Source: Cyanidioschyzon merolae (lineage: Eukaryota). Taken from it: a DNA stretch of 64,000 nucleotides. Below are positions 1 through 64,000 of this stretch, piece by piece. The notes under the pieces were generated by a model. It ran no database searches and was not told the origin of the DNA. It saw nothing but the letters and a program-made list of their open reading frames with translations. The stretch lies in NCBI GenBank assembly GCA_000091205.1, contig AP006488.2. One strand, given 5' to 3'. The translations under genes were made by a program, and so were the position numbers. Positions within the stretch are counted from its first letter, which is position 1. Each line of letters begins with the position of its first letter.

Positions 1-27
1 CCCCATTCCCCCCATTCCCCCCATTCC
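1..27. repeat. Telomere-like C-rich short tandem repeat (CCCCATT / CCCCCCATT, 3 units) at the window edge
   Basis: The sequence 'ccccatt cccccc att cccccc att cc' is read directly at positions 1-27. The C-rich strand runs 5'->3' at a left end, which is the expected telomere orientation. Only about three units are present, and the following 3 kb is lower GC with no convincing genes. Confidence 0.3.
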
Positions 28-3000
28 AGTATTAATGTCTCTAGCGATTGGTCCGAGGGGAATCTTTTTCATCATATTTCTGTGTGTTGCCACCTGGATA
101 CTCCAGTACGCGCAGTATTATCGATGCATTTTAGCGTGACCGCCTCGTAGTTTCCTATTTTTTGGGCCCCGGCTGTCGCTCGTGGTCTGAATCGCCCGCG
201 AGCTTTCGTTGCTCTCGTTTGTGTCGTTCTTCACCATATTTTGTTCCCGTTTTCTTCTCTCAACATCTCACAGTACTTAAACGCTGCTTTCTCGGTGCCA
301 GGTTGTCTCCATTGTAACACAAATATCTTAACCGAACGAAATAAACGCTCACTTTATGTTAAGTTTGATATATTTCTGCTTATAGTCTTGTCGAATTGTG
401 TTCCCTTCGTACCTAATGAATGGCCTTACATTTGCACATGGCTTGGTATTGTTGAGCTTTCAATTATCTGCGACTTCAGACCAGCACAGTGGCTGTGTGC
501 GTTGGTTGCTCCGCTTTGTAACTCTACTATCCTCATCGTGTTTCTTCACACGATTTTGATCGTTGTTTGCAAGCCCTTCGTCCATACATTCATATCCACC
601 GGGTTTCAGAGCTCTCCGAATATCCACAGTAGTCATCATTGTTCGTATTTCGTTCTTGGTTATGAACTTGCTGTAAGTCTCCCTACTCAGCTGCAAGCTC
701 ATAGCTACATATCCTCTTTGGAACATATTCTCTGTTGCAACTCTATCTTTTCTCTTTCAGCGTTCCTAGCACTAGCCGTTACCTAGCTCGAATTTGCTAG
801 TGGCTACCTTCCAGGCGACTCTGGTGCGGTTTCTTCGTCGACAGCTTGTAGGTCCGGGACCTGTTGTTGCCTGCGTCTGGATCCGATTCATGGATGATCC
901 GAGAGCAATTTTGGAAAATAAAGACGACCCGAGCCCTAAAATCTCTGGCAGCCATACAGTGGCCGTGGGCATTTTATTTCTATTCAGAGCTGCATTTTCC
1001 GTTTCCGCGTACCGATCATTCTCTAGGAGGCGACCGATATCACTTTGCGCGGTCGGTCTGCAGTATGCAGCACACCGGTCTGTACGCCATTTCGCTCAGC
1101 AGCTGTGCGTCGCACGTCGACTGGGCTCGTTTCTGGAGTGAGCGTTTGATACAGGAAACGGACCCTACGTATCGATGCGCGTGCCGTGGTTGTTCAGACA
1201 AGGTACATGGATATAATTTGTTGCGTCCATTCAGTATTTGAATGTACGTCTAGCTTCGCGTCCTTACCACAAGCATCCACAGGCGCTAAGCGTACGTTAT
1301 ATCTGTTTCTCTACTGCCGACCCGTATTGAGCATTCCGACTTTGATACCGTTTTCAGTGAAGTTGAGAAGATCCAGTACAGCTGATTACCCTCCCCCGTG
1401 CCCATCAATACGGTCTAGCAATGCACCTCAGTGTATCGCTTTGGCAGTGCTTGCGGTACCAGGCATATTTTCATACAAGCTGAGATCCAACATTGTTTAC
1501 CATCCATATAGATTGTTTACAGGAATGAACACATTGTCGCAGGGCAGCATGCAGGGAACCACATGTGCACTAGAAACAGACCATGATCGAGCCCTCTTTT
1601 TCTGGTCTGTATTCTGATTCGTTGGATTCACGCACAACATTGTTCCCTATGCTCTTTCTTGTACGCGTACACTGAATTCACGCACCACTGTTCACTAATC
1701 TATCTAGTTATTGCCCCTACACATCTCTAGAGTAGCAATAGCAATGTTCTGCGCTACCGTTCCTGGAAGGCGGAATCAGCCACTGCGCCGCCTCGGCATC
1801 GAAGAGCAGCTGGCCCCGATATGACAATGAGCTTTTCGCCCATACAAGTCTGCTTGCGGCTGCTTCAGGGATGCTTGGTTGGAGGCAAATATCGCGAGCA
1901 CCCATACTCTGACCTTAGCGTCCTTGCTTCTTGTTTATTTTTCAAAGCTTGCTGCTTGGCGTCTCGCCTTCTTTCCTTATGACCCAGAGTTAACCGGATG
2001 CAGCTCCTGGCACATGCTGGCTGCTGCGTATCCACAAAGCACAGACTGGCTTCACCTGTAGCTCCCTCCGGACATGTAGCGGTTTATGCCGATAAACGCA
2101 CTAGAGCCAGAACTCGAACAACTCCAAACGCGGGTACCGCGGCAGACTCGGAGCTTGTCAGGACGAGACTGTAGCAAACTCCAAGGTACCAGTTGAATGT
2201 CGCGCGTCCACTTGAGCTTCATCTAGACTTACATCATGGACATTCTGACTAGCTCCACTATGTGGAGGATTCGCTCTGGGGTACGCCTGGTTGGTCCGAG
2301 TCGTGGCGACAGGCCCAATCAGGTCGATCTTGCCAAATGCCCCCGTTTTTGCTACCAATAAGCTGCCTTGTGCGATCAGCAGGACGAGCACGACTGAGCT
2401 CAAGAGCACGGGAGCTACCTTTACGTTAATTATTAAGTATATACATAGTGTGCATCTTTCAGGGCACCAGAACATAAATATAAATATCGTTTTACACAAA
2501 GTTTGGAGCAGTGTGCAAAGCCTCTGGCACAGTACACTCTGCCCTTATAACTATGGGGATCAGGCTGTGGTTACGTTTCTTCGAGTCCAGTCTACTGGCA
2601 GCCAGGGTCATTTTACTGCCTATATTTTTCCTGGAAGTCCTTCTCAACTGCAGTTCATCAACAGAATAACCGTGAGAAGTTTACTCTTTGGCCTTATACC
2701 TTTCCGTTTTCATGCTTTCCAATGCAGGAGCGCTAGGTTTGTACCACTATAACCGATTCTATTTCTCTGCAGCCATTCGCCACTCTTGATCGTATTGCAT
2801 TCAATACAGCTCTCCTTTCTTGAAATAAATCCCGTATGTTTTTCTTGTATCTTCCCAACTGTGGAATCCTTAGCGCTCGAACTGCACCGTTCCAAGAACT
2901 ACGCCCCAGTGCTAACGGCCGATATTCATATCTGAATGTTTGTTCGAGCGGAGCGCTCAACAACTCCCCAGCCACTATACTATTTCGAAGCATAGATGCA

Positions 3001-3336
3001 TGCAATGCTTGGCTCATTCTGTCTCATGTAACTGACAGCTGCTGCTTTTGCTCTCCGGAAGTATTGGCGCTACCGTAATTCATTGTACATAGAACTGTAT
3101 TCCGCGGCTTTCCACGATTGCACACACCAATACTTGTATGCAACTTTGCTCGTTCGTATAAGTTGCTATGGTTGTGTGCCTTATCAAAATGCCTGACAAT
3201 ATACTGCGGGATGCTTTTTCGCGATAGGGCGCGTTTTACTATCATTGCTTAAACATTATCCTATGGCAGAAAAAGCGGCACCCAGAGTGGTACCATCGGT
3301 ACTGTTCGCCCCTGTCCTGCAGAGCAGATTGCCAGA

Positions 3337-5520
3337 TCAGCAGGCAGCAGATATAACACTTACGCGAGCCTTCGTTAAAACACGTGCTGCACTCGTCCAA
3401 ATGTGATAGAGCCTTTCTGCATACGGCATGATACCCACAATACCCCCTGTGCCGAGCCCTGATGTCCATACCTTGCGCAGAGCATCGACCCGCGCAGGCC
3501 ACAACACTGCATGGGCCACGGCATGCGATGCGTACGTCCCGTAGCAGCTCACGAGAACACCGTCGACCGCAAGGCGCCCTGAGCGAGTCAACGGCGCATA
3601 GAGACCATTGTGCGTAACTAAAGTCTCGATTGCCACTACGGGGTCCGGCAGGTGCGCAGCAACGTCCAGCAGAGCGTCGCCAACGCGGATATCTTCCGCG
3701 AAAACTGCCACAACGGCGGTGGTACCCAACTCAAGGCTCCGACGTATGTGCTTCTGCTGCTGCTGCTTCTGTGAAATACACGAGAAAGCGGTCGTCATAC
3801 CGTAAAAGTCTCTAGAGTGTTCGATCATTCGATATACCAGATGCTGTCTCGTCAGACGCAGCTGCTTTCCGGAACGCGTCTTGATCGCAAGAATCTCTGC
3901 AGTAGCGCCGGCCTCGTTATGCAACCATCCTAGTACACTATCTTCGACCAGTTGCCCGCGCCCATTGACGCCCATTACGGCCATACCTGATCGAAGCTCG
4001 CTTATCTGCAGATGGTTGCCCAGACCATCGATGAGCACCGAGGCATCCGCGGGGAAGCAGACCGCAGAGCCTTCGCCTACAGCGGTCTGCGTCACATTTG
4101 TCGTTGCCGACGGTTCTGCAGTAACGGAGGGCGTCGGTGATGCCGTCGGAGTCGGTGTTGGTGTCGGCATAGGCGTCGGTGTTGCGATGTATAATGTGAA
4201 GAGATCGTTATAGCTACCGGAGCTGCCTTGACCTCCGAATAGAACCGGGTCGTTTTGATCGGTATCCCAAAGAACTGCACCGTATCGCGGAGGTGGAAGC
4301 GTTGTATTGCTTGTCTTGTTAAGCTCGCCGTAACTATATGCTCCATCCGTTGTATTGTCACCGTCTACCCAAGTCCATTCAAGACTCGTTATATTGAACG
4401 TCCACAGGTCGTTGCAGAAACCGGGTGAACTACCGCCGAAGAGATACAGGGTGTTCGTCGAGTCTGCAAATCCAGAAGAGCCAGCTCTGTACCCCGGAGT
4501 GTTGCTCGATGACGGCACTCCTTTCTCGCCGTATACTGCCCCATCCAAACCAACACTGTGATTTCCAGACATCCAAGTCCATTCTTTGGAGCTGATGTTG
4601 TACAGCCATAAATCATTGAGAAAGCCGCCATTTCCGTCAATCTGTCCATCACCGCCAAAGAGCCAAAAGTTCCCATCAAGGTCTCGCCACCATGTGGCTC
4701 CGAGACGTCCAGCGGGATAATTGCTCGGCGATGCCTGGCGAAACGTACCATAGCTTCCAGAGGGATTCTGCTGTTGAGTGCCACCTATCCAGCTCCATTC
4801 GTTGGTCACTGTGCTGTACTGCCACAAGTCACCGTAAAAAGGACCACTAGGATAAAATCCACCAAAGAGATAAAACTGGCCATCCAATCCAACCCAGGTC
4901 GCGGGTTGGAAACGAGCGCCAGGCGTGTTGCTTGAAGACGACTTCCCAAGAGGACCATATGTCGGGGGAACATTGGTCTTGCTGGATCCCTGCACCCAGG
5001 TCCACTCGCCCGACGATACATTATACATCCACATATCACTATAGCCCGAGTTCAAATTCCAGCCTCCATATAACCAAAGGTTTCCGTTGCTGTCACTCCA
5101 AGCAGCGGATTCCGTCCTCGAAGGCGGATAGTTGCTCTTGTTGGGAACTCCGAGGGAGCCGTATACCCCTCCAGAGTTGAGGGATGCAGAGCCTCCAACC
5201 CAGGTCCAAGAGAACGTGCTCAGATTGTAGTTCCAGAGATCACCGAAGACGTCTCTCAAGTCGCTGCCACCACCAAACAACCAGAGCACCCCGTCAGCGC
5301 CGGTCCAGAAGACCGCACCGTACCGCGCCGGAGGCACGTTGCTGGTGTTCCGCACACCCTGAACACCGTAGCTACCTGAACTGCCGGTAGAGTTACTGCC
5401 ACCGATCCAGGTCCATAAAAAAGTATCTTCGGAGGACAAAACTCCACGAACTGTGTGTGTGCCCGACACAACCAATACTATAACCAGGAGTCTCACAATA
5501 GAAAAATACCTTTTTCGCAT
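3337..5520 (-). CDS. Secreted Kelch-repeat (beta-propeller) protein with a Pro/Thr-rich linker and a C-terminal Hedgehog/intein-type Hint autoprocessing domain
   Basis: The 727-aa ORF is intact. Its N-terminus has a hydrophobic signal-peptide-like segment (MRKRYFSIVRLLVIVLVVSGTHTVRG). At least six repeats show the Kelch signature (LWLFGG ... NDLW/GDLW ... W.W). A PT linker (PTPMPTPTPTPTASPTPS) follows, then Hint motifs: 'G..AVCFPADASVLIDG' (Cys-1 block), 'TRQHLV' (TxxH) and 'LVTHNGLYAPLTRSGRLAVDGVLVSCYGTYASHAVAHAV' (C-terminal Hint block). Confidence 0.75.
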   Translation of the reverse strand: MRKRYFSIVRLLVIVLVVSGTHTVRGVLSSEDTFLWTWIGGSNSTGSSGSYGVQGVRNTSNVPPARYGAVFWTGADGVLWLFGGGSDLRDVFGDLWNYNLSTFSWTWVGGSASLNSGGVYGSLGVPNKSNYPPSRTESAAWSDSNGNLWLYGGWNLNSGYSDMWMYNVSSGEWTWVQGSSKTNVPPTYGPLGKSSSSNTPGARFQPATWVGLDGQFYLFGGFYPSGPFYGDLWQYSTVTNEWSWIGGTQQQNPSGSYGTFRQASPSNYPAGRLGATWWRDLDGNFWLFGGDGQIDGNGGFLNDLWLYNISSKEWTWMSGNHSVGLDGAVYGEKGVPSSSNTPGYRAGSSGFADSTNTLYLFGGSSPGFCNDLWTFNITSLEWTWVDGDNTTDGAYSYGELNKTSNTTLPPPRYGAVLWDTDQNDPVLFGGQGSSGSYNDLFTLYIATPTPMPTPTPTPTASPTPSVTAEPSATTNVTQTAVGEGSAVCFPADASVLIDGLGNHLQISELRSGMAVMGVNGRGQLVEDSVLGWLHNEAGATAEILAIKTRSGKQLRLTRQHLVYRMIEHSRDFYGMTTAFSCISQKQQQQKHIRRSLELGTTAVVAVFAEDIRVGDALLDVAAHLPDPVVAIETLVTHNGLYAPLTRSGRLAVDGVLVSCYGTYASHAVAHAVLWPARVDALRKVWTSGLGTGGIVGIMPYAERLYHIWTSAARVLTKARVSVISAAC

Positions 5521-6201
5521 ATAGGATACGAAAGGGGTTCTGCACCAGTCAAAAGTAAACGCCTCCCAGAGAAACGAGTTGCTTAGAATCTACAGGGATA
5601 GGAGAGCCTCCAGCTGCTGGTACTGTTGTCACTGCTGTCTCCGTCCGTACCACTACGAGCCTCCACGAAGTATTCTGAGGTAAGCAGCACGGGAGCGCGT
5701 CAAGCACCGCCGTCTGAGTGACGCAGATCTGCGCACGGCGCTCCCGCAACAGGACATTTCTATCATAAATGGACAAAGATATTTTGCAGCGTCTGCTACC
5801 GAGTTTCATGATGGCGCTCTCGTAATGGCAGCACAAGATAGTCGTCTACGCCGCAGTCGTATTTCAGATACCCATGCAGAGTCCAAACATCCAAAAAGGC
5901 TAATGGCGTGCCCGTCGCACATTCGGACCCGGCCTGATGTGCCCTAGTACGAAAAACTCCCTCTTTCTGCAGGCCATCTGCATATTTGTCGATGTCCAGT
6001 CTAGGGCTAAGTTTGGTGTCCAGATACCCTCAACATTGGATTGTGGGCCCCCAACCCGGACTGGAAGGTTGCGTGCATGCACGTGCGAACTATATTGTAC
6101 AACCACGTTCCTCATGGAATCAATATACCAATAACTGAAACATATTTTAGTTCTGTGTTCGCGCGCGGGGCCGTCCAGATAGCTGGCGTCAACGCAGTGG
6201 T

Positions 6202-7638
6202 TCATACTGAAGCACTTGCTGAGGCATGCGTCAAGGTCGACACCGATACCGACGCACTTGGAGACGCAGTTGCAGTCGCAATAACGGCACTCGGAGACCG
6301 TGTAGCACTAAACACCACACACTGCCTGTTGATGCACTCCTCGCCAGAGCGGCAGCAACGCACCTTGTTCACAAGGTTGTCCGAAGGCATCAGGTAGGTC
6401 CCGGACTGAACTGTAGGGTCCTTGCATACACAGAATGACGGCAACGGCACCTGTCGCTGCTGCTGCTGCTGCTGCTGTTGCACGGTATTGCTGTTGCTGA
6501 ACGGGTTTGACGTGCAGTTCTCCATCTCGGCGTTGCAGCGCTCCGGGCCGCACGGAATATACGTCGAGTTCGATACGTTGCCGGTCGTGCTGTTCAGCGA
6601 GTTCGAGACGTACCCATACGCCTGACAAACATACTCGGTAACCGGCTGGGAGCACTCGTTGCCGGGCCCCAGGCAGCAACCAGCCTCCAGACACTGCTGC
6701 GGCGGGTAGCTCGTGCGCTGCGTCCCGTGCTGCTCTCCGTAAAGGACCGTGTTCAGCAGACGCACAAACTGGTTATTGTTGATGTTATTGTTCAGCTGCT
6801 GGTTCTGATTCACCGCGTTCGTGCACGGCTGGCGCTCAAACTCGCCCACCGCGCACGTCTTCTCGGGCTGGAAGCAGTACGGGTTCGACGCAAAGTCGCT
6901 CTGCTGCTTGCCGTTCTGCACCCACTGGTTCTGCGCCTGCGAGTCGTAGCAGCAGCCCTGGGCATAGCACGTAAACTGGTTGATACCCGCGTTGCCGCAC
7001 GGCTGGCGCTGCGCTCCCGGTGACGGGCAGACGGGTACTGGTGCCTGCACCTCCTGCAGCGCTACAGAGGCCTGCGGTGCATGGTTGATGTCGTAGTAGC
7101 ACCAGGGTGCCAGGATGCCGTTCGCTGTGGGCTGCCAGCAGCATCCCGGTATCGCAGTGCACTCGTCGGGGTAGATGTAGCTCCAGCCGCAGGTGACGCG
7201 CTGCGTCACTTCAACAGCGCTGCACGCCGCTGAGACGCTCTTCAGGGTGCACGCGTTCGTCTGGGAGTTGAAGCAGCACCCGACTTGCTCGTAAGCGTCC
7301 TGGTTGATGCACTGTCCTGGAGATCCGCAGAGCTCATTGGAGCAGATGGGGGTAGGCGTCCGCGAAGTTTTTGGTGTTGGAGTAGGGAATGCTTTCCTCA
7401 ATGCAAACACATCATTGAGAAAGTCACTGCCGCTCGTGTTTATGTATCCAATTCCAACAAATACGATCGGATCAGTTCTACTAGTGTCCCAGAAAGCTGA
7501 TCCATAGCGAGTACTTGGTACACTATTCGGGCCTGACTCGCTCAATGCCCCATATACTGCTGGAGTATTCACTACCGAGCTTCCATTAATCCATACCCGT
7601 TGACCCAGTTTGATATCGAATACCCACAGATCGTTCAA
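6202..7638 (-). CDS. N-terminally truncated paralog of the Kelch protein carrying tandem trefoil (P-type)-like cysteine-rich domains and a polyQ tract; gene fragment or exon
   Basis: The 478-aa ORF has no ATG start; the first in-frame codon is TTG, preceded by a stop. Its N-terminus (NDLWVFD ... TPTPKTSRTPTP) parallels the last Kelch blade and PT linker of the 3337..5520 protein. It then carries trefoil-type motifs, for example 'CSAVEVTQRVTCGWSYIYPDECTAIPGCCWQPTANGILAPWCYYD' and 'CPSPGAQRQPCGNAGINQFTCYAQGCCYD...NPYCF'. A polyQ run (QQQQQQQQRQ) is present, encoded by (CTG)n on the plus strand. Confidence 0.45.
   Translation of the reverse strand: MNDLWVFDIKLGQRVWINGSSVVNTPAVYGALSESGPNSVPSTRYGSAFWDTSRTDPIVFVGIGYINTSGSDFLNDVFALRKAFPTPTPKTSRTPTPICSNELCGSPGQCINQDAYEQVGCCFNSQTNACTLKSVSAACSAVEVTQRVTCGWSYIYPDECTAIPGCCWQPTANGILAPWCYYDINHAPQASVALQEVQAPVPVCPSPGAQRQPCGNAGINQFTCYAQGCCYDSQAQNQWVQNGKQQSDFASNPYCFQPEKTCAVGEFERQPCTNAVNQNQQLNNNINNNQFVRLLNTVLYGEQHGTQRTSYPPQQCLEAGCCLGPGNECSQPVTEYVCQAYGYVSNSLNSTTGNVSNSTYIPCGPERCNAEMENCTSNPFSNSNTVQQQQQQQQRQVPLPSFCVCKDPTVQSGTYLMPSDNLVNKVRCCRSGEECINRQCVVFSATRSPSAVIATATASPSASVSVSTLTHASASASV
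6455..6478. repeat. (CTG/CAG)n microsatellite inside the coding region (polyQ)
   Basis: 'gctgctgctgctgctgctgttg' read directly in the sequence. Confidence 0.8.
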
Positions 7639-8281
7639 ACGACTGCAAGTGCGCTTCTATTGCCGTACCCCTCAAAGCAAAATGAGTTACAGATTACCCA
7701 AATAAACACGCTCTGCCCTCTTCAACGACCTCAGTTAGCATTCTCTGGCGCATTCGATGCGAAGTAGGTCATAGCTTTAGCTATATTAATCACTACTGCA
7801 GTACGCTTTATGACTTGCGAAGCAATTTTGGTTCTCCACATCAGGAGGAGTGCCCACCCATCCGTTCAATATCCGATCGTGACTGTGGGATGCCATCTCA
7901 TCGGTACGCTGTTGCTCCCACATGCGTCTTTGAAGCAGCGGTCTGCGCTTTGAAGGCGCATCTCATTTTCATCACTAACAAACCTTAGACAGGGGCCAAG
8001 ATAGTCGACTTGAGGCCTCGCCGCCGCAACGCCTGGTCGATCAGATCAAGACTCAGTTTCTATTGCTGATCTGCCGTGTCGATTTCGTACGTTAGTTCAA
8101 TAACCTGCGGTTTCGTGTTCTCTCGACCTTCCGTATATTAGCCACGCCACTGATAATACGAGCCCGAGTCAGAGAACTGCCCCTGGGTCGCCACTTCGGC
8201 TACGCGGCGGTCAACCTCATCATTCGGAACGTACTGCCTAGTGATGTACTTCTGAACAAGCGGGAAGAATACGTAGCGGAA

Positions 8282-9196
8282 TCAGCCACGCTTTTCGCGG
8301 AAGAGGTTGCTTTCGGCGACACATCCCGGGAAAATCGCCACAGAGGTCACCCCGTCGCGGCCGTATCGATCACTGAGCGCCTTCATTGTCAACAAGTTCT
8401 CGGCTTTGGCGTCTTTGAAAGCTTTTGTGGGCTCAAACGGGCCACTTTCTACCATGTCCGTCGTCTGCGGATCAAGCCCCGCGGCTAGGCCAGATATATC
8501 CCCGAGACGAGCCTGCGGGGGGATCTTTCCCGGCAGCGAATTCGGCGAGTGGGTCTGAGTCGTCAGAAACACAATGTGCCTGCGCGATATTTTCATCTTC
8601 GGCAACAGCTCCCGACAGAGAAGCAAATGGCTCAGATGGCAAACCTGCATAGTTTCCTCGATGCCGTCCACCCTGAAACGCGGTTTCTTGTCCCGCGGAT
8701 GCCATATTGTGGCATTGCAGATCAGGGTATCCAGGTGATCGACGCGCGCCACACTTGACAGCTCTCTTACAAACTTCAACACAGAGGCGAAATCAGCCAT
8801 ATCACAATGCAGCACTGTATAGGCGTCCTTTGGAAGGTTTACGCTATTCGCTGCGCGTTCCGCCAGGTCGACGTCACGACTTGCCATGACGATGTGCCCG
8901 TTGCCCTTGTTGATCAGAGCGCGAGCTGCATACAGACCGACCCCAGAGGACGCGCCAGTGATCACGGCGATCTGCGACTGTTTCGGGCCCATACGAAGAT
9001 GCAGCGCGTGGTGCCGGCGCGCTACAGGCGAGCGCTGCACCGCCAAGGGAAGCGGATGCTGACAGTGGTGACAATGTCCAGCTGCGAAGCACCCATCACG
9101 TGCGGTACGTAGCGGGAACGGTGCTCGAGTTGCAGCGCGCGCGCGAACAATGTGTCTTTCCTGGTACAACGGGACAAAAACGAAAAGAGCTTGCAT
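8282..9196 (-). CDS. Light-dependent protochlorophyllide oxidoreductase (POR)-like short-chain dehydrogenase whose catalytic Tyr is replaced by Phe
   Basis: The ORF encodes 304 aa. It has the SDR Rossmann motif 'ITGASSGVG'. Blocks align closely to LPOR: 'YTVLHCDMADFASV', 'LICNATIWHPRDKKPRFRVDGIEETMQVCHLSHLLL', and the POR-specific loop 'GKIPPQARLGDISGLAAGLDPQ...'. The tail 'LLTMKALSDRYGRDGVTSVAIFPGCVAESNLFREK' also matches. The YxxxK motif reads 'FKDAK' where POR has 'YKDSK'. A 68-aa N-terminal extension may be a targeting peptide, or the start is the internal 'MGPKQSQ'. Confidence 0.7.
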   Translation of the reverse strand: MQALFVFVPLYQERHIVRARAATRAPFPLRTARDGCFAAGHCHHCQHPLPLAVQRSPVARRHHALHLRMGPKQSQIAVITGASSGVGLYAARALINKGNGHIVMASRDVDLAERAANSVNLPKDAYTVLHCDMADFASVLKFVRELSSVARVDHLDTLICNATIWHPRDKKPRFRVDGIEETMQVCHLSHLLLCRELLPKMKISRRHIVFLTTQTHSPNSLPGKIPPQARLGDISGLAAGLDPQTTDMVESGPFEPTKAFKDAKAENLLTMKALSDRYGRDGVTSVAIFPGCVAESNLFREKRG

Positions 9197-9579
9197 TTTC
9201 TTGGATTAGATTTCCTCTGGTGCAAAGCTGCTGAACGCGCCACCAACTAGAGACGTTCGCTCAAGCATGCGTATCCAGTCAAAAACCTCTTTTGCGTAGC
9301 TGCAAGAGTGATCGCCCGTCAATGGTCCAGAGTCTGACCCATATCTCCCGTAGACTGCATAGCGTTGAGCACATCTAGCACAAGTGCTCAATGTCTTTCT
9401 GAGAAACTAGGCAAAACTCCTATGCTTCCCATCAACAACCTCATCAGCAGTTAGTGCCAAGGGTTCCGCAGTGCTGCGCTCAGATATCTAAACGACCGTT
9501 CACGAACGTCGACGTGGCTCTCCGACGAATACCGTAGAGGAGGTATAAGGGAATATCCTCCGGTGGTATGTTATTTTGG

Positions 9580-9685
9580 AAGCGTCTGCACGTCAGTTGG
9601 AGACGTCATGTTTAGGGCGGGTCACTCGCCACTACCGTGCACCGCGGGCAGCAGCGTTTTTCTTTTCAAAAGCATTTTTTGTCGG
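9580..9685 (+). mobile_element. Solo 3'-terminal fragment of the Fanzor/TnpB-like element family (conserved right-end module only)
   Basis: 'cgtctgcacgtcagttggagacgtcatgtttagggcgggtcactcgccactaccgtgcaccgcggg...gcgtttttcttttcaaaagc' matches the conserved 3' ends of the copies at 13140, 22060, 28270 and 32620. No upstream ORF is present. Confidence 0.5.
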
Positions 9686-10665
9686 CTGTGTCTCTTCCGG
9701 GCTCGATGTATGGGTTAGTCTCCTGAAACTAATCTTATAGAGTAGATCAGAATTCAGTATGCTTTTTTTGGCGGGTTCCTCGATCGTTCCAGGTGAGATG
9801 CGTTGGTCAAGCGCTGTGCTACGTATGAACGCTCTATGTATGCTATGCCTCTACCAAGATCACAGGATCCGGGAGAGTAGCGGGCACCATAACTTGGACA
9901 ACGACGATAGCATGGAAATGACTTGAACTGCCATCAGTTCCAGAACATGACGCAGGATAGAAGCACAATTCAGGTCAGTTCCTTATTCCAGCGTCCGTGC
10001 CGCATGCATAACAAGCACCGGGATTAAACGTATATCCGTGTTCAGCAATCCTACCGTGCCTTGTTTGTTTACGATCAATACAACTAACGAAACTCTTCAA
10101 GGCTAGAGTGATGCGTACCTTATCCACACAAGTGTAAGCCGCAGAGAACGCTACGCTTTTGATAGAAGCATCACGGGGTATCTCGCCAGGCCCCAACATC
10201 CCCTTGTACGTCAGGTCGGTACGGCGATGGGCGGTAGCGTCAGCACCACCGCCAGAGCCTATGCCAAGAGATCATTCTACGTGAGTTTCCAATCTACGAT
10301 ACTTTATTCCAGCTGCAGTGCGGTGCGAATACGCATATGCCAAGGCGGTGTCGGACACGTGTCCTTCATGGATCGGTGCAGCGTCTCGCGCGGTGCACGC
10401 ATCGCGCTCAGGGAGCACGCCTCGGAGATCAGGTAGTCAACTGACACGACGCGCATGCCGCCGTTGAAGGGAAACGCGATCCTAGTAACGAGCGTGTTGT
10501 TCTAACAGAAAAAGTTGGATTTCCGTTGGAGTCGAAGCAAAGTACAATTTTTCAGTTCATTTTTGTTTCAGCCCTCAAACAAGTCTAGTCAAGTGCTTTC
10601 TTGCAATACATAATAGAAGGGTTCGAAGCTGGTTCTTTTTCAAAAATACCTAAAAAAGAGGAGCT

Positions 10666-13166
10666 ATGAAAAAGCAAGTCCACGATCCTGAAGCGCCATT
10701 GTCGCCGGCTGCCAGAAAAACAAATACAGTGCCGAGTCCCGACGAAGAGCAAAAGAAAAAGAAGCAAAGGGGGAGGCCCTATGTCGATCGCGGCAAGAAA
10801 GACGACTGTACGACGAGATAGTGTTGAACGCCTGACTTCTTAAACATATCAAGGATCCCTACAGGGAAAAGTTGCGAGACGCTATCGAAAACCGTGTCGA
10901 CTCGTACTCCAAGAGTCTTTTCAAGGCTTCGTCAGGACTGATGCATTTGGCGAGGGAGATGTATCGCGACGTGACGGACATGGCAACCATCGAGATTCCG
11001 GACGAGTTCTTCGACAAGACCTTTATTCGTCACCTGATGCATGGTACAGCGGGAACGTGGAGGGAAAACGTGCTAGTGCATGTTCTCCACGAAAACTTCG
11101 CGGAATTCCGCTTCGAGGGTGCTCGGTACAGCGGTGACTCGCATATTTACACATACGGGGCAATGAAGTTCATCACGAACCTGAAGAACCATTTGACAGA
11201 GAACCTCGAATGTTTCATGATACGCACCGCGTTTGCACTCTACCCGGGCATCTCTCGCAAGGGGATATGGTCGATTATCAATGGCATCACGAACGATCGC
11301 AAGCATGAAGGTGAGGTCGAATTCGTCGGCAAGAAGACGTCAAAAGGGAGCACGAATGAAGCTTCTGCAACCCGTGCGGCTATACAAGAGCACCGTGCAG
11401 TCTTGGGGCTGGTGAATCCAACAGACAAGATATCAAAGTTGGAGAAAGATAAGGAAAGATACTATCGCCTCTTCCTGCGGCATTTTGTGTTTCTGGACCG
11501 AGAGCTCGAACGCAAAGTGGAGATGAAGCTGAGTGAAGAGACAAATGAAGAGTGGGAAAGACGGAAGGCTTTCCTAATGGGGAAGCGCTTCGACGTGGTT
11601 CCGTTGTGCAACATCAAGGCACATTTTGTGACTATCGACTCCGCGGTCCTTTACGGCATCATAAAGGAGATCAGTGCGGAGTTCAATATTCGTAGGGAGC
11701 ACTTCACCGGCGAAAACCAGGAGACGTACTGGAAGAAGATCTTCGGTTTCAAACGTCTCAAAACGAGCAAGCAAAAGGTATTCGCTGGGATGATTGAAAC
11801 CGATGGAGTAAACGTGTGTGTACACTATCGGCGGCTGAAGCAAGATCGTCCAGTCCCACTCCCCGCTGCGCCCTCGATGAAGCATGAAGATGAGAATGAG
11901 TCGGATCCTGCCACGCAGGAGGTAGAGGATACTGATCTTGTCGTTGGCGTGACGAACGATGAAGATGAGCAGGAGGCTGGTCCTGCGACGCAGGAGGTGG
12001 AGGATAACGAGCTTGCCGTTGACGCAGCGGAGCATGAAGAAAACCAAGAGGCGGGTCCTGCGACGCAGGCGGCGGAGGATAACGACTTTATCGTTGACGT
12101 GACGAAGGATGATCATGGGAAGGAAGCGGATCCTGTGATGCAGGAGGTGCATGATGACGCCTTTATGGTTGGCGCGGCGAAGCATGAAGAAAACAAGAAG
12201 GTGGGCCCTGCGACCCAGAAAGTGCAGGATAAGGACTTTGTCGTTGGCGCGGACCCTCGGAATACGAATATCATTACCATCGCAGCACCGAAGCGTGCGG
12301 AAGATGGTACTGATGGTAACTTACGTCAGAAAGACATGCGTCTTTTGAGGTTCACGAGAGAGAGATACTATCGAGAATCGGGAATCATGAATGCGAGGAA
12401 ACAATTCGAGACTTGGAAGTCAGGAATGAAAGATCACCTGGAAGCTTCGAGCTAGGTGACGAGCCGAGGAGCGCACTTTGAAGCTTTTCGGAAAGTCATG
12501 GAAGGTCGCATGACGCACTGGGATACGCTGTGGAAGGAGTATACCAAGCCCCGGTGGGCTCGTTTCCGAATGAATTTGTATTGTGGGAAGCAGCGGGCGG
12601 TGGCGAATTTTTTCAATCAGTTGAATGCCTTGATGGACGATAACAGTCAGAGGCTCGTAGTAGCGTATGGGGCAGGGCGCTGGAACACTCAAAAAGGAAC
12701 TTCGCCAGCTCCAACGACGAGGGTGTACAAGGAGTGCGCACGTCGTTTCGTTACAATACGGGTAGACGAGTTCCGAACGTCCTATACTCACCATGAGCTG
12801 GGTTGTACACTTCAGAGGGTGAAGATGGAAAAGTACCAGAAGAGCCCTGAGGAAATAGCAAAGTACGGACCGCTGACGGAAGAGCAAATGGAAAGGAGGG
12901 CGAAAGTTCGTGGACTACTCGCATTAGTAAGTACAACCAGTGATGGCAAGAAACGGATGGATTTCGTGAACCGAGAGTTTAATGCCGCAATCAATATAAG
13001 GAGATTGGCGGTGCTAGAGAAAAGACCTCCAGAGTGGACAAGAGAGAACTTTATTGGACAATCACTCAAAGTCGATTTATATGAGAAAGAATTGGAATCA
13101 GTAGTAGGTGACCGGTCCAAAAAGGCGGCGAGGCGTCTCCACGTCAGTTGGGGACGTTTTGTCTAG
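10666..13166 (+). pseudogene. TnpB/Fanzor-like nuclease ORF of copy 1, disrupted: frameshift and TGA near the N-terminus and an in-frame TAG at 12453..12455
   Basis: Two adjacent ORFs (10872..12455 and 12456..13166) lie in the same frame and are separated only by a TAG. The sibling copy has GAG at that position. The N-terminal exon-like ATG at 10666 is out of frame with the main ORF, and a TGA lies in the continuing frame. The RuvC-III 'NAAINI' motif is intact. Confidence 0.6.
11898..12257 (+). repeat. In-frame tandem array (5 x about 69-72 bp) duplicating the acidic '[14 protein letters not shown]' segment that ends in the RuvC-I motif
   Basis: The protein repeats are '[25 protein letters not shown]', '[25 protein letters not shown]', '[25 protein letters not shown]', '[26 protein letters not shown]' and '[19 protein letters not shown]'. 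Copies 3 and 5 carry a single unit. Confidence 0.7.
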
Positions 13167-14246
13167 GGCGCGGTTTTCCCGCCACTACTGTACACCGTTG
13201 GCGTCGTTCGACTTTCGAGCGGCGTTTGGTGTGGCCGTGCGCGGGAAGACGTCCATCATTCCATCTCCTTCCGAGTCTCAAAGCCCATGCTTCTTCTCGG
13301 ATATACTGGTCGTTTCGTATACTCTATCGAGTGACCGTGCATGCCTTGCCGCATCCGCTCCAGTAGTTTAAACGCTTGTGCGGGGTGTACAAAGTAGGTA
13401 TGGCGCACGATACAACGTACGCAACGACCAGCATATCAGAGAGGAATCACGAGGAATGCAACGATAAGGCAGGATGCATCACGATAGACGCTTTCCCGAA
13501 AGACAATATCCATCTACCCCGCAATCTGGGATCCATGGTCCATGGAAACGTGCTGCTACTGGAAAGAAAAACGAACGGGTGTGCGCGGCTGCCGTCTGTT
13601 CAACGTAGTTTCGTATTTCGTTCTTTTCTAGGTGGTGTAACGGAACTGTCTGCGGAAAATGACAGAGGAGTCCGCGGTGGAAGCTCGGCGTGTATCCTGC
13701 GAGGATTCCGAGCCCGAGGGATCGCCTTCGGCAGCCGCGCGGTCAGAGCAGGATACCGAGACGCCCGTCAGCACGAACGCCACAGGCACGCGACTCAACT
13801 GGAACACGCAGGCACCTGCAGTGACGAACGACGGCTGGCAAACAGCAGCGAGCGTATGCTCTAGTTCCGGTTCTGCGCTTGGTGAAGCGTTCACTCCAGA
13901 CGCTGCGCCTTCGCACGTAGGTACTGGAGCCGCAGCTCGTAGTGTTATGGCGACTGCCTCGGTTGAGAACAGTGTTCACTCCTTATCTGAGTCACCAATA
14001 AGCTGGAAAACACGCTTGAATGACCTTTAGGAGCGTCTCCTTCCCTGGATTCCCGAGCGAATGGCTTCCTTTTTCTACCGTCAGGCAACGCGCTGGCTGC
14101 CGACTCTCGTGCAGCGACTTCGATCAGCCTACGCCAAATCGCTTGAACCCATGGACGCTGTCGTTCATCTCTACAGGGGCATTGTTCCGACTTTTGATCA
14201 TCTTCCCGCAGAGGGCCGGGCGCCAACACAGATTCTCGCCGACCTG

Positions 14247-14477
14247 GATCGGGTGGAGCATATCTCGAGTCGATGCGCCCAGTGGTATCGCAAAGCCATT
14301 CTCTCAATCGGTACTGCGTCGGCACAGGCGGTACAGGCGACATTCTTGGCGCTCACGCAAGGCACCGCGCATGATGGTGTGTGGGGACCGACTAGAATCA
14401 CCGAGCTGAAGAATGGGTAACAGAATTCGAAGGCTGTTGGAGCGATGGACGGTTTCCCGATCGCTGACCTCAAGCGC
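14247..14477 (+). repeat. Dispersed direct repeat, copy a (231 bp); it forms the 3' end of a 119-aa ORF (14061..14420)
   Basis: Near-identical to 18724..18954 ('gggtggagcatatctcgagtcga...ccgagctgaagaatgggtaacagaattcgaaggctgttggagcgatggacggtttcccgatcgctgacctcaagcgc'). The shared peptide is 'RVEHISSR.AQWYRKAIL.IG.AS.QAVQATFLALT.GTAHD.VWG.TRITELKNG*'. Confidence 0.7.
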
Positions 14478-14884
14478 TCCAGTTTTGATTCCATGTCAAC
14501 GTATTCGGTCTGTCGACCAAGAAAACTAGGCGACGCTGTCCAGTTACATACATATAAATTCATTAATATCCATATAAATTCCATATCTCTGTTTGCAATC
14601 AGGGACGTCGAGACTTTCCGCTGCCATGTTCGGGAGAAATGTCCGCTTTCAGCAGCCGAGATAACGAGATCGCTAGATGATTTTTGCAACGTGGCCCTGT
14701 TCCCAACCGCAGGTTTTTTGAAGTCGGATCACTACTGGAGCGCCGCAGCCGCCGGCGTTGCAGAACACTGACGCGCGCTTCGTTGAATGCTCGTTGACCA
14801 CGTCCACTGATACACGAACCTGAATACAAGCTTCGATACGATACATACTGAGCGGCTTACGAGTCATAACTTCATACCTCCAAA

Positions 14885-15560
14885 ACATGTCTACAACCCC
14901 TACTCGTGACGATAAGGATATTGTGGGAAAACGCTACGGTCTAGCTTGCCTGTCCTATCGTAAGCTACCACCTGTCGAAGGCGAGTACCCTGAAGGTGCT
15001 GCGCGGCTGGTGCTCTGTTGCATCAAGATCACCACCAAGGGAGACTCGCGTGCGTTTACCAAGTACCCATACACGGTGGATAATGGGTGGGTATGTTGTT
15101 GTGATTGGTGCGCTGCTTAAGAAATTTAGGCGGGGAGAGCACTTATACAACTATAGAAAAATCAAGTGCGTTCGGGGCTCTAGTGCGTTTCCACTTCAGA
15201 GCTTCTTTCTTCGAACACCGGCGCTACTGCTGCCGACGAGCCGGACGTTTTCCTCTGGAACGCGAAGCTTGAGCGGACTCCTCGAGGACTGCAGTGTCGT
15301 GGACTGGAAGTGATGATGTGCTCGTGTAGGAGTGGTATCCAACGCAGCGAAGTTCTTCGTTCAGCCGCGTCGCTCTAGCCTCATGCTATGCGGTGCGATT
15401 GTGACACTGCTTGACTGTGCCCTGCCCCAAGCGCTGAAGATTGCGTTCCCGCTCTGCACAGTTGGGGGCAGGACACCTGCACGAACTTGTTCCGCCCTCA
15501 CCGAAGGTCGTTTGCGTACTGGAAATGGAAAGTGAAGGATAGCTAGTGTCTGTATGCGGC
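14885..15560 (+). repeat. Inverted repeat pair, copy 1 (about 670 bp), carrying a conserved 77-aa Cys-rich small ORF (14887..15120)
   Basis: ORFs 14887..15120, 14996..15313 and 15332..15535 each have near-identical counterparts on the opposite strand at 22619..22852, 22426..22659 and 22204..22407. Confidence 0.7.
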
Positions 15561-16552
15561 AGACTACGTGTGACAGTTAAGCTGCATTCAGGAGGCCAGG
15601 GAGAGCCGCAAACATAAAAAAGACACAATGAGAAACAGACTGAAACGATTTGTCCTAAAACAACTGTCCTAAACCTTCCACACAGATCCCACATAAGAAT
15701 TCCGTTTTTCGGGATACACATTAAATGTGCCAAACAAAGCGGAAGGTTTCGGGTAACGTGAGAAGGAGCCCCACGACCGGGTCTTTGACAAATACGAACG
15801 TAGGGGTGGAACCAGTAGCACCATATGATGGTGAGATATTTGAGCAGACACCTGTCTGTCTTGAATCAACTCTGCAGGCACTGGCGCGAACCCTGGATCT
15901 AACCTCGAACTCGAGCTCAGGTTTACCTCCTACTTTAGTTTTTTCTTCAACTTTGGGGAAGTCTCGGCGGAGGTTTTGGAAGACGGCAGGCAGGTTGTTC
16001 GCGGTCGAAGGTGGAATAAGCGACTTACCCGCCTACATGTTTGGGGAGCGGATCCGAAGCCGTTGAAAGGGTCGTTAGTAGACTATATCCCGAGTGGTCG
16101 AGGGTTGCATCACGCGCCACGCAGCGTAACGGCCGCTTTCGAATCGACCCCGCCAGCTCGACTCCTAACACTGCGCTACCACTGCGGCAAGCACTCAATG
16201 AACGACTGGAGTGTAGAAGGCACTGGTGGCATGTGCGCTCACACACTCCGTGGCGGGTGCGTCTAAATCGACGGCACAACTCTGGAGCACCGCAACGCTA
16301 TTCCTAATCAATGACGAGCTACCACTCGATAGGTTTCGCATCGTGGAACATTTGCGGGACAGCCGCGAGACTGGACGATGCAAGGCACTTCCGGGAGCGC
16401 TGAGACGCCCATAGCCTGGCGTTGCGGGAGACACTACGCTCAGAGAACACAAATGCCTATAATAGTCTGCACATCCCAGGCTACAACAACGTTTGAACCT
16501 ACATACGCAGGCCCTACGGACAAGTTAACTTATTTATTTATGCACAGGTGGA

Positions 16553-18473
16553 GTGGCGCTCACTGTGGATCGACGCCTCACTTGCGAAGCGCTCGGTAAC
16601 CCGTCACCATGGATGCTCTTAGTGCGTGTTACAATCGCAGGTGAAATCATAACTTCGCTTGTAGGCTCTATTCATATTCCACATGCTGCAGAGATGCGCC
16701 GGCAGGCGCTGAAACAGTTGGCCTCCAATATCCAGCGCTTGAGATGTAGCTCACGGGGTAGTGAACCGATGACCATTATGGGGGACTGTGACATGTCGGC
16801 GAACCAACTTGGGCAACACCTACAACGACTGGGATGCGCATTCCTATCGGTGTATCCGTGCAGACGGTCACTCTTGACGTGGCACCGCCTAAGCGGCCAA
16901 CGTTTGCTTCGCTCATCTATAGATCACATCCTAAGTGAGGGATGCGACCCAGCACTCCAGCATATCGCCGTTGACAGTCTTTGGGACGCCTCAGACCAGT
17001 AGCCTATTCACTGCACATGGCACTCGCGCCCGAGGGACAAAAGCTTTGAGACAGCAATGGTGGTAGCACAGACTGCACAACAGAGGTCACCAGCGGGTGC
17101 ATCCTTGATGGATAAGGCCTGAAACTAACCAAAAAGTCACGAGCCGCTTCCCGAAAGGAGAAATCCAGTAACCAGCACAATAACGAAAAAGTGATACCAA
17201 TAGCGGACTGTACATCAGCGAAAGAGATGCAGCGGGATATGAAGGAGGAGACACAGAAGCCTCATTCCCCGCGTAGCAGAAGATCAACCGGAGAAAGCGA
17301 CCCAGAACAGGGCTCAAAGAGGAAGACATGCAAGAACAAACGGACCAACAAAAGAAACGACTGACAAAAGGGCTTACAGCTCTGGCCCCCCCGCAAACGC
17401 ATCTCAACTCATCCCCCGAATGAGAACCCTAACGAGAACTCAGGAAAACAGCCAACATGCTCGGCCACCCGCTTGTGGCGCCACAGACGCGAATACCCGT
17501 GCGCGCAAACCCTTAGACTATTTGAGATGCGAGTTCGTCCATAGGAATCAGATGATTGCCAGAGAACTGGGACTGCTTGCACCAGAACGCAATAATAGCA
17601 ACCCGCAGTTCCCGAACCGACGTACCAGAGCACGGATACTTGAAGGCCACTAACTCGACAAGGTCGTCATTCGCACCGCCATACAAGCCAACGACGACGA
17701 CAACAGAGCAGCCGCAGCCCTATCGGTGCTAAAGGCGCAGCGTGCGGAAGCTCCCAAAAGAACGACGAACCTATGCAGAGAACACATACGAGCCGATAAA
17801 AACCCAGAAACGCTCCTCTAGCCAAGGCTACGTACGAGTGCGCCACCGAAGATGAACTTTGGCGCTAGATCCGAACGAGACTTGGCCCACCCAAACAATG
17901 TTTGGAGATCGCACCAATCTACCACAAGGGAGAGATGAGGACAGGGAGTGCTCCAGTGAACGATGCCTGGACAGATCGCTTCACAGACCTGTACGAAGAC
18001 GTAACGGGACAAGTTCGAGACCCAACCTTGTGGCGCCGAAACGCTGCCAAACTACTCCATCTGGACCCGTGACTCAACGTGCGCGTCCTGATTACCTGGC
18101 CTCAGCTCTGTGAGGCTCTGCAAAGAAGGCATATCCACCAAGTGCGCTGCATTGGAGCATTCCTCCCGCGGACCGGGTCAAAGTGGCGCTCCCGCAATAT
18201 GAGACACCAGGGACACCATCGATACCTTATGAATGTGAGACAATCTTAGCCAAACGCCTTCTGGAGATCATCCATCGCATGTTTGAAGAAGCGTACATCC
18301 CAGGTGTATGGGAGACTGCTGAGGTCGTACCCTTCCTCGAAAAGGATCCAGCAACAGATACGAACATCTACCGGGCTACGCGCATCATCCCGTCGACCAT
18401 TAAGCTCATGTGCGTCATACGCACGTACCGGATCCACGCGGGCCTCGAGGAGAGATGTTTCTTCGTCCCATAA
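16553..18473 (+). mobile_element. Degenerate non-LTR retrotransposon (LINE) remnant: AP-endonuclease C-terminal fragment and reverse-transcriptase fragment
   Basis: 16553..17002 contains 'IMGDCDMSANQ...LLTWHRLSGQRLLRSSIDHILSEG' (EEP/APE 'GDFN' and 'RIDhIL.S' motifs). 18183..18473 contains 'YIPGVWETAEVVPFLEKDPATDTNIYRATRIIPSTIKLM', which resembles the LINE RT domains 0/1 ('IP..W....LIPKkgdp.d..NyRPIsLl...K'). The intervening sequence is not open. Confidence 0.35.
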
Positions 18474-18723
18474 CAGGAAGGATTTCGGAGCCGTGAATCG
18501 GATGCGCACATGGGACCAGAGTTATGTTGACCTACCCACTGGAGGGTACCGGGCAGAGGCCAGCGCCTCGAATCGAAAACATACTCTACACAAGTTTGCG
18601 AAAGTCAGACTCGGGCTTTAGGATGTATCCCAGCAGCCACTGCTCTCCAAATCCTCGTATCGCGAACGCAAGCCAAAATATGCACACTGGCCGAGCGCCA
18701 ACCGCTTGCCAAACACGACCTTG

Positions 18724-18954
18724 CATCGGGTGGAGCATATCTCGAGTCGACGCGCCCAGTGGTATCGCAAAGCCATTCTCACAATCGGTAGTGCGTCGGT
18801 ACAGGCGGTACAGGCAACATTCTTGGCGCTCACGCCAGGCACCGCGCATGATGTTGTGTGGGGAACGACTAGAATCACCGAGCTGAAGAATGGGTAACAG
18901 AATTCGAAGGCTGTTGGAGCGATGGACGGTTTCCCGATCGCTGACCTCAAGCGC
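18724..18954 (+). repeat. Dispersed direct repeat, copy b (231 bp; 3' fragment of the 14061..14420 ORF)
   Basis: See 14247..14477. ORF 18706..18897 ends with the same 'ITELKNG*'. Confidence 0.7.
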
Positions 18955-19517
18955 GCAATTAGGAATCACCGATCAGGAGAAAATCTCTGTTAGGCAAACA
19001 GCAACATAGAGAAATTATTCTTAGACGCTGTTTGGGCACTCGACAGTATCCGGGCAGACCTAGCACCACAACTTCGGTCCTGCATCAACAAGCAGGCAGG
19101 AACTTCGCTCACTAGCGAGCGTTTCTAAATATCCATGGACGGGGCGCCGAGCATATCGATTAGCGCGAACATCACGCTCAAAAAGGCTCGTATTGATAAT
19201 CACGTTCATGACGCTGGCAGCAGGCACATTCACCCGGACAACGTATTCGCATACGAGCGCTCCACGTCAACGATTGCGCGCAAAACGAGGAGATGGTACC
19301 GCGAAAGCATCTCATAACTTTAAGTATGACGAACAACCACATAATGCACCACCGTGCGCGCATGAGCGCACCAGCACCCGAGCTGGATCCGAACGCCACC
19401 AGATTCTTGGCAGGTAAAGCCTGTCAATCTTACGATGGGCACGCCCAGTGCAGCGGTAAGTATCGGGGCGCTTGTGTTCTGGCCCTCGATAGCAGCTGGG
19501 AGCCGTTATCCGGCGGC

Positions 19518-20978
19518 TCAGGCACCGCATGTGTTCGTGATCTCCACGCGACCGTGAAAGCTTGAGCAGACTACGCGCGATTGATGCAAACTTGTCGCCG
19601 CAATTTCTGGCAACGCTTCAGGGTCCCCACGTGCGCCCGTCGCTGCAGTTATGGTCGCCAGCTCGGCGCCTGACTGCACAGTGCCCGGTAGATTTCTCTT
19701 CTGGCAAATTTGCTCACGCCATAACACCAGCATTCGTCGGATATCTTCCAGATCGCTCATGGTGGCGGAGGCGCGCTCGCCGCGAATGAAAGCACGAACA
19801 AGCTCGAGATGCTTGCGTTCGGAGGCCGCCTCCAGCTCGCCTCCTTCCGGTGTATCTTGAGGACATCGCTCAGGCATGCCTTCCATGATCCAGCGACGCA
19901 GCAGCATCAATTCATATCGATCCAGCCACTCTGCTAGTGATTTCTGCGATACGGATGTATCCGAAGCGGTTCCCCGGTCCGGCGACTGCGATACTATAAC
20001 CGGGATATGGCGCAGCTTCTCAAATTCGGACCATCGCTCATCGTAGACCGCGTTTGAGACAATGCTCTTGTCTTCCTTCAGGCTGGATATCATTTGCTCG
20101 TGATATTCCAGTCCGAGAAATTCATATTGCCAGACGAATTTAGCTCCATTACGCCCATTCCTGTCACAGATTTTCTTCGAATCTTGTGGAGCGATACAGA
20201 GAACCTCCGCAAGGCCAGCGATGCCTATTCGCGACCCCCGCTTGATCGGCGCGCGCCCACAAGCCTCGGCTGTTGTGCGGCCCGTGCATGCGAAGAATAA
20301 CTGCACCAGATACAGTGCAGCTATAAAACCTCCAACGAATAGGCAGTAGACACCAACAAGAAGCGCCAAAATAGCCGGAAAAGGGCGATGCACCAACGCT
20401 GCCCTGAAACCGCTGGTGCCGCTGCCGAGCTGTTCACTTTCGAAGCCAATCTCAAGGAAACAAACAACAACGCCATACACGAGCAGTAGCAGGATTGAGA
20501 TGAGATACCCCAGAAAGTAGGGGTGGTTGCGCGCCCCCACGCACTGGCCAAGCCAGACGCAGTGGTGGTCCAGGCGAACACAGCAGCGCTCGCATACATA
20601 GCAATGCTTGGTTCGTGGTGGCCGGAACACCCGGCAGTTTTCACAGTACTTCAGGGAGAACTCCTCTCCTGTCTTCCTGTCACGAACTCGAATGTTCATT
20701 GGAAGACCCGTGGAGGCCTCCCGGTACAGCAGCTCTTTTTCGTGTTCAGCGCTGTAAGGGACCCAGCCCGGGTCAGTAAAGGCGGCCACGAGGAAGCATG
20801 TCCACGCGCAAACAGCCAAAAAGATCCCTACGGCAAGCACAGACCAGCCGCGCGGCGCCTTGTCCGCACAAAAATATGGTGCTACACCAGCAAAGAAGAC
20901 GATCTGCGGTACCGCAGTGGCAAAAGCAGCGACTACAAACAGCCGTCGCTTCGAAGGCACGAGACTTGACAGAGGCAT
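19518..20978 (-). CDS. DHHC-type zinc-finger protein S-acyl (palmitoyl) transferase
   Basis: The 486-aa intact ORF contains 'CENCRVFRPPRTKHCYVCERCCVRLDHHCVWLGQCVGARNHPYF' (DHHC-CRD). Hydrophobic TM segments flank the domain on both sides. Confidence 0.75.
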   Translation of the reverse strand: MPLSSLVPSKRRLFVVAAFATAVPQIVFFAGVAPYFCADKAPRGWSVLAVGIFLAVCAWTCFLVAAFTDPGWVPYSAEHEKELLYREASTGLPMNIRVRDRKTGEEFSLKYCENCRVFRPPRTKHCYVCERCCVRLDHHCVWLGQCVGARNHPYFLGYLISILLLLVYGVVVCFLEIGFESEQLGSGTSGFRAALVHRPFPAILALLVGVYCLFVGGFIAALYLVQLFFACTGRTTAEACGRAPIKRGSRIGIAGLAEVLCIAPQDSKKICDRNGRNGAKFVWQYEFLGLEYHEQMISSLKEDKSIVSNAVYDERWSEFEKLRHIPVIVSQSPDRGTASDTSVSQKSLAEWLDRYELMLLRRWIMEGMPERCPQDTPEGGELEAASERKHLELVRAFIRGERASATMSDLEDIRRMLVLWREQICQKRNLPGTVQSGAELATITAATGARGDPEALPEIAATSLHQSRVVCSSFHGRVEITNTCGA

Positions 20979-21172
20979 CTCTCTAACAGAACTGGGAGCG
21001 TCTAGTCCACACGAGTGGAGAATTTAAACCTTTGAAGTAGTCTGCAGCGAACTACAGTACGACATTTGAAATAGATGAAGACTTGAGTGTGAGACGCCTG
21101 AAAGGCGAGCAGGGCAGAGCGCTCGCAGTCAAACAGAACGTTGAGATGCAAAGCGTGGTGCGCAGGTAAAGG

Positions 21173-22165
21173 TTGTCGTTGGCGCGGACCCGGAAACTCA
21201 AATATCGTTACCGTCGCAGTACCCAAGCGTGTGGCAGATGGTACTAACGGCACCTTACATCAGACAGACATGTGTCTTTTGAGGTTCTCGAGAGCAAGAT
21301 ACGATCGAGAATCCGGTATGATCAATGCAAGGAAGAAAATTGAGACATGGAATGCAGGAATGAAGGATCACCTGCAAGCTTTGAGCGAGGTGAGGAGCCG
21401 AGGAGCGGACTTTACAGATTTTCGGGAATTCATGGAAGTTCGCGTTGCTCATTGGGACGCGCTGTGGGAGGATTATACAAAGCCCAGGTGGGCTCGTTTG
21501 CGAATGAATCTGTACTGTGGGAAGCAGCGGGCGTTCGCCAACTTTTTCAATCAGGTGGGCGCCCTCAAGGAGATTGAAAGTCAGAGGCTCGTCGTAGCGT
21601 ACGGAGCAACGCGCTGGAAGACCCAAAAACGGGACTATGCCAGCTCCAACGACAAGAACGTACAAGGAGTGTGCACGGCGTTTCGCTGCGATACCTGCAG
21701 ATGAGTTTCGAACATCGTATACACACCACGAGCTGGGATTTACACTTCAGAGAGTCGAGATGGAAACGTGCCAACGAAGCCATGAGGAAATAGCAAACTA
21801 CGGACCGCTGATGGGAGAGCAAATGGATAAGAGAGCGAAAGTTCGTGGACTACTTGCGCTGGTGAGCGCAACCAAAGATGACAAGAAACGTATGGTATTA
21901 GTGAACCGAGACTTTAACGCCGCTACGAATGTAAAGAGATGTACGGTGACAGATAGAAGACCTCCAGAGTCGACAAGAGAGAACTTTGTTAGACAATCAC
22001 TCAAAGTGGAACTATATGAGAAACAGTTGGAAGCAGTTGTAGGTGACCGGTCCAAAAGGCTGGGAGGCGTCTGCACGTCAGCTGGGGATTTCTTGTCTAG
22101 GGCGGGCTTCTCGCCACTACTGTACACCGCTGGCGACAACGTTTTGCTTTTGAAAGGCGTTTTGT
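21173..22165 (+). mobile_element. Fanzor/TnpB-like element copy 2 (family A; 5'-truncated, begins at the RuvC-I 'VVGADP' segment; frameshifted)
   Basis: Homology begins at 'gttgtcgttggcgcggaccc'. ORFs 21141..21704 and 21637..22353 lie in different frames, with the same +1 insertion as copies 3 and 4. The 'VNRDFNAATNVKR' RuvC-III-like motif and the conserved 3' end are present. Confidence 0.7.
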
Positions 22166-22194
22166 TTCAGGGGTTTTTGCAGTATACAGACACT

Positions 22195-22860
22195 ATCTAT
22201 CCTTTACTTTCCATTTCCAGTACGCAAACGACCTTCGGTGAGGGCGAAACAAGTTCGTGCAGGTGTCCTGCCCCCAACTGTGCAGAGCGGGAACGCAATC
22301 TTCAGCGCTTGGCGCGGGGCACAGTCAAGCAGTGTCACAATCGCACCGCATAGCATGAGGCTAGAGCGACGCCGCTGAACGAAGAACTTCGCTGCGTTGG
22401 ATACCACTCCTATACGAGCACATCATCACTTCCAGTCCACGACACTGCAGTCCTCGAGGAGTCCGCTCAAGCTTCGCGTTCCAGAGGAAACCGTCCGGCT
22501 CGTCGGCAGCAGTAGCGCCGGTGTTCGAAGAAAGAAGCTCTGAAGTGGAAACGCACTAGAGCCCCGAACGCACTTGATTTTTCTATAGTTGTATAAGTGC
22601 TCTCCCCGCCCAAATTTCTTAAGCAGCGCAGCACTCACAACAACATATGCAGCCATCATCTAACGTGTACGGATACTTGATAAAGGCGCGTGGGTCACCT
22701 TTGGTCGTGATCTTGACACAACAGAGCGCCACTCGCCCAGCACCCTCAGGAAACTCACCCTCAACGGGTGGGAGTTCACGATAAGATAGGCAAGTTAGAC
22801 CAGTACGTTTTCCCACAATATCCTTATCGGTTGGCGTTTGCTTTTCGGGCATCTTTTAAA
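22195..22860 (-). repeat. Inverted repeat pair, copy 2 (reverse complement of 14885..15560), abutting the 3' end of element copy 2
   Basis: See 14885..15560. The 77-aa ORF 22619..22852 (-) reads 'MPEKQTPTDKDIVGKRTGLTCLSYRELPPVEGEFPEGAGRVALCCVKITTKGDPRAFIKYPYTLDDGCICCCECCAA', against 'MSTTPTRDDKDIVGKRYGLACLSYRKLPPVEGEYPEGAARLVLCCIKITTKGDSRAFTKYPYTVDNGWVCCCDWCAA' in copy 1. Confidence 0.7.
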
Positions 22861-25800
22861 AGTAGCAGATAATGATTCTGAGGCAAAGGTCGTGAAGTAG
22901 CGAGCGAAGCTTGTATTCAGGTTCTTGTATCAGTGAACCTCAACAACGAGTATTCAACGGGGCGCGCGTCAGCACTCAGCACCGTCGGCGACTGCCGCGT
23001 TCCACTGATGATGCGTCTTCAAAACACCGGCGAGAGCGTGTAGGCTGCCACGTTGCACACGCCGTAGCGCGCCTCTCGCCATGTCGTCATCTCGCCTGTT
23101 GCTGTAGGCGGACCCTGCGTCCCTAGCACGAAAGCGGAACGTCCCACCGTGATAGCCCACAAAGATCTAGTACTTTTTGGTATATTAATATATTAAATTG
23201 TACGTTATGAGTTCGCGCCTGTGGCGATCCCCGCAGCCTGTTCGCGAGGACTCTCAGTTGTAGGTACCCATGGCATCCTATCCTTATGTCAGATTAAAGT
23301 GGAGAACTCAGCTGCTCGCGCAGTTCCTGCCTTGAGATTTTTCCGCAATGGTTTTAGATCTCCAGTCTGTAGAAGCAAAGTGCAACAGTGCGGGCTCATG
23401 GAATGGGAAGCAGCTGCAGGAATCACGGACGCGCAACCGGAGTGGCTTTGTAGACCCTCTGCCGCTGGCATTCGTCACGTCACCGTCATTTGAATGATGC
23501 GCGGCACCCGCGAGCAAGGATTCATCACATAAAAGGCATCTTCTTCCACGACATGCGTACAAGCCTCTGCGCTTCTCATATTCCTTAGTGTGGCGTGCAC
23601 GAATCACTCGCATGCGCCAAGGTTCGATGCCTCTGTTTCAAGGCGACACTCGGGTGCAGCACTTCATGTCGTTGGATGGACGACGAAAAAAACCTGGGTT
23701 GAGGCCGTGACGACTCGTTCACAGACTCTCGCTGAAACGTCACGCAGCTTATCACTGCAAACAAGCAGTTTCGCTCGGGAAGCAATGCCACCTCTATGTG
23801 GGGCTATCGACGGAGCGGCACTCATTGGCAGTATGGTGCAGTTCCCGGAACATGCGCTCAGAGGCGCCCGTCTCTTTTCTGCGCATGGAAAGGGGTCCTC
23901 GACCCGGGCTTTACTCATCGCTGCGATGACTTTGAGTAGAGCGTGCGTCACTGCTTTGCGCGAAGTGAGCGAAGACAGATCGAGAGTTCACGACGTGCAC
24001 GCCGGACTGGGAGGTTCGTTGCGATACCTGTTCCTGTCTGGAGAGCATCGCCTTCGACGAGTCGTCTAGAGAAGGGAGCAGCATGCGCAGGCGTGTGTTG
24101 AGGGGAGCGCTCTCGCCGAGGCGATCGCCCAGCAGAAGCCCGTGAGCGTAGGTTACGGCAGCTGGTGCGAGAACGGAGCAGGGCACTGAGGTGAGGCTTC
24201 TGGACCCGCCACACACAGTTACGGAGCGTCGACGCGAGCGTTCACGTGTCAGCGACTAGCCGTCAGATGACGAAGTATGCTGGTGGCACGTGACCGCCAG
24301 ACCACAGCCAAGCGGCAACGCTGCGACGGGCGCACCGCAACAGAGTGGAAAGAAGGTGCACATGGCAAGCGAAGCGAAGATGGCAACTTTTGGCAGTGCA
24401 TGGAATGCCTAGACAAGAGTCGGCAGCTATGGAATCGGGGCCTGAACACCACCACCGCCAATATCGTGCGACTGCTATGAACAGCGCTGGAGAGAAAGGA
24501 GAGACCAGCGTCGTTTAAAGAAGCCGAAATATTAGTGCATACGTCTTTGTCCGTGGATCTGTTCAGTTCTATGTAACTCGAACGCACCTGTCAGTGGAAC
24601 AAAAACGTCCCACGACCATGTCGTATACATGAATATCTACCCGCAGACGCCTCCCTGCCATGCTGGACCGCGCCCTGCTGTCGGCTCCAGCTTCTTGTTG
24701 TATACGGAGACCCTGAGAGACTGCCCCGCAAGTCAGATCGCGTCAGTTCCTCGGGTAAAGTCTTTCGCTCTGCACATTATCTGATAATGATGGCGACGTT
24801 GAGGTCTCGGTCAACGAACTCGTTGCATTTATTGCCGATGGTGGAACCTCGCTTTGCGAAGACGCATCGAACTCGTGCTCTCTGTGCCACCAGAGTTTCG
24901 TAAACGTACCGTCGAGCAAACACCTTTTCCTGGCTATCTCTCATCGTCATCGTCTTCGTTGTCCTCATCTGTTGCTCCTCTTCGATTGGTGGTCAGCGGG
25001 AAGAGGATTTTTTCATTTTGTTTGTCGAACTCGGCAATGATGGTCCTCCGGTATCCTCGACTTTCACGTCCATACCATTGCATTCTATTTTTTTGAGAAC
25101 GAACGCACTTGGAACGCATCTGCTGTTAACCGCGAAAAACCACTTGAATACTATACGAGGCTATTGGAACACGAATGCATTGAAAGACTAGACCTTGCTG
25201 CCACTTCAACCCTAACACGTCTTGTCCGTTAGAGCGACACGTTCATGATCAGGATCGCGTTTCCCTTCAACGGCGAGATGTGCGTCGTGTCTTGTTCTTT
25301 TTCTGGTCTGAGAAAACCTATCCATCGACCGTGGATCACGGATTGCGGGATGGATATCGGCTTTCGGGAAAGCGCCCGTCATGGTGCACCCTGCCTCCAG
25401 GTTCCATTACTTAGACTCCCTTTCCGCTAGACTGGTCGATTTGTGCGTTCGTTCGTGCGCCGAGCCTGCAGTGAGCACCCGCCGCAGCGCTTGTACCGCT
25501 GGAGCGGATGCTGCACAGGGACAGAACAGCGTAGGCGTACCACCGAATGCGCTGCGACCAGGGCGACGCCCAGACGCTGCCTGAGCACCCTTAATGCCGG
25601 AATAAACCGCTTCGGGGATGAGTTGGTCAGATATCACTAAAGCACCTGCCATTGGGTGGGGGAAGCATGACGCAATTACCCAGAAGACTCGTCCGGCTCA
25701 CGGGGCCTTCCGCCTGGAGCGCAAACATTCTAACATGCGGAAAGCTTCTCCCCCTGTCAACGTTTAGCGTAGAGGGGGAATGAAATCGTTACATCGTTTG

Positions 25801-25929
25801 TCGTGAATCGTGAGTCTCTGTTCTTTGTTCTAAATAACGCTGTCGAGTTGTGCACCTCCATATTTGAAAGGCATGAAATACAATGCGCTTTTCACAGTGG
25901 AAGAGAAACGTAGTCCTGACCATTCGTTG

Positions 25930-28350
25930 ACGTGTTGTTCTACCGGAAAAAGTTGTATTCGCGTTGGAGTCGAAGCAAAGTACAATTTTTCAGTTCATTT
26001 GTGTTTCAGCCCTCAAACATGTCTAGTCGAGTGTTTTCTTGCAATATATAATAGAAGGATTCGAAGCTGGTTCTTTTTCAAAAAAAATAAAAAAAGGAAA
26101 GTCATAGGAAAGCAAGTCGGCGATCCTGGAGGCCCAGGATCGCCGGCTGCCAGAAAAACAAATACAGTGCCGAGTCCGGACGAACAGCAAAAGAAAAAGA
26201 AGCAAAATGTGAGGCCCTACGTCGAAGGCTGCAAGAACGACAACTGTACAACGAGATAGTGGTGAAAACCTCTCTTCTTGGACATATCAAGGATCCCTAT
26301 AGGGAAAAGTTGCGAGGCGCTATCGAAAACCGTGTCGACTCGTAACCCAAGAGTTTTGTCAAGGCGTCTTCCGGACTGATGCATTTGGCGAGGGAGATGT
26401 ACAAATACGTGACGCACATGGAAACGGTCGACATTCCGGACGAGTTCTTCGACAAGACGTCTTTTCGATACCTGATGCATGGTACAGCGGAAACGTGGAG
26501 GGAAAATGTGCTAGTGCATGCTCTTTACGAAAAATTCGTGGAATTCCGATTCGAGGGTGCTTGGTACAGGGGTGACTCGCATATTTACACATACGGGGCA
26601 ATGAAGTTCATCACGAACCTGAAGAACCATTTGACAGAGAACCTCGAATGTTTCATGATACGCACCGCGTTTGCACTCAACCCGGGCATCTCTCGCAAGG
26701 GGATATGGTCGATTATCAATGGCATCACGAAAGATCGCCAGCATGAAGATGACGTCGAATTTGTCGACAAGAAGACGTCAAAAGGGAGCACGAATGAGGC
26801 TTCTGTAACCCGTGCGGCTATACAAGAGCACCGTGCAGTCTTGAGGCTGGTGAATCCAACAGACAAGATATCAAAGTTGGAAAAAGATAAGGAAAGATAC
26901 TATCGCCTCTTCCTGCGGTATTTTGTGTTTCTGGACCGAGAGCTCGAACGCAAAGCGGAGATGAAGCTGAGTGAGGAAAAATGAAGAATGGGAAAGACGG
27001 AAGGCTTTCCTAATGGGGAAGCGCTTGGACGTGGTTCCGTTGTGCAACATCAAGTCACATTTTGTGACTATCGACTCCAGATCCCTCACGACATCACGAA
27101 GGAGATCAGTGCGGAGTTCAATATTAGTCGCGAGGACTTCACCGGCGAAAACCAGGAGACGTACTGGAAGAAAATCTTCGGTTTCAAACGTCTCAAAACG
27201 AGCAAGCAAAAGGTATTCGCTGGGATGATTGAAACCAATGGAGTAGCCGTGTGTGTACACTATCGGCGGTTGAAGAAAGATCGTCGAGTCCCACCCCCCG
27301 CTGCGCCCTCGACGAAGCATGAAGATGAGAATGAGTCGGATCCCGCCACGCAGGAGGTGGAGGATACTGATCTTGTCGTTGGCGCGGACCCCGGACACAT
27401 CATTATCATCAACATCGCAGCACGGAAGCGTGTGGCAGATGGTACTAACGGCACCTTACATCAGACAGACATATGTCTTTTGAGGTTCTCGAGAGCAAGA
27501 TACGATCGAGAATCCGGTATGATCAATGCAAGGAAGAAAATTGAGACATGGAATGCAGGAATGAAGGATCACCTGCAAGCTTTGAGCGAGGTGAGGAGCC
27601 GAAGAGCGGACTTTACAGCTTTTCGGAATTTCATGGAAGTTCGCGTTGCTCATTGGGACGCGCTGTGGGAGGATTATACAAAGCCCAGGTGGGCTCGTTT
27701 GCGAATGAATCTATACTGTGGGAAGCAGCGGGCGTTCGCCAACTTTTTCAATCAGGTGGGCGCCCTCAAGGAGATTGAAAGTCAGAGGCTCGTCATAGCG
27801 TACGGAGCAACGCGCTGGAAGACCCAAAAACGGGACTATGCCAGCTCCAACGACAAGAACGTACAAGGAGTGTGCACGGCGTTTCGCTGCGATACCTGCA
27901 GATGAGTTTCGAACATCGTATACACACCACGAGCTGGGATTTACACTTCAGAGAGTCGAGATGGAAACGTGCCAACGAAGCCATGAGGAAATAGCAAACT
28001 ACGGACCGCTGATGGGAGAGCAAATGGATAAGAGAGCGAAAGTTCGTGGACTACTTGCGCTGGTGAGCGCAACCAGTGATGGCAAGAAACGTATGGTATT
28101 AGTGAACCGAGACTTTAACGCCGCTACCAATGTAAAGAGATGGACGGTGACAGAAAGAAGACCTCCAGAGTCGACAAGAGAGAACTTTGTTAGACAATCA
28201 CTCAAAGTGGAACTATATGAGAAACAGTTGGAAGCAGTTGTAGGTGACCGGTCCGAAAAGGCTGGGAGGCGTCTGCACGTCAGGTGGAGACGTCGTGTCT
28301 AGGGCGTGTTTGCCACTACTGTACACCGCTGGCCGCAGCATTTTTCTTTT
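25930..28350 (+). mobile_element. Fanzor/TnpB-like element copy 3 (full-length mosaic: family-B-like 5' half plus family-A 3' half; multiple frameshifts)
   Basis: The 5' end is 'cgtgttgttctaccggaaaaagttg', followed by a TATA 'tatataatag' and then the MHLAREMY... N-terminal half, about 90% identical to copy 1. The RuvC half is near-identical to copies 2 and 4 ('[32 protein letters not shown]...'). ORFs 26379..26984, 26988..27905 and 27838..28302 lie in three frames. Confidence 0.7.
26045..26054 (+). promoter_or_regulatory. TATA-box-like sequence (TATATAATAG) upstream of the element-internal ATG
   Basis: Read directly in the sequence. The equivalent position in copy 1 reads 'cataatag', about 50 bp before 'atgaaaaag'. 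Confidence 0.3.
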
Positions 28351-29242
28351 GAATGGCGTTTATTTTTTAGGCGACGACCACAAGCCTGTTCCCTAGTCAT
28401 CGGTCGTACGCGCGACTCCTCGGAAGTTTGGCTATAATCAGCGCGCCCCTCTAGCAAAACAGTCGAGTCGGCACCAGATGCGCCCGAGAGGCCCCGCGCC
28501 GACCTTCAACCTATTCTCGCTAACCAAAAGTTGAATACCTGCTCTGCAGCTGTTCGATCAGCTACCTCGACAGAGTAGAGGTCGATAAGCGCTCTTTCAC
28601 GATGAACTACCAGGTCATGCGCAAGTCACGCACCCTACGCTTTCGTGCTATCCGCAAAACCTGCTATCTTCCAAGCGTAGCGGCTTGCGGACCATCAAGG
28701 CAACTATGCGCTGAAATTCCGCCTCTTGTACCGTTGAACAACTTCCCTGAATGCTTCGCGCCATCGAGAAGCATATTCATGTATCGTGCGCCTGCAAGAA
28801 GCGGTTCCAACACTTCATACCGACTCAGTGGGTCCTCGACCGCAATCAAGTTCAGATTTCCGGACACAGCGTCCGCCTACGCATGAAAAACGGCCTCCAA
28901 GTCTGTTGTCGCGTGCTGTTTTTGAGGCAATGAGGAACCGCGGATGCATTGCTCGTCCACTGAGCAGTCGCGTGCGCCAGTATCGAGGACGCGTGCCGTT
29001 CTCGCAGCAAAAGAACCAGTCTGTCGGAGCGTCTCCTACTATTCCACGATACTCCAGCGGAAAAAGAGCGACTCTTCGCCCCTGTCGACGAATTGGCGCC
29101 CCGGGCGACGCTTTACGCACTTCGAGCGCTCCATGAGAGCAACCGTGAATCCCAACTGTCCCAGTTTACGATCATCGCTGGCACGGTTCAAACCGCAGTG
29201 CCCCGCCAGTTAGCAAGTTATGTCGTGAGATATTCGGAGGAA

Positions 29243-31642
29243 CTAGCGCCCCGTGCTGTGCTGCTCCAGCAGTGCTCTGCGTGCATTCTCGAGGAGTATC
29301 TTCTGCTCAACGCTTGCGATCTGTTTCCGCGTACTGATCACAGCATCAGGGTTGACACTCACGCTGTCAATGCCACAGCGAACTAAAAACTCGGTTAAAT
29401 CCGGATATACTGAAGGAGCCTGCCCGCAGATACTCACAGTGATATTGGCACGGTGGGCTTCCTCGATGAGGATGCGCATCGCGGCCTTGACTGCCGGATC
29501 GCGCTCATCAAAGTATCCCAAAGTGGCAAGCTTCGGGGAATCTCGATCCGCGCCCAGCAACAGCTGCGTTAGGTCGTTGCTACCGATACTAAATCCATCA
29601 CAGAGCTGAGCAAAATCGCGCGCGAGCAGAACAACGCTGGGAACCTCCGCCATGAGCAGAACTTTGAAGTCGGAAGCGCGCTGCAGTCCTTCAGAGCGCA
29701 TCAAGTCAAGCGCACGCTGCACCTCCCAGGTCGTTCGTGCAAATGGTAACATGGCCCAGACATTTTTCAAACCCTGCTCATCCCGAACCTGCTTCATCGC
29801 TCGGCATTCGAGGCGAAACCCGGCCTCGTACTCAGCGCTGACATAGCGCGAGACGCCCCGCCAGCCGAGCATCGGATTAGATTCAAGGATCTCGTACCGT
29901 TCGCCGCCTTTCAGGGAGCGGTATTCGTTGGTCTTGAAATCACTAAATCGGACAATGACTGGCCTCGGATAGGCAGCTTGTGCGACCATGGAAATACCTT
30001 CCGCGAGCTTCTCCACGAGCATTTCTTCCTCCTTGTTCTCGATAATGTACATGGGATGGTGTCCAACCCAGCTGGCAAGGATGAACTCGACCCGCATGAG
30101 CCCAATGCCGTCAAATGGCAGGTGACGTAGATCCTGCATTTTCTCTGGTTCACCGAGGTTCATGTAGACGCGAGTAGCCGTGATCGGCAATACCATCGAC
30201 GCGACTGCGTCAGCGGATATCCCTGCCTTGGGCGGTGTGTCCTCCTCGGCTTTGTGTACTCCGCGCAGTATGACACCCAGCGTTCCGTCCACCGTCACGA
30301 TCTGGCCGCTTCGAAGAATCTCGGTTGCTTTGCCGGTGCCAACCACACATGGTAAGCCAAGTTCACGCGAGACAATCGCGGCATGCGCAGTCATTCCGCC
30401 ACTGTCGGTGACGATGGCCGCCGCCTTTCTCATCGCTGGCACCCAGTCCGGCGTTGTCATTGATGTGACAAGCACTTCACCTGGTTGGAACTCCGATATG
30501 TTCTGGACATCAAGAAGGACTCGCACTTTCCCGTGTGCGCGCCCTGGCGATGCTCCGAGGCCACGTACCAAAACCTCGCGACGCGAGGCTGCTTTCCTGT
30601 CTGACCAGACTGTTTCGGGACGCGCTTGAAGCACATAGAGCTGGTTCTTTTCCTCATCTATGGCCCATTCAATGTCCATTGGTATTCCGTAATGCTTTTC
30701 TATGGTGAGTGCAGTTCGTAGGAGCTCCTGTATCTGTGCATCGGTGAGACACGGAGCCTCCACCAGGTCCGCTGGTACGGGTACCTCACGGGTCAGCGTG
30801 TCAGCGGATGCTGCGTCGATGCCCTGGACGCCGTCAGCGACTGCGGCTCGCACCATCATCAGCGGCTTTGAGGCAGTGTGGCGCTCGAGCACACGCCCGC
30901 TTGCCTTTTCGACCACGAAACGATCCGGTCGAACCCTGCCCTGAACGACCATCTCGCCGAGTCCCCAGCAGCACTCAATAACGATCAGATCACGCTTGCC
31001 GGTAACCGGATCCAGGGTGAAACAAACCCCCGAGACACGGCTCTGAACCATTTGCATCACACCCACACTCAGGCGCATATCCAGGTGCGGGTAGCCTTTC
31101 TCCTCCCGATATGCAATGGCGCGAGGCGAGAACAACGAGCCGTAGCATTTCTTGATATACTGGAGGATCGCATCGATGCCGTGCACGCACAGATACGTCT
31201 CTTGCTGGCCAGCAAAACTTGCCTCTGCAGAGTCCTCCGCAGTTGCGCTGCTGCGAACTGCAACCAGTGGCTCTTGCGCCCCAAGGGTTTTCACCAAGTT
31301 GCGGTACGCACTTCGAATCATCTGCTCTACGGGCGGTGGGTATGCAGCATCCTCCAACAACGCCATTATTGCCTTTGAGGCTTCCTCCAGCGAGCTGGGC
31401 GACTCTAAGTTCAGACCTTGAAGAATGGACTGAATTTTCGTGTCCAGCTTATTGAATTCGATAAAGGACTCGTACGCGGCGACCGTCACAGCGAAGCCTC
31501 GCGGGACCAAGAGCCCGAGACTCAGCAGCTCACCCAGGCTGGCGTTCTTCCCCCCAACTAAGCCTCTGTCTGTATTCCTCAAATTCTGTAGCTCCACAAC
31601 GTACTTCCCAGCGTCGTTTTCCTCGCAGTTTGTGAGCACCAT
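29243..31642 (-). CDS. ppsA: Phosphoenolpyruvate synthase (pyruvate, water dikinase), bacterial PpsA-type
   Basis: The ORF is intact over about 799 aa from M at 31642. The 852-aa track ORF starts further upstream, inside element copy 4. Blocks align to PpsA: 'DRGLVGGKNASLGELL', 'VAVRSSATAEDSAEASFAGQQETYL', 'GLGEMVVQGRVRPDRFVVEK' and 'KHYGIPMDIEWAIDEEKNQLYVLQARPETVWS'. The phospho-His motif is 'GGMTAHAAIVSRELGLPCVVG'. The C-terminal PEP-utilising domain includes 'IGSNDLTQ'. Confidence 0.85.
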   Translation of the reverse strand: MVLTNCEENDAGKYVVELQNLRNTDRGLVGGKNASLGELLSLGLLVPRGFAVTVAAYESFIEFNKLDTKIQSILQGLNLESPSSLEEASKAIMALLEDAAYPPPVEQMIRSAYRNLVKTLGAQEPLVAVRSSATAEDSAEASFAGQQETYLCVHGIDAILQYIKKCYGSLFSPRAIAYREEKGYPHLDMRLSVGVMQMVQSRVSGVCFTLDPVTGKRDLIVIECCWGLGEMVVQGRVRPDRFVVEKASGRVLERHTASKPLMMVRAAVADGVQGIDAASADTLTREVPVPADLVEAPCLTDAQIQELLRTALTIEKHYGIPMDIEWAIDEEKNQLYVLQARPETVWSDRKAASRREVLVRGLGASPGRAHGKVRVLLDVQNISEFQPGEVLVTSMTTPDWVPAMRKAAAIVTDSGGMTAHAAIVSRELGLPCVVGTGKATEILRSGQIVTVDGTLGVILRGVHKAEEDTPPKAGISADAVASMVLPITATRVYMNLGEPEKMQDLRHLPFDGIGLMRVEFILASWVGHHPMYIIENKEEEMLVEKLAEGISMVAQAAYPRPVIVRFSDFKTNEYRSLKGGERYEILESNPMLGWRGVSRYVSAEYEAGFRLECRAMKQVRDEQGLKNVWAMLPFARTTWEVQRALDLMRSEGLQRASDFKVLLMAEVPSVVLLARDFAQLCDGFSIGSNDLTQLLLGADRDSPKLATLGYFDERDPAVKAAMRILIEEAHRANITVSICGQAPSVYPDLTEFLVRCGIDSVSVNPDAVISTRKQIASVEQKILLENARRALLEQHSTGR

Positions 31643-31726
31643 TAGGTTGGCCGAATTCCAGGTCGTTTGACAGACTCCAGAAACAGAAAGAATTGAGATT
31701 GTAATCTCCGGACGTGAACGTGCTGC

Positions 31727-32707
31727 TGGCGGCCGACCCCAGAAACACAATTTCATAACCATCGCAGCACGGAAGCGTGTGGCAGATGGTACTAACGGCA
31801 CCTTACATCAGACAGACATGTGTCTTTTGAGGTTCTCGAGAGCAAGATACGATCGAGAATCCGGTATGATCAATGCAAGGAAGAAAATTGAGACATGGAA
31901 TGCAGGAATGAAGGATCACCTGCAAGCTTTGAGCGAGGTGAGGAGCCGAGGAGCGGACTTTACAGCTTTTCGGGAATTCATGGAAGTTCGCGTTGCTCAT
32001 TGGGACGCGCTGTGGGAGGATTATACAAAGCCCAGGTGGGCTCGTTTGCGAATGAATCTGTACTGTGGGAAGCAGCGGGCGTTCGCCAACTTTTTCAATC
32101 AGGTGGGCGCCCTCAAGGAGATTGAAAGTCAGAGGCTCGTCGTAGCGTACGGAGCAACGCGCTGGAAGACCCAAAAACGGGACTATGCCAGCTCCAACGA
32201 CAAGAACGTACAAGGAGTGTGCACGGCGTTTCGCTGCGATACCTGCAGATGAGTTTCGAACATCGTATACACACCACGAGCTGGGATTTACACTTCAGAG
32301 AGTCGAGATGGAAACGTGCCAACGAAGCCATGAGGAAATAGCAAACTACGGACCGCTGATGGGAGAGCAAATGGATAAGAGAGCGAAAGTTCGTGGACTA
32401 CTTGCGCTGGTGAGCGCAACCAGTGATGGCAAGAAACGTATGGTATTAGGGAACCGAGACTTTAACGCCGCTACCAATGTAAAGAGATGTACGGTGACAG
32501 AAAGAAGACCTCCAGAGTCGACAAGAGAGAACTTTGTTAGACAATCACTCAAAGTGGAACTATATGAGAAACAGTTGGAAGCAGTTGTAGGTGACCGGTC
32601 CGAAAAGGCTGGGAGGCGTCTGCACGTCAGGTGGAGACGTCGTGTCTAGGGCGTGTTTGCCACTACTGTACACCGCTGGCCGCAGCATTTTTCTTTTGAG
32701 TGGCGCT
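31727..32707 (+). mobile_element. Fanzor/TnpB-like element copy 4 (family A; 5'-truncated at the same point as copy 2; same frameshift)
   Basis: Homology starts at 'gctggcggccgacccc...catcgcagcacggaagcgtgtggcagatgg'. ORFs 31779..32252 and 32185..32649 are more than 98% identical to the copy 2 and copy 3 peptides. The conserved 3' end is '...gtctagggcgtgtttgccactactgtacaccgctggccgcagcatttttcttttgag'. Confidence 0.7.
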
Positions 32708-32954
32708 CGTTATTGGTTTGCGGTGCAGGCTCACTCCTCAGTGCAATCTCTAATCCGTTGGCACTTATCTGCCGCAGACTCGAGTGGACACGCTGAGAAC
32801 TGGTGTTGAAAAAGGCCGAAGCTGAGAGCCGGCTCCCAAGCTGCTCGCACTCGACAGCGTTTCTCGTTTGCACTTTGGCTACGGCCAGCGCTGTTCTCGG
32901 CTGATGCGTTCCTCCACAGGGTGTCGCACGGAGTTTTCATAACCGCCTCCCTTC

Positions 32955-34745
32955 ATGGCTGCGAACACGGAAGGTGACGAAGTTTCGCTGCCAGTGGCGA
33001 AAACGCTTCGCAGTATACTGGAGCTGACGGACCCCAGAGAGGCTGCAGATGCCTTCGCCGCTTTCATCGGCCTGCACACCCAGCGTATGGAAGACACATA
33101 TGGGCCACAGAACAATTGGGGAAAGCTCAAGGATGAACTGTATAAATGGCAACTTAGCCTCGCGGAGGTATTGGTAGCCACCCTCCAGCAGCGAATCTTT
33201 GAAACGTATCCACCGCATGGCTCGGGGGCAACCCACGGCCTTCGGATACCTCGTCGAAATGCATGGCTGCTTTTGTCGCAACTCGTATACTACGTCTCAA
33301 AGCGAGGTCTGTTGAGACCCCATGCTCGTAGCGTTCTCAGCGCTGTTCGCTACGAGCTCTGGAAGGAAATGGGATGGGTCTACTTTGCGGAACTGGCGTA
33401 CTTTCTTGTTCGTTGGCGGCAGCAGTTCGTTGGGCTGCTCACCACCAGAATGAGTTCGACTGCTTCTGGTTGTGATCGCCGCACCAGCTACCCCACCGCT
33501 CGTGATTACGAGGCCTCTCATGTGATCGTAGCGGTACTGCCGCAGGTGCTGCGCTACGTTCCCGCACAGACGTGGTCCGCTCTCGGCGCAAGAGCGCCGT
33601 ACACTGGGACACAGTCGGGACAAATTGATCTTCAACAGAATGCAGTTCCGGCAACGCGAGAGGCGCTGCTCAGTTGTTTCGTTGCGCATACGGCTTGGCG
33701 ACATCCGGAACGCCTCGTAGAAGCCACGCTTGTTCCGAATCAATGGAGAGATATGGTAACGCATGCTTGGCTCGATGAAATTCTCCTTCGGGAGCAAGCT
33801 ATTTTGCGGCCGTGGATGATGCCTGCAATCACGGCCATGGAAGACGATAAGACTGCCCTTGAGGACGCTGTTCTACGCGAAACGAATCGAGAGCAGTTTG
33901 AGGTGGACGCTTTGCGGGCGCTGGCCAGCTTACGTATCTGCCGTGAGTTGTTTGTGCCAGGACCTTTGCATTGCCCTCCGCTAGATATGACGTTGGCGCC
34001 CAGGGTCACCTCGGAGACAGGATCTGGCCTCCGAGAGCTGCGTGTATGGAAAGCGATCTTCCTCGAGAGGGCCTCATCGCTCGATGAGGAACGGGTTCCA
34101 CGCTGTCTTCGAGTCGACGGAGGAGCCGCAGCTCGCCTCGTTGATGTCATTCATGGAGCATCTCTTTCGCCCCTGGAGGCAGACACCATCCTGGACCGCC
34201 TCATCGACGCTGATGAAACCCTGATTCACCGGCTTCACTTGAGTCCGGAGGATCTTCTGCGCTTCCACGAGAATCACAGCGTTCGGCATACAGCCCGGAT
34301 CTTGCAACACCTGGTTGATACGTGCACCAACCGCTTGCCAGAATATATGGACGCATTCACGTTGCTTCCGGTAACGATTTCGAATCTGTCTCTTGTTCAC
34401 GCAGTAGATCGGGAACTCTTCTTTCGGCTGTACACAAGCCGAGTTTGTGCTCAAGGACGCACACTGGTCTCGTGGAATGACACGGCTTCGGAGCGCGTCG
34501 CTGAGCTCTTCGCGACCTTTGTTCTACGCATGCTCGATGAACGTCCCACCTGGATAACGAATGAGATCTCCGTAGAACTTGAAGCCTGGGCACTTTGTGC
34601 ATCCAGGGTGATGCGCCCTGTGGAACTTTATCGTTGCCTTCGGCGACGACGTTTAAGTCCCAGTGCACGCCCACAAACAAGCACGGCGGTAGCAGCGTCT
34701 GGCGAGTACATCTCGTTCCAGTTGCTATCGTCGGATGCACAGTAG
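32955..34745 (+). CDS. Hypothetical protein (596 aa), no recognisable domain
   Basis: A long intact ORF (ATG start) with balanced, non-repetitive composition. No motif was recognised by eye. Confidence 0.5.
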   Translation: MAANTEGDEVSLPVAKTLRSILELTDPREAADAFAAFIGLHTQRMEDTYGPQNNWGKLKDELYKWQLSLAEVLVATLQQRIFETYPPHGSGATHGLRIPRRNAWLLLSQLVYYVSKRGLLRPHARSVLSAVRYELWKEMGWVYFAELAYFLVRWRQQFVGLLTTRMSSTASGCDRRTSYPTARDYEASHVIVAVLPQVLRYVPAQTWSALGARAPYTGTQSGQIDLQQNAVPATREALLSCFVAHTAWRHPERLVEATLVPNQWRDMVTHAWLDEILLREQAILRPWMMPAITAMEDDKTALEDAVLRETNREQFEVDALRALASLRICRELFVPGPLHCPPLDMTLAPRVTSETGSGLRELRVWKAIFLERASSLDEERVPRCLRVDGGAAARLVDVIHGASLSPLEADTILDRLIDADETLIHRLHLSPEDLLRFHENHSVRHTARILQHLVDTCTNRLPEYMDAFTLLPVTISNLSLVHAVDRELFFRLYTSRVCAQGRTLVSWNDTASERVAELFATFVLRMLDERPTWITNEISVELEAWALCASRVMRPVELYRCLRRRRLSPSARPQTSTAVAASGEYISFQLLSSDAQ

Positions 34746-35607
34746 GAATGTGTCAGCGTGTTTGCTGCGGATCCCGGTGGGATCTGTCACGTACTCGCTA
34801 TCGTCAAGTTGCGAAGCATCCGCACATACTACTGCTATGCGCTCTGCCGTTCTGGCACCTTAACATACGCCGTTCATGCATGCGAATTGCATGCAGTCTG
34901 TCTTTTATCCAGAAGAGATCTCATCGCCATCACTGTTGCGACTCTACGGTCTTGCTGCTGAACCAAAGGCCGGCGACCTGGTATTTGCTCCAGTGCGCTC
35001 TGTGCCGTTCTCTGTCGACGAAGACAGACGCATCCATGGAGCTCGCTGTCAATTGATGCCTTCACACGAAGCTGCCTTTTGGAAGCGATGGTATGGACGA
35101 AGAGCGCTACGAGGCATCGGGATCTTGAGGAATGCACGCTCAGCGCGATTCTTGCTGAAATCCTTGCTGTTTGCGCGGAGTCTTGGTATTTGGGGCTTCT
35201 GGTGGATAGGGTTTCGCCTTTCGAGTCATTCCCCGAGGCCTGATGCTATATTCTTTCCGTGTTCTGCCATGGAAACACAAGCTCATTCTTCGTGCTATAG
35301 CAGCGATCCATATGTCTTTTGAGGGAGCCTCTTGGGCGACCGCCAAGGGAGTCGGTCGTCATACAGCACCGAGCTGAGCAAGCAGCAAGGTATTGGATGC
35401 GAGCACGAATCCACACGGCAAATAGGGAACAACGATGTGAAATTGTTCATAAAGCAGCCAAAGTGCTTCATGGTATGAATCGCTTCGGGCTAGCATAGTT
35501 AACTCAGGATGACTTCCAATACCTGCATATGCACCAGGATCGATGTAAAATGGCGTGCCTCGTGCACCTAAGGGGGAGCGCATATGTCTTTTAGTGATGT
35601 TCTTTGA

Positions 35608-35805
35608 CAATACGGACACTACCAGGTGTGTCGGGGTTCGTGTCCCATACTCATTCTCTGCGACAAGACGAACACTACCAGGTGTCTCGGGGTTCGTGTC
35701 CCATACTCATTTTCTGCGACAAGACGAACACTACCAAGCGTCTCAAGGTTCGTGTCCCATACTCGTTGTCTAGAACAATACGGACACTACCAAACGCCTC
35801 AGGGC
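35608..35805. repeat. Minisatellite, about 55-bp unit x about 3.5 ('acactaccaggtgtStcggggttcgtgtcccatactcattYtctgcgacaagacga')
   Basis: Tandem units read directly in the sequence. The units diverge progressively toward the 3' end. Confidence 0.75.
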
Positions 35806-36422
35806 AAATGCGCGGCGGCGCCTGCTGTACCCCAATCTATATGTGTTGTGGCTCGCACGTCACCGTGGACCGGAACATACCTGTCACTCACAGGAACGGG
35901 CGACGCATTGGTGCAGGTTTGGACCAGTGGACAGACACGATTATCTGCCAGATCGTGCAGACCCTGGTCCCTTAGCAGCCTTCTCTGGCAGTCAGAGCTC
36001 GCTACACTTGCGGAAACTGCTGGCCCGTTTCCGGCGATAGCAACGTCCGGACTGCGCGGTGTGCGAGCCCAAGGCCGTGAGCTGAACCTGTGCGGCTCGC
36101 TATACGCTGCGTGTACTGGAAACTCGCTCGACGCGTGTTTTCTTTGAGTCATAGCTCGGAATCGTGTTCTCTGCCTTGAACGAGCACAGGGACTAAAAGC
36201 CGATTCGGCAGCCTACAAGGCAGGATCGTCGCAGGTTTGTTCTGGGGTGCCACCGAGTGCTGGACGGCGATCTACGCACAGCGCAGTCCGCAGTGGTTAT
36301 ACGGCATAGTCGCTCTCTGTCGGTGGCCTAGAGAGACACGCATAACCAGGAAAAACCAGCGAACAGCACGTCTGCTCTCTACCGCACAGCGCAGCCCGCA
36401 GTTGTGGTAGTGGCGACGCGGC

Positions 36423-37097
36423 ATGGGGGCGTGTTTCGGAAAGCCTTCCGAAGCTGGAACCAGCGCTCGAGACGCCAGCTCAACTCGTCGACGCGGAAGC
36501 AGAGGTGATGGTGGTGGTGGTGGTGGCGGTGGCGGCGGCGGAAGGACGAACGCGCATCGCCCCGGCCAACGCATAGAGCTGCTTCTCTTGGGCTTGGATG
36601 GGGCTGGTGCAACCACCATTCTGTATCGCCTCAAGCTACAAAAGTTCATCATTACCGTTCCGACTTTGGGATCTGTAGAGGAAACCATTCGTTGGGGCTC
36701 TGAGGAAATTCTCTTCCATGACCTTGGCGGCACAGATAAACTGCGCCCGCTCTGGCCCATGTATCAGGATGGCATTCAGGGAGTCATCTACGTGGTGGAC
36801 GCTGCCGATCGCCGCCTTGTGGACGCCAACCGTCGTGAGCTGCGACGGTTCTATCGTGCTGCCGTGAAGCTCCACGACGCACCCTTGCTCATCTTTGCCA
36901 CGAAGCAGGACCTGTCTGACGCGATGACGAGTGAGGAGCTGCAGCGAGAGCTTGGACTCGAAGAAATCCCGTGCCGATGTTATCATGTCGCTGGCTGCTC
37001 GGCGGTTACAGGGGAGGGTATTCACGAAGGCATCGACTGGATCGTCGGAGAAATCCGGCGCGGAGGTTCACGGGCGGCGAGCACGTTGCGGAAATGA
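36423..37097 (+). CDS. ARF/ARL-family small GTPase-like protein with substitutions at the key nucleotide-binding residues and a poly-Gly insert
   Basis: The protein has 'MGACFGK' (N-myristoylation-type Gly2). 'LLLGLDGAGATTILYRLKL' aligns to ARF1 'MVGLDAAGKTTILYKLKL' with the P-loop Lys changed to Ala. 'DLGGTDKLRPLW' aligns to 'DVGGQDKIRPLW' (Gln to Thr). 'FATKQDL' aligns to 'ANKQDL' (Asn to Thr). 'CSAVTGEG' is the SAx motif. The tract GGGGGGGGGGGG is encoded by (GGT/GGC)n. Confidence 0.7.
   Translation: MGACFGKPSEAGTSARDASSTRRRGSRGDGGGGGGGGGGGRTNAHRPGQRIELLLLGLDGAGATTILYRLKLQKFIITVPTLGSVEETIRWGSEEILFHDLGGTDKLRPLWPMYQDGIQGVIYVVDAADRRLVDANRRELRRFYRAAVKLHDAPLLIFATKQDLSDAMTSEELQRELGLEEIPCRCYHVAGCSAVTGEGIHEGIDWIVGEIRRGGSRAASTLRK
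36504..36542. repeat. (GGT/GGC)n trinucleotide repeat encoding a poly-Gly tract
   Basis: 'ggtgatggtggtggtggtggtggcggtggcggcggcgg'. Confidence 0.8.
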
Positions 37098-37927
37098 ACG
37101 GCCTGAGCAGGCAGTCCGAGTAGAGCATTTTTATTTCGTGGCGCTCTGGAAGGGAACCGGTGCGATCGCGACAGGGATTTCGGGTCCACGGCGGCCTAGA
37201 AAATCATAGAGCAGAATACGTCAACGTAAATAGGCATGCTAGACAACACGAAAGTAGGCCAAGCACATTCCTATGTGAATCAGGCCTGCATGCGGACACT
37301 ATTTTCGGGCTATGAACGGCATGAAGCCAGGGTAGGTGACAGCCCGGCACGAAACTGCTGAGCACGGTAGATATTGCGGGCACGTCGGCACCGGAGCGAC
37401 ACCATCGCTGCAGCGCTGCGGATCGAAACATCTTCGATGACCGCACTGGTATGATGGTTACGCTCTAGGAAGCGTTTCGGGTATGGAGCGGATGCTCAGG
37501 CCACGAAATCAGGAGCGTTATCGCACCAAGCGCCGGCCGGTGGACGCACCGCCCAGCTTCAGTGAGCACCTTGAGAGCGACCATCGCCGAGACACCACAA
37601 AACCCTTCGATCTCCGTGCGGCAATAGCGGTTGCAAAGGCTTCTGCAGCGCCACAGCAAGCGTCTGGGGCAGGTCAGATAACGGTCTATCTAACGAATTT
37701 GCGGACCACGCAGATTCTATTTACCGCAGTAATACTGGACTGGAGCATCTGGAATACGGACGCGTCTTCACGAAGACGCCAGTCCCTTCCAAAGTTACTG
37801 GACGCTTTTCAGCACTTGCGCGTACCTGGTTCGACTCCCAAGCGCCAAATGAGGAGATAAGTGTACGTGCAGCATCGTCTGACGGAAGCGCGCGATTCTT
37901 TGTACCGCGCGGGAGACTCCGGAAGTC

Positions 37928-38051
37928 AGATGAGCACCCGCAGCAACTATCCGTTTTGTCGCTATCCAGCGCTCGCGGGTGACTGGCGACTCTAGATGAG
38001 CACCCGAAGCGACGCTGTCCGTTTTGTCACTATCCAGCGCTCGCGGGTGAC
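37928..38051. repeat. Tandem duplication (2 x about 60 bp) 'agatgagcacccgMagcRac..tgtccgttttgtcRctatccagcgctcgcgggtgac'
   Basis: Read directly in the sequence. Confidence 0.7.
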
Positions 38052-38160
38052 AGACGCCCGACCATCGGCATCTCGCGACGTGTGTTGCGCGATGGCGGGC
38101 GAACGGCGCAGAAATCACTCTTGAAAGTCCTCGAGTTGGTGGTCTATTCACACTCTGGGG

Positions 38161-39027
38161 ATGGTTTGCAAACGCTCGCCCAAACGAGCCGTATCTTCGG
38201 GTTTCATAGGAATCTCTCTATCTGTATCGCGTATTCAGTCTGTAGTACGCCAAACTTTACAGAGAACTTCGTGGCTGCCTAAAGCGACGAACAACAGGTT
38301 CGCTCGCGACGATGGGGCAACAACGGTGCAACGGCGCTGGCGGCGACGGGGACCGCGTCCGCATCAGCCGCAGTCCCCCTGCGCCTTGATTACGAGCAGC
38401 TTCAGCGTGGTAGGTGTTTCCCAGGCGGCAGCGGGCCAGCACTTGGCCTATGCCTTCGGGGTGAGTCTGCCGCCGACAATGTTGGCCTGGTTCGGAAGCA
38501 CTGGCACGAGCATGACGACGGAGTTTGACGGCGCGAACTCGCTAACGCCGGTCGTGTGGGTACTAGGTGCGGTCGCTGGCCTTGTGGTATCCCACTTGGC
38601 GCAGCAGTCTCCAGCAGCAGTCCGGAAAGCGTGGCTCCGGTTCATTCGAGGTGCGGACGCTCGAGAGGCGAACCCAACTTGTCCAGCGTGCGAGGGCGAG
38701 GGCTCCATCGACTGTCTCTGCCAACGCTGGCGGGTGCCTGACGCCAGCAGCGACAGTTCAGAAAGCAGAAGCGAGCCAAAGGGGCCCCTTCAAAAGGCTT
38801 CGCGGGGTTGGAACCTCTTCTCAAAGAGCAGGACAAGGGTCGCGTTGACAAAGAGCACCTGCTCTCGCTGCCACGGAACAGGACGTGAGCCATGTCCCCG
38901 CTGTGGCGGTGGGGGCATGCTCGTGCACAGCGACGAGGCGTCGCTCCGAGGCGACACCGTGCCCGTGCACCTCGAGGATGGATATGACTGGGAGCGAGCT
39001 GCACGGCTGAAGCGAGACTCGAGATGA
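38161..39027 (+). CDS. DnaJ-type zinc-finger (CxxCxGxG) domain protein with a long N-terminal extension (possible organellar targeting)
   Basis: The ORF encodes 288 aa from an ATG. Its C-terminal half contains 'CPACEGEGSIDC' and 'CSRCHGTGREPCPRCGGGG' (CxxCxGxG repeats). The N-terminus is rich in Ser, Arg and Ala. Confidence 0.5.
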   Translation: MVCKRSPKRAVSSGFIGISLSVSRIQSVVRQTLQRTSWLPKATNNRFARDDGATTVQRRWRRRGPRPHQPQSPCALITSSFSVVGVSQAAAGQHLAYAFGVSLPPTMLAWFGSTGTSMTTEFDGANSLTPVVWVLGAVAGLVVSHLAQQSPAAVRKAWLRFIRGADAREANPTCPACEGEGSIDCLCQRWRVPDASSDSSESRSEPKGPLQKASRGWNLFSKSRTRVALTKSTCSRCHGTGREPCPRCGGGGMLVHSDEASLRGDTVPVHLEDGYDWERAARLKRDSR

Positions 39028-39559
39028 ATTCGCGTCCGAGCGACACGGAAGGTTTTCCCGTGCGCAAGTGTTTTCAACCATGTATATTTTTGACAATAAC
39101 CGGATACGTCTGTTAAAGGCGGCAAGCCAGATGCATGTTCCGCTTGGTTTGGTGCAGGTTCTACGCTCAGTGCATATAAACATGTCTATACACCAATGTA
39201 ACAGGTCATCCTACTTGGGTGTACAAACTAAACTTTGGGCCTCTTCCACCTACCATCAACACTAGTATTTGCGGGCTTTTTCTGCAACTGATTTCTTTTC
39301 CTTTTTCCAACCTCCGGCTTTAAATGCGCTGGTGTCTCTTGTCCCTGTCGCTCCGTTGTCAGCAGTCGAAATACGCTGATGGCAGCGTTCCGGTCCCGAT
39401 TTTGAAGCTTCCGGCTGTTTCCTTTGAATTCCATCTACATGCACAAGTTGCGATATAAGCATCGCTTGCCCTTTTCATCTTATTCGTTATCAGTCTCGGT
39501 GCGCCGTTCTCACTGTGATACCTGATTGTGGGCAGCTGTTCCCGTATGTCTCTACCAGA

Positions 39560-39950
39560 CCTGCTCCTTCGCGTGCCGCCACCTGGCGCCTGAATGCTTG
39601 CTTCAGCGCTCCGTACGTGCCCATGATTGGTACAATAGACTCCAGTCGATGCCGTTCTCAGTTTCCGGGCCCAGTGCCGTACACTGCGATCACAGGTGTG
39701 TTCTTGGTGATCCGCTTTGCGAGTACGCGGTCTGTCGCACACACAAGCGCACGATGTCCCATTCGGCAGATGATTTGTGGAACGCAAGGTTGTCCACGTT
39801 GGAACAAACACATAAAAGACAATCCATGCTGGAGATGCAATCGAGAAATTTCGATCCGTCTACGCTCCATTCGGGCAATGCGGTGACGCAGGCTCCGGTG
39901 GAAGCGAGCGCCGCGATGCCTGGACTCGGGATCCAAGAAACTTTTCCATG
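39560..39950 (+). repeat. Dispersed repeat, copy 1 (inverted partner at 50455..50900), with coding-like conservation
   Basis: ORF 39526..39969 ('...VHCDHRCVLGDPLCEYAVCRTHKRTMSHSADDLW...LEMQSRNFDPSTLHS...EASAAMPG') is about 50% identical to ORF 50455..50892 (-) ('...VHDDHGPLLNDPLGEYSVCCVRKRPLSYSRKDLC...LEIMSRSVDPSTLSS...EAIAAMTR'). Confidence 0.5.
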
Positions 39951-41300
39951 CAAACTCTCGCCGCCGTGAATGCGAATCAAGAACTGCGGTACTCGATCGA
40001 AAGCCCGGCTCCTTCGGGAGTGTGTCGCCATCTAGAGATGATACCGCATGCACTACGGTTCCCAGTCCGCGACAGCTGCATCCTGTCTCGCTGCAGTTGC
40101 CGTATCGTACATCGACGCGCATCCGCCTGTGAGCAATTACAGCGACATAAACCGGGCCACTTGCCATGGAAAGCCACTAAAGACGAGAGGCTGGAGGTTC
40201 CCATTCCGGAACACCCGAACATGGCGGCGGAAAACGGCCGCGGTCGCAGCGCTATTCTTAGCAGCATGACGTATCGATCGAGCGGGAATCTCCGTCTACG
40301 GCACTTCCAGTGACCAGCTGTGCACCAATCTAGACTCATCAAAAAGTATGCAGCTGTCTTTTAGCTTAATTGTTTGGGTCTTTACCAACAATACGATAGA
40401 TACGGAGCGACAACGGAACAAATCTCGTCGGCAGAATCAAGCGCGCTGAATGCGATCGAAACCAGCCGCAAAGTCGTGCCGCTCTCATCCACACGTCTCA
40501 TAGATCACACACGAAAGAAAAATGCTCGCCACCTAGACGGTTCTTAGAGAGCCCCCGGGGAAATGTAGCGAACGCCACTGGGAGCCCGCTCGACCGAAGC
40601 TCTCCCGCGGTGCTCTCTTGTGTACAAAAGGGGCACCAACGAGCATGCGGCATGCTGGTGGCCTGCAACGCGTGTCGCAAGTAGACTTTGTCTTGAGTCA
40701 ATGTGCGATTCGCTCTACCGCGGGTAGCTTCCTTCAAATCACATACTATATTTCGGATAGCGTTGTTCGTAACGACTGCGCGTTCCGTACAGCATCTGTG
40801 CAGATGCACATGCTTCGTGTACTGTTGGTCCACTCACGTGCGCATTCAAGGATCATAGATTGGACAGGCACCACGAACCGTAACAGTGACTTGGCAGGCA
40901 TCGGGCGCGGTCCTGGTGAAAGTGGGCTCATCGGCTCTAGACGATGCTTCGATGCGATGCCCAGCAACGCCCGCAGGCTCACGACATAAACGACGCTCGT
41001 GCGTTCCATGCGTGCCGCGTACTAGCCTAGCGGTAGCGGGATTCTGCGCGCTCGCTCTAAGCTTTGATGCTTGCCCCATGCATTATCGTCTGTCTAGCGT
41101 TCGCCATTTTCTCCACGTGTGCAGCGAAAACTGCCGCAAAGACTGCTCTTGGAATCATGGTACAGTGCGCACGGAGTCTCACGAGCAACCGCGACTGAAA
41201 GCAGCACGCGGTTCGACCAGCCTAGAGAGAACCTTGCGTTGCCGCTCATCAAACTTCCAGTGACATTTGAGCGGTTCTCAAAGAGCCGTGCGTTAGGATT

Positions 41301-41642
41301 TCAAGCGTGGGCGATACCGGACTCGTCGAGAAGCGGCAGCAGGCGGCCTGTTCGGTGCAGCTCCTGGACAGCATCGTTGCCTCCGAGGTGGCGTCCCCGC
41401 ACCCAGACACTCGGAACCGTTCGTTGCCCGGTCATTTCGTACAATATCCGCTGCATAGCTGAACCCAGGGGTAATATGTCCAGTTCCAGCGCTCTATAGC
41501 GGATCCCAAGACGCTCAAAGAGGCGCTTCACCGCTGCACAAAAGCCACAGTAGGTTTTACTAAAGATGACAACAACATCTCGCTCCGCCAACGCGCCTTT
41601 CACTTGTTCCTCAGCCTGAACATCGACACTGGAACGACCCAT
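41301..41642 (-). CDS. Glutaredoxin (CGFC active site)
   Basis: 'VVIFSKTYCGFCAAVKRLFERLGI...LGSAMQ...TGQRTVPSVWVRGRHLGGNDAV' matches the glutaredoxin fold motifs (CxxC, TVP, GG.DD-like). The start is probably the second Met (MGRSSVD). Confidence 0.7.
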   Translation of the reverse strand: MGRSSVDVQAEEQVKGALAERDVVVIFSKTYCGFCAAVKRLFERLGIRYRALELDILPLGSAMQRILYEMTGQRTVPSVWVRGRHLGGNDAVQELHRTGRLLPLLDESGIAHA

Positions 41643-41996
41643 GAGCACAACTCGAAATACCAGCGCCGCAGAACACGTCTCGAAACACAGTGCCTACGAC
41701 GACATCAGGCGAGACGTCGCGCCAGGCCTTCCTCAGGACGTACGGAGGGTACGCTAATCTGCGATGAACATGCGGCAGATGGAGTAGTTGCCATTAAATG
41801 TACAATACGGACTCCAGTGACGCATATCCTTCGTGGGTGGATGCGCGCACCTGTTTGCAGGAGGCATCGTCTCCCGTATGTGCGCAACCCCGAGAAGCGC
41901 CGCCTTCGACCAGCTGTTGTTCAGGTTCGGGATATACCACGAGACGGCTCACAGCGTTGCAGCACCTGAACGCATGTTCCGCTTTCCAGTCCGCGT

Positions 41997-42749
41997 ATGT
42001 GGGTATCGGGCATTGCGTTGTGCACGGTAGGCAATATGAGTCGCGGCTCGTTCAACTGTCAGCGGGTTGGGGTCCTGCTCAGCGCTGGCAGTTTCTCGCC
42101 CCCGACACTGATGCACCTGCTCTCTCTCGAGCAAGCTCGCGAGTACGTTGAAAATACTTTGCATCATCCAGTTTGGAAAGGGTTTCTCTCACCAGTGCAC
42201 GACGCTTATCAGAAACCTGGTCTGGTGGCGGCGAAACACCGGCTACAGATGTGTGCGCTCGCTGTGAAAGACTCGGACTGGGTCCAAGTCGATGCCTGGG
42301 AAGCCCAGCAACCCTGCTACTCTCCGACGTTTCAGGTTGTGCAGAGCCTGCGAGAACGTTTGGAGGCCCAGCGACGCCTGCCTGACCCTGGTCCGAGTGT
42401 TTTCCTTGTTTGTGGTGCTGATCTCGTTGCCTCGATGAACAATCCCAGTATCTGGCCTGTTGAGCACTTGCAGAAACTATTCGCGCTCTGTGAGGTGGTG
42501 GCGCTTCCACGCCCTGCTCTCGATGCAACTGACGAAGAAGCACTAGAACGGGTCCTAAGACAATATCCTGCTGCAATCCATTACTGGAAAGACGCACCCG
42601 TCCAGTGCAATATCTCATCGACGCTGGTACGCGAACGCGTCGCACATGGGCGCTCGATACGCTACCTCACGCCCCGTGCCGTGGAGAACTACATCTGGGA
42701 GCACGGATTATATAGACAAACAAACCCTAGTATTGAATCCGCCCAATAA
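41997..42749 (+). CDS. Nicotinamide/nicotinate mononucleotide adenylyltransferase (NMNAT)
   Basis: 'LLSAGSFSPPTLMHL' is the (H/T)xGH-type motif. 'ISSTLVRERVAHGRSIRYLTPRAVENYIWEHGLY' is the ISSTxxR / SIRYL C-terminal motif. The ORF encodes 250 aa, and the start is possibly the internal 'MSRGS' at 42036. Confidence 0.75.
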   Translation: MWVSGIALCTVGNMSRGSFNCQRVGVLLSAGSFSPPTLMHLLSLEQAREYVENTLHHPVWKGFLSPVHDAYQKPGLVAAKHRLQMCALAVKDSDWVQVDAWEAQQPCYSPTFQVVQSLRERLEAQRRLPDPGPSVFLVCGADLVASMNNPSIWPVEHLQKLFALCEVVALPRPALDATDEEALERVLRQYPAAIHYWKDAPVQCNISSTLVRERVAHGRSIRYLTPRAVENYIWEHGLYRQTNPSIESAQ

Positions 42750-42769
42750 CCTCGGAGACACGCACATTG

Positions 42770-43563
42770 CTACCAGAGGAAAGACGCAATCTCGAAATCA
42801 CTGGCGGAGCAGCCTGCGCACCTGTGTCGAGAAGCCAGCTCCATGCAGGACAAACGTAACAAGCGCATTACCGTATGGGACTGTTTGCAGCATCGTCGGA
42901 CGTGTCCCTGGAGCACTGTAGGAACTGGAATCCGTGTACGCAGAAATATTGAACGATGGAAAGTCGTGATTTTCGAACATTTGCCCCGGAAAGTTGTTCT
43001 CGGTGTGTGAATGGATGTGGCGCTTGAGCCTTTCGTGATCGCGGGCCATACTGTGCCAAAAACTTGCTCCAGGCGAGGTTCTAATGCCGCCTTGCCTGGC
43101 CATTGGTATTGTTCCATCGGGAGTTTTCCACACTTCTTCACAATGCCCGTGCTGAATCCTAAAGGATTTCTTTGAGGAATCGCTCGACACGAGGACGTTG
43201 GACCCACCGGAAGCGCCAGGCATTTCCAGATGTTGATCGCTTCGTTCAAGCCTCGGTGTGCATAGTGCCTACGCGTATTGTTGCACGTGAAATCACCCCA
43301 TACCGAAAAGCAAGCATGTGGCCTTCGATTGCCTCGCCACCCGACGATCGCCCAACTTACAGTACACAATCACGTGCATGCTTCTCCGTTTCACTCGCAT
43401 CATTTACGGACCGATATCGATGTGGTCCTGTACTCGTGATACGTATACGTTGTTCCGAACTCACGGATGGAAATCGTACCGGATCGATTCCTGCACTCGT
43501 TACAGGCGCGACTCGAAGGAGCAAGAATGCGGCCCCTGAACTGAGCAGAATGTACAGCGCCAT
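42770..43563 (-). other. Fragmented ORFs (three frames) with a signal-peptide start and metallophosphoesterase-like histidine motifs; a possible pseudogene or intron-containing gene
   Basis: 43357..43563 (-) reads 'MALYILLSSGAAFLLLRVAPVTSAG...'. 42798..43223 (-) reads '...FWHSMARDHERLKRHIHSHTENNF...FVLHGAGFS'. 42770..43369 (-) reads '...VWGDFTCNNTRRHYAHRG...'. There is no continuous frame. Confidence 0.2.
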
Positions 43564-46237
43564 TGAGTATCACGAAACGACGCGACCTGTCGGTCAGTTC
43601 CTTTATGTTTTGCAGAAGTTTGCAAATGCATATCCATTGCCTCCGCACAGCAGCAACCGTTGGCGAAGCCAGCGCGGTGGCAGGTACTCCTGCCTAGAAT
43701 CGCATGCATGAAATGTTCGAACGCTAACGTGCGCTCTGAATGGTGTATCCGAACCACCCCCGGTGCTCGATACGGTTGCCAGAACCTCGAAACGGCTCCT
43801 GGTGCCGTCAATCAACTTGTTGGTATGACTATTGGCGTCCATAAAACCCGATTCTCGACGCCACCTAGCCCTAGAAAATATGAACAGATCGACCAGCATA
43901 ACATTCCGATTTTTGACTCCGTCCTTTTCACTTAGACGTCTGGCGACGGTGTTCGTAGTTCCTCAACCCGGGATCGACATCAAGGACCAAGTCTTGTTCT
44001 TCTTGTGCATTGAGCAATTTAAAGAACGTCGTGCTGTTAGACTCAGGACTAGGCCTCACGAAGCGCATGCAGACCGATATTCCGGCCGTTTCTATGATCC
44101 CTGTACACTTCTGTCCATTTCCCCGTGCAGACGAGAAGCCTGGAACGACCTCCGCCAGTGCTCTTCGTGAAGGTGTTCGATTCGCTCGCACATGCTCGCA
44201 GAGACCAGCCGTTCCCCATTATGGAGGCTATTCAATACAGAAGAATATTGTCTAGGGTGATGTCAAGGCGCTTGATGTGACACTCGGGGATCGCATCGAC
44301 CAGAAGCTTGAGGAGGCAAGGACGCCCGACTAGAGGAGCGAGCCTGCTATGCTCTGGAGCGCTCTATTCAGGAGCACTTGGTCCCGCACGATGGGCAGAA
44401 GAAAGGCATCCCGTTTCATTCGTTCTTTGGATACGACGTGCGTCGGTGCGGGGCAGAGAGCGACATGAAGCGCATAAACGAACCGAACCAAAGCTCGCAC
44501 TCGTTGCGACTCGGCTGCCGAAGGCGCCACAATATCAATCTTTTCCGTAACCGCCGGCTCGTCATTTGCCTTTGCCAACATCCCAAGAATACCTTCCGTA
44601 GGTAACATTTTTTGTATTCCAGTCATCTGAAGCCACAGTGGCTGCAATGCCTACGGTGTGCGCATCATGAGTCGCTCGCGATTGATCCGCATCTGGTTTA
44701 CAATACTGGCTTGATATTTTATGACATCCGCGCTGTAGACTTTTTTGAACGTCTGAGATGGCTCGGCAACGTCTCAAGGTACTCTGGGAAGCGTGTGTGT
44801 GCAAATCGCCGATCCCATGATCACGCTGTGTGTCACGTTCTATACAGAGCCTCAGCTATGGGGTCGCACGAAGGTTTGATCGAAATTTTCCGGGAAAATG
44901 AGTACGGCCAGCAGGCCGCTGCTTCCGAAGCTCTCACAAACTGTTGAACGATTAGGTACGTCGAGACGCGGGATGCCCAGCTTGCCGTGTGCGAACAGGG
45001 AGCTGCACGACCCTTACTGCAGTCCTTATACTAACTTTAGGAAGATTATTTCCGTCGACGTGGTTGAATAGAGAGGATTTGAAAATGGTTCAGGACTGAT
45101 GTTCCGCTCGGATCGTTTGCTTTCTGTTTTTCGTGGACCTCTGTTCCAATGGATCTTTCTCTTTTTTGGCCTGGGGTGAGTTGGCCTCCAACTCGACCAG
45201 GTGATCTTGGGCAGGGATATATTCGCTATGCACCATATCTCTAGTTTACGTTGGATTCAGACGCACTGGCTGCGCGCTGGGACTGAAACTTGCATTTCCT
45301 TCAAACGCATCTGCTATTCTCGCAGTGCTTTTTGGTTAGCTTCTTCGTCGCGAGCACACCAACGAACCGAAGCGCACCTTTGCGCTCCCTTCCGCGCTCG
45401 AGCAGCGGCGCGAAGCAGCAGTTCAGTGCTCGTGAACCTCGATTATGATTCATTGAAGACCGGTGACACGGATTCGAGTGGCCCCTCGGTTAGTATATCA
45501 GCCTGAGAATGACGTTCACGAATGATGCAGACGCCTTCGACCCGACTGATCCAGGGATATGAGCTGCCGCGAAGCGCAACACAACGCCAATCCCAGCTGG
45601 ATACCCCCAGACTTGTTTATCGCGATGAAGAGCGACACTTTCTAACAGCAGGCCAGAATCATCTGCGAAGGAGCAGCCACGAAGCGTGCTCCCACGAAGG
45701 ATGCGTTCTTGAAAGATCCTATCCGTTTGGTGATTTGTCGGCGATCACGTGACTGAATCGTAGCTCAGGCTGATGTTGTTCGAATGCTCGCTTGTGTCTT
45801 CTTTGGGAACAATGGTAGTAGTTCCAGTAGAAAATATGGAGCAAAAATTGATTGACAAGAAGACAGTGGTGTAGATACATTCAAAAAAGCTCAGGTTTGA
45901 GCGTATGCCATGCAGGGTACGGACCAAAAGACGGAGCAAAACATACGCACCTGCACACCGTGAATCATTGTCTTGTCGTACTTCACGAGCTAGCTGTTCT
46001 ACCAGAGAATCTGCACGTGACCCGCGTCCAGTCTAAAGGACGCATTCCTTTTGTTGAATACATATGAACCAGGCAAACAAAAACAAAAACGGCAGGCTGG
46101 TACATGTATTCCAGCATTCGCTCCTCTGAATATCGCGACCGGCGCTGGTGACATGATCACCTTCGCTCAACCGTGGGGCCTATATAGGAGGGCGCTTCTC
46201 GAATGCGGTTTATGGAGGAAACTGCATAGAGATAGAC

Positions 46238-46332
46238 GCATACACGCAAACACGCAAACACGCAAACACGCACACACGCACGCACACACGCAAACACGCA
46301 CACACGCATACACGCACACACGCACACGCATG
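46238..46332. repeat. Compound microsatellite (CACGCAAA / CACGCACA)n
   Basis: 'acgcatacacgcaaacacgcaaacacgcaaacacgcacacacgcacgcacacacgcaaacacgcacacacgcatacacgcacacacgcacacgca'. Confidence 0.85.
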
Positions 46333-46530
46333 CAAGTCCGCCTGCTGTGCGGCTGCCAACATCATGCGTCTCCGCCGACGCCTCACTTTGCCGCTGGAAA
46401 ACGCGCTCTGCCAGGACGTTCTTCGTCGGGCAGCACTTGAACGCTTTCGCAGGAGCATGCGCCCGCGCATCCTCGTATTTGCGGTCGCCACAATGCCGAA
46501 AAAACGGCGGTCATTGCATCTAAACCAGTT

Positions 46531-48258
46531 TCAGTCCCAGACCTCTACCATGTATCGGCCTTGCATGGCCATGAGACTGAGCATTTGCTCAGCCTCTGAG
46601 GCGCTGAGACCAGCGCGGCTGCAGAGCACCGCTTCCAGGATCGCTCGACGCACTTCAGCTGGCATGCTTGTGCTCGAGCTGCCTGCCACCATGATATGGA
46701 CTCGCTGCGAGCGATCCGTACCCTTGAAACAGGTCTCGTAAATCAAGTCTGCATCTTGCCGAATACGATCCTGTACATAGCATTTGGGGCGACCGTCTCG
46801 CGGTCGAGAGTACGCGGGTAGTCGCTGTACCACGGACGACGGCCAATTCTCCCGGAATAAATCATCCGCGGTATCGTTCCGACAGCCGTACACAAGGATC
46901 TTGTTCGACGGCAGCCGTGTTGTCGAAATCGTTGCCAGGTGCGATGTCATGCAACGGAAGACGCCAATACCGGTACCAACTGCCACCATGAGCATCGGAC
47001 ACTCCGGATCTGCGGGTAGTCGAAGCGTTCCCGGTTGAATCCAAAGACATACCGAGTCGCCGCTCTGCAGATTACGCAGGCAACCACTCATTGTTCCGAT
47101 CCGGAGACGTCGCAGAGGTGTTGCGTAGCGCACCAGGCGGACGCATATCTCTACAAGTGCATTGTCTTCAGGCGAGGCTGCTTTTGCTGCATCGCGCATG
47201 TCGGTGGCAATCGAGTAGCCACGCGGTTGCATTCTCGGCATGACCTCGAGAGCATGTGCGAGGCTCGGGAAACGTGCAGATGGGAAATCGCGCAGCACAA
47301 GCAGCACCGTTCGCTGTTCATGGAGGATATAGCTGGCGTACGCGGCGGCACTGTCCGCGATTTCCAACAGACGACGCTGCTCGTGAGCCTCCGTCGCGAA
47401 GCAGGCAAGTTGACGTAGAAATCGACGTCGGGGAATTCCGTTCAAGTCGAAGAGGCGTTGCACCAGCGATCGCGCCCTGACTCGCTCTCCAGTCAGATTT
47501 TCTATCCAGAACACTTCATTCGGATCCCATGATGGGAATAACTGAAAGAAAGCATCCACAGCGCTGGGCCGATTCTGAGGAACAAGGTACGCAACGTCTC
47601 CAGGCATGAAAATGGGCCCCGCTGACCCCGAGCGACCCACGAGGAAACGAAAGAGCACCACGTGCTTTTCATCAGGATAAGTATCATCGAGGGCCAGTTC
47701 CCGTGCGTCCAGAAAGACTGCTTCCCGGTTCACAGGCCGGAGATGCCAACGAGACGGTGCTATTCGTTGCTGCCTCTGCTGCTGACGGCGTCGATAGGCC
47801 TCCATGCGCTGGGCGCCCAGGAGACTCGTCAACCACTCGTTAAAGGCATCTTCCCAGAGCGCACCATCGCCCAGACCAATGGGTTGGATGCGGGTGGCAC
47901 CCAGCTGGGCGAGCCGCACATCGAGGCGTCGTGCTACCGCGTTGAACTTGGGATAGCTACGATCACCAAGTCCGAACACTGCGTATCGCACGGCTCGCAG
48001 CCAGTTGGCGGGGAGACGCCGCTTTCGCAGAAAACGCCAGAACGCTGCAAAGTTATCCGGCGGCTCTCCGTCTCCATAGGTGGAGACAACGAACAGGACA
48101 ACAGACTCGAACGGAAGATTCTCCGGATCATAGAACTGAGCGCTTCGGCAGTCAGCACCAGGACCTATAGCTTCTGCGAGCGTAGCTGCGGCGTCTGCAG
48201 CGTTACCCGACTGTGAGCCGTAGACGACCAGTGCGTGCTCCAGGAATTCATCGTCCAT
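46531..48258 (-). CDS. NADPH-dependent diflavin oxidoreductase (NDOR1/Tah18-like; flavodoxin plus FAD/NADPH domains)
   Basis: The 575-aa intact ORF has an N-terminal flavodoxin signature 'LVVYGSQSGNAADAA...VVSTYGDGEPPDN...VFGLGDRSYPKFN'. The FAD/NADPH domain shows 'RGYSIATD', 'MVAVGTGIGVFR' and 'YVQDRI'. Confidence 0.8.
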   Translation of the reverse strand: MDDEFLEHALVVYGSQSGNAADAAATLAEAIGPGADCRSAQFYDPENLPFESVVLFVVSTYGDGEPPDNFAAFWRFLRKRRLPANWLRAVRYAVFGLGDRSYPKFNAVARRLDVRLAQLGATRIQPIGLGDGALWEDAFNEWLTSLLGAQRMEAYRRRQQQRQQRIAPSRWHLRPVNREAVFLDARELALDDTYPDEKHVVLFRFLVGRSGSAGPIFMPGDVAYLVPQNRPSAVDAFFQLFPSWDPNEVFWIENLTGERVRARSLVQRLFDLNGIPRRRFLRQLACFATEAHEQRRLLEIADSAAAYASYILHEQRTVLLVLRDFPSARFPSLAHALEVMPRMQPRGYSIATDMRDAAKAASPEDNALVEICVRLVRYATPLRRLRIGTMSGCLRNLQSGDSVCLWIQPGTLRLPADPECPMLMVAVGTGIGVFRCMTSHLATISTTRLPSNKILVYGCRNDTADDLFRENWPSSVVQRLPAYSRPRDGRPKCYVQDRIRQDADLIYETCFKGTDRSQRVHIMVAGSSSTSMPAEVRRAILEAVLCSRAGLSASEAEQMLSLMAMQGRYMVEVWD

Positions 48259-48544
48259 CGCTTGGCAGTAGCCTTAACGACGCAAGCCGCTCGTGCAGTC
48301 CACGAGAGCGTCGTTGCGAGCGCTGTCAAGCAGCTCTGTGGTGCCAGTGCCGCCTGCCAAACGGCCAAGCCGCAAGCAGGTTCACAGGCAGGGCGTGCCT
48401 CCTCAGAAGCGGCGGCCAGTCAAGAATAATGGATGAAGGCTTCGATCCAGCTCCACGAAACTTGTGTTGGGACTTGCACTATGCCTAGCCAATAGGCATG
48501 CAGTGCGATAAAAAACCTTGGTCGTCACAGATCCTGTCTACGTA

Positions 48545-48573
48545 CAGCACAAGCACAAGCACAAGCACAAGCT
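48545..48573. repeat. (ACAAGC)n hexanucleotide microsatellite
   Basis: 'acagcacaagcacaagcacaagcacaagc'. Confidence 0.8.
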
Positions 48574-48888
48574 TCACCAAAAGCCAGCTAGCTTAGTTAG
48601 CTAGTCAAACAGGCTGGGTGCGCTACGCGTGATCCGCATACTGGGACAGTCAACGGCGAGCGTTGCGAACGCTTTCTTCTCGAGTGATCGTGATAGGTCA
48701 GAGCTCGTGCTCTATCGCGCAGTGCAGCACTCAACGACGCTCTCTTACTATACTCCACTCAAGCAATCCACTTACGCAACGAAGCCGGACGGAGTACCGC
48801 TTCGCCTATAAGCAACTTATTGCTACACTAACCGGGGCTGGCGGAGGACTTTTTTTGACCGCAGCTTTCGTGGACACTGCAGCACTAT

Positions 48889-49857
48889 GTGCGAAAGTCT
48901 CGTTGGATGCTGAAACGCAACGGTCAGAGCCGCGTTTCGGCAACGACGGAGCCACCGGCGACGACAAACTCGGTCGTGGACGTTGAGGCAGGGCGGGACT
49001 CGCCACCGAACGTGTGCCTGCAGCCTGCACTTGAACACTGGGGCGACCACGCGTACGCCGAACACAATGCACTGTCTGAGAGAGGCCGTGCTGAGCGGGA
49101 AACTTCTGACGCTGGAGCGGTAGCGCTCAGTGACTGCACCAGAGGGTCCAGGCAGAGCGCAGGTGCGACTGATGCACCAGCAGCGTGTGCAGGAACAGCA
49201 AGTACCCACGAGACAAGTTGCGCTTTATCTAACGCTGACCGGCCCGAAGGTCAACGAACCGACAAGCAAACCTCGCATACTATGCGCGTCCAGGCGAGTG
49301 CGAGCTGGACACACGCTGTAGACGAGAACCCGCAGCGATCAAAGGACTCGTGTGAGCGACAGCAGCCCGCTTCGGATGGACGCAAAGCCTCTCCGCCGAA
49401 CTCGGGACCTGCACTGGGGTCAACGAGCCCACAGACGGATCATAGCAAGCCCGGGGGTACAGGAGCTGCACAAACGCCAGCACCGAATCAGAATCCTGTT
49501 GATAGCTTTCGCTGGCAACAACTTCTCCAGTATCATGCGTCGCGTAACGTAGGATCCAGAGCGCGAGATCTTTTAGCCCTGGAGAGGACTTTTCTTTCCA
49601 TGATTCGGACGAGCCTCTCATCCGTGGCGCTCGGGGTTGCCATTGCGAAACTCATTGGAACCCGCCTAGCGGATGCTACCGGCACGGTGTTCATTAGCCT
49701 CGGGCTCCTGACGCTGATAATTGGACTCTGGCGGTATTACACTCAAATTTTGGCCATTGAGCGGGGCCAGTTCGCAGCCGACACCGTATTTCCTTGGATT
49801 GTGGTGGTTCTGCTGCTCACGTCCGGTGTGGTGTCGCTGGTGCTTATCTTCAAGTGA
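48889..49857 (+). CDS. Membrane protein with a C-terminal DUF202 (YidH-like) domain; the N-terminal region is low complexity and the start is uncertain
   Basis: The C-terminus reads 'ARDLLALERTFLSMIRTSLSSVALGVAIAKLIG...ISLGLLTLIIGLWRYY...VVVLLLTSGVVSLVLIF' (ERT.L.W.RT pattern plus 3 TM segments). The first codon of the ORF is GTG; the first ATG is at 48907. Confidence 0.5.
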   Translation: MRKSRWMLKRNGQSRVSATTEPPATTNSVVDVEAGRDSPPNVCLQPALEHWGDHAYAEHNALSERGRAERETSDAGAVALSDCTRGSRQSAGATDAPAACAGTASTHETSCALSNADRPEGQRTDKQTSHTMRVQASASWTHAVDENPQRSKDSCERQQPASDGRKASPPNSGPALGSTSPQTDHSKPGGTGAAQTPAPNQNPVDSFRWQQLLQYHASRNVGSRARDLLALERTFLSMIRTSLSSVALGVAIAKLIGTRLADATGTVFISLGLLTLIIGLWRYYTQILAIERGQFAADTVFPWIVVVLLLTSGVVSLVLIFK

Positions 49858-50454
49858 GGCATCGGCGGAAGCGTGACACCCGAGACTAGATTGACATTGC
49901 CTCGAATATTCTACTCGTCTAAAGAGTCTTGACGTAACCAGCGCATGCCGTCGTCTGGCTCGGAATCGAAGGCGTCTGGCGTCGCCTGAGCCTGCGCTCC
50001 GGAGCTCTACACCGGTGTCCAATGGGACTGAGGCATGGAACTCCAGACGCTGTTCCTGTCTTGCGAGTTTCCGCAGCGAATTTTCGAGGCACAGCCACGA
50101 AAATGAGATGTACCAGAGTCAGAGCTCATGGAAACATATGTAGTTTTACGATTCTCGGTCGTGATTGTGGAGTAGGTTCTCTCACGCCCTCTGACACTGG
50201 ACCTTGGCTCGTCATCCGGGACCAAGATGATTCGCGACGTCCTCGAAAAATTGTTTAGAGAACAACCGATGCCATAATCTAGTTCATGTGGACAAGAATC
50301 CAGGCGTCTCGTTTTCGAATTGTTCTCTGTTTCTAGGCACTTCTTGGGTGCAGGAGTCTGCGCATTTGGATGGACGAGGAAGAGGAAAACTCAACGCCTT
50401 GCCCTGATAAGTTGTCCAGAAGCTCATGCAGAAACTTTGCTGAACGTATCACAT

Positions 50455-50900
50455 TCATCCGTGGATTTCGTTCGACAGACAAATCGTCCTCTGTTTGTAG
50501 CCGCCGTCGAAAAGCGATTCGGTACCAGCATCATGCATCGCACGGGATATGCTCTGGAAGGTTCGCAGCTCTTTCTCTTTGCATGGACATGGGTTTTGGA
50601 CTCGGACTCGGACTCGAGTCATCGCAGCGATCGCTTCCAATAGAATGTGCGCCAATGCTTTGCATGATGAGAGTGTAGACGGATCGACGCTTCTCGACAT
50701 GATTTCCAGGCTGGATTTTTCGTGCGGTATCTCCATCATCGTGAACACCATCGCTTGGCACAAATCCTTTCTTGAATAGGATAGGGGGCGCTTGCGCACA
50801 CAGCAAACAGAGTACTCTCCGAGTGGGTCATTTAGAAGAGGTCCATGATCATCGTGTACGTTACCGGGCGCGGAAAAGAATGAGTGCGCCAACGGGGCGC
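50455..50900 (-). repeat. Dispersed repeat, copy 2 (inverted partner of 39560..39950)
   Basis: See 39560..39950. Confidence 0.5.
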
Positions 50901-52286
50901 CTCTGTACCCATCAAGGACATGTAGCCGGTGGTGAAGCAGATGTTCACGGGCGACAAGGCAACGCTCGGTGAACGAGGTACCCTAGGCACACGAGACCAG
51001 CGGACTGCAGTCAAAATACCGCTGCTGCAAAAGGTACACGGACGGTATTTATAGATATAGAAGACGAAAGTGGCAAGCAACGCTTCGATTCCAAATCCCG
51101 CATGTCCATTACAAGAAAAGGAACAGACGGAAGTTGCGAAATCGAGACTTGAAAGTTGCCGTCCACGACCTTCGACATCTGACTTCAGAGCTGGGGGCAC
51201 AGGAGCGGCTGACGCATTGAAAGCCGGAGATGAGGGAGCGGAAACCGTAATAGCGATGTGAGCATTCCGCACGGGCTGCCGATGATGTACATGAGAAGAG
51301 ACCCAATCTTTACTTATTCCGCCCGTGGTAGCTGCGTGGATTCCTTGCATTCTACTCTGGTGCGAGCCAAAATGATGGACATTCAGAAACATGACCGCAA
51401 CCGATGCGTCATTTTGGTAGAGTATGAAAACGAACATTTCGTGCTGCGATCATCTTTGGAACCTGACCATGTCCAAAATTTCCGTCTTCGTTCAACGAAA
51501 ACAGGTCTGCTGTATCTTGTTACAGGCACGGTGCCCAGAAACGGACGCGTGCTGCACTGCAACCCGCAGTCGTCAACGAAGCGCTTGTCGTACCAAATGC
51601 GAGTGTGCTCACGAACAGACAGCCGGCGTTGTCTACTGATGCACACTGCGCAGTTCCACATCTTCGATGACGACTGACGATGAAAAGCCGCGGCTATATG
51701 GCACATAGACGAATGCGCTTCGGCGTTTCTCATCACAGAATACCGAACGAGATCCGAGTTTCGTTTTCCGTCCACGTTCATCTATGTGCGCCATCTCCCG
51801 GACAGCCTGAGCAACGAGCGTTCAGCCGCAAAAGTCGTCGTTCGGTGCTCTGTTTTTTTAACCAGTATAGCGGAAGAGGCAGCGTCCATCAGGAACACGA
51901 ACTGTTCGCAAGCGAGTGCGAGCCGACGCTGATCCCTCGCCGCTCTTGTGCCGACCCAAAAATCCTTCGGTTCATGCGCGTCATCGCCGTTGACTGCGTC
52001 GACTCCCAGCGAAATGCTCTCAACTCGCACCATAACGGAGCTGAGGTTTCGAATTTGCATACGGACCGTAGCCTGGAAACCAAATACCCTATTCCGAATG
52101 AATCAGTATCGCGAAGTTTGCCTTTCAAGTCGCTGATGTCTCGAATACGTTCAGGGCCGGCCGCCCAGTCATCCTGATCCAGCCTGGTTGGATCAGCATC
52201 AAGACGTTGCCGTTGCCAGACTTGCTCTAGCAGCATCGGCTCCCAGAAGGCCATTGGTACCTTCACTCGATGGATTGGCTCCAGCA

Positions 52287-53390
52287 TTATGCCGCAGAAG
52301 ACGGAGGTTTCGCTACCGGCGACGATGCGGGCTGAGGTGCAGTCACGGAGACTGCTTGCAAACAGCTGAGAATCTTCTCGGGATTCGAGAGCTCTTTCTC
52401 TGTTTGCAGACACGGCATGGAGACGTCATCAAGAGCGTACGGACCGACGCGAAGTCGAACCAGACTTGTCATGTGCGCGTGCGTGCCGAGAGCTTTCCCC
52501 AGGTCGTCAATGTAGGTGCGGATATAGGTTCCCCCCGAGCAGTCCACGAACAAGGTGCCTGTGCCCTGTCTCGCGTCGAATGCCTCGCAGCGTGCTTCGA
52601 AGACGTAGACCGTTCGAGAAGGCAATTCACCGATCGCATCGGCTTTACCGGCCCGAGCGAGGTCATACAGCCGTTCACCTTGCACGCGAACTGCGGAAAA
52701 GGCTGGTACTCGCTGCACGATTGCACCGTGGAATGCCTCCGACTGCAGGAGGCGATTCAGCGCCTCAACGTCATATTCACGGAGATGCTCAAAACTCGAG
52801 CGCGCTATCACTTCACCAGTGCAATCTTGAGTATCCGTCGCTGAGCCGAGTTTGAACGTTGCCCGGTACTGCTTGCGTCCGCGTTGGAACTCCCAAAGCT
52901 GCCGCGTGTACTGCGCGCCTACCGCTAGAACGAGTACACCACTCGCGAGCGGGTCCAGCGTTCCACCGTGTCCGACGCGAAGTCGAAAACGACGTGAGCG
53001 CCGACCTGCACCAGACCCAGATGACGACTTGCCGACACCCGCAGGAGGACTAGCAGCGGTGGGCGCCTCGTGTTGTCGTAGGTACTTTTCCAGGGTTGCG
53101 CGTACCTTGTTCACGACGTCGAACGACGTCCAGTTCTGAGGTTTATTGACGATCAAGATGCCACTGGGTTCTTTCGGCGAACGAGCTGCGCAGCGCAGGT
53201 CACTAACAGCACGAGAGCGCTTCCGGGAGCCAGGCATGGACCCAAGCGCTGGCCCAAGTGCAAAACCAGAAACACCGCTGCCACCGACGGCGGAGGCAGC
53301 AAAAGCAGTCGTCGAAACAGCAGCAGCAGCGCCAGGAGCAGTGGTTCGCAGGGGACGCACCAGGCTCAGAAACGCCAACTGAGTTCTCAT
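52287..53390 (-). CDS. truB: tRNA pseudouridine(55) synthase TruB/Pus4-like with an N-terminal extension (possible organellar targeting)
   Basis: 'GILIVNKPQNWTSFDVVNKVR', 'RVGHGGTLDPLASGVLVLAVGAQYT' (catalytic Asp in the GH.GTLDP block), and 'YRATFKLGSATDTQDCTGEV'. Confidence 0.75.
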   Translation of the reverse strand: MRTQLAFLSLVRPLRTTAPGAAAAVSTTAFAASAVGGSGVSGFALGPALGSMPGSRKRSRAVSDLRCAARSPKEPSGILIVNKPQNWTSFDVVNKVRATLEKYLRQHEAPTAASPPAGVGKSSSGSGAGRRSRRFRLRVGHGGTLDPLASGVLVLAVGAQYTRQLWEFQRGRKQYRATFKLGSATDTQDCTGEVIARSSFEHLREYDVEALNRLLQSEAFHGAIVQRVPAFSAVRVQGERLYDLARAGKADAIGELPSRTVYVFEARCEAFDARQGTGTLFVDCSGGTYIRTYIDDLGKALGTHAHMTSLVRLRVGPYALDDVSMPCLQTEKELSNPEKILSCLQAVSVTAPQPASSPVAKPPSSAA

Positions 53391-54269
53391 AGAAAGTACA
53401 AAGAGTTGATTGGTAACTGCTATGCCGCTCCAAACTCACTCAGGTGCGTTATGGGGTACACTACGTAAACGAGTCGGTATGCGAGCGAACAACAGCGCGA
53501 GCGACTCAGTTTTCTCGATGCCAAAACGTTTAGATTGACCAAAGATCCCAGATTGCGGGATGCGTATTGATGATCGAAAAAGCGTCCACCATGCTGCAGC
53601 ACCCTACCTCCAAGTTCTATTTTTCGCACTTCCTTTCAGATATACTGGTTATTTCTTAGGTTCTGATTTGCACCTAACATGCCATGAGCACCCGTCCTGG
53701 CGCATATACCGCTGGTGCAGATGCATCACGGAGACGGAAAAGCTTTTCCAGCACCACCACTGAGGGCGTCGAATCGAGGAACGCTTCACCTGGTACGGAT
53801 TCGCAGTACATAGTCATGCTGAAGGCCTGCGAGCAGCGCAGACAGACCTACAGCCTGCGGCAGCGAGAAGCGGCATGCCAGGTGTCCACCGCGAACAGGG
53901 CGACGCTCAGAGGCGTCATACCCGCTGCGAGCTCCTGAATGAACTGCGTTGCGGACAAACTGCTCACATCTCACTACAGCATCCGTCAATTGCGGGGGCG
54001 GGAGGCGGGTATGCAGCGCTAGCCCGGGAGACTCGTTCAGCTCGCGGGACCTTCCGCTAGTACAGTGAACTTTTGACAATATGGAAACTTGTTCCCCATG
54101 TAACGTTTCTTGTGGTGGTGAAAAGAGATTCTAGTCTCGTTGCTATCTAGTGGTTAGTTTCTGTTCTTCTCTCTATAGAGCGGTCCGTACGTGCTCTCCG
54201 ATATCAGGAAGGTACGAAACGCGACGCGCATCTCGCCGTTACACATCAACGCTATCCTGATGATTAGCG

Positions 54270-56740
54270 TGTTTCTCTATCGTACAAGATGTGTTTCGGT
54301 TGAAGCCATAGCAAATTATCGTCTTTCGATTCAGCTGTGCTCCAGCCCTAGCATTAGCGTTTTCAAGTGCTTTTTCGTGGTTTATAGCAGAAGCGTTCGT
54401 AGCGGGTTCGTTTTCAAAAATAAAAAAAGAAAAGCCATGGGGAAGGAAATGGAGGATCCGGTAGGCTCGGCGCCGCCGATCGCCGAAAACAAAAACTAAA
54501 AACACTGCCAAGCCCAGAGGATCAAGACAAGGCGAATATGAAGAAATGGGAGGCTCGACCTCAAAAGCGACACAAAAGGCGACAGTACGACGAGAATGTA
54601 GTGAAAGCATTTCTTCTACTCAAGACCAAGAATCCCTACAAGCAGGAGTTGCGAAAGGCCATCAGAAACCGTGTCGCGTCGTACTCCATCAGTATCATTA
54701 AGGCTTCTTCAGGACTGATGCATAAGGTGAGCGAGACGTATCGCGACATCACGGACAGCAGAACAGTCGAGGTTCCGGGAGAATTCTTCAGCGAGGCCTT
54801 CATCAAGCACCTGCTACGTGGCACAGGGGAAACTTCGAGGAGAAATGAGCGAGTGTATGCCCTCCAGGAAAATTATATCGTCTAACGCTTGAACGGTACG
54901 ATATAAAGGTGAGCTCGAATTTTTACATCTACGGGGCGGTGAAGTACACCACGAATCTGAAGAAACATTTGAGCATGAACCTAAAACGCTTCACGAAACG
55001 CTGCATCATATTTAAATCTACGGGGCGATGAAGTACACCACGAATATGAGGAACCATTTGACCATGAACCTCAAACGCATCATGAAACGCTCCATCTTTG
55101 CGCTGTACCCGGACCTCTCACACAAAGGGAAATGGGCCACCATGAGTAGCATCACGAACGATCGACAGCATGAACAGGAGATCGAATTCGCCGGTGAGGA
55201 GGCATCGCCCAGTACCATGAATGAAGCTCCTGTGGTCCGTGCGGCTGTCCAAGAGCACCGCGGAGGTCTGGGGCTGGCCAATCCAGAAGAAAAGGTATCA
55301 GAGATGGAAAAAGATGCTATCCCCTGAACCTGCGGTATTTCGTGTTTTTGGAACGAAGAACTCGAACGCAAGGCGCATATGGATCTGGGCATGGAGGTAT
55401 GTTGAGAGTCTTTGAAACGGATGGCTGGGCTTCTGGAGAAGCGCTTCAACGTCGTTCCGTTATGAAAGATCATGTCGTACTGTGTCACAATCGATTCCAG
55501 AGTCCTTCATGGCATCATGAGGAAGATTTGTTCGTAGTTCGATTCAGGCAGGGAGAGGTTCACCGGCGAAACCGGGAGACTTGTCGGAAGAATATCTTTG
55601 ATTTCAAATGTCTTAAAAGGAGCACAAAAAATGTATTCAGGGGTACGATTGGGAGCGATGGACTACCCATACGTTTGCACTATCGGCGCTTGATGGCGGA
55701 TCGTACGACGCAGGAGGTGCAGAAGAACGACTTTGTCGTTGACGTGGATTCTGCGAAATCGAATGTCAAGACCACCGCAGCACCCAAGTGTGCGCAAGAT
55801 GGTATCGACGGCAACTTATGCCAGAAAGGCATGTGTCTTATAACGTTCGCGAGAGCGAGACACTAACGAGAATCAGGAATCATGAACATGAGGAAAAAAA
55901 GTGAGACTTCGAATACAGATGTGAAGAAGCACCTGGAAGTGATCAGCCAGGCCACTTGCCATGGAGCGGACTTGCAAGCCTCTGTAGCGTTCATGAAAAT
56001 TCGAGCTGCTCATAACGAGTTGCTGTGGGAAAAGTACTCAATGACCCGGCGAGTTCGCCAGCGTCTCAACCTGCACTACGGAAAGCAGCACGCACTTGCC
56101 AATTTCCTCCATGAGGTGAGCGCCCTCACGGAGTACATGAGTCTAAGCCTCCTAGCAGCATACGTAGCATGGCGCTTGGCCTTCCAAAAAAGGGATCATA
56201 CGCTCTCCATCGACGAGAGCGTACCAGGCGTGCGCACAGCGCGTTGTCACAATACCGATGGATGAGTTCCGAACGTCATGAATACAGCATGAGCTGGGAA
56301 GTACACTTCAGAGGGTCAAGACGGAATAGTGCCAGCGGAGCCCTGAGGATATTGAAAAAGCATGGAGCGCCGACAGAACAGGAAATGGCACGGAGGGCAA
56401 AAGTTCGAGGAATCCTTGCATTAGTGAGTGCAAGCGACAGCAAGAAACTGATGGAGTTTGCGAACCGGGACTTTAACGCCGCTATCAATATCAGACGATG
56501 TGCCGTGCCTGAGACGAGCGCCGAAGAGCTGAGACGATCCAACTTCATGGGCAGCCCCTCAAGGCGGATTTGTCGAAGAAGAAGTCGAAACCGATAGTAG
56601 GTGGCCGGTCGCAATAAGCCGGGAGGCGTCTGCACGTGGGCGGCCAGACATATGGTCTATGGCGAGCGGAGCCTAGCGCGCTGCTCGCCACCACCGTACA
56701 CCGCGTGCAAACCTGCGCCGCTCGCAAGGCGTTCGTTGTT
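54270..56740 (+). mobile_element. Fanzor/TnpB-like element copy 5 (divergent family C; several frameshifts and stops)
   Basis: The 5' end 'agcgtgtttctcta...' and the N-terminal region 'MKKWEARPQKRHKRRQYDENVVKAFLLLKTKNPYKQELRKAIRNRVASYS...SSGLMH' are colinear with copies 1 and 3. The segment 'FVVDVDSAKSN' occupies the RuvC-I-like position. 'FANRDFNAAINIRRCA' is RuvC-III. The related 3' end is '...cgtctgcacgtggg...gccaccaccgtacaccgcg'. Confidence 0.55.
54927..55100 (+). repeat. Internal tandem duplication (2 x about 88 bp) within element copy 5
   Basis: 'atctacggggcggtgaagtacaccacgaatctgaagaaacatttgagcatgaacctaaaacgcttcacgaaacgc...' is repeated immediately as 'atctacggggcgatgaagtacaccacgaatatgaggaaccatttgaccatgaacctcaaacgcatcatgaaacgc...'. 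Confidence 0.5.
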
Positions 56741-57568
56741 GACGGCCGTGGTCGAATCCGCAGAGGCATGCAACACCCCTCGATGATATGTCATCTGCAG
56801 GAGCAGCATCGTCGTACACAGTCGCATCGACGATAAATGAATCACCTGTTTGTCGGGAATGATGCGCTCTGAGGCGTTCATTTCCCTGACGCGTACCGAG
56901 CGCACCTGTTTCCCTTTGCGATACCGGACCAGGTTCAGTTCAAGCGAAAGCGACCCTGTACAGAGTACCGTTTGATCCCTCGGAAACTGGCCGCGTTTGC
57001 GCTCTCGGAAGAGACAGGTTCGATGATTCGTTTCTGTATCGTCTAGAAAAATCGATCCCGAGACCTGCGAATCACACCCAAGACCCTACTGAGTCCTGAA
57101 ATCGACGACGAAACGTACAGGAACACCGGTAGTGAGCGGCATCCGCTGGCGTCTGGTCAATTCTGGAAGCATACCAGGGAGCGCCTGTGCTAGCATCCAT
57201 ACATGCCCATATTGGATCCGATGCGCTAGCGTCACAATACGCGTCGTTTCCGATTCGGAGTTCCAGCTTTGAACATCGTGGATCACACTCGCGCTTCGGT
57301 GGTTTCCAGGGTTCTCGCCTGAAACGGCGCCGATGCAGCCGCACCGATGTCTTTCGATGCTCCTTCGAACAAGAATCATTTTTGAATATAATACTGGTGC
57401 TGTTTTTGTGTTGCTTATCGTGACCAAATCATCTGAGTGACATGCTCTGCCATGCGCGCTGCGCGCGCATCGAAATCGTCGATTATTCAATGCTGCATCA
57501 CGAACGCAGACCCGGCGCCATGTGTCGTAAGGAGGCGTCGCTGATCCACAAGCGCTGCACCTGGCGTA

Positions 57569-58444
57569 CTATCGAGCGCCCGCGTTTCCTGAGCCGAGTC
57601 TGAAGCCCTTCAATCGACGCCAATCACGTCGATTCATCTCGCTCAAGATCTCTCGCATCAGTTTATAAAACCTGGAATCGTGCTCTGCGTGCTCATTGTG
57701 CGCAAGCTCGTGTGCCAGTACTTCCCGAATAGCGTCATATCGGCGAAATCCGGCCAAATCATCGGTTCGCAATCGCAGATAAATCGCAGCACCGCGACCT
57801 TGATTCAGTCCAAGGACGCAAACCGGATCGACGCCGACTCGACCGTCAGGAGCCATTTCACAGAGTGCACCCACTCGCCAGTGCCATTTCTGCATAACGT
57901 AATTAACACCGGGATCTCTAGCCAGCTGTTCTAACAAAGAATGGGCCTGATGAGCATCGGCAAAGTTCCCGAGCACCCGAAGCTCGGAGAAGCCCCAACG
58001 CGAGCAGCTCCCAACCGGTGCGCGCGGATACAGCTCGCCATCGAACGGCCGAGCCGGACGCCGTCCAGGCCCGTCAAAATCCGCCGGCCGCACAAGCGGG
58101 TCTGGTCGAGCGAGTTGAACGCGCTCCAGTGCAAACGAAGCCGTGCCGATGACGCGAAGCGGTTGCTGCTTCTGAACAGCCGCGAGGAGCGCGTCCCCAG
58201 TGCGAAGAACACGTCCTTGTGCGATCAGTTTCACAGTTTCTCTGGCAAAGTTCCAAGCTGAAGCCACCTGCTCCCGCAACTCCTCGTAAAGAGCCTCTGG
58301 ATCGGCCGCAGACACCCGCAACACGCGGTCGTTCACCCGCACCTCCAGCGACGACGCAGCGTCTGTGCAGGGTGCCCTCAGCTCTGGACTGTCCCCGGAA
58401 GCTCCGGCACCATTCGTCCCTATCTGTGCCACAGCAGAGGTCAT
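57569..58444 (-). CDS. WLM (Wss1-like) zinc metalloprotease with an N-terminal ubiquitin-like region
   Basis: The WLM core includes 'LGLNQGRGAAIYLRLRTDDLAGFRRYDAIREVLAHELAHNEHAEHDSRFYKLMREI', which contains the HExxH motif 'HELAH'. The N-terminal 'LRVSAADPEALYEELREQVASAWNFARETVKLIAQGRVL' region is ubiquitin-like. Confidence 0.65.
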   Translation of the reverse strand: MTSAVAQIGTNGAGASGDSPELRAPCTDAASSLEVRVNDRVLRVSAADPEALYEELREQVASAWNFARETVKLIAQGRVLRTGDALLAAVQKQQPLRVIGTASFALERVQLARPDPLVRPADFDGPGRRPARPFDGELYPRAPVGSCSRWGFSELRVLGNFADAHQAHSLLEQLARDPGVNYVMQKWHWRVGALCEMAPDGRVGVDPVCVLGLNQGRGAAIYLRLRTDDLAGFRRYDAIREVLAHELAHNEHAEHDSRFYKLMREILSEMNRRDWRRLKGFRLGSGNAGAR

Positions 58445-58713
58445 TCTAAGTCCCGCAGATCACTGGTTGCAATCTGAAGGGAACCTCGGGTCTAAAACAG
58501 CGATTTTAGCGCTCGTATCAGAATATTCCTACCTCGCACGTGAACGTACAAGCTATGCGGTACGCGTGTGGTACTGCTGAAACTGCAGTGAGCGTAGACA
58601 CGTATCGTTGGAATGAGCGCGCTGCAATCGGAACATGCAGCATGCCCGCACCGCTCGTGCGCGCTTTCGATCATCACGTCCCATCGATGGAAGCTGCGCT
58701 CGGTTTCCGCAGA

Positions 58714-58742
58714 TGCGTGCGTGCGTGCGTGCGTGCGTGCGG
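58714..58742. repeat. (GCGT)n tetranucleotide repeat
   Basis: 'gcgtgcgtgcgtgcgtgcgtgcgtgcgg'. Confidence 0.8.
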
Positions 58743-58744
58743 CA

Positions 58745-58873
58745 GCGACACTGTGACGCCCTGGACCGTACAAAGCGTCTTAGATTCGTATCATCAGAAT
58801 TTTACCGGCAGCGACATCCTGAAGCCCTTGACCGTGCAAAGACCCTTAGATTCGAATCATCAGAATTTTATCC
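58745..58873. repeat. Tandem duplication (2 x about 63 bp) '...cccttgaccgtgcaaagacccttagattcgaatcatcagaatttta'
   Basis: Read directly in the sequence. Confidence 0.6.
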
Positions 58874-58887
58874 CGACCTGAAATCAT

Positions 58888-59559
58888 CTATTCAGAGGCT
58901 GCATTCGTGCCGTTGTCGCCGTTTTCTGGAGAACGTTGCGACTCGGGCGGCTTGCGACGCCGTCCAAATACCTTACCCATGATATCTGCGTCTTCATCAA
59001 CGTAGCCCTCGTCAACGTAGGGCAAACGGAGGTCAAAGCGTTCTCCATAATCGAAGCGCGGTATACCGAAGGACGGCCAGGGCAGTATAATGCCCCGTTT
59101 TGGTTCTTCGCCGTACCCGACCTCTTTCCAGGTCCCAGCAGTACGCTCCTTCTCTCGTTGCCGCTCCCAGGCTATTAGCGGGTCCTCGCCCGGTTTTGGT
59201 TTCTCTTTGGCGTTGAGCTGCTCCTGCACAGCTTGACGCCGCTCTGCAACGCCTTCGAGGTGCCGCCCAGCTCGGCGCGCTTCCAGCTTCTCCCGCATAA
59301 TTCTCTGTTGCTCTGCAATTTCACGCTCCCTTTGACTTTCAAGTTGTTTGTTCTGTGCGCGGTCATTCTCTCCGTCGCCGAAGAGTGGTTTGAACGCGTC
59401 AAACAAACCGGCGATAACAGCTCGGGATGTTGCCCGCGTTCGAGGTGCACGTCGCCAGTGACGTCCTGGGGCAAGGCACGCTCCTCGAGCCTGCCAACGA
59501 CAGTCCAACGCGCTCCGTACCACAGGCAAACGACTTGCTGCGAACGCGTTTACGGTCAT
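58888..59559 (-). CDS. Hypothetical protein (223 aa) with a basic N-terminal presequence and a charged coiled-coil-like middle region
   Basis: Intact ORF. The N-terminus 'MTVNAFAASRLPVVRSALDCRWQARG...' is rich in Arg, Ser and Ala. The middle is dominated by E/R/K/Q heptad-like runs. Confidence 0.45.
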   Translation of the reverse strand: MTVNAFAASRLPVVRSALDCRWQARGACLAPGRHWRRAPRTRATSRAVIAGLFDAFKPLFGDGENDRAQNKQLESQREREIAEQQRIMREKLEARRAGRHLEGVAERRQAVQEQLNAKEKPKPGEDPLIAWERQREKERTAGTWKEVGYGEEPKRGIILPWPSFGIPRFDYGERFDLRLPYVDEGYVDEDADIMGKVFGRRRKPPESQRSPENGDNGTNAASE

Positions 59560-60465
59560 GAAGCAGTTGCAAGAGCGCTCTGTGCGCGCTTACCCCCAGC
59601 ACTACATGTGCCTTTCTGCTACGGATGGGGCGCAAACGTGCATTCCGCAACAGGCGCAAGCCTACCATCCATTGCGGATGCGCGCATCAGGGGCGTGCGC
59701 AGCCCGCGCACTGGCGGTGCCTGCCAGCTCGGACGGCAGCATCCTCCGCGATGTACCCACAGTGGCTTCGTACGGAACAGATCCTCCACGTTACCTCCGG
59801 CGTATAAACTGAGGTTAGGGGCTATTCCTACCGCCACCAACGTAATGCGTATACAGACAGAAGATGCAAAATCAGTACATAACTTTACCACCAATACTCT
59901 TCGATTGCGGGCAACAGAGTCGCATGAATGGAAGACACCATTCTATTTAAAGCCACAGCAAAGAGAGATGTAAAGGAAGCAGTCACGGAACAAGCCCCGA
60001 GTGGCTGATGTTGATGAGCGTGTGCATCGCTGCGTCGAACACACGTGTGTATGCGCCTGTGGCGACGACACGTATCTGTCCAATTTGTGCAGATATGGAT
60101 CTATTGTGTACCATTCGGATACACGTCGCTATGTTCAAAAAGAGCCATATATACACTTTTTTCCCTAAAATAGCCGAAGTCGCCTCAGAACGATCGTGCG
60201 CCCGCTGGGCTTGTCCCGGGTGCCGACTCGGGAAGCAGCTTCGTGCACAGGCAAACATCGAAAAGCACGTGCTGCTGCTTCTGTACGGCTCCAGGCATAC
60301 GCTACACGCTTTTCTGCTCATAGACAGCGGAAGCGACAAGTTCGGTTACTGCCTTGAAGACTTAGACGCTTTAGAGAGACCATCATATCGATTGTTTCAG
60401 TTTTCTGACCTCCTCGTAACCACCACGCTCGCATCTCTGTTGCAACGGCACGCGCAGCAGCTCTC

Positions 60466-61446
60466 ATGGCAGCCAAAGCTGAACCCGGGCATCCAGAGAG
60501 TGGAAAGCTGCATCAAAGGTGGCGCAAAGCCAAGGAAGCCGGTAATCTGAGCACGTTTGCATCACCTGCAGAGCTGCGAGCACTCGTCCAAGCGAAACTG
60601 ACACCCGAGGAGCAAGTGCGTTTCGGGATGCAGTGTGCAGGGCTGGCAGCCAAGGCACTTGAGGTACTCGACAAGTCGCTTACATCTTTAGAGCAAGACA
60701 TTGAAAACGAGTCCTGTGACTGGGAAATAGAATCGGACGCTGCCATGGACCGTGTTGCCAGGCGATTCCTTGCCGATCTCGAACAGCTAAAGCAAACTGG
60801 CAGCGCGCGTCGACTCACCCAACTCAGTATTTGGCGTCGCATCAGTCGCTATGTCGTCCTGGCGGAAAGGCGAGCAGCGGAAGCGTCGCGCCAACGCGAG
60901 CATGAACTGCAGGCTGAAGGCAGTCCTTTTGTGAGGCAAGTCGCGAAGATCGCGGACCAGGCATCCAAGACTCCGGGATACCGCCAGGTCGTTGCCTGGG
61001 AGCATCTGGAAGAGCTTGCAGACGCGGCAACTGCAGATGGTGCATTCGGTTCGCAGTCGCGGTCGATGTCACGTATCTTACGTCGCCCAGAAAGTCGGTT
61101 TCGACTCTTGCTCACGAAACTAGAGCTTGGCGAGGAGCTCTGCACACCCGAGGAGCGGCGTTTGATGCTAGCATTGGATACCTCTGATGCGAGACTTGAA
61201 CCCGAACGCATGCGCTCGAGGAAGAGGGCACCTGGTGGAGCGCAGGATGGCGCCTCTGCAAAGCGCGACCACGGGAGGTCTGCATCCGTTTCGTCGTCGT
61301 CGTCGTCATCGTCGTCGTCGTTAGATCCAGAGCACGAGGACGACGTGCACCCAGCGGCCAAGAACGCGTCTTCCGTGAGAAAGAAAAGACGACATCACCG
61401 GCGACGATCATCCAATAAAAACGAAACACTGGAGAATCCTCAGTGA
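60466..61446 (+). CDS. Hypothetical protein (326 aa), partly low complexity (poly-Ser, basic C-terminal tail)
   Basis: The ORF is intact from an ATG. It contains SSSSSSSSSSS, encoded by (GTC/GTCGTC)n, and ends in 'KKRRHHRRRSSNKNE'. Confidence 0.45.
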   Translation: MAAKAEPGHPESGKLHQRWRKAKEAGNLSTFASPAELRALVQAKLTPEEQVRFGMQCAGLAAKALEVLDKSLTSLEQDIENESCDWEIESDAAMDRVARRFLADLEQLKQTGSARRLTQLSIWRRISRYVVLAERRAAEASRQREHELQAEGSPFVRQVAKIADQASKTPGYRQVVAWEHLEELADAATADGAFGSQSRSMSRILRRPESRFRLLLTKLELGEELCTPEERRLMLALDTSDARLEPERMRSRKRAPGGAQDGASAKRDHGRSASVSSSSSSSSSSLDPEHEDDVHPAAKNASSVRKKRRHHRRRSSNKNETLENPQ

Positions 61447-62440
61447 GCTAGCATTTGAGCGAGATTGCCGCTGAATCATCGCCGTGCCCTGGCCCTGTGG
61501 ATATCGCATGATGCCTCGTTTACAGCGGTTCAGTCATGATACTGGGTGGTGATTATCGCCGCCGGAATACCTCAGGACTAGACCGCGGATCGTTGGAGGC
61601 TACGCTCGCGTCCATCGCGTGTACCATGCGCTGCAAAAGTGGTGCTTGTCTGCAGCTCCACAAAGAGCACATGATCGCGTGCTGTGCTGCGAGCACCACG
61701 GCGCCGGCCTCTGTCGGCAAACGCGCTCAAAGGCGTACTCGCGACAAGCATGAATTCAGCAGGAATATTGGCGCTGGTTGAGGCACTACGACTGACTATC
61801 GAGAGACCAATCTCAGCAACCGCAGCATGCGTCGATCACTGGGGCGCAGCTTAAACTCCAGCATCGATGCGGCCGCGTCAGAGCCAGACCTGCAGACTAG
61901 TGGACAGAGCGCAGCATGCCTCATTCTGGATTTCGCAGAAGTACCCGCCAGAGACGCTTCTCATGGTAGCCAGTGGCGGATCGCGTCTATTTCGGTACCG
62001 GGAATTCGGACGGATTCCGCGTCCAGTCGACCGGGGACGGTTCACGCTCTCCACTCGGACGTCAACGCGTTTCAGTTTGGTGATGAAGGTGCTGCATTCA
62101 TCGACCGACCAGTCTGCATGACGATTCGACGAACATCGGGCGGAACCTTTGATGCATACCTCTGGAGCATGATTCGCAGAGGTGTACTTTTTTGCAGGTC
62201 GTCGAGGTGGAGCGTGTGGCGAGAGCCACATATTTGAGCGACCTCGCACCGGGCGTGATCCAAGACACCATTCGGCTGATGCTCAAGCGTGCCTCGCGTA
62301 CCCGACATGTCGTTGCTCACCTTCGTGATGCTGGTGTGCTTCTATGGGTAGCGTACTTGCGCTCGTTTGCGAAGCGTAGCGGACCTTGAGGACAAATGGC
62401 ACGCTCCAGCAGCCATGCGCTTGCATAGGTCATGCATTCA

Positions 62441-63994
62441 TCATGTGATGCTTTCCAAAGCAGCACCTAGGGCGTGGTCATCAAACACGTCGTGGAAATC
62501 CCAGAACTGCACATTCCAGCGGGGGTGGTAGCGCCGACACCAGCGCTCAAAACCCTGGATATATGCGGGTCGCAGGTGCGCATCCAAAGAGTTCCGAAAC
62601 GCCACCATGGACTCCTCGATGATCGAGGGATCCATGAGAATGCTCCCCGACAACGGATCCAGCATCACCTTGACCGGAACATGCTCATAACCCCAGAAAG
62701 GCAGTTTCGTCCCGATATCGCCGACCGCTGCCCATCGGAATGAAAACGGCACATGTCGCTGGAACGCTGCAGCGAAAGCGCGATTCCCGACTCGAGGCGA
62801 CCCAAAAGTCACACACATTACCAGATCCGATGACAGACGCAACGACTGTGAATTCTCAAAACACGTCATATCGAGGGCAGCGATGCTTGCCAGGGCCCCG
62901 CCGAGAGAGTGACCTCAAAAGATCACCGGTTTGTGGTTGCAAGATGCACTATCCAAGGAGTTCATCGCACTACACGGTTGCGCTTCGCTCGCATCTGCTG
63001 CTGCTGCTGCTGCTGCTGTAGCAGTTTCGCTTCGACACCGCGCTGCGGTCTCTGTACCCGCTAAGCTCAGCTGCTGTTGCTGCTGCCCGTGTTCACAACC
63101 GCCACGAATATCCGCACTGGACACCTCGGGAAAGCGGTTCGATGGTTGCACGCGCCTATCCAGGCTGGTAGCGACACCACAAGTGGTATCGCCGCAGGTG
63201 CTGCTCAAGGGCGCGCAAGCCGCATCCACTGCGGTTGGTGCAGTGCTCGAGGGCTCTGCAACAAGCGGTTTCAGCGTCTCCATTAACTCTTCATGCACGG
63301 ATAAATAGGCGTGCAAAAATCCACCGTGCACCATTGTAGGCACTCGTCGCCCTATGAGATACGAAAAATCCTCACCAGCCTGAGCGCGAAAATCACCAAA
63401 GCGCAGGGAACGGATCCCGCGTACGCTCAGCATATACTGCCACCATCGTCGATGTGCAAAACGGCCTCCAGGATCTAAACCGAGTTCCTGTGACAGGGCA
63501 TCATCAAGACCGCGCTCTATATGCGAATCGTCCTTGGCAAAGGCCTCCACTGATGCCTGGTGCTTCCTAGTCGAATCTATTTCGCGCTTGCTGTGTGTTG
63601 CGGGCGGTATTTGCGAACAAGTCGCAGCCGAGGTGCCGCTACGCCCGGCAGCCAAGGCAGTGGTGCTTACAGCATTCGTCGTACGAGGCATTCGAGTTGT
63701 ACCGTCGACCGTCGCTTTCGCCGGTGACTCCCGCAACGACCCGCGTTGACCGTGTTTGCTGCAGGCGCTCAAGCGCCACGTATCCTGTATTTGCGGACAT
63801 TCACGTGCATGCAGGTGCTCCTTGAGAGGAACCCGTCGGACATTCATATCTGTGCGTAAATTTCTGGTGCTTTTGGTACCGCGAAAGCTCACCACAATCC
63901 TATCCGCCAAGTCAATGACGAGCACATGTACATCTGTAACGGCGCTGGAGATATGCCGCACGACTCGTGCTTGCAGGGGGTCCATTTCGCCCAC
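62441..63994 (-). pseudogene. Class-3 (fungal-type) lipase family gene with an in-frame TGA inside the nucleophile elbow; its 5' end runs off the window
   Basis: Upstream of the stop the protein reads 'IVVSFRGTKSTRNLRTDM' and 'VHGGFLHAYL', ending 'CNHKPVIF' followed by TGA at 62912..62914. The same frame continues 'GHSLGGALASIAALD-MTCFENSQ...VTFGSPRVGNRAFAAAF'. The GHSLGG nucleophile elbow sits immediately after the stop. The first codon at 63994 is GTG and the frame is open to the window end. Confidence 0.6.
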
Positions 63995-64000
63995 ACCATA

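Follow-up and report, generated by a model that had tools for sequence, protein, structure and literature searches.

The gene at 3337..5520 on the minus strand of the window, the whole 64,000-nucleotide stretch of Cyanidioschyzon merolae DNA that was analysed, belongs, with its reading frame intact, to the subtelomeric Kelch+Hog ('K+H') family of this alga. Its architecture, its fold, the conservation of its catalytic residues, its chromosomal position and its family membership were established in this analysis. Along the protein a hydrophobic N-terminus comes first, then six Kelch blades and a Pro/Thr linker, and last a complete Hog module made up of a Hint core and C-terminal adduct-recognition helices. 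On balance we lean towards the view that the K+Hog protein cleaves itself at Val487|Cys488 and adds a lipid, probably a sterol, to its glycosylated propeller.

The gene, its position and earlier reports

The complete K+Hog gene is a single intact ORF of 727 codons, from ATG to the stop at 3337-3339, and its 727-aa product is C. merolae 10D BAM79404.1 (XP_005535690.1; UniProt M1V723) at 100% identity and 100% coverage, which has been called "similar to hedgehog protein" in the databases since the genome project. The ORF is continuous and gives exactly the annotated 727-aa product, hence the gene is intronless, as the preliminary description had stated, and all the peptide strings cited there are present in the translation. 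The window opens in a telomere repeat (1..27, no strand assigned) whose units read CCCCATT / CCCCCCATT, the complement of AATGGGGGG, the unit reported by Nozaki 2007, and AATGGGGGGAATGGGGGG was found at 8..25 on the minus strand where 0 occurrences are expected by chance. This repeat marks the start of the window as the left end of a chromosome and it therefore puts the K+Hog gene 3.3 kb from the chromosome end. Paralogs of 89-91% identity sit on other C. merolae chromosomes. Thus the gene has what characterizes K+H genes, namely, Kelch, Thr/Pro/Ala linker and Hint in one protein, a subtelomeric location and multiple near-identical copies. Compared to the K+H family of the Cyanidiales the order of the domains is the same, the telomere-adjacent setting with trefoil and POR genes is the same, and nothing differs.

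This gene is already known: it has an annotation, both its location and its copy number are in the literature, and two papers have given the Kelch+Hint fusion a name. The subtelomeric "H" genes were mapped by Nozaki 2007, where the Figure 3 legend places trefoil and POR genes beside the telomere with the H genes. According to Cho 2023 (PMC9812998) there are 11 copies of "K+H" fusions in C. merolae and they have Thr/Pro/Ala linkers, and in Plant Cell 2026 koag148 (PMC13353863) the name "K + Hog" is used and the proteins are reclassified as non-Hh Hog. The novelty that the preliminary description had implied for a Kelch propeller joined to Hint is thus lost to 'K+H' and 'K + Hog'. The Hog survey of Burglin 2008 reports that Hog proteins occur in red algae, and neither C. 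merolae nor Kelch occurs in it as a term (0 occurrences of either). What the available portions of Nozaki 2007, Cho 2023 and koag148 do not mention is the His at the general-base position, the Val at position -1 and the intact adduct-region motifs, nor do they mention that variation is focused on loops, that the two neighbours are decayed or that the propeller has prokaryotic affinity. As a finding the K+Hog gene therefore adds little, and its remaining value is that of a test case for whether non-animal Hog domains, catalogued in 2008, transfer their cargo to a sterol or to another adduct.

N-terminus, propeller and linker

The preliminary description called the protein secreted, with a signal peptide. 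The N-terminus (5443..5520, minus strand; residues 1-26, MRKRYFSIVRLLVIVLVVSGTHTVRG) is basic and hydrophobic, residues 3-30 are the only strongly hydrophobic stretch of the protein (Kyte-Doolittle > 1.4), and the AlphaFold model has a helix at residues 2-20. Out of 12 N-x-S/T sequons in the whole protein 11 lie within the propeller. The hydrophobic segment and the sequons thus agree with secretion, the N-terminus being signal-peptide-like, and signal peptides were annotated in the related K+T (Kelch+trefoil) proteins by Cho 2023 (PMC9812998).

The six-bladed Kelch beta-propeller occupies residues 31-447 (4180..5430, minus strand). At least six blades had been proposed and the count is exactly six, with repeats of 66-72 residues anchored by W(T/S)W..G at residues 36, 105, 173, 242, 314, and 382, and the (F/Y)GG and D(L/M)(W/F) motifs are present in every one of them. 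Eight Pfam Kelch/propeller families were matched; over residues ~58-450 these included PF24681 (5.9e-35), Kelch_4 (2.1e-32), Kelch_3 (1e-21), and Kelch_6/1/2. The propeller was modelled by AlphaFold at pLDDT > 90, and in Foldseek the model matched the six-bladed Kelch domains of LZTR1, KLHDC2, and KLHL2 with a TM of ~0.8. Among the sequences searched, in which eukaryotic sampling was not broad, the nearest Kelch relatives found were prokaryotic with 36-43% identity over all six blades. They come from Acidobacteriaceae/Terracidiphilus, from T9SS proteins of Bacteroidota and from Promethearchaeota MAGs, they are often annotated 'N-acetylneuraminic acid mutarotase', and for two of them a bacterial gene context was confirmed. 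The K+Hog propeller shares with these secreted propellers the repeat consensus WTW..G...YG..G....N.PG.R....W.D..G.LWLFGG.....NDLW.Y. Unlike the K+Hog protein, the prokaryotic propellers are without Hint, and many of them have 12 or more blades or T9SS sorting domains.

The Pro/Thr/Ala-rich linker (4060..4179, minus strand; residues 448-487) ends in ...GEGSAV just before the catalytic Cys. The description of it as PT-rich fits its composition, as Thr accounts for 12, Pro for 9 and Ala for 6 of the 42 residues at 446-487, and the linker is disordered in the AlphaFold model (pLDDT < 50). The same Thr/Pro/Ala linker is described for K+H proteins by Cho 2023 (PMC9812998).

With a propeller and a mucin-like linker as its cargo, and not the HhN signalling domain, the protein is unlike the Hedgehog proteins in its N-terminal part and like the non-Hh Hogs (warthog, groundhog, hoglet and others; in protists, red algae, mosses, and nematodes), in which another secreted N-domain precedes the Hint and the adduct-recognition region. 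The survey of relatives that the preliminary description had suggested found Kelch cargo in a Cyanidiococcus protein as well. Hog-domain representatives with E <= 0.001 numbered 2042 and the domain test was done on 147 of the best 150 and on three more (P0043, P0148, and P0150); among those tested the Kelch domain was found only in the Cyanidiococcus protein. A word-indexed search with the Hog fragment gave 8 close relatives, and the wider Hogs came from exhaustive representative and profile searches.

The Hog module and its probable chemistry

The Pfam scan proposed earlier recovered both Kelch and Hint, and the assignment of the C-terminal part as a Hedgehog-type Hint/Hog domain is borne out by profile and by fold. 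PF01079 (Hedgehog-type Hint) matches residues 485-707 with an E of 1.4e-31 (110.2 bits, cut-off 29.7) over profile positions 10-207 of 213, the post-Hint region included. When phmmer was run against PDB, human Sonic hedgehog was matched at 1.9e-10, and SAVCFP was paired with SGGCFP, LTRQHLV with LTAAHLL, and VSCYG with ASCYA. The whole-protein AlphaFold run was used for the propeller only, the Hog half in it being mostly at pLDDT below 50-60 because of the shallow alignment in that part. The usable Hog model came from a second run (AF2) of the Hog fragment with 70 diverse sequences, and it has an overall pLDDT of 81 with the Hint core > 90. Its best PDB matches by Foldseek were structures of Drosophila Hedgehog-C, 6TYY (TM 0.89, rmsd 2.2 A) and 1AT0 (TM 0.88), with rmsd of 2.2-2.9 A. 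The module shares with HhC (1AT0, 6TYY, PF01079) the Hint fold, Cys-1, TxxH, and SCY(A/G), and also a post-Hint helical region with the AH...P.R and G..(W/P)YA..LY motifs, and like human SHH it has a variable loop inserted at the place of the Gly/Ser-rich loop of SHH.

The database name and the GO term 'protein splicing' would make the protein a genuine Hedgehog ligand or an intein active in protein splicing. The shared Hint fold is all that speaks for this, and we consider it extremely improbable. PF01085 (HhN/Hedge), which all the animal Hh matches in the profile search have, is absent and its place is taken by Kelch at residues 31-447. As for an intein, the C-terminus lies 65 residues after SCYG and hence there is no C-extein, no intein Pfam family was matched at E <= 0.1, and inteins and BIL domains were clearly weaker fold matches (TM 0.45-0.83) than Hedgehog-C; in PMC13353863 such proteins are already classed as non-Hh Hog. 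Both identities were therefore rejected: there is no PF01085, there is no C-extein, and the best fold match is Hedgehog-C.

The Hint core (3535..4059, minus strand; residues 488-662) carries a Gln-rich disordered insert at residues ~574-598. Its catalytic positions, all on the minus strand, are Cys488 (4057-4059), which is Cys-1 and aligns with the Cys of GCF in SHH; His534 (3919-3921), at the general-base position Asp46/Asp303; Thr557 (3850-3852) and His560 (3841-3843) of the TxxH motif; and Cys659 (3544-3546) of SCYG, the Cys of the SCYA motif (C143/C400). All five are invariant in 13 cyanidiophyte copies. The preliminary description had named misalignment of Cys-1 or TxxH as what would overturn it, and both align and are invariant in related Hog domains. 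In a phmmer alignment of the Hog fragment with the listed Hog representatives, P0043, P0148, P0150, and the query itself, the Cys-1 column was Cys in 124/124 covering rows and the TxxH columns were T/S in 149/149 and H (His72) in 149/149 covering rows. T557-R-Q-H560 aligns with TAAH of SHH and its position is that of T326/H329 of Drosophila Hh, and in an alignment of 70 Hog/Hh sequences the S, C, and Y of S658-C659-Y-G are invariant.

Three features set the module apart from HhC, namely, the general base, which is His where HhC has Asp, the -1 residue, which is Val where HhC has Gly, and MPY in place of HWY. At the general-base column the phmmer alignment has His in 85 rows vs Asp in 59, and His at this position is therefore a common natural variant. 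With His and not Asp as the general base the K+Hog protein resembles the engineered D303H variant of Drosophila HhC, which kept its structure and activity and accepted more sterols (review PMC9163320). The preliminary description had the cleavage at G|C, which is not the case here, as the residue before Cys488 is the beta-branched Val487 (GEGSAV|CFP); it is Lys in some Cyanidiococcus copies, and in the relatives Gly is the commonest (53/104). Val at -1 could slow or alter the acyl shift. The adduct/sterol-recognition-like region (3340..3534, minus strand; residues 663-727) has three predicted helices and the protein ends in ...AAC. It retains the motifs AH..L(W)P.R and GI.PYA..LY, and its A669, H670, P675, R677, G696, Y700, and L704 fall in columns that are invariant or >=90% conserved in the 70 Hog/Hh sequences, but MPY takes the place of the HWY found in the sterol region of Hedgehog and the helices were modelled only at pLDDT 55-83 (AF2).

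A probable course of events, if the module works as its residues suggest, is that the precursor would enter the ER through the N-terminal signal sequence, where the propeller would be N-glycosylated and the Pro/Thr linker probably O-glycosylated. The Hog module would then process the protein in cis: Cys488 would attack the carbonyl of Val487 in an N-to-S acyl shift assisted by Thr557/His560, giving a thioester which a lipid nucleophile would resolve; this nucleophile, most likely a sterol of the membrane, would be bound in the C-terminal helical region and His534 would activate it. Sterol-pathway genes are present in cyanidiophytes (PMC10817344). The expected products are a Kelch-linker glycoprotein esterified with lipid at its C-terminus and a free Hog fragment of ~26 kDa. 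As no further segment of the protein spans the membrane the adduct would be the sole anchor, and the haploid cell, which is wall-less, would display at its surface the glycosylated propeller on a mucin-like stalk. Counted against self-cleavage with lipid addition were the Val at -1, the change of HWY to MPY and the pLDDT of the adduct helices.

The protein may also cleave itself without lipidation, which we find possible though doubtful. Water or a small thiol would then resolve the Hint thioester, a soluble glycosylated propeller would be secreted, the Hog fragment would be discarded, and the C-terminal helices would serve only in ER/membrane docking or in folding. In its favour, the catalytic set for thioester formation is intact, MPY stands where the sterol region has HWY, and an adduct is known for no non-metazoan Hog. 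On the other hand, Hog/Hh sequences agree in the post-Hint region at the seven positions given above, and purifying selection on this region is comparable to that on the Hint core (dN/dS of 0.21 vs 0.24). Moreover, the general base is required for the transfer step and not for thioester formation (PMC9163320), and His534, which is able to act as such a base, is invariant in the 13 cyanidiophyte copies.

A DHHC palmitoyltransferase at 19518-20978 was considered as a partner and was dismissed as unrelated, because the K+Hog protein, unlike Hedgehog, has behind its signal sequence no N-terminal Cys that could be palmitoylated and because DHHC enzymes work on the cytosolic side.

Neighbouring genes, selection and possible role

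The preliminary description reported an adjacent paralog with different C-terminal modules. The neighbour at 6202..7638 (minus strand) does combine Kelch with trefoil (PF00088, 7.8e-13, 2 stretches), but it is a 5'-truncated fragment and not a full gene. Of the Kelch part this K+T remnant has only the last blade, which is followed by a PT linker, two trefoil domains and a tail rich in Cys and Gln; a stop codon lies in frame directly upstream, and ahead of the trefoil domains there is no ATG. In the same subtelomeric element a POR-like gene (8130..9196, minus strand) is interrupted by in-frame stops; it matches residues 43-322 of Arabidopsis PORB with an E of 1.4e-65 in an alignment that crosses two stop codons. 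Both genes that neighbour the K+Hog gene are thus decayed copies.

Selection was estimated against a paralog type of ~50% protein identity recovered from a hot-spring metagenome contig. The dN/dS was 0.24 for the Hint and 0.21 for the adduct region; the dS of the Kelch part was saturated in this comparison, and locus L010, which is frameshifted relative to the coordinates used, was left out. Among close copies the dN/dS was ~0.5 with few substitutions. Environmental K+Hog copies include pseudogenes with 1 to at least 5 in-frame stops.

Could the gene then be a silenced or decaying subtelomeric duplicate without present function, the ORF being intact merely through recent duplication or gene conversion? 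The terminal 9.2 kb, with its K+T remnant and its POR copy with in-frame stops, the environmental pseudogenes and the close-copy dN/dS point this way, as does the report that the K+Hog loci are H3K27me3-marked and moderately repressed (PMC5405695). The same H3K27me3 marking, decayed neighbours, pseudogene copies and close-copy dN/dS were also counted against self-cleavage with lipid addition. We nevertheless regard decay as improbable, since the 727-codon ORF is intact with all the catalytic residues kept, the longer-range dN/dS of the Hog module is 0.21-0.24, and the variation between copies is patterned and not uniform. In addition, PMC13353863 reports expression of the Hog genes in both Cz. 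merolae and Cc. yangmingshanensis, mostly in haploid cells, and proteome support for those of Cc. yangmingshanensis.

The variation between copies is concentrated in one class of propeller loops, those after the FGG motif. In Kelch propellers the loops after this motif lie on the ligand-binding face.

A wider and rather unlikely reading, which we offer tentatively, is that K+Hog forms a variable surface-protein system that coats the haploid cell. A propeller from acidophilic prokaryotes (Acidobacteriaceae-like, ~40% identity, six blades) would have been fused to an ancestral eukaryotic Hog, the Hog module with its natural His general base would esterify the propeller to an algal sterol, and the subtelomeric copies would come to differ mainly in the loops that follow the FGG motif. 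If this were true, the wall-less haploid (gamete-like) cell would wear a glycoprotein coat that is anchored by lipid, can change and serves in recognition, adhesion or acid protection, and, once shown, this would be the first demonstrated lipid-transfer function of a Hog domain outside animals.

C. merolae 10D lends itself to genetic work and its K+Hog family is compact, and with the full catalytic set and a natural His as in the D303H variant of broader sterol acceptance a direct autoprocessing/adduct experiment is easy to set out. Variation focused on the loops and a propeller that resembles prokaryotic ones give modest new leads on the role of the family and on the origin of its cargo.

The propeller and the Hog module

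The gene at 3337-5520 on the minus strand is one ORF that begins with ATG, ends with a stop and has 727 codons, and its product is identical over its full length (100%) to C. merolae 10D BAM79404.1 (XP_005535690.1; UniProt M1V723), which carries the database name 'similar to hedgehog protein' in a source record of 536,163 bp. When the protein was scanned against Pfam, Kelch/propeller families were recovered over the N-terminal two thirds (PF24681, 5.9e-35; Kelch_4, 2.1e-32; Kelch_3, 1e-21; and also Kelch_6, Kelch_1 and Kelch_2), and the Hedgehog-type Hint module PF01079 was recovered on residues 485-707 with an E-value of 1.4e-31 and 110 bits (curated cut-off, 29.7 bits), over profile positions 10-207 of 213. 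Searched by sequence, the PDB gave entries for Drosophila Hedgehog-C and, at 1.9e-10, human Sonic hedgehog (7e2i), and in the alignment to the latter SAVCFP, LTRQHLV and VSCYG are paired with SGGCFP, LTAAHLL and ASCYA, respectively. Therefore, the Kelch and Hint combination that had been noticed from the sequence alone is real and far beyond chance.

There are exactly six Kelch repeats of 66-72 residues apiece, each opened by a W(T/S)W..G anchor (residues 36, 105, 173, 242, 314 and 382) and each containing an (F/Y)GG doublet and a D(L/M)(W/F) strand. In a whole-protein AlphaFold run the propeller (residues 31-447; window 4180-5430) was modelled with pLDDT >90, and in Foldseek it matches the six-bladed Kelch domains of LZTR1, KLHDC2 and KLHL2 with a target-normalised TM of about 0.8. 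The linker that follows (residues 446-487, 42 aa) is rich in Thr (12), Pro (9) and Ala (6). Owing to a shallow alignment, the whole-protein run gave a poor model of the Hog half; in a second run, restricted to residues 482-727 and based on 70 diverse Hog/Hh sequences, the mean pLDDT was 81 and that of the Hint core was >90, a Gln-rich insert at about 574-598 was disordered and the C-terminus had three helices. In the PDB this model comes closest to the autoprocessing domain of Drosophila Hedgehog, with TM 0.89 and rmsd 2.2 A for 6TYY and TM 0.88 for 1AT0, and inteins and BIL domains are well below these. The structural interpretation in the preliminary description, a Kelch propeller, a Thr/Pro linker and a Hint fold, is thus supported with six blades and a TM of 0.88-0.89 to Hedgehog-C. 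In the 65 residues beyond SCYG, the columns of A669, H670, P675, R677, G696, Y700 and L704 either do not vary or are conserved to at least 90% among the 70 Hog/Hh sequences, and therefore the domain is a full Hog, that is, Hint with its adduct-recognition region, and not a bare Hint. Where Hedgehog has HWY the C. merolae protein has MPY. The last three codons (3340-3348, ...AAC) give an Ala-(Ala)-Cys end that is common to all aligned Kelch + Hint (K+H) and Hog-only cyanidiophyte sequences.

Catalytic residues and proposed processing

Two alignments were used, one of 13 cyanidiophyte K+H sequences with human SHH and one in which phmmer aligned the Hog fragment to the Hog-domain representatives listed, three further Hog-domain relatives (P0043, P0148 and P0150) and the query, and in which counts are of only those rows that cover a given column; the codon positions were verified. 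Cys488, the first residue of Hint, and Thr557 and His560, which form TxxH, are aligned with those of SHH. In the phmmer alignment the first of these columns is Cys in 124/124 rows, those of TxxH are T/S and H in 149/149 rows each, and that of Cys659 of SCYG, which corresponds to C143/C400, is Cys in 142/152 rows. The Gly that had been assumed before the catalytic Cys is not there: the residue is Val487, making a Val|Cys bond, it is Lys in some Cyanidiococcus copies, and in the relatives Gly is the commonest residue at this column, yet in only 53/104 rows.

The Hedgehog-like catalytic picture also needs a correction, as the predicted general base is His. His534 (3919-3921) occupies the position at which Hedgehog has its general-base Asp (D46 by Hint numbering and D303 in Drosophila Hh) and is invariant in the 13 cyanidiophyte copies, and among the Hog relatives in the phmmer alignment this column has 85 His and 59 Asp, so that His at this position is a frequent natural state. 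It has been reported that the engineered D303H variant of Drosophila keeps its structure (rmsd 0.4 A), stays active and takes a wider range of sterols (review PMC9163320), and the top fold match to the Hog model is the crystal structure of this variant. Going by the invariance in cyanidiophytes and the preponderance of His over Asp, this engineered 'base swap' mirrors a widespread natural state.

Following the biochemistry of Hedgehog autoprocessing (PMC9163320), Cys488 would attack the carbonyl of Val487 in an N-to-S acyl shift, a nucleophile that the C-terminal helices hold in place and residue 534 activates would resolve the thioester, and the Hog fragment would be released afterwards. This nucleophile would most likely be a sterol, because conservation with Hedgehog extends to the adduct region, because the constraint on this region is comparable to that on the Hint core (dN/dS of 0.21 and 0.24, respectively, when the window copy is compared with a paralog type on a hot-spring metagenome contig, about 50% identical in protein) and because sterol-pathway genes occur in cyanidiophytes (PMC10817344). 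A serious alternative is self-cleavage without lipidation, in which Cys488 would act in the same way and no lipid would be attached. The sole strongly hydrophobic stretch of the protein, MRKRYFSIVRLLVIVLVVSGTHTVRG at the N-terminus, is consistent with a signal peptide, and a hydrophobicity scan of the whole protein found no second membrane segment. A lipid adduct would be the only membrane anchor, because there is no other hydrophobic segment, and the glycosylated propeller (the protein has 12 N-x-S/T sequons) would be displayed on a mucin-like stalk.

Distribution, origin and variation

A Kelch cargo on Hint was called an unfamiliar combination in the preliminary description, but it is already published and the gene already annotated. 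The paper of Cho et al. 2023 (PMC9812998) gives kelch-trefoil and kelch-hint fusions as the most prevalent subtelomeric duplications of Cyanidiales, with kelch joined to the trefoil or hint domain by a Thr/Pro/Ala-rich peptide. A Plant Cell 2026 paper (PMC13353863) labels them 'K + TFF' and 'K + Hog', puts the number of Hog genes in Cz. merolae at 17, places these, being without HhN, with non-Hh Hog proteins in Burglin's sense, and reports Hog gene expression mostly in the haploid phase and proteome support in Cyanidiococcus. From these two sources the combination is therefore known; the catalogue of Burglin 2008 includes red-algal Hog proteins and mentions neither C. merolae nor Kelch. A survey of relatives, which had been proposed earlier, did recover the same architecture in Cyanidiococcus, but only there: among 147 of the best 150 of 2042 Hog-domain representatives with E <= 0.001, together with P0043, P0148 and P0150, this Kelch domain was found together with Hog in a Cyanidiococcus protein only. 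The combination thus appears to be lineage-restricted.

The nearest non-cyanidiophyte relatives found for the propeller are prokaryotic (loci L083-L117, L001 and L002), with 36-43% identity over all six blades in searches that are biased by repeat number and shared peptide words. They are mainly Acidobacteriaceae/Terracidiphilus MAGs with some Bacteroidota and Promethearchaeota MAGs, and a bacterial gene neighbourhood was confirmed for two of them. Among the top 120 whole-protein matches the EukProt source tag is on C. merolae proteins only. Together these observations suggest, and do not prove, that the propeller cargo was acquired by transfer, and its origin may be bacterial.

Copies from metagenomes range from intact at 93% identity (L003), through 88% with one in-frame stop (L004, 1003-3186), to 75% with at least five in-frame stops (L005, 1400-3600, and L006). 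The five internal stops of L005 are at positions otherwise conserved, and the one at codon 105 is shared by L006, L010 and L011; the environmental K+H copies include pseudogenes. Between close copies dN/dS is about 0.5, with few substitutions. In eight close copies (the window gene, P0122, P0003, P0124, P0002, P0121, P0123 and P0125) variability is highest in the Kelch part, whose mean pairwise identity is 0.90 versus 0.94-0.97 elsewhere, and 33/53 residues of the loops that run from the FGG doublet to the DLW strand of each blade are variable versus 69/359 elsewhere (Fisher p = 4e-10). These are B-C loops, which in Kelch domains such as Keap1 help to form the ligand-binding face, and their variation therefore hints at a diversification of binding on one face of the propeller; relaxed constraint on the loops is a simpler reading.

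The chromosome end

The window starts with CCCCATTCCCCCCATTCCCCCCATT, which is complementary to AATGGGGGG, the repeat that Nozaki 2007 gives for C. merolae telomeres, and thus the 3' end of the K+Hog gene is 3.3 kb from a left chromosome end. The neighbour that had been described as a paralog with different C-terminal modules is of the Kelch+trefoil type, but it is a 5'-truncated remnant (6202..7638, minus strand) with the last Kelch blade only, a PT linker, two trefoil domains and a Cys/Gln-rich tail; an in-frame stop lies directly upstream and there is no ATG before the trefoil domains. Next to it is a gene resembling protochlorophyllide reductase (POR; 8130-9196, minus strand), whose ORF (8282..9196) ends at a stop at 8282-8284 and whose homology runs on in frame through two stops to 8130; when the parts are joined, their translation matches Arabidopsis PORB over residues 43-322 (E 1.4e-65), and this is likely a pseudogene or a shortened copy. 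Both genes next inward from the K+Hog gene are thus decayed. K+H loci are reported to be H3K27me3-marked and moderately repressed (Mikulski et al. 2017, PMC5405695). That the window copy is likewise a silent, decaying duplicate is improbable, these neighbours, the repressive mark and the environmental pseudogenes being set against an uninterrupted frame that holds the catalytic residues.

A left end with H and P fits the 'PH elements' (POR + hedgehog) that Nozaki 2007 places at eight chromosome ends, 6L among them. A 527-aa ORF (10872-12455, plus strand) with tandem acidic repeats in its second half lies between this subtelomeric element and the first of the housekeeping genes; no Pfam family was found for it. 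Inward of about 19 kb the genes are ordinary ones, namely, DHHC, PPDK, flavodoxin/FAD reductase, TruB and WLM.

Follow-up and report, generated by a model that had tools for sequence, protein, structure and literature searches.

Gene content of the chromosome 6 left end

The window, meaning here the whole 64-kb stretch of DNA that was analysed, comes from Cyanidioschyzon merolae 10D and forms the left end of its chromosome 6 (6L). Its features are given below from the telomere inwards; those between 6202 and 7656 make up a truncated, unannotated ORF that lies between a Kelch-Hint gene and a protochlorophyllide-reductase-like (POR-like) gene.

1..27, no strand: telomere repeat (CCCCCCATT)n at the chromosome end, read from the sequence; the unit is AATGGGGGG in Nozaki et al. 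2007
3337..5520, minus strand: CMF001C, intact Kelch-Hint (K+Hog) gene; Pfam Kelch families and Hint PF01079 (E=1.4e-31)
6202..6318, minus strand: Ser/Thr/Ala-rich tail and TGA stop (6202-6204), from the translation
6319..6627, minus strand: C-terminal Cys-rich region, not trefoil, holding a Q8 run
6646..6855, minus strand: module 3, degenerate trefoil-like, with a ~28-residue N/Q-rich insertion
6865..7029, minus strand: module 2, trefoil with a 24-residue long last loop; PF00088 32.0 bits, E=1.1e-7
7093..7224, minus strand: module 1, canonical trefoil (P-type), CSAVEVTQRVTCGWSYIYPDECTAIPGCCWQPTANGILAPWCYY; PF00088 43.4 bits, E=3e-11
7246..7350, minus strand: module 0, degenerate trefoil-like, third conserved Cys replaced by Tyr
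7351..7395, minus strand: short Pro/Thr linker KAFPTPTPKTSRTPT, equivalent to the linker, rich in Thr/Pro/Ala, that Cho et al. 2023 describe for the K/T/H family
7396..7656, minus strand: open remnant of the last Kelch blade (KRTCSRLNDLWVFDIKLGQRVWINGSS...FLNDVFALR), from blade identities and dN/dS
7657..7712, minus strand: decayed piece of the preceding Kelch blade, recognised by aligning it with the sequences that border the additional 3.6 kb of contigs L011 and L021
8141..9196, minus strand: POR-like short-chain dehydrogenase, the 'P' of PH; Pfam adh_short, E=8e-20

The Kelch-Hint ORF is 100% identical to BAM79404.1 (CMF001C) and consists of a signal peptide, a Kelch propeller, a PT linker and a Hint domain. 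In the published gene table CMF001C is annotated with a signal peptide (SP) and its expression is haploid-biased. The POR-like gene carries an in-frame TGA at 8282-8284, where the related metagenome contig L011 has an Arg codon. No gene is entered in the protein-gene table between CMF001C and CMF007C, and thus none at the truncated ORF; the expression tables accordingly have no row for it. The ORF lies 6.2-7.7 kb from the telomere repeats and is hence subtelomeric. Repeated subtelomeric PH elements are recorded at 6L and at seven other chromosome ends (7R, 8L, 8R, 11L, 14R, 18R and 19R), and the order of telomere, H (hedgehog-like) and P (POR-like) given for 6L is the same as that of the window (Nozaki et al. 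2007, PMC1955436). The available part of that description names P and H alone, without the trefoil relic that lies between them, and does not mention that the element could have arisen from a P, K+T, H order through the loss of 3.6 kb.

Searches with tblastn found no other copy of either the Kelch-Hint or the truncated trefoil ORF within the window. A repeated element was present at 10.4-13.2 kb; its ORFs gave no match in Pfam or PDB sequence searches, and its link to Fanzor1/CMe-1A is drawn from the literature and a single motif.

The truncated ORF was first delimited as a 478-aa frame starting at a TTG (6202..7638, minus strand). Read from stop to stop it comprises 484 codons (6205..7656), bounded upstream by a TAG at 7657-7659. 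The only in-frame methionines are at codons 378 and 423, and the translation has neither a usable ATG before codon 378 nor a signal peptide or hydrophobic leader. The first ~87 residues form one Kelch blade, and the 5' edge falls within this blade, the last of the propeller. The initial annotation, made from the sequence alone, had described a frame that opens inside a Kelch blade behind a stop, lacks an ATG and signal peptide, and continues through a PT linker into trefoil modules where the neighbouring gene has Hint; all of this was borne out. The polyQ run that it reported was located as QQQQQQQQRQ at 6451-6480, and its length differs among copies by a 3-base gap near 6483.

Trefoil modules and conserved cysteines

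A scan against Pfam Trefoil (PF00088), proposed in the initial annotation as a check, matched the whole truncated ORF at 48.5 bits (E=7.8e-13) against a gathering cut-off of 21 bits. Modules 1 and 2 account for the trefoil patterns that could be confirmed. Both show the six-Cys spacing C-x9/10-C-x9-C-x4-C-C-x(~10)-C together with the CG, GCC[FWY] and WC motifs, and all six cysteines of each align to those of TFF2 and TFF3. Module 1 aligned with PDB sequences of TFF2, TFF3, TFF1 and the maltase-glucoamylase P-domain (E=4e-7 to 6e-4), and the match of module 2 spans the full profile (1-43). Modules 0 and 3 gave no match to PF00088 when scanned singly, and in both the spacing is broken: in module 0 the third Cys is a Tyr, with an extra Cys six residues upstream of it, and in module 3 the second loop has 42 residues. 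The N/Q-rich insertion of module 3 is missing from the Cyanidium caldarium counterpart. The C. caldarium modules scored 21.6 bits for module 0 and 14.2 bits, below the cut-off, for module 3. Judged by sequence, the several trefoil patterns of the earlier reading thus comprise two genuine trefoil domains and two degenerate trefoil-like modules.

The P-type domains of vertebrate TFF peptides and GH31 glucosidases (PF00088) share the six-Cys pattern and the CG, GCC[WY] and WC motifs with modules 1 and 2. The algal modules differ from them in their loop lengths and in lying C-terminal to a Kelch propeller, and the likeness is one at the sequence level. An AlphaFold2 model of residues 103-446 (mean pLDDT 39, pTM 0.28) was too poor for judging the three-loop fold with its 1-5, 2-4 and 3-6 disulfides.

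Thirty-five cysteines are shared between the family and its C. caldarium counterpart (55% identity), and full-length copies keep 35/35. The cysteine spacing, described at first as still conserved, is so only in part: the truncated ORF retains 32/35, has replaced the other three (C->Y, C->R and C->S) and has gained two extra cysteines. Two of the losses are C-terminal (PECC->PERC and KQCG->VQSG). Its closest relative, contig L013 (95% DNA identity), has lost eight conserved cysteines and carries a stop.

Truncation relative to intact Kelch-trefoil genes

In the family to which the ORF belongs, a Kelch domain is followed by a Thr/Pro/Ala-rich linker and then by trefoil or by Hint modules, and the alternation of these two kinds of module is an old, family-wide feature (Cho et al. 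2023, PMC9812998; Plant Cell 2026, PMC13353863). The K, T, H, K+T and K+H variants and their subtelomeric duplication have been published, as has the occurrence of the K+T and K+H combinations across three Cyanidiales genera (PMC9812998; PMC13353863). Both of these studies count annotated genes; the truncated ORF, a relic, has no entry in the protein-gene table that was searched.

The sister copies compared here are related metagenome contigs (L-numbers), which may combine different strains and paralogous chromosome ends; a few, such as L014, may be chimeric assemblies. Contig L011 aligned with the window on both sides of the truncation, at 84% identity over 9499..7725 on the POR side and at 92% over 7355..4289, which includes the trefoil region and the K+Hog gene. 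Between these flanks L011 has an extra 3.6 kb, in which an 865-aa ORF begins that has a signal peptide, Kelch and trefoil modules. The independent contig L021 has the same arrangement. At the position of the truncated ORF, both thus carry a full-length gene with signal peptide, Kelch propeller, linker and trefoil modules. Several Kelch repeats were found in L011 and L009 by tblastn, with matches to Pfam Kelch families. The N-terminus of the full-length relatives reads MFRARSL...LLLAATFSVSLVAA, and K+T genes are annotated SP(Sec/SPI).

About 3.6 kb of the full-length locus is missing from the window, where the junction (~7709-7725) joins the POR-like flank directly. The Kelch propeller is therefore incomplete, consisting of the last blade and a stop-ridden fragment of the preceding one. 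The fragment (7657..7712) translates as AERVYLGNL*LILL*GVRQ*, compared with DSLGNLQLFGGEG...SFGYLNDL in full-length genes; Kelch homology reaches ~7708 and is interrupted by three in-frame stops (TAA, TGA and TAG). Downstream of the linker, which is far longer in L011, L004 and L021, the region is colinear throughout with CME001C (P0180), L009, L011 and the C. caldarium gene P0006, at 53-90% identity.

The initial annotation had left open whether the ORF was a 5'-truncated duplicate or required upstream exons. The first option is upheld by L011 and L021, which hold the missing 3.6 kb, and the second fails on the three stops of the upstream Kelch stretch. A hidden exon was also sought in the three minus-strand frames of 7640-8140, which held short ATG-led ORFs without a signal-peptide-like leader. 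The POR-like gene ends only ~500 bp upstream of the truncated ORF.

The same truncation is present in at least eleven other contigs. Nine cross the junction colinearly (L002, L003, L006, L007, L008, L012, L015, L016 and L018); L010 and L013 are likewise colinear with the window and begin inside the ORF. Stops or frameshifts, which differ by copy, were found in L003, L007, L012/L016, L013, L015 and L018.

The intact K+T gene CME001C (BAM79243.1; P0180, 901 aa, 'similar to trefoil factor') matches the truncated ORF in its last blade, the kind of PT linker, the four modules, the Cys-rich C-terminus, the polyQ and the S/T tail, and the trefoil part of the truncated ORF has ~90% DNA identity with L009, the metagenomic equivalent of CME001C. 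Unlike the truncated ORF, CME001C has an ATG, a signal peptide, a full Kelch propeller, 35/35 cysteines and a strong diploid bias. In diploids, the expression of intact K+T genes rises to 300-600 TPM.

A second copy of the truncated relic, in another PH element, is CMH282C (BAM79920.1; P0140, 373 aa), listed as a 'T' variant beside CMH283C at 8R. It shares with the truncated ORF the C->Y replacement in module 0, the absence of a signal peptide and an adjacent K+Hog gene. It differs in that its Kelch remnant is frameshifted, which created an in-frame ATG (MFKHACSDF...), and in its end, CINNE*. CMH282C was annotated as a gene because of this frameshift-made ATG. Its expression is 25-70 TPM and not diploid-biased, although reads may map to several copies. 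C. caldarium P0006, by comparison, is a genuine T-only gene with its own ATG and signal peptide. Since CMH282C is tabulated as 'T-only' though it lacks a signal peptide, counts of T variants in C. merolae may include pseudogenes.

Selection and origin of the truncated ORF

Ratios of dN/dS were computed between orthologous and paralogous copies. The Ka/Ks between the two adjacent genes was set aside because synonymous sites are saturated at 38% amino acid identity over 79 residues. Full-length copies gave dN/dS values of 0.10-0.18, truncated copies a median of 0.34 (range 0.22-0.56) and off-frame controls 0.9-1.3. Selection appears relaxed on the truncated copies, yet dN/dS does not reach 1. 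Compared with L002, the Kelch remnant (7396..7656) of the window copy gave 0.87 and its trefoil part 0.42-0.45; the intact neighbour gave 0.50. As the trefoil value is well below 1 and near that of the neighbour, some constraint, recent conversion from intact copies and a recent origin are indistinguishable. Disabling stops in the window copy are confined to the upstream remnant.

The truncated ORF is very probably a non-functional, 5'-truncated unprocessed pseudogene of a K+T gene, located in the PH element at 6L. It is truncated at a junction shared with sister copies, its intact counterpart occupies the same flanks in relatives, the sister copies carry independent lesions and constraint appears relaxed; the window copy presumably makes no functional protein. 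The ancestral order would have been POR-like gene, K+T gene and K+Hog gene. A single deletion of ~3.6 kb probably took out the promoter region, the start codon and the signal peptide and left no more of the Kelch propeller than its last 1.2 blades, after which the deleted block would have been copied onto several chromosome ends, where copies probably drifted with some exchange of sequence among family members. The literature describes the parent K+T family as secreted, with expression mainly in the diploid phase, when the cells have walls; from this and from domain knowledge its products are probably extracellular glycoproteins, with a Kelch propeller, an O-glycosylated linker as tether and lectin-like trefoils. 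A loss tied to the wall-less cells of C. merolae was ruled out: 10D has intact K+T genes that are expressed in the walled diploid phase. Features that count against a pseudogene are the open 484-codon frame, the retention of 35/35 cysteines in two truncated sister copies (L002 and L006) and the transcription of the 8R twin.

The open frames and dN/dS values below 1 would be explained if the truncated copies at the eight PH ends were a silent archive, donating segments by gene conversion to the K+T genes of the diploid phase and so diversifying these surface proteins. Such a role appears unlikely. The copies are subtelomeric and multiple, truncated and intact copies differ from one another by a dS that does not exceed the dS within each class, and mosaic blocks are shared between copies (PERC, VQSG and GPGNECSQ in the window, L013 and L014; HHQPYGNAGINQFTYY in L007, L008, L018 and L013). 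However, a mosaic pattern in metagenome contigs can also result from chimeric assembly; in L014 the 5' half is intact, while the 3' half resembles the window and has a stop. No donor-to-acceptor event was seen in any single genome. Intact copies keep 35/35 cysteines, so lesions are not passing into them.

It is very doubtful that the ORF is instead a working 'T-only' gene without Kelch, whose translation would begin at a non-AUG codon or in an unseen exon further upstream, or which would be expressed by read-through of the POR-like gene, with a trefoil protein as its cytosolic or unconventionally secreted product. The open frame with a trefoil dN/dS below 1, the annotation and transcription of CMH282C and the existence of P0006 are all consistent with such a gene. 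P0006, however, has the ATG and signal peptide that the truncated ORF lacks, and the start codon of CMH282C is the product of a frameshifted Kelch remnant and yields no signal peptide. Three conserved cysteines are lost in the window copy, and sister copies have stops and frameshifts at different sites within the trefoil region. C. merolae has very few introns, and a trefoil protein, being rich in disulfides, would not be expected to fold unless it entered the secretory pathway; both points count against a working gene.

The exchange of C-terminal modules between these adjacent paralogs, as first suggested, would require a recent duplication of the neighbouring Kelch-Hint gene with replacement of Hint by trefoil modules, and is extremely improbable: the two genes lie side by side on one strand and are alike in their order of Kelch, PT linker and C-terminal module, but the remnant blade shares only 38% identity with the final blade of CMF001C (residues 370-443, E=2e-13) as against 68% with that of CME001C, the Kelch domains of K+T and K+Hog genes are ~37% identical over 478 aa, relatives have full-length K+T genes at the same position, and the alternation is found family-wide, with both combinations in three genera.

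The observation is real and ordinary: the ORF is very probably a pseudogene relic, so far without annotation, from a family already known. It has little import beyond annotation, the family, linker, domain combinations, subtelomeric duplication and PH element having been published already. With the truncated ORF included, the PH element may be interpreted as descending from a POR, K+T, K+Hog order by the loss of ~3.6 kb, and if it arose by this deletion, every PH end should carry a trefoil relic.

The chromosome end and its truncated reading frame

The first bases of the window, CCCCATTCCCCCCATTCCCCCCATT, are complementary to AATGGGGGG, given as the telomere repeat of Cyanidioschyzon merolae by Nozaki et al. 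2007 (PMC1955436). A Kelch-Hint ORF near this end shares 100% identity with BAM79404.1 (named 'similar to hedgehog protein'), which belongs to a 536,163-bp record. The Plant Cell 2026 paper (PMC13353863) gives this accession in a supplementary table as CMF001C, a Kelch-Hint (K+Hog) variant that has a signal peptide and is expressed with a haploid bias. The telomere repeat and this identity together place the window on chromosome 6 of strain 10D, at its left end. Nozaki et al. also describe a PH homologous element at eight chromosome ends, 6L among them, comprising a protochlorophyllide-reductase-like (POR-like) gene (P) and a hedgehog-like gene (H).

Features of the window.
1-27, start of window: telomere repeat (CCCCCCATT)n, by sequence match to the published repeat
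3337-5520, minus strand: Kelch-Hint ORF, CMF001C
6202-7638, minus strand: Kelch-trefoil relic ORF; 3' of its modules, a Cys-rich non-trefoil region, a Q8 run (6451-6480) and an S/T tail
8141-9196, minus strand: POR-like short-chain dehydrogenase, 'P' of PH, with an in-frame TGA at 8282-8284 (FREKRG*FRYVFFPLVQKYITRQYV...)
10421-13231: repeated element of ~2.8 kb; further copies at ~21162-22165, 25897-28364, 31727-32712 and 54219-56637, ~65-83% identity

The feature at 6202-7638 lacks an annotation and is very probably a pseudogene: a relic, truncated at its 5' end, of a published gene family, lying within this known subtelomeric repeat. The ORF reported there by the initial annotation is real: its stop-to-stop span covers 484 codons (6205-7656), it is limited upstream by a TAG at 7657-7659, and it opens in a Kelch blade. 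As claimed, it has no usable start, the only in-frame Met codons being 378 and 423. Residues 1 to ~87 form a single blade that matches the neighbouring gene's last blade at 38% identity, and a short PT linker follows; this linker and the Q8 run correspond to those first described.

The suggested Pfam Trefoil scan gave E=7.8e-13 for the whole ORF. When modules were scanned singly against the cut-off of 21 bits, two clear domains were obtained (43.4 and 32.0 bits) and the outer two modules gave no match, so that the 'several' trefoil patterns come down to a pair of good domains with a degenerate module on either side. The Cyanidium caldarium counterparts of the outer modules scored 21.6 and 14.2 bits. 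In module 1, all six cysteines align with those of TFF2, TFF3, TFF1 and the maltase-glucoamylase P-domain. Module 3 (6646-6855) carries an Asn/Gln-rich insertion of ~28 residues (NQNQQLNNNINNNQFVRLLNTVLYGEQHGTQRT) within the trefoil-like module in Cyanidioschyzon-type copies, whereas its C. caldarium counterpart lacks it. The length of the polyQ run also differs among copies.

Origin of the relic by deletion

In a protein search with the relic, the metagenome relatives were 85-88% identical, and the one match with a name was the C. caldarium 'trefoil factor' CDCA10G3079; this protein has a signal peptide and an S/T linker of its own but lacks Kelch. Scanning of metagenome contigs gave 16 loci, four of which (L009, L011, L014 and L021) have the full Kelch-linker-trefoil (K+T) architecture in a single frame.

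Architecture of the four full-length copies.
Part 1: ATG and signal peptide (MFRARSL...LLLAATFSVSLVAA)
Part 2: multiple Kelch blades
Part 3: PT/ST linker
Part 4: trefoil and Cys-rich modules as in the relic

Both window flanks are present in L011: positions 5194-6969 align to window 9499-7725 (POR-like gene, 84%), and 11058-14119 to window 7355-4289 (trefoil region, spacer and CMF001C, 92%). Positions 6970-10593 (~3.6 kb) have no window counterpart; the 5' portion of the gene occupies the final ~1.1 kb. The arrangement recurs in L021, an independent contig. In the junction alignment the window passes from left-flank to right-flank homology near 7709-7725, and the 50 bases beyond encode a recognisable but dead Kelch segment, YLGNL*LILL*GVRQ*, where full-length genes have SLGNLQLFGGEG...SFGYLNDL. 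The full-length homologues, the same-flank contigs and this dead segment argue together that the relic ORF is the remainder left by a deletion. Of the two explanations initially offered, a 5'-truncated copy is therefore retained; missing upstream exons are ruled out by the L011 and L021 flanks and the stop-ridden Kelch segment. The 2.4 kb lying 5' of the full-length gene in L011 (6970-9413), absent from the window, has a longest ORF of <=146 aa and may represent either a promoter region or some degenerate element.

At least 11 further contigs are colinear with the window across the relic. Nine span the junction (L002, L003, L006, L007, L008, L012, L015, L016 and L018); L010 and L013 start within the ORF. 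Because the nine share one junction, the deletion was a single event. Since each genome has eight PH ends, the truncated contigs are probably a mixture of strains and paralogous chromosome ends.

Decay, residual constraint and possible sequence exchange

Lesions differ from copy to copy among the truncated contigs, indicating independent decay.

Lesions in truncated copies.
L003: stop and frameshifts in the Kelch remnant
L007: premature stop
L012/L016: frameshift and one stop
L015: frameshift and three stops
L018: frameshift in module 0
L013 (nearest to the window, 95% DNA identity): stop at the first Cys of module 1

Thirty-five cysteines, in columns defined on the full-length set itself, are kept from C. 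caldarium (55% identity) through every full-length copy; in four extra contigs with an intact-type trefoil-region start, outside this definition, 0/57 covered cysteine positions were lost. Truncated copies have lost 0 to 8, and the window copy has lost three (module 0 C->Y, PECC->PERC and KQCG->VQSG) and gained two.

dN/dS (Nei-Gojobori, trefoil region unless stated).
Full-length vs full-length: 0.10-0.18
Truncated vs truncated: median 0.34, range 0.22-0.56
Kelch remnant, window vs L002: 0.87
Off-frame controls: 0.9-1.3

Constraint on the relic is relaxed, yet the signal falls short of full neutrality; Fisher tests of the intact-versus-truncated shift gave p ~4e-5 to 0.3 according to the pair. 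Possible reasons for the residual signal are that the relic is young, that it carries divergence older than the truncation, or that truncated and intact copies have exchanged sequence. Variant blocks common to several copies hint at such exchange, a pattern that chimeric metagenome assemblies can mimic. In L014 (608-3076), the 5' half (signal peptide and Kelch) is intact, and the 3' half joined to it is 95% identical to the window relic, shares the window's PERC change and has an in-frame stop (CL*AGCC); either intact/truncated gene conversion or a chimeric assembly would account for this join.

Two further gene calls reflect either true rearrangement within this subtelomeric family or chimeric assembly. 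In L005 (59-1228), the C-terminal half of a trefoil protein is fused in frame to an RPL39/C2-domain gene; in P0004, two short GTQRT/VTQRV repeats are joined and the modules between them deleted.

Family context, expression and neighbouring elements

Cho et al. 2023 (PMC9812998) described fusions in which a Thr/Pro/Ala-rich linker connects Kelch with trefoil or Hint, and K, T, H, K+T and K+H variants as subtelomeric duplicates in three Cyanidiales genera. The module exchange first proposed for the two neighbours thus holds for the family as a whole, where it is already published; it does not hold between these two genes, because the remnant blade is closer to that of the intact K+T gene CME001C (68%) than to that of CMF001C (38%). 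Kelch domains of K+T and K+Hog genes are ~37% identical overall, and the relic and CMF001C are old paralogs, adjacent by chance. By eye, the last Kelch blades differ by ~25-30% between genes otherwise 90-95% identical.

From its domains and the literature, the parent K+T protein would be exported via its signal peptide, with the Kelch propeller as a fast-evolving variable head, the Pro/Thr linker as a probably O-glycosylated stalk, and trefoil modules that may be lectin-like, as in TFF peptides. K+T genes are expressed mainly in the diploid phase and K+Hog genes mainly in the haploid phase (Plant Cell 2026, PMC13353863); diploid expression suggests that the parent K+T family functions in walled cells, either in the wall itself or in the extracellular matrix. 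The window copy cannot enter the secretory pathway, and this scheme does not apply to it.

Between CMF001C and CMF007C, the Plant Cell 2026 expression table has no protein-gene entry. The copy of the relic at 8R is annotated as CMH282C (BAM79920.1, 373 aa), whose start ATG (MFKHACSDF...) is supplied by a chance frameshift in the Kelch remnant. In the table of that study (PMC13353863), CMH282C is a 'T' variant without signal peptide, at 25-70 TPM with no diploid bias, whereas for intact K+T genes, CME001C and CMD191C among them, diploid values rise to 300-600 TPM against 20-60 in haploids, indicating that the relics lost parental regulation together with the 5' end. CMF001C shows the reverse of the K+T genes in published RNA-seq (~375-420 TPM in haploids, 10-14 in diploids).

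The repeated element at 10421-13231 contains ORFs at 10872-12455 and 12456-13166 with a terminal TnpB/Fanzor-like motif (NREFNAAINIRR); Pfam and PDB sequence searches with these ORFs gave no match. The element fits Fanzor1-bearing CMe-1A, for which Bao & Jurka (2013) reported ~150 copies in the C. merolae genome.

The POR-like gene of the window is probably a second pseudogene of the same subtelomeric block, and the expression table searched has no protein gene at its position. L011 has Arg at the codon of the window TGA, and L002 has another in-frame stop, TAG, at window equivalent 8467. The well-expressed POR of C. merolae is CMG217C, at a different genome location.

Follow-up and report, generated by a model that had tools for sequence, protein, structure and literature searches.

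At its left end, chromosome 6 of Cyanidioschyzon merolae strain 10D carries a broken copy of the nuclear gene for light-dependent protochlorophyllide oxidoreductase (LPOR, or POR). The copy, at positions 7985-9196 of the 64,000-nucleotide stretch of DNA analysed here (hereafter, the window), is very probably a non-functional duplicate, that is, a pseudogene of the LPOR gene residing in the subtelomeric PH element of this chromosome end (6L). Its catalytic tyrosine codon has become a phenylalanine codon and its reading frame is interrupted by three stops; two intact paralogs exist in the same genome. The kind of relic and its place were already known, and the new details are only the catalogue of its lesions and a Phe haplotype shared with other copies.

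The LPOR-like reading frame is the front part of a full-length relic

The initial annotation described the open reading frame (ORF) at 8282-9196 as an LPOR-like protein that includes the LPOR-specific loop, and this description holds. The ORF matches the LPOR model TIGR01289 with an E value of 3.7e-64 and 217 bits over model positions 2-233 of 315, below the curated equivalog cutoff of 331 bits, and it also matches Pfam families of the SDR type. Alignments with solved plant and cyanobacterial LPORs gave E values from 1e-65 to 1e-54; the top structure matches were Arabidopsis PORB and cyanobacterial LPORs, and the specific loop was aligned to that of PORB (PDB 7jk9/9tl6). From a plausible ATG, the ORF encodes a transit-peptide-like N-terminus of red-algal type, followed by ~235 residues from the start of the mature LPOR domain. 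The NADPH-binding GxxxGxG motif (as GASSGVG), the PGC cysteine (FPGCVAES) and Lys264 are all retained.

The ORF is closed by a nonsense mutation, the first of three. Beyond this TGA, POR homology stays in frame for another 99 codons, until it reaches the normal stop at 7985-7987, and the truncation is therefore secondary. The ORF represents the first three quarters of the relic and lies 8-9 kb from the left telomere. A tblastn alignment of the intact 403-residue protein P0002 extends from 9196 to 7988 with 90.6% identity and no gaps. Overall, the relic shows ~91% amino acid identity to the intact Cyanidioschyzon gene, from which it differs by ~6% at the DNA level, and 45-47% identity to cyanobacterial LPOR. 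No uninterrupted ORF, such as a functional LPOR would have, passes through the C-terminal ~100 residues.

The Phe codon and the three stops are all single-base changes relative to the intact copies (Table 1). The YxxxK motif of the relic reads FKDAK, in which the Lys is kept; the column of Phe260 is Tyr in 103 of 103 LPORs (100%), and in the alignments the Phe stands opposite the catalytic Tyr. The Tyr-to-Phe replacement reported in the initial annotation is thus real, but the report was incomplete in that both the truncation of the ORF and the chromosome end were missed. An exact look-up of the 304-residue product returned no record, and the accessions BAM79404 and BAM79405 have no protein between them; as a protein, the 6L copy is therefore unannotated.

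Table 1. Features of the POR relic and its surroundings in the window.
Feature	Position	Strand	Basis or remark
Telomere repeat (AATGGGGGG)n, CCCCATT... on the plus strand	1-27	minus	Repeat unit according to PMC1955436
Kelch + Hint gene, 'similar to hedgehog protein', BAM79404.1	3337-5520	minus	Pfam; exact 10D protein match
Trefoil-domain ORF with only the last kelch blade	6202-7638	minus	
POR repeat unit: gene, ~300 bp upstream and ~260 bp downstream	7725-9499	minus	
Full-length LPOR relic (very probable pseudogene), 403 codons and original stop	7985-9196	minus	tblastn of P0002; translation through stops; PDB LPOR alignment
In-frame TAG, codon 379 (TAC, Tyr, in intact copies)	8060-8062	minus	
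In-frame TAA, codon 353 (AAA, Lys, in intact copies)	8138-8140	minus	
LPOR-like ORF, 304 aa	8282-9196	minus	ORF list; ORF of the initial annotation
In-frame TGA, codon 305 (TGG, Trp, in intact copies)	8282-8284	minus	
Codon 260, TTC (Phe) for the catalytic Tyr (TAC in intact copies)	8417-8419	minus	LPOR alignment; copy comparison
Fanzor1/TnpB-like interspersed repeat, ~2.7 kb, ORF with in-frame stop	10493-13230	plus	Adjoins the POR unit

The relic belongs to the PH element at 6L

The window opens with CCCCATTCCCCCCATT..., the reverse complement of the AATGGGGGG telomere repeat, which marks the left end of chromosome 6. Each of the ten window ORFs tested (10/10) corresponds exactly to a C. merolae 10D protein of this 536,163-bp chromosome, from CMF014C to CMF026C. 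Inward from the telomere follow the kelch+hint gene, the trefoil ORF, the POR relic and a ~2.7-kb repeat. Eight types of subtelomeric element have been described in C. merolae (Nozaki et al., 2007; BMC Biol 5:28, PMC1955436). The commonest type is PH, where P stands for NADPH:protochlorophyllide oxidoreductase and H for a hedgehog protein, and PH elements are located at 6L, 7R, 8L, 8R, 11L, 14R, 18R and 19R (Figure 3 of that paper). Given the telomere repeat, the H gene and the POR sequence at 6L together with this published list, the relic is the P of the 6L PH element. Telomere repeat, kelch+hint gene and POR stand in this order at 6L and constitute the published element; the present analysis adds a catalogue of the lesions, the haplotype around Phe and statistics on decay. 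The word 'pseudogene' is absent from the text of the 2007 paper as searched.

Cho et al. (2023; Nat Commun 14:10, PMC9812998) single out kelch, trefoil and hedgehog genes as the sole duplicated subtelomeric family common to the Cyanidiales. In the trefoil ORF, for which there is no protein record, the N-terminus can be aligned with the adjoining kelch+hint protein at the last kelch blade only. This ORF is a 5'-truncated kelch-trefoil relic, cut near the boundary of the POR unit (~7725). It and the copies of a Fanzor element with in-frame stops bear out the earlier remark that other lesion-bearing paralogs lie near the POR copy.

The limits of the POR unit recur in other copies, the 9499 boundary in L004, L009, L017, L021 and L035 and the 7725-7735 boundary in L004, L010, L016, L018, L020, L024 and L025 (L numbers denote loci from the metagenome scan below). 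The recurrent boundaries raised the possibility of a processed (retroposed) pseudogene. This was rejected: no A-run is present at the 3' boundary of the POR unit and no poly(A) trace was found, and much longer flanks are common to many copies.

In most related loci, the Fanzor1/TnpB-like repeat flanks the POR copy on the same side as in the window. The window contains five copies or fragments of it, namely that listed in Table 1 and those at 21173-22171, 25931-28371, 31727-32705 and, in diverged form, 54586-56635. The repeat ORF shows TnpB/Fanzor-like motifs and an in-frame stop. The repeat fits what has been published (~3 kb, hundreds of copies ~80% alike) on the Fanzor1 element CMe-1A (Bao and Jurka, 2013; PMC3627910) and on the '253-copy WSV486-like element' (Nozaki et al., 2007); the repeat ORFs had no match in Pfam, and the identity comes from motif reading and this literature. 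Two copies of the repeat flank a gene for PEP synthase (pyruvate, water dikinase) at 29243-31801 on the minus strand. The closest named relatives of this protein outside the immediate clade are from Cyanidium caldarium (66%) and from Marsarchaeota/Thermoprotei archaea (~63%), and the gene looks like a horizontal transfer from archaea. Rfam and tRNA scans of the window found nothing.

Intact paralogs are present in the same genome

Canonical YxxxK copies, for which the initial annotation had suggested a genome search, do exist. C. merolae 10D has two intact PORs of 403 residues, BAM81403.1 and BAM79708.1 (P0002 cluster), and both contain YKDAK. The former is encoded on a chromosome of 852,727 bp and the latter on one of 584,452 bp, and both chromosomes carry PH elements at their right ends. 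To judge from chromosome sizes and the order of accessions, these two proteins would be the 7R and 14R copies. The accession that follows the chromosome 14 POR, BAM81404.1, is again a hedgehog-like protein. With intact Tyr copies in the same genome, the relic can therefore be regarded as an ordinary pseudogene within a published repeat.

The protein search returned relatives of two groups. The first contains intact proteins of ~400 residues, all with YKDAK or YKDSK, namely P0002, P0006 (Cyanidiococcus yangmingshanensis), P0008, P0010 (Cyanidium caldarium), P0013 and P0014 (the red alga Agarophyton); P0006 and P0010 were named by cluster look-ups. The second consists of truncated or frameshifted close relatives. 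Among the relatives from this search, FKDAK was seen only in P0001, which is the relic locus in other samples, and in the fragment P0011.

Two further records deserve comment. A 107.8-kb contig from a Rio Tinto acid mat (ENA ERZ1300892, NODE_33; locus L006) was deposited among 'cyanobacteria-related contigs'. Its DNA is eukaryotic with a GC content of 66%, its POR falls into one cluster (≥90% identity) with Cyanidium caldarium KAK4535147.1, and the organism given for the contig appears to be wrong. P0254 (485 aa, JGI) joins POR residues 1-304 to an unrelated Lys/Glu-rich C-terminal tail, with the junction at precisely the codon that is TGA in the window; the record represents an assembly chimera or else a rearranged copy.

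The relic has evolved under relaxed constraint

Comparison of the intact P0002 gene with Cyanidiococcus-type genes gave a dN/dS of ~0.02-0.03, with synonymous sites saturated. We counted the changes of each lineage in the mature region against the inferred ancestor of the clade. The intact lineage (L003) has 18 synonymous changes, 2 nonsynonymous changes and no stop, and the window lineage has 21 synonymous changes, 27 nonsynonymous changes and 3 stops (Fisher p=1.7e-4). The ratio of nonsynonymous to synonymous changes in the window lineage is more than 10-fold above that of the intact lineage, and purifying selection of the kind seen in the intact lineage was not detected in the window copy. 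Other relics resemble the window copy in these counts. The N/S ratio of the window lineage, ~1.4, is below the ~3 expected under fully neutral change, which we attribute to youth or selection on part of the branch, to exchange with other (intact) copies, or to bias of the crude counting. The 403 codons of the relic contain no indels, which is unusual for an old pseudogene; since DNA divergence is only ~6%, the indel-free frame is compatible with a young relic.

The replacements also fall on positions that LPORs conserve. W100G, C106S, A163T, R207H, D250E, Y260F and G329D affect columns invariant in the 103 LPORs, and L133M and A157T affect columns that are 98% conserved. The invariant W100 and C106, both lost, lie near the retained NADPH motif and PGC cysteine. 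Besides Y260F, about 8-9 replacements in the window copy are at invariant or near-invariant LPOR positions. With nine invariant or 98% conserved LPOR residues replaced, Phe260 is therefore one lesion among many.

Related copies form a family of relics in metagenomes

A scan of metagenomes identified 42 POR loci, largely from the Yellowstone hot-spring sample Ga0078972 (provenance in PMC8986864). These 42 loci comprise at least 10 relic lineages with distinct sets of lesions, including stops, indels of 1-2 nt and lost start codons. The TTC codon and the TGA, TAA and TAG of the window copy all recur in the assemblies L001, L002 and L023. L001 and L002 are the same locus in independent assemblies, 98.8% identical over 3.8 kb (window 6909-10720). 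Because the Phe codon and the three stops recur in independent assemblies, sequencing error does not account for them.

On long contigs (up to 176 kb), the POR copies are located at the contig end or no more than ~8 kb from it and point outward; no telomere repeats were seen at the metagenome contig ends. We infer from end position and orientation that these copies are subtelomeric. The 76,260-bp contig Ga0080006_1178247 (L030/L031) has a POR relic at each end, in inverted arrangement, each broken inside the gene. An upstream repeat is common to many POR copies and downstream trefoil/kelch genes to some; in L015, L027, L034 and L056, homology extends into both the upstream Fanzor repeat and the downstream trefoil/kelch genes. 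The pattern of these loci agrees with a duplication of blocks from one chromosome end to another. JGI gene calls P0001, P0241-P0247 and others are truncated relic ORFs that bear the label 'protochlorophyllide reductase'.

The Phe codon is found only in broken copies

Among the metagenome copies, TTC at codon 260 occurs in four lesion classes. The first is the window type (L001, L002 and L023). The second, L015, L027 and L041, has stops at codons 321 (beyond the coverage of L041), 354 and 359, and the third, L033, has a TGA at codon 277 and frameshifts. In the fourth, L056/L057, the ATG is lost, codon 55 carries a 1-nt deletion and Met69 is replaced by Ile, with the mature domain open. Every Phe-bearing copy found carries disabling lesions, and none of the metagenome copies has Phe in a complete, translatable gene. 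L056/L057 (Ga0504774_000198 and Ga0504777_000262) is the least decayed Phe copy seen and retains the normal stop; its block is collinear with window 13206-4618 (87%).

In a neighbour-joining tree, the Phe copies are not monophyletic (2 of 200 bootstraps), which suggested recurrent Tyr-to-Phe mutation. This possibility is disfavoured by linked variation: all Phe copies have a silent T at nt 777 beside the T at nt 779 and share a local haplotype around it. The TAA at codon 353 is also present in the Tyr-bearing relics L007, L016 and L018, and the haplotypes of the copies are mosaic. In the simplest reading of these sequences, Phe would have arisen once, in a relic, and then spread among relics by gene conversion or recombination, because the linked silent change and the haplotype are common to all Phe copies.

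Discussion

An intact paralog in the genome, lesions that are found again in independent sequence, and duplicated flanks all argue that the 6L copy is a pseudogene; it is presumably neither expressed nor functional. We propose that ectopic recombination copies subtelomeric blocks, each consisting of Fanzor repeat, POR, kelch/trefoil genes, kelch/hint gene and telomere, from one chromosome end to another. Two of the copies in strain 10D would stay intact and supply LPOR, and the remaining ones, that at 6L included, would be free of selection and gather point mutations. The change of Tyr260 to Phe (TAC to TTC) probably had its single origin in a relic and was passed on to other relics through gene conversion or recombination. 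Later, the copy at 6L would have acquired, or received by exchange, the changes TGG to TGA, AAA to TAA and TAC to TAG together with further damaging replacements.

The initial annotation left three readings side by side. Of these, the decaying duplicate agrees with the stops, the relaxed constraint and the broken state of all Phe relatives, and the pseudo-enzyme and the binding protein are not supported. A functional, diverged POR paralog of either kind, acting as a pseudo-enzyme or as a pigment- or NADPH-binding protein, in which Tyr-to-Phe was adaptive and the 304-residue product is used, is in our view highly improbable. The ATG, the transit peptide, GASSGVG, Lys264 and the PGC cysteine kept by the copy would suit such a protein, as would the occurrence of Phe in several copies, but the product lacks the C-terminal 99 residues and the homology past the stop marks the truncation as secondary. 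The losses at invariant W100, C106, A163, R207, D250 and G329, the more than 10-fold rise in the nonsynonymous to synonymous ratio over the intact lineage and the missing protein annotation in the reference genome weigh against it as well. Moreover, the disabling lesions differ among the Phe copies, so Phe is tied to no conserved ORF. The site-directed Y193F mutant of LPOR (PDB 6r46, T. elongatus) has the same change at the same active-site position and was stable enough for crystals, which speaks for such a paralog; that change, however, was engineered in an otherwise intact enzyme, whereas the broken gene of the relic has many lesions besides the Phe. With its open mature domain, L056/L057 may for a short time have been expressed as a Phe variant.

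A related idea, to which we attach very little weight, is that Phe260 marks a once-expressed dominant-negative or pigment-binding variant that circulates by gene conversion, with the subtelomeres serving as a reservoir that could switch the intact 7R and 14R LPOR genes on or off. A plastid-encoded dark-operative POR could cover the protochlorophyllide reduction step, and if it does, such switching would be tolerable.

It is similarly improbable that the copy is a relic that is transcribed without coding and acts in regulation or structure, whether as a gene-conversion donor or acceptor that modulates the intact 7R/14R POR genes, by giving rise to antisense or small RNA, or within subtelomeric chromatin. 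The mosaic haplotypes do show sequence exchange among copies, and H3K27me3 is enriched at cyanidialean subtelomeres (Cho et al., 2023); the decay patterns, however, are explained without any function. That the stops and the Phe codon are artefacts of sequencing or assembly, or reflect a non-standard code or programmed read-through, is scarcely credible: although all four lesions are single-base changes in an otherwise perfect frame, the same TTC, TGA, TAA and TAG occur in L001, L002 and L023, intact paralogs have TGG, AAA and TAC at the lesion sites, other copies have frameshifts and different stops, finished sequence of the 10D chromosomes runs from telomere to telomere and includes their ends (Nozaki et al., 2007), and stop-codon reassignment is rejected because the neighbouring genes use the standard code, under which ten neighbouring ORFs give the exact annotated proteins.

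Like LPOR (EC 1.3.1.33, TIGR01289), the relic is homologous over all 403 codons and keeps the loop, GxxxGxG, the Lys and the PGC cysteine; unlike LPOR, it has Phe for Tyr, three stops, more losses at invariant sites, relaxed constraint and a score below the family cutoff. The subtelomeric duplications of Cho et al. (2023) involve the same kelch/trefoil/hint neighbourhood and the same copying between chromosome ends. In that work the stress is on amplified functional, adaptive genes, whereas here the passenger is a housekeeping plastid enzyme and most of its copies are dead.

The relic thus removes a false lead, for it is not a natural 'Y193F' LPOR, and most of the other POR copies found are relics that exchange sequence with one another. 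Since metagenome gene callers name truncated relic ORFs as the enzyme, the apparent diversity of LPOR is inflated. The POR copies of C. merolae 10D, a completely sequenced model alga, provide a compact example of how genes arise, undergo conversion and die at chromosome ends.

Follow-up and report, generated by a model that had tools for sequence, protein, structure and literature searches.

End 6L of Cyanidioschyzon merolae chromosome 6, a probable composite of a decayed subtelomeric block, defective CMe-1A elements and an older single-copy gene block

The window analyzed here is the first 64 kb of chromosome 6 (536,163 bp) of Cyanidioschyzon merolae 10D, within which 14 consecutive GenBank proteins of this chromosome (BAM79404-BAM79417) were all placed (Table 1). 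The repeat at position 1, previously described as telomere-like, is a true telomere of three CCCCCCATT units; read on the opposite strand the unit is AATGGGGGG, which passages of PMC1955436 give as the telomere repeat of C. merolae. Confirmation that the contig ends in a telomere had been proposed as a check and was obtained, the end being that of chromosome 6. Tandem repeats, earlier called satellites, are present as small minisatellites of 2-6 units. No RNA family was detected in the entire window with Rfam at gathering thresholds. A decayed non-LTR retrotransposon considered at 16.5-18.5 kb was dropped, Pfam being blank for all open reading frames between 13.3 and 19.5 kb.

Table 1. Features of the 64-kb window at end 6L of C. 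merolae 10D chromosome 6
Feature	Position	Strand	Remarks
Telomere repeat (CCCCCCATT)3	1-27	.	Reverse complement of AATGGGGGG
Kelch+Hint gene ("Hog", "similar to hedgehog protein", BAM79404)	3337-5520	-	Intact; H gene of the PH element
Kelch+trefoil (K+TFF) fragment	6202-7638	-	N-truncated; without protein accession
Light-dependent protochlorophyllide oxidoreductase (POR), P gene	7985-9196	-	Dead; Tyr260Phe and three in-frame stops
CMe-1A copy A	10421-13230	+	5'-truncated; one in-frame stop (12453-12455)
DHHC palmitoyltransferase (BAM79405)	19518-20978	-	Intact
CMe-1A copy C	21162-22171	+	3' fragment, frame-shifted
CMe-1A copy B	25309-28371	+	Almost full length; two stops and a frame shift
Phosphoenolpyruvate synthase, PEPS (BAM79406)	29243-31642	-	Intact
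CMe-1A copy D	31677-32705	+	Frame-shifted 3' fragment; 98% identical to the 3' end of copy B
ARL1-like protein (BAM79408, CMF015C)	36423-37097	+	Arf Pfam domain PF00025 (E = 8e-46); ORF intact
Glutaredoxin, Grx (BAM79410)	41301-41642	-	Intact
NMNAT (BAM79411)	41997-42749	+	Intact
CMe-1A sixth remnant	43433-43971	-	Highly decayed; 35-41% amino acid identity
NDOR1-type diflavin reductase (BAM79412)	46531-48258	-	Intact
TruB (BAM79414)	52287-53390	-	Intact
CMe-1A copy E	53516-56664	+	Full length (3.15 kb); many stops and frame shifts
WLM protease (BAM79415)	57569-58444	-	Intact
Class-3 lipase	62444-64000	-	3' two-thirds inside the window; no annotated protein

The first ∼10 kb correspond to the subtelomeric element published as "PH" (Nozaki 2007), probably a duplicated block. 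Passages of Nozaki et al. 2007 (PMC1955436) name 6L among the ends that carry P (POR) and H (hedgehog) genes and place POR and a hedgehog-like gene beside the telomere at this same end. In the window the element directly adjoins the AATGGGGGG telomere repeat and both genes are present, P as a pseudogene and H as an intact gene with a >90% paralog (BAM81404) on another chromosome. The K+TFF fragment retains the last Kelch blade alone, followed by a Pro/Thr linker and then the trefoil domains. It is the sole N-truncated Kelch paralog; the initial annotation had rightly listed one, but within 8282-63994, a range outside which the fragment falls. In Cyanidium, Cyanidiococcus and Cyanidioschyzon the Kelch/trefoil/Hog families are subtelomeric according to passages of PMC13353863, which, like passages of Cho et al. 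2023 (PMC9812998), also report that genes of Cyanidiophyceae have been duplicated in subtelomeres.

The solved proteins most closely related to the product of the POR-like gene are light-dependent POR (E = 7e-54). The motif KAYKDSK reads KAFKDAK in the window, Phe260 being encoded by TTC at 8417-8419, and the frame is further interrupted by TGA (8282-8284), TAA (8138-8140) and TAG (8060-8062). The Tyr to Phe change had been noticed before; the three stops had been overlooked. Both the Phe and all three stops recur in wild relatives, on two independent metagenome contigs (L026 and L027). Canonical paralogs were sought elsewhere, as had been proposed, and two intact 403-residue copies were found on two other chromosomes, BAM79708 on that of 584,452 bp and BAM81403 on that of 852,727 bp. 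The latter lies beside the Hog paralog, BAM81403 and BAM81404 having consecutive numbers in one record. P0246, the full-length representative of the 90% cluster containing BAM79708 and BAM81403, has kept KAYKDAK. The POR at 6L, with disabling lesions here and intact paralogs elsewhere, is thus a pseudogene of a duplicated gene. Comparison with a wild copy gave a pN/pS of 0.42 (7 synonymous, 9 nonsynonymous), which with only 16 differences is not clearly neutral. On another wild contig end (L028), CMe-1A adjoins a POR copy broken by a different stop. Passages of PMC1955436, PMC9812998 and PMC13353863 do not mention the dead 6L POR, with its Tyr to Phe change and three stops, or the truncated K+TFF, and the word "pseudogene" is absent from the main text of all three.

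A tblastn search with the published CMe-1 consensus revealed five copies and one remnant, with E values down to 0, every one of which is disrupted. The five disrupted element ORFs of the initial annotation are accordingly all copies of CMe-1A, a Fanzor1 element (Bao & Jurka 2013, PMC3627910) equivalent to the interspersed repeat that Nozaki 2007 called "WSV486-like", and the sixth remnant is additional. Profile searches gave no name for the element, whether its ORFs were run against Pfam and NCBIfam or the C-terminal part of copy A against PDB. A TnpB/RuvC profile test on the copies returned just Cas12f1-like_TNB at an E value of 0.2, with PDB and NCBIfam blank. The identification is therefore based solely on the published CMe-1 consensus, which the copies match in both the DNA 5' end and the protein. 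Agreement with the published element extends to the protein consensus (72-82% for copy A), a length of ∼3.1 kb, the broken state of all ORFs and terminal inverted repeats, of which there are none to report. By contrast, the density in the window is ∼5-fold the genome average. CMe-1A occupies ∼12.1 kb, or 18.9% of the window versus ∼5% genome-wide as reported, and at least five copies were found where ∼1 is expected (Poisson P ∼ 0.003, copy numbers taken from passages of PMC1955436), so that the earlier description "TE-rich" holds as a several-fold enrichment of this element. Copies B, C and D resemble one another at 95-98%, whereas copies genome-wide are ∼80% identical to the consensus. Copy E is old, with ∼70% identity to the remaining copies, and copy A contains an internal 75-bp coding tandem repeat (11879-12246).

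The PEPS, NDOR1, TruB, NMNAT, Grx, WLM and DHHC genes, previously listed as intact, were each confirmed as such and correspond to annotated proteins. PEPS forms the outer edge of a block that is syntenic with Cyanidiococcus and consists of single-copy genes, collinear inward. The gene order from PEPS to TruB is kept near the ends of two contigs (L012 and L025), the Cyanidium ortholog of the ARL-like gene lies ∼2 kb from (AATGGGGGGG)n, and in each of the three relatives the syntenic block that contains ARL lies close to the end of its contig or chromosome.

The ARL-like protein resembles ARL1 and other Arf-family small GTPases in its full Arf fold signature and N-terminal Met-Gly, its nearest canonical relatives being ARL1 proteins (35-46% identity). 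It differs from them by a Gly-rich N-terminal insert and by the absence of both the P-loop Lys and the catalytic Gln. The P-loop reads GLDGAGATT, with Ala63 for Lys in the G1 pattern GxxxxGK[ST], and switch II reads DLGGTD, with Thr104 for Gln in DxxGQ. The G4 motif NKQD is TKQD (Thr160) in the window; the NKxD Asn is missing in both Cyanidioschyzon and Cyanidiococcus, whereas the Cyanidium ortholog retains NKQD. All three losses are as the initial annotation reported. Its reading of them as decay or relaxation did not hold, because Ala at the Lys site and Thr at the Gln site are common to the orthologs of Cyanidiococcus, an uncultured relative and Cyanidium, and among eight neighboring genes this one ranks first in identity and last in dN. 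The proposed dN/dS comparison pointed to strong purifying selection, not relaxed constraint; the ω of ∼0.03-0.05 is rough since dS between genera is saturated, and the dN ranking is the robust part. Judged from these comparisons, the ARL-like gene is not decaying; the substitutions are ancient and conserved, and the protein itself is conserved in Cyanidiales. The protein is probably deficient in nucleotide handling.

The lipase gene encodes a Lipase_3 domain (PF01764, E = 6e-16) with the nucleophile elbow GxSxG as GHSLGG. On the minus strand the sequence reads ...KPVIF-TGA-GHSLGGALA, so that the frame is interrupted by a stop (62915-62917) that stands directly ahead of GHSLGG and not within it, as had first been stated. 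The TGA occupies the codon for a conserved Cys, which is present in an intact 1039-residue Cyanidium ortholog with the same gene neighborhood, in an 894-residue relative (85% identity) and in two further homologs. The gene had been counted among the duplicates; it is instead the syntenic ortholog of the Cyanidium gene, apparently single-copy. A word-indexed search found no close relative and missed this ortholog, the homologs being recovered by a metagenome scan and exhaustive HMMER. The N terminus of the 10D lipase was deduced from wild contigs that are 98-99% identical. Three of 10 wild contigs have TGC at the site and the other seven TGA, and among the latter some are further broken by an extra stop or a frame shift. 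Values of ω were 0.34 for TGA versus TGC versions and 0.74 for two TGA versions compared with each other, the counts on the short C-terminal part alone being too small for use. The single-base TGC to TGA change in a syntenic ortholog, the coexistence of intact and null versions in wild relatives and the extra lesions on some nulls recall polymorphic unitary pseudogenes, with the difference that the alleles here are putative. The wild TGC and TGA sequences fall into three upstream contexts, all breaking at window position ∼63018, and given these contexts they could be paralogous fragments rather than alleles.

Decoding of the lipase TGA, as selenocysteine or by read-through, would leave the gene functional. 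It would fit the alignment of the TGA with a Cys conserved in four homologs, the open frame on both sides of the codon in 10D and two wild TGA contigs, and the orphan machinery of C. merolae, which reportedly has tRNA-Sec, SBP2, EFsec, SecS and SPS2 although no selenoprotein is known from it (PMC2375036). However, PSTK is reported missing (PMC6627142), the site lies beside the nucleophile rather than at a redox position, and no SECIS was found in the lipase 3' region (Rfam at E values up to 10, with all ATGA cores inspected by a crude pattern test). Moreover, TGC and TGA coexist in the wild, other TGA contigs are frame-shifted, lack the 5' part or contain one more stop, and ω is ∼0.7 among TGA versions. 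Decoding is consequently considered very improbable; if true, it would give C. merolae, where the Sec machinery is unexplained, a first selenoprotein candidate in the lipase. An origin of the lesions in faulty sequencing or assembly of the reference genome is scarcely credible. We found no support for it, and passages of PMC1955436 state that gaps and chromosome ends were closed by targeted cloning in 2007. Metagenome contigs repeat not only the POR Phe and stops but also the lipase TGA (seven contigs), the ARL substitutions and, judging by equal TruB-WLM spacing, CMe-1A copy E.

The initial annotation had proposed a regional pattern in which one subtelomeric regime extends over all 64 kb, a "nursery or graveyard" of relaxing or neo-functionalizing duplicates, namely the POR-like, ARL-like, lipase and Kelch genes. 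The lesions, the telomere and the TE enrichment are all real, the end block is probably duplicated, POR and K+TFF are decayed duplicates, and these repeats, like 36 of the 40 chromosome ends, are reported to be enriched in H3K27me3 (PMC5405695). A single shared cause is nevertheless unlikely. The ARL-like changes are common to several genera in the most constrained gene of its block, the lipase is a syntenic ortholog of an intact gene, and from PEPS inward the genes are single-copy and keep the order seen in relatives. Furthermore, the homologous end elements published in passages of PMC1955436 measure 20 kb at most, and the lipase TGA lies past them, 63 kb from the telomere. The graveyard is real for the dead POR and truncated K+TFF, yet it does not include the ARL-like gene or the lipase; it is apparently confined to ∼10 kb and has already been published for end 6L.

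The window is most likely a composite chromosome end made up of four unrelated layers. In the outermost ∼0-10 kb, exchange between ends would spread the Kelch+Hog, Kelch+trefoil and light-dependent POR genes, and redundant copies would then decay, leaving at 6L a dead POR, a truncated K+TFF and an intact Hog gene. Duplication and decay of the genes are evident from the copies described above, and exchange between ends we infer from the literature. The second layer would come from CMe-1A, an interspersed Fanzor1 element that has piled up in and past the PH block and of which every copy is defective. From PEPS inward, an old single-copy block syntenic across Cyanidiales would have been kept close to the chromosome end, and the apparent lesions of the ARL1-like protein in it would be fixed, ancient features of a constrained GTPase-like protein. 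The fourth layer would be an independent, recent change of TGC to TGA that disabled a single-copy lipase ortholog, which carries further disabling changes in wild relatives.

For this end and lineage, duplicated end blocks that gain and lose copies amid silenced repeats are already known, and the present analysis adds little to that picture. It does carry a caution, in that "catalytic-site lesions" called from one sequence lump together true pseudogenes (POR), pseudo-enzymes that are ancient and conserved (ARL-like) and putative segregating null alleles of single-copy genes (lipase). Two by-products may be of interest to specialists, namely a Cyanidiales-conserved Arf-like protein without the P-loop Lys and catalytic Gln, and, in an organism whose selenocysteine machinery is unexplained, a TGA/Cys pair.

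Fourteen consecutively numbered Cyanidioschyzon merolae 10D proteins (BAM79404 to BAM79417) were found by exact look-up to match ORFs of the window, their record being 536,163 bp long, which is the size given for chromosome 6 by Nozaki et al. (2007, PMC1955436). Bases 1-27 consist of three copies of CCCCCCATT, the reverse complement of AATGGGGGG, the species telomere repeat according to the same paper. Given the chromosome-6-sized record and the terminal telomere repeat, the window is the left end of chromosome 6 (6L), and what the initial annotation called a telomere-like repeat is a true telomere at which the chromosome ends. PMC1955436 describes eight homologous element types of up to 20 kb adjoining C. 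merolae telomeres, and lists 6L among the ends with the “PH” element, named after NADPH:protochlorophyllide oxidoreductase (P) and a hedgehog-like protein (H).

Coordinates of the features discussed (window positions unless a relative's contig is named)
Feature	Position	Strand	Description
Kelch+Hint (Hog) ORF	3337-5520	-	intact
Kelch+trefoil (K+TFF) ORF	6202-7638	-	last Kelch blade only, then Pro/Thr linker, then trefoil domains
POR-like gene	7985-9196	-	nearest solved structures are light-dependent POR, E 7e-54
CMe-1A copy A	10421-13230		5'-truncated, one in-frame stop
CMe-1A copy C	21162-22171		3' fragment, frame-shifted
CMe-1A copy B	25309-28371		almost full length, disrupted by two stops and one frame shift
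CMe-1A copy D	31677-32705		3' fragment, frame-shifted
ARL-like gene (BAM79408)	36423-37097	+	strong Arf domain
CMe-1A remnant	43433-43971	-	highly decayed
CMe-1A copy E	53516-56664		full length, old, with numerous stops and frame shifts
Lipase TGA/Cys site	62915-62917	-	wild contigs L014-L024
ARL-like orthologs	L012:10001-10657; L013:10001-10645; L025:10001-10552		Cyanidiococcus; Cyanidium caldarium; uncultured relative

Within the first ~10 kb, the Hog ORF has a paralog of >90% identity (BAM81404) on a chromosome of 852,727 bp. The residual Kelch blade of the K+TFF ORF, which has no protein accession, can be aligned with Hog residues 370-443, and no more Kelch-coding sequence was found upstream of this ORF. 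The N-truncated Kelch paralog proposed initially does exist and is the sole one in the window, but it lies outside the range assigned to the lesion-bearing cluster. The POR-like (protochlorophyllide oxidoreductase-like) gene carries Phe260 in place of the catalytic Tyr, and its frame is interrupted by stops at three codons (305, 353, and 379). C. merolae has two full-length paralogs of 403 aa, BAM79708 and BAM81403, and the KAYKDAK motif is kept both in P0246, the full-length representative of the 90% cluster containing them, and in the full-length POR of wild relatives. BAM81403 and the Hog paralog BAM81404 have adjacent numbers on the same record, which suggests a second PH unit. Two wild contigs (L026 and L027; 98.8% identity over 3.8 kb) share this Phe and all three stops; the pseudogene therefore predates the split of these strains. 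At the end of another wild contig (L028), CMe-1A adjoins a POR copy that keeps the Tyr but has a different stop, and thus POR copies at chromosome ends die repeatedly. The pN/pS of the 6L copy was 0.42, a value from a small count of only 16 differences.

Self-comparison of the window revealed a ~3-kb repeat family, to which the published CMe-1 protein consensus matched with E values down to 0. Nozaki et al. (PMC1955436) report a 3.2-kb interspersed repeat with a truncated WSV486-related ORF, present in 253 copies (~5% of the genome); this repeat is CMe-1A, a Fanzor1 (TnpB-like) element with a consensus of 3169 bp and ~150 copies (Bao and Jurka 2013, PMC3627910). The disrupted element of the window is thus already known. 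The 5' end of the consensus sets the element starts. Every copy in the window is disrupted. Together with small fragments they occupy 12.1 kb, or 18.9% of the window, with at least five copies versus ~1 expected (Poisson P ~0.003), bearing out the description of the region as TE-rich with five disrupted element ORFs. The “satellites” are present as repeats, but are just minisatellites of few units, one being a coding repeat within copy A. This 75-bp tandem repeat (11879-12246, 4.9 units) lies inside the Fanzor ORF and amplifies an acidic stretch of which the published consensus protein has a single copy. Pairwise identity among copies B, C, and D is 95-98%, and all three have one frame shift in common; the copy that spread was therefore already defective. 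The end of copy D lies 35 bp upstream of the start codon (31642) annotated for the phosphoenolpyruvate synthase gene (PEPS). CMe-1A is also found in wild relatives (L014:3540-4514; L023:2383-4232) at window position ~60258, where it is absent from 10D, an insertion polymorphism that points to recent mobility. Two metagenome contigs (L006 and L007) break ~0.2-0.3 kb from that position. An unclassified direct repeat of 96% identity (14240-14477/18716-18954) was also observed, and a 1-kb inverted repeat of 83% identity (14546-15561/22178-23205) flanks the DHHC gene. Pfam searches of ORFs in the 13.3-19.5-kb interval gave no match.

The Lys, Gln, and Asn substitutions noted initially in the ARL-like gene (CMF015C) are all present, but the gene is not a relaxing duplicate. 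Orthologs were identified in Cyanidiococcus yangmingshanensis (BLASTP identity 75%, or 81% when computed over aligned columns), the uncultured relative (86-87%), and Cyanidium caldarium (64-67%), and in every one the P-loop Lys is replaced by Ala and the catalytic Gln by Thr; the Asn-to-Thr change is confined to Cyanidioschyzon and Cyanidiococcus. The features of this gene are ancient and conserved. Among eight genes compared with the two relatives, it ranked first in identity and had the lowest dN (0.09 and 0.11), smaller than that of PEPS, Grx, NDOR1, NMNAT, and TruB. Its omega was ~0.03-0.05 where dS could be estimated; given that dS is saturated, the dN ranking is the robust result. Across Cyanidiales, the protein lacks the P-loop Lys and catalytic Gln and has an N-terminal Met-Gly and a Gly-rich insert. 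It is probably either a pseudo-GTPase or an Arl in a locked state.

The gene order PEPS, CMF014C, ARL, CMF016C, Grx, NMNAT, NDOR1, DUF202, TruB is the same in Cyanidiococcus, with the block 8-28 kb in from the end of a 1.04-Mb contig, and in the uncultured relative, with the block 4-25 kb away from a contig end. In Cyanidium, the genes for NDOR1, lipase, NMNAT, DUF6823, WLM, and the ARL-like protein are grouped together, the last ~2 kb from a run of AATGGGGGGG. The block from NDOR1 to the ARL-like gene is kept near a chromosome end across genera, and the ARL-like protein is a conserved, constrained, atypical Arf-like member of this old end-proximal block. At the end of Cyanidium chromosome 2 (L013:12140-12338), the gene set directly adjoins a (AATGGGGGGG)n telomere.

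Several irregularities were observed in neighboring genes. The DUF202 membrane-protein gene (48907-49857) encodes 316 aa in 10D, and in many wild contigs gene callers report only an 85-aa fragment (L001:8407-8664; L025:18696-18953); it may be disrupted in those strains. In metagenome contig L010:426-3750, the DUF6823 gene (CMF025C) adjoins ACBP and ribosomal protein L2 genes rather than WLM; the contig is either rearranged here or chimeric. The Cyanidiococcus assembly GCA_013995675.1 has PEPS as two separate ORFs (L012:2461-4861), probably through an assembly error or a frame shift.

The minus-strand lipase gene, which is covered by no annotated protein, reads KPVIF-TGA-GHSLGGALA. A Lipase_3 match (E 6e-16) lies downstream of the TGA, with the domain start upstream of it. 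A search combining 140 residues from before the stop with the part that follows it returned no close hit. The Cyanidium ortholog, in the same gene neighborhood, is intact (1039 aa). Cys stands at the TGA site in this ortholog, in a relative of 894 aa with 85% identity, and in two other homologs, so a TGC/TGT codon has become TGA in an ortholog that is probably single-copy. Among ten contigs from wild close relatives, three have TGC at this site and seven TGA, and some of the latter have acquired a second stop or a frame shift. Between 10D (TGA) and a version with TGC, omega was 0.34; between two TGA versions it was 0.74. These values fit a recent loss of function. The reported TGA is real, but the gene, at a distance of 63 kb from the telomere, is an ortholog with Cyanidium synteny rather than a lesion-bearing paralog; it appears to be a unitary null allele. 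Upstream of window position ~63018, wild contigs show three contexts (a full-length lipase, a DOP1-like (DOP1_C) gene, or unrelated sequence), which are either structural alleles or paralogous fragments. In L016-L022, all three meet the 3' part of the lipase at one point, a GCN-repeat (poly-Ala) stretch.

Because C. merolae is reported to keep selenocysteine machinery with no selenoprotein known (PMC2375036), the TGA/Cys pair is a formal selenocysteine candidate, and the TGA falls at a Cys site conserved in lipase homologs. That it is decoded in this way is nevertheless highly improbable: a SECIS element was looked for in the 3' region and not found, the TGA does not lie at a redox site, and other lipase haplotypes are plainly broken.

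Nearly all sequence-level observations of the initial annotation were correct. The proposal of a 64-kb subtelomeric gene nursery or graveyard holds for the first ~10 kb, where redundant copies decay in a duplicated subtelomeric element, and for the enrichment in transposable elements; it does not hold for the ARL-like gene and applies only loosely to the lipase. The decay block and the element enrichment are both already in the literature for this chromosome end. Cho et al. (2023, PMC9812998) describe recent duplicates in Cyanidiophyceae as arising in part by gene duplication in subtelomeres, a 2026 Plant Cell paper (PMC13353863) puts the C. merolae counts at 17 Hog genes and 15 trefoil-like genes, most of them subtelomeric, and H3K27me3 marks 36 of 40 chromosome ends and half of the repeats (Mikulski et al. 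2017, PMC5405695). Drawing on these papers, ectopic exchange among chromosome ends would spread copies, and redundant ones would then be lost in H3K27me3-marked, repeat-rich chromatin.

Follow-up and report, generated by a model that had tools for sequence, protein, structure and literature searches.

The plus-strand sequence at 9574-9692 of the window (the whole 64,000-nucleotide stretch analysed here), recognised by nhmmer and by a covariance model, is probably a decaying, ORF-less orphan of the right-end module of a Fanzor1 element, a module that would serve as the scaffold of an omega-RNA. The reading of the parent terminus as a right-end and omega-RNA-scaffold module is well supported by homology and anatomy, while its RNA role is one that we infer, the module being presumably transcribed and bound as omega-RNA. 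As to the solo copy, it looks like a relic with no sign of a working stand-alone guide gene, and it may have arisen by an old deletion or rearrangement.

The repeat and its Fanzor1 gene

The window contains a ~3-kb repeat in five copies, each closed by a terminus of ~107 nt; six starts of this terminus were located when the solo copy is included, all on the plus strand (9579, 13130, 22064, 28266, 32613, and 56623). The conserved terminus with an ORF-less copy at 9580-9685, which an earlier note on this DNA had described, was thereby recovered: a profile HMM built from the six window copies matches the solo copy at E=1.1e-25 (nhmmer). The sequence within these limits is as had been reported, but the module continues to about 9690-9692, the equivalent of 13236 in copy c1. 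The string proposed there as the common end of all copies is exact only at 28266 and 32613; elsewhere the identity of the copies to it is 60-85%. The pattern ACGTC-N7-GACGTC has 11 matches in the window against 1.44 expected, a number that none of 100 shuffles reached.

All five copies lie on the plus strand and all five ORFs are disrupted. Copy c1 (10421-13236, its right boundary taken from the conservation profile) is without the first ~700 nt of the full element; its ORF (10872-13166) has one in-frame stop at 12453-12455 and a D>E change in RuvC-III (NREFNAA for NRDFNAA), and its terminus occupies 13130-13236. Copies c2-c5 carry frameshifts and stops. Of these, c2 (25299-28372, terminus 28266-28372) is full-length, with a left end and a frameshifted ORF; c3 (21162-22173, terminus 22064-22173 with a mutated stem 1) and c4 (31727-32719, terminus 32613-32719) comprise only the 3' ~1 kb; and c5 (53508-56745) is full-length but degenerate, at ~70% identity, with a divergent terminus (56623-56745) whose stem 2 is expanded (GGCGAGC...GCUCGCC) and which scores 19.5 bits with the covariance model. 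Two more degenerate fragments lie on the minus strand. An intact ORF with intact RuvC catalytic residues is thus absent from the window copies; the metagenome homologs keep the D, E, and D residues. At the other extremity, left ends are sharply defined at 25299 and 53508, with a sharp onset of homology at 53507-53520, and nhmmer found a left-end motif, TTTTCTCGATGCCAAAACGTTT...GATCCCAGATTGCGGG, at 53510-53578 (+), 25299-25369 (+), and 13494-13568 (-).

The fact that c1, c3, c4, and the solo copy all retain the 3' end brought into consideration a LINE-like series of 5' truncations. It was rejected, since the related loci had been chosen via the C-terminal protein region and since 3'-truncated fragments are present as well (24622-24653 (-), the related locus L002, and the left-end fragment 13347-13568 (-)).

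The window has a eukaryotic look, and its host ORFs are long and intron-free (Kelch+Hint, Trefoil, adh_short, DHHC, PPDK, and TruB). Exact look-up of the adh_short protein returned no identical record, and a tRNA scan of the window found no tRNA genes.

The ORF of the repeat encodes ~760 aa with readable RuvC motifs (GADPxNTN, VDEFRTS, and NRDFNAAINI). Pfam gave nothing above the cut-offs for the window ORFs and their close and distant relatives, a Cas12f1-like TNB match staying below threshold, and the profile of the close family found no match among PDB sequences. The Pfam result being blank, the identity of the protein rests on its homologs, on the family profile, and on the profile of full-length relatives searched against PDB. 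The C-terminal half has 256 close homologs, and where contigs were fetched, for several of these, they belong to JGI metagenomes; with the family profile, 1404 cluster representatives are reached, often 600-700 aa long. From 69 full-length relatives, whose own matches to the window family have E-values of 1e-110 to 1e-43, a profile was built that retrieved PpFz1 (9cf0, 1e-20), SpuFz1 (8gkh, 1.6e-12), and GtFz1 (9cer, 2.4e-7) from PDB. An AlphaFold model from a shallow alignment of 40 sequences was unusable (pLDDT 37); with a deeper alignment, the model of one relative, P0123 (not a window copy), reached pLDDT 87.7 and pTM 0.86. Its seven best Foldseek matches are all Fanzor1 structures (SpuFz, GtFz, and PpFz; E 1e-16 to 2e-15, TM 0.53-0.72), with Cas12f and Fanzor2 far behind at 1e-4. 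These profile and structure matches to solved Fanzor1 proteins identify the repeat as a Fanzor1 element, and the link with TnpB and Fanzor suggested earlier was right: judged from sequence and model, the encoded protein is a Fanzor1 nuclease, a eukaryotic relative of TnpB and Cas12.

The family is apparently undescribed, and a literature search for Fanzor in cyanidiophyte red algae found no paper. Several JGI metagenomes supplied the related contigs, among them Ga0078972, a Yellowstone hot-spring sample. Complete elements measure 3.0-3.4 kb (n=11) and carry the Fanzor gene alone, which marks them as non-autonomous.

Boundary, constraint, and predicted fold of the terminus

Once 80 related loci had been fetched, 97 termini were counted, 82 of them distinct, and conservation was calculated from the 74 distinct ORF-linked ones. 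In these, column identity at codon positions 1, 2, and 3 is 0.85, 0.87, and 0.73 over the ORF and 0.75, 0.80, and 0.79 over its last 11 codons, where codon periodicity is lost. The non-coding block CGCCACTACTGTACACCG is conserved at 0.83, the third-stem region at 0.60, and the stem-2 loop (7 nt just before the conserved block) at 0.39. From c1 coordinate ~13237 on, identity in the flank falls to a background of 0.25. The terminus therefore starts ~11 codons (~35 nt) before the stop codon and its conservation ends at ~13236 of c1; the lost periodicity and the drop at the boundary together indicate a module that runs from ~35 nt before the stop to the end of the element under a constraint other than protein coding. 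This bears out the right-end module proposed in the earlier note: the final ~11 codons fall within it, it is under selective conservation, and its sense strand has a predicted structure. Omega-RNA scaffolds are found in just this position, on the sense strand where the nuclease gene ends, and they too finish at the right end.

Terminal inverted repeats and target-site duplications were looked for by eye in 11 two-ended elements, whose ends were placed without empty sites, and none was clear. A Helitron 3' end has a hairpin followed by CTRR, the element ending ~10 nt after the hairpin. This identity was considered and discarded: CTAG does follow the hairpin first proposed for the terminus, but conservation runs on for ~70 nt, and the TAG is the stop codon.

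Well-preserved copies adopt minimum-free-energy folds of three stems with z-scores of -3 to -5. In c1, whose terminus scores 109.7 bits with the covariance model, the three stems (13130-13160, 13164-13187, and 13191-13233) fold at -52.1 kcal/mol with z=-5.14, and none of 200 shuffles folds equally well. Stem 1, GGCGUCU/AGACGUC, has 7 bp and can be lengthened to 9. In the GGCG/CGCC hairpin that makes up stem 2, the stop codon UAG (13164-13166 in c1) pairs with CUA in the lower part. Stem 3 is a hairpin of 12-19 bp whose 3' strand (GGCGUUUGGUG and variants) reaches the end of the element; it comes in at least two versions, CGUUCGA-CUU-UCGAACG and AACGUUUUUC-UUUU-GAAAGGCGUU, beside several idiosyncratic long variants, and nearly all of these form a hairpin at the equivalent place. 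The stem-3 segment has a mean z of -2.05, with 49% of copies below -2, against +0.1 to +0.4 and 0-5% in ORF controls.

This fold has modest covariation behind it, most of it in a single stem-2 pair and in stem 3. The apical pair of stem 2 flips between G-C (33 copies) and C-G (19-22 copies). In an unfitted alignment of stems 1 and 2, 85% of cells are paired, above all 500 shuffles, mainly owing to one stem-2 pair. The best numbers come from the model-fitted alignment, which leans to the model, while related sequences inflate the shuffle test: double changes in 23 of 29 pairs against 10.6 in shuffles, and a covariation of 0.179 against 0.128 shuffled and 0.03-0.08 in slid controls. RNAalifold on an unfitted global MAFFT alignment of 78 sequences returned only three invariant pairs, and on the 20-sequence seed it prefers a long-range helix of GGCGUCUGCA with UGUACACCGY, 89% paired and without covariation. 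The fold of the 5' part of the module is thus ambiguous, stem 1 and the GGCGUCUGCA/UGUACACCGY pairing being equally compatible with the data and alike in showing no covariation. Rfam 15, which may hold no Fanzor omega-RNA families, has no match at the gathering threshold and none at E<=10 on 13050-13300.

As for the hairpin originally singled out, a perfect 5-bp stem of ACGTC and GACGT, it is present in the solo copy and at 28266 and 32613, but has a G.T pair at 13130 and is lost at 22064 (GATTT) and 56623. The covariance check speaks against it as a supported hairpin: among 76 distinct copies there is no compensatory change, 23% of cells are unpaired, covariation is at or below the shuffled level, and single-sequence folding prefers the GGCGUCU/AGACGUC stem at 7-9 bp.

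It is unlikely, in our estimation, that the terminus is conserved only as DNA, as a site or a set of hairpins for a mobilising enzyme acting in trans, with no guide-RNA role and with the solo copy as a stray right end. The module does end exactly at the boundary of the element; the left and right ends share short T-rich and AACGTT-type (GACAACGTTT-like) blocks, though only these; and covariation is limited. Moreover, the terminus is conserved about as well as codon positions 1-2 and not above the coding sequence, and a conservation that is only coding-like leaves room for DNA-level roles such as recombinase or transposase binding. However, the pairing is rich in G.U, which is the commonest pair at several positions, and biased to the sense strand, which is 8.3 kcal/mol more stable than the antisense (64 of 74 copies). 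Such pairing is not expected of duplex DNA sites and argues for RNA, or at least for a single-stranded structure of the top strand. The module also reaches into the coding sequence, as omega-RNAs do, and every characterised Fanzor1 has its omega-RNA at this place (PMC10432273; PMC10711439; PMC11423790). The two roles are, besides, not mutually exclusive.

The omega-RNA reading that we prefer would work as follows. The element, ~3 kb long and non-autonomous, consists of a left end, a leader of ~0.8 kb, and a single Fanzor1 gene, its last ~107 nt forming the right-end module, which ends where similarity between independent insertions ends. The sense transcript of this module would be the omega-RNA scaffold, built of the 7-9-bp first stem, the small GGCG/CGCC hairpin holding the stop codon, the conserved linker CCACUACUGUACACC, and the long G.U-rich terminal hairpin with its 3' strand running to the element end. 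The putative guide would be the 15-20 nt of flanking DNA that follow. It had been suggested to look for a TAM-like motif immediately downstream of the terminus, which is the wrong side: in TnpB and Fanzor systems the TAM is expected upstream of the left end.

The solo copy

The solo copy spans about 9579-9690 (~110 bases), 9574 and 9692 being the outer limits of the match, with the adh_short gene 380 nt and copy c1 730 nt downstream of it. Its identity to the ORF-linked termini is 79-84% over ~100 nt, and covariance model R1, built without it, gives it 61.8 bits (E=1e-11). Upstream of 9574, no ORF-like sequence was found by blastn, tblastn, or six-frame hmmsearch with the family profiles, and the nhmmer left-end search of the window found no left-end motif there.

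By computed fold, stems 1 and 2 are intact. The candidate stem 1 (9582-9606) pairs GCGUCU at 9582-9587 with AGACGU at 9601-9606 and is the one used by the minimum-free-energy fold; the competing hairpin of the earlier note lies inside it (ACGTC at 9590-9594 with GACGT at 9602-9606). Stem 2 (9613-9634, UAGGGCGGG-UCA-CUCGCC-A-CUA) still contains the relic stop codon TAG at 9613-9615. The conserved block follows at 9629-9645 as CCACTACCGTGCACCGC, with two mismatches to the family consensus CCACTACTGTACACCGC. Stem 3 (9640-9690), of version A (GCGUUUUUCUUUUCAAAAGC), is degraded and its predicted fold weak: the minimum free energy of the 42-nt stem-3 segment is -5.2 kcal/mol, against -13 to -19.6 in intact version-A copies, and the z-score of the whole solo module is -1.3.

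Termini without upstream ORF homology number 5 of the 97: the one at window position 9579 and those of loci L005, L029, L032, and L081. L005 is the window's own locus at 98% identity. The other three are homologous loci, 81-87% identical to the window, and share with it the adh_short gene, the solo copy in the same position, the 730-nt spacer, and a c1-like Fanzor copy. Since all the ORF-less copies sit in homologous adh_short loci, the sample contains one independent solo event. Relationships among these loci are mosaic along the alignment, which suggests that they are perhaps recombining haplotypes or paralogs. No further independent ORF-less copy was found by nhmmer in 1.07 Mb of related sequence or by the covariance model in 0.92 Mb of the same, a sample biased towards Fanzor-containing contigs.

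Among the four solo loci, identity is 0.85 in stem 1, 0.76 in stem 2, and 0.65 in both the conserved block and stem 3, and the flanks are at 0.71-0.85, so that the solo copy is conserved no better than the neighbouring non-coding DNA. The block under the strongest constraint in ORF-linked copies (0.83) is among the least conserved here (0.65). That a block so tight in ORF-linked copies decays once detached speaks for a module with a function only in its context, and the solo copy is useful mainly as a neutral comparator. The lone copy had been taken from the outset for a remnant of the module, and both the missing upstream ORF homology and the drift at the pace of the flanks agree with this.

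The question remains how much of a gene the solo copy could still be. That it works as a stand-alone omega-RNA gene of the 'ghost' type, guiding in trans a Fanzor made elsewhere, is in our opinion highly improbable. ORF-less omega-RNA loci are known in S. punctatus (PMC10432273) and in C. reinhardtii (PMC10530073), and the intact stems 1 and 2, the retention in four homologous loci, and the coincidence of the 5' edge with the start of stem 1 would all suit such a gene. Yet ghost loci keep two ends and occur as multiple independent, well-conserved copies, while here a single independent event was found in ~1 Mb of related sequence, with neither a left end nor an inverted-repeat partner; conservation is no higher than in the flanks, with the most constrained block the least conserved; and stem 3, which would abut the guide, is degraded. 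Slightly smaller still is the chance that we give to an orphan that has been kept as a guide-RNA gene, whether by exaptation or through descent from a processed omega-RNA, with a fixed guide acting in trans. If it were true, this gene would start exactly at the first stem, occupy one and the same place beside adh_short in several haplotypes or paralogs, and serve a Fanzor1 encoded elsewhere.

Instead of a scaffold, the conserved 3' region might be a signal in the 3'-UTR of the Fanzor mRNA that serves termination, polyadenylation, or stability, as its place at the 3' end of the gene and the U-rich runs of stem-3 version A would permit; we regard this as very improbable indeed, because version B and others have no U-rich run yet retain the hairpin, and because the constraint sets in within the coding region and goes exactly as far as the element does. 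The solo copy begins at 9574-9579, no more than ~5 nt from the 5' base of the first stem, which a random deletion breakpoint does not predict, and TnpB-type nucleases generate the 5' end of the omega-RNA by processing their own transcript (cited in PMC10711439), but we find it barely credible that a processed omega-RNA was reverse-transcribed and inserted, hence the start at the first stem, given that inspection of the alignment revealed neither a poly(A) tail nor a target-site duplication at any of the four homologous loci, that the 3' edge is indistinguishable from the scaffold end, and that fragments with arbitrary breakpoints, truncated at either end (c3, c4, 24622-24653 (-), and 13347-13568 (-)), exist near the solo copy. 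An origin as the left-hand direct repeat of c1 was also considered and rejected: most elements are without such a copy, and the 9690-10400 spacer is a co-duplicated flank.

Under the reading that we favour, the piece at 9574-9692 would thus be a single module orphaned by an old deletion or rearrangement and drifting like the non-coding DNA around it. The wider gain is modest: a large Fanzor1 family with hundreds of copies in metagenome contigs, for which a defined scaffold of ~107 nt, overlapping the stop codon and with a stated boundary, can be proposed. If an intact member is active, the Fanzor of a hot-spring eukaryote could possibly provide a compact, and possibly thermostable, RNA-guided nuclease, and the proposed scaffold and guide junction would be a starting point for testing it.

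Comparison with known systems

The proposed scaffold resembles the omega-RNAs (fRNA, reRNA) of SpuFz1, GtFz1, PpFz1, and the SfAV Fanzor1 in its strand (sense), its position at the gene's 3' end as far as the right end, its overlap with the ORF, and its several stems. The omega-RNA of SpuFz1 has a 75-nt scaffold and a 14-15-nt guide and spans the 3' inverted repeat, that of GtFz1 overlaps 17 codons, and in general the sequence encoding a Fanzor1 omega-RNA sits at the 3' end and continues as far as the right end (PMC10432273). Fanzor1 right-end RNAs have been described with three stems, the TIR and TSD being absorbed into the scaffold (PMC10711439). The three solved Fanzor1 omega-RNAs all have a first stem-loop of 7 bp and vary in the remainder (PMC11423790); the 7-bp first stem predicted here is suggestively similar, as a resemblance and not as a test. 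Known scaffolds measure ~75 nt or more and take their guide from the flanking DNA, and the same is proposed for our module. In contrast to the known omega-RNAs, however, the module shares no detectable sequence similarity with them, is ~107 nt long, holds the stop codon inside stem 2, and has a long, G.U-rich terminal hairpin. Unlike in known Fanzor1 elements, neither terminal inverted repeats nor target-site duplications could be made out clearly, and the scaffold is a predicted one.

The right-end RNA of TnpB in the IS200/IS605 and IS607 elements is comparable: its scaffold shares sequence with the nuclease gene's 3' end and stops at the right end, and the flank supplies the guide. These are prokaryotic elements with a known TnpA. 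The pseudoknot/triplex architecture of the TnpB RNA is not seen in our module, and the protein belongs to the Fanzor1 branch.

As an ORF-less copy of an omega-RNA-encoding right end, the solo copy is akin to the ghosts of Spu-1 and to the fRNA copies of C. reinhardtii, where 20 extra ones are reported (PMC10530073). The S. punctatus ghosts, however, are 134 ORF-less loci retaining both inverted repeats and the omega-RNA region (PMC10432273), the latter well conserved, together with a conserved body of ~550 nt, whereas the solo copy is a single event, without a left end, and decaying. Like ordinary transposon fragments, it is an isolated non-coding end that drifts at the neutral rate of its surroundings; unlike them, it matches a structured module almost exactly.

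Homologous loci and recombination

The short-chain dehydrogenase-like gene adh_short, the solo copy of the right-end module (9574-9692, plus strand) and the Fanzor1 element copy c1 (10421-13236, plus strand) recur together at three metagenome loci, L029, L032 and L081. When window positions 9100-10560 are compared with these, the grouping of the four homologous loci changes along the alignment, and the version of stem 3, the terminal hairpin of the element, carried by the solo copy differs among them. Together, the shifting grouping and the differing hairpin versions indicate that recombination or gene conversion has probably taken place between haplotypes or paralogs. In this comparison, none of L029, L032 and L081 shared the sequence that flanks c1 on the right. 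Among the neighboring host genes, a 727-aa ORF (3337-5520, minus strand) carries Kelch repeats and, at its C-terminus, a Hint module of the hedgehog/intein type; it is adjoined by a Trefoil-domain ORF (6202-7638, minus strand).

Element ends, fragments and other repeats

In some copies, the sequence past the right-end GGCG (TTTGTTTCCAGGGG) is similar to the start of the left end, the 5' motif of the full-length element (TTTCTTTCCAG / TTTGTTTCCA). Such right ends lie at 22150-22178 in the window, at ~1725-1745 in metagenome locus L056 and at ~3885-3905 in L029; the left ends compared were those at 13494-13568 (minus strand), 25299 and 53510. Moreover, TTTTCTTTT(C)GA is common to the left end and the loop of version-A stem 3. 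These resemblances may go back to a junction between a right end and a left end, as would form in a circular intermediate or when elements insert in tandem.

An inverted 5' fragment of another element, left end included (13347-13568, minus strand), is located ~110 nt past the right end of c1; the two copies either abut tail-to-head or are nested. Two very degenerate Fanzor1 gene fragments are also on the minus strand (42773-44773 and 24622-24992), and in the latter the terminus is reduced to its first ~13 nt (GGGAGGCGTCTGC), followed by a breakpoint. A different repeat family is represented by a 701-nt inverted repeat (14861-15561 and 22178-22878; arms 89% complementary), one arm of which begins ~5 nt past the right end of the c3 copy. 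A (ACGCAAAC)n-like microsatellite (46220-46347) and a 56-nt tandem repeat of three units (35585-35804) were also found.

Variation of the Fanzor1 ORF and abundance of the family

The Fanzor1 ORF contains, after the last WED-like strand and before RuvC-I, a 75-nt tandem repeat encoding a 25-aa acidic unit, present in five units in c1 (11876-12252) and one in the c2 copy (27310-27385); the unit count also differs between metagenome homologs. The family, to which the related loci L005-L084 belong, is very abundant, a relative being encoded by 352 stretches of JGI metagenome contigs, many of which come from the Yellowstone hot-spring sample Ga0078972. This implies a hot-spring eukaryote, uncultured or unidentified, whose genome is rich in Fanzor1 copies.
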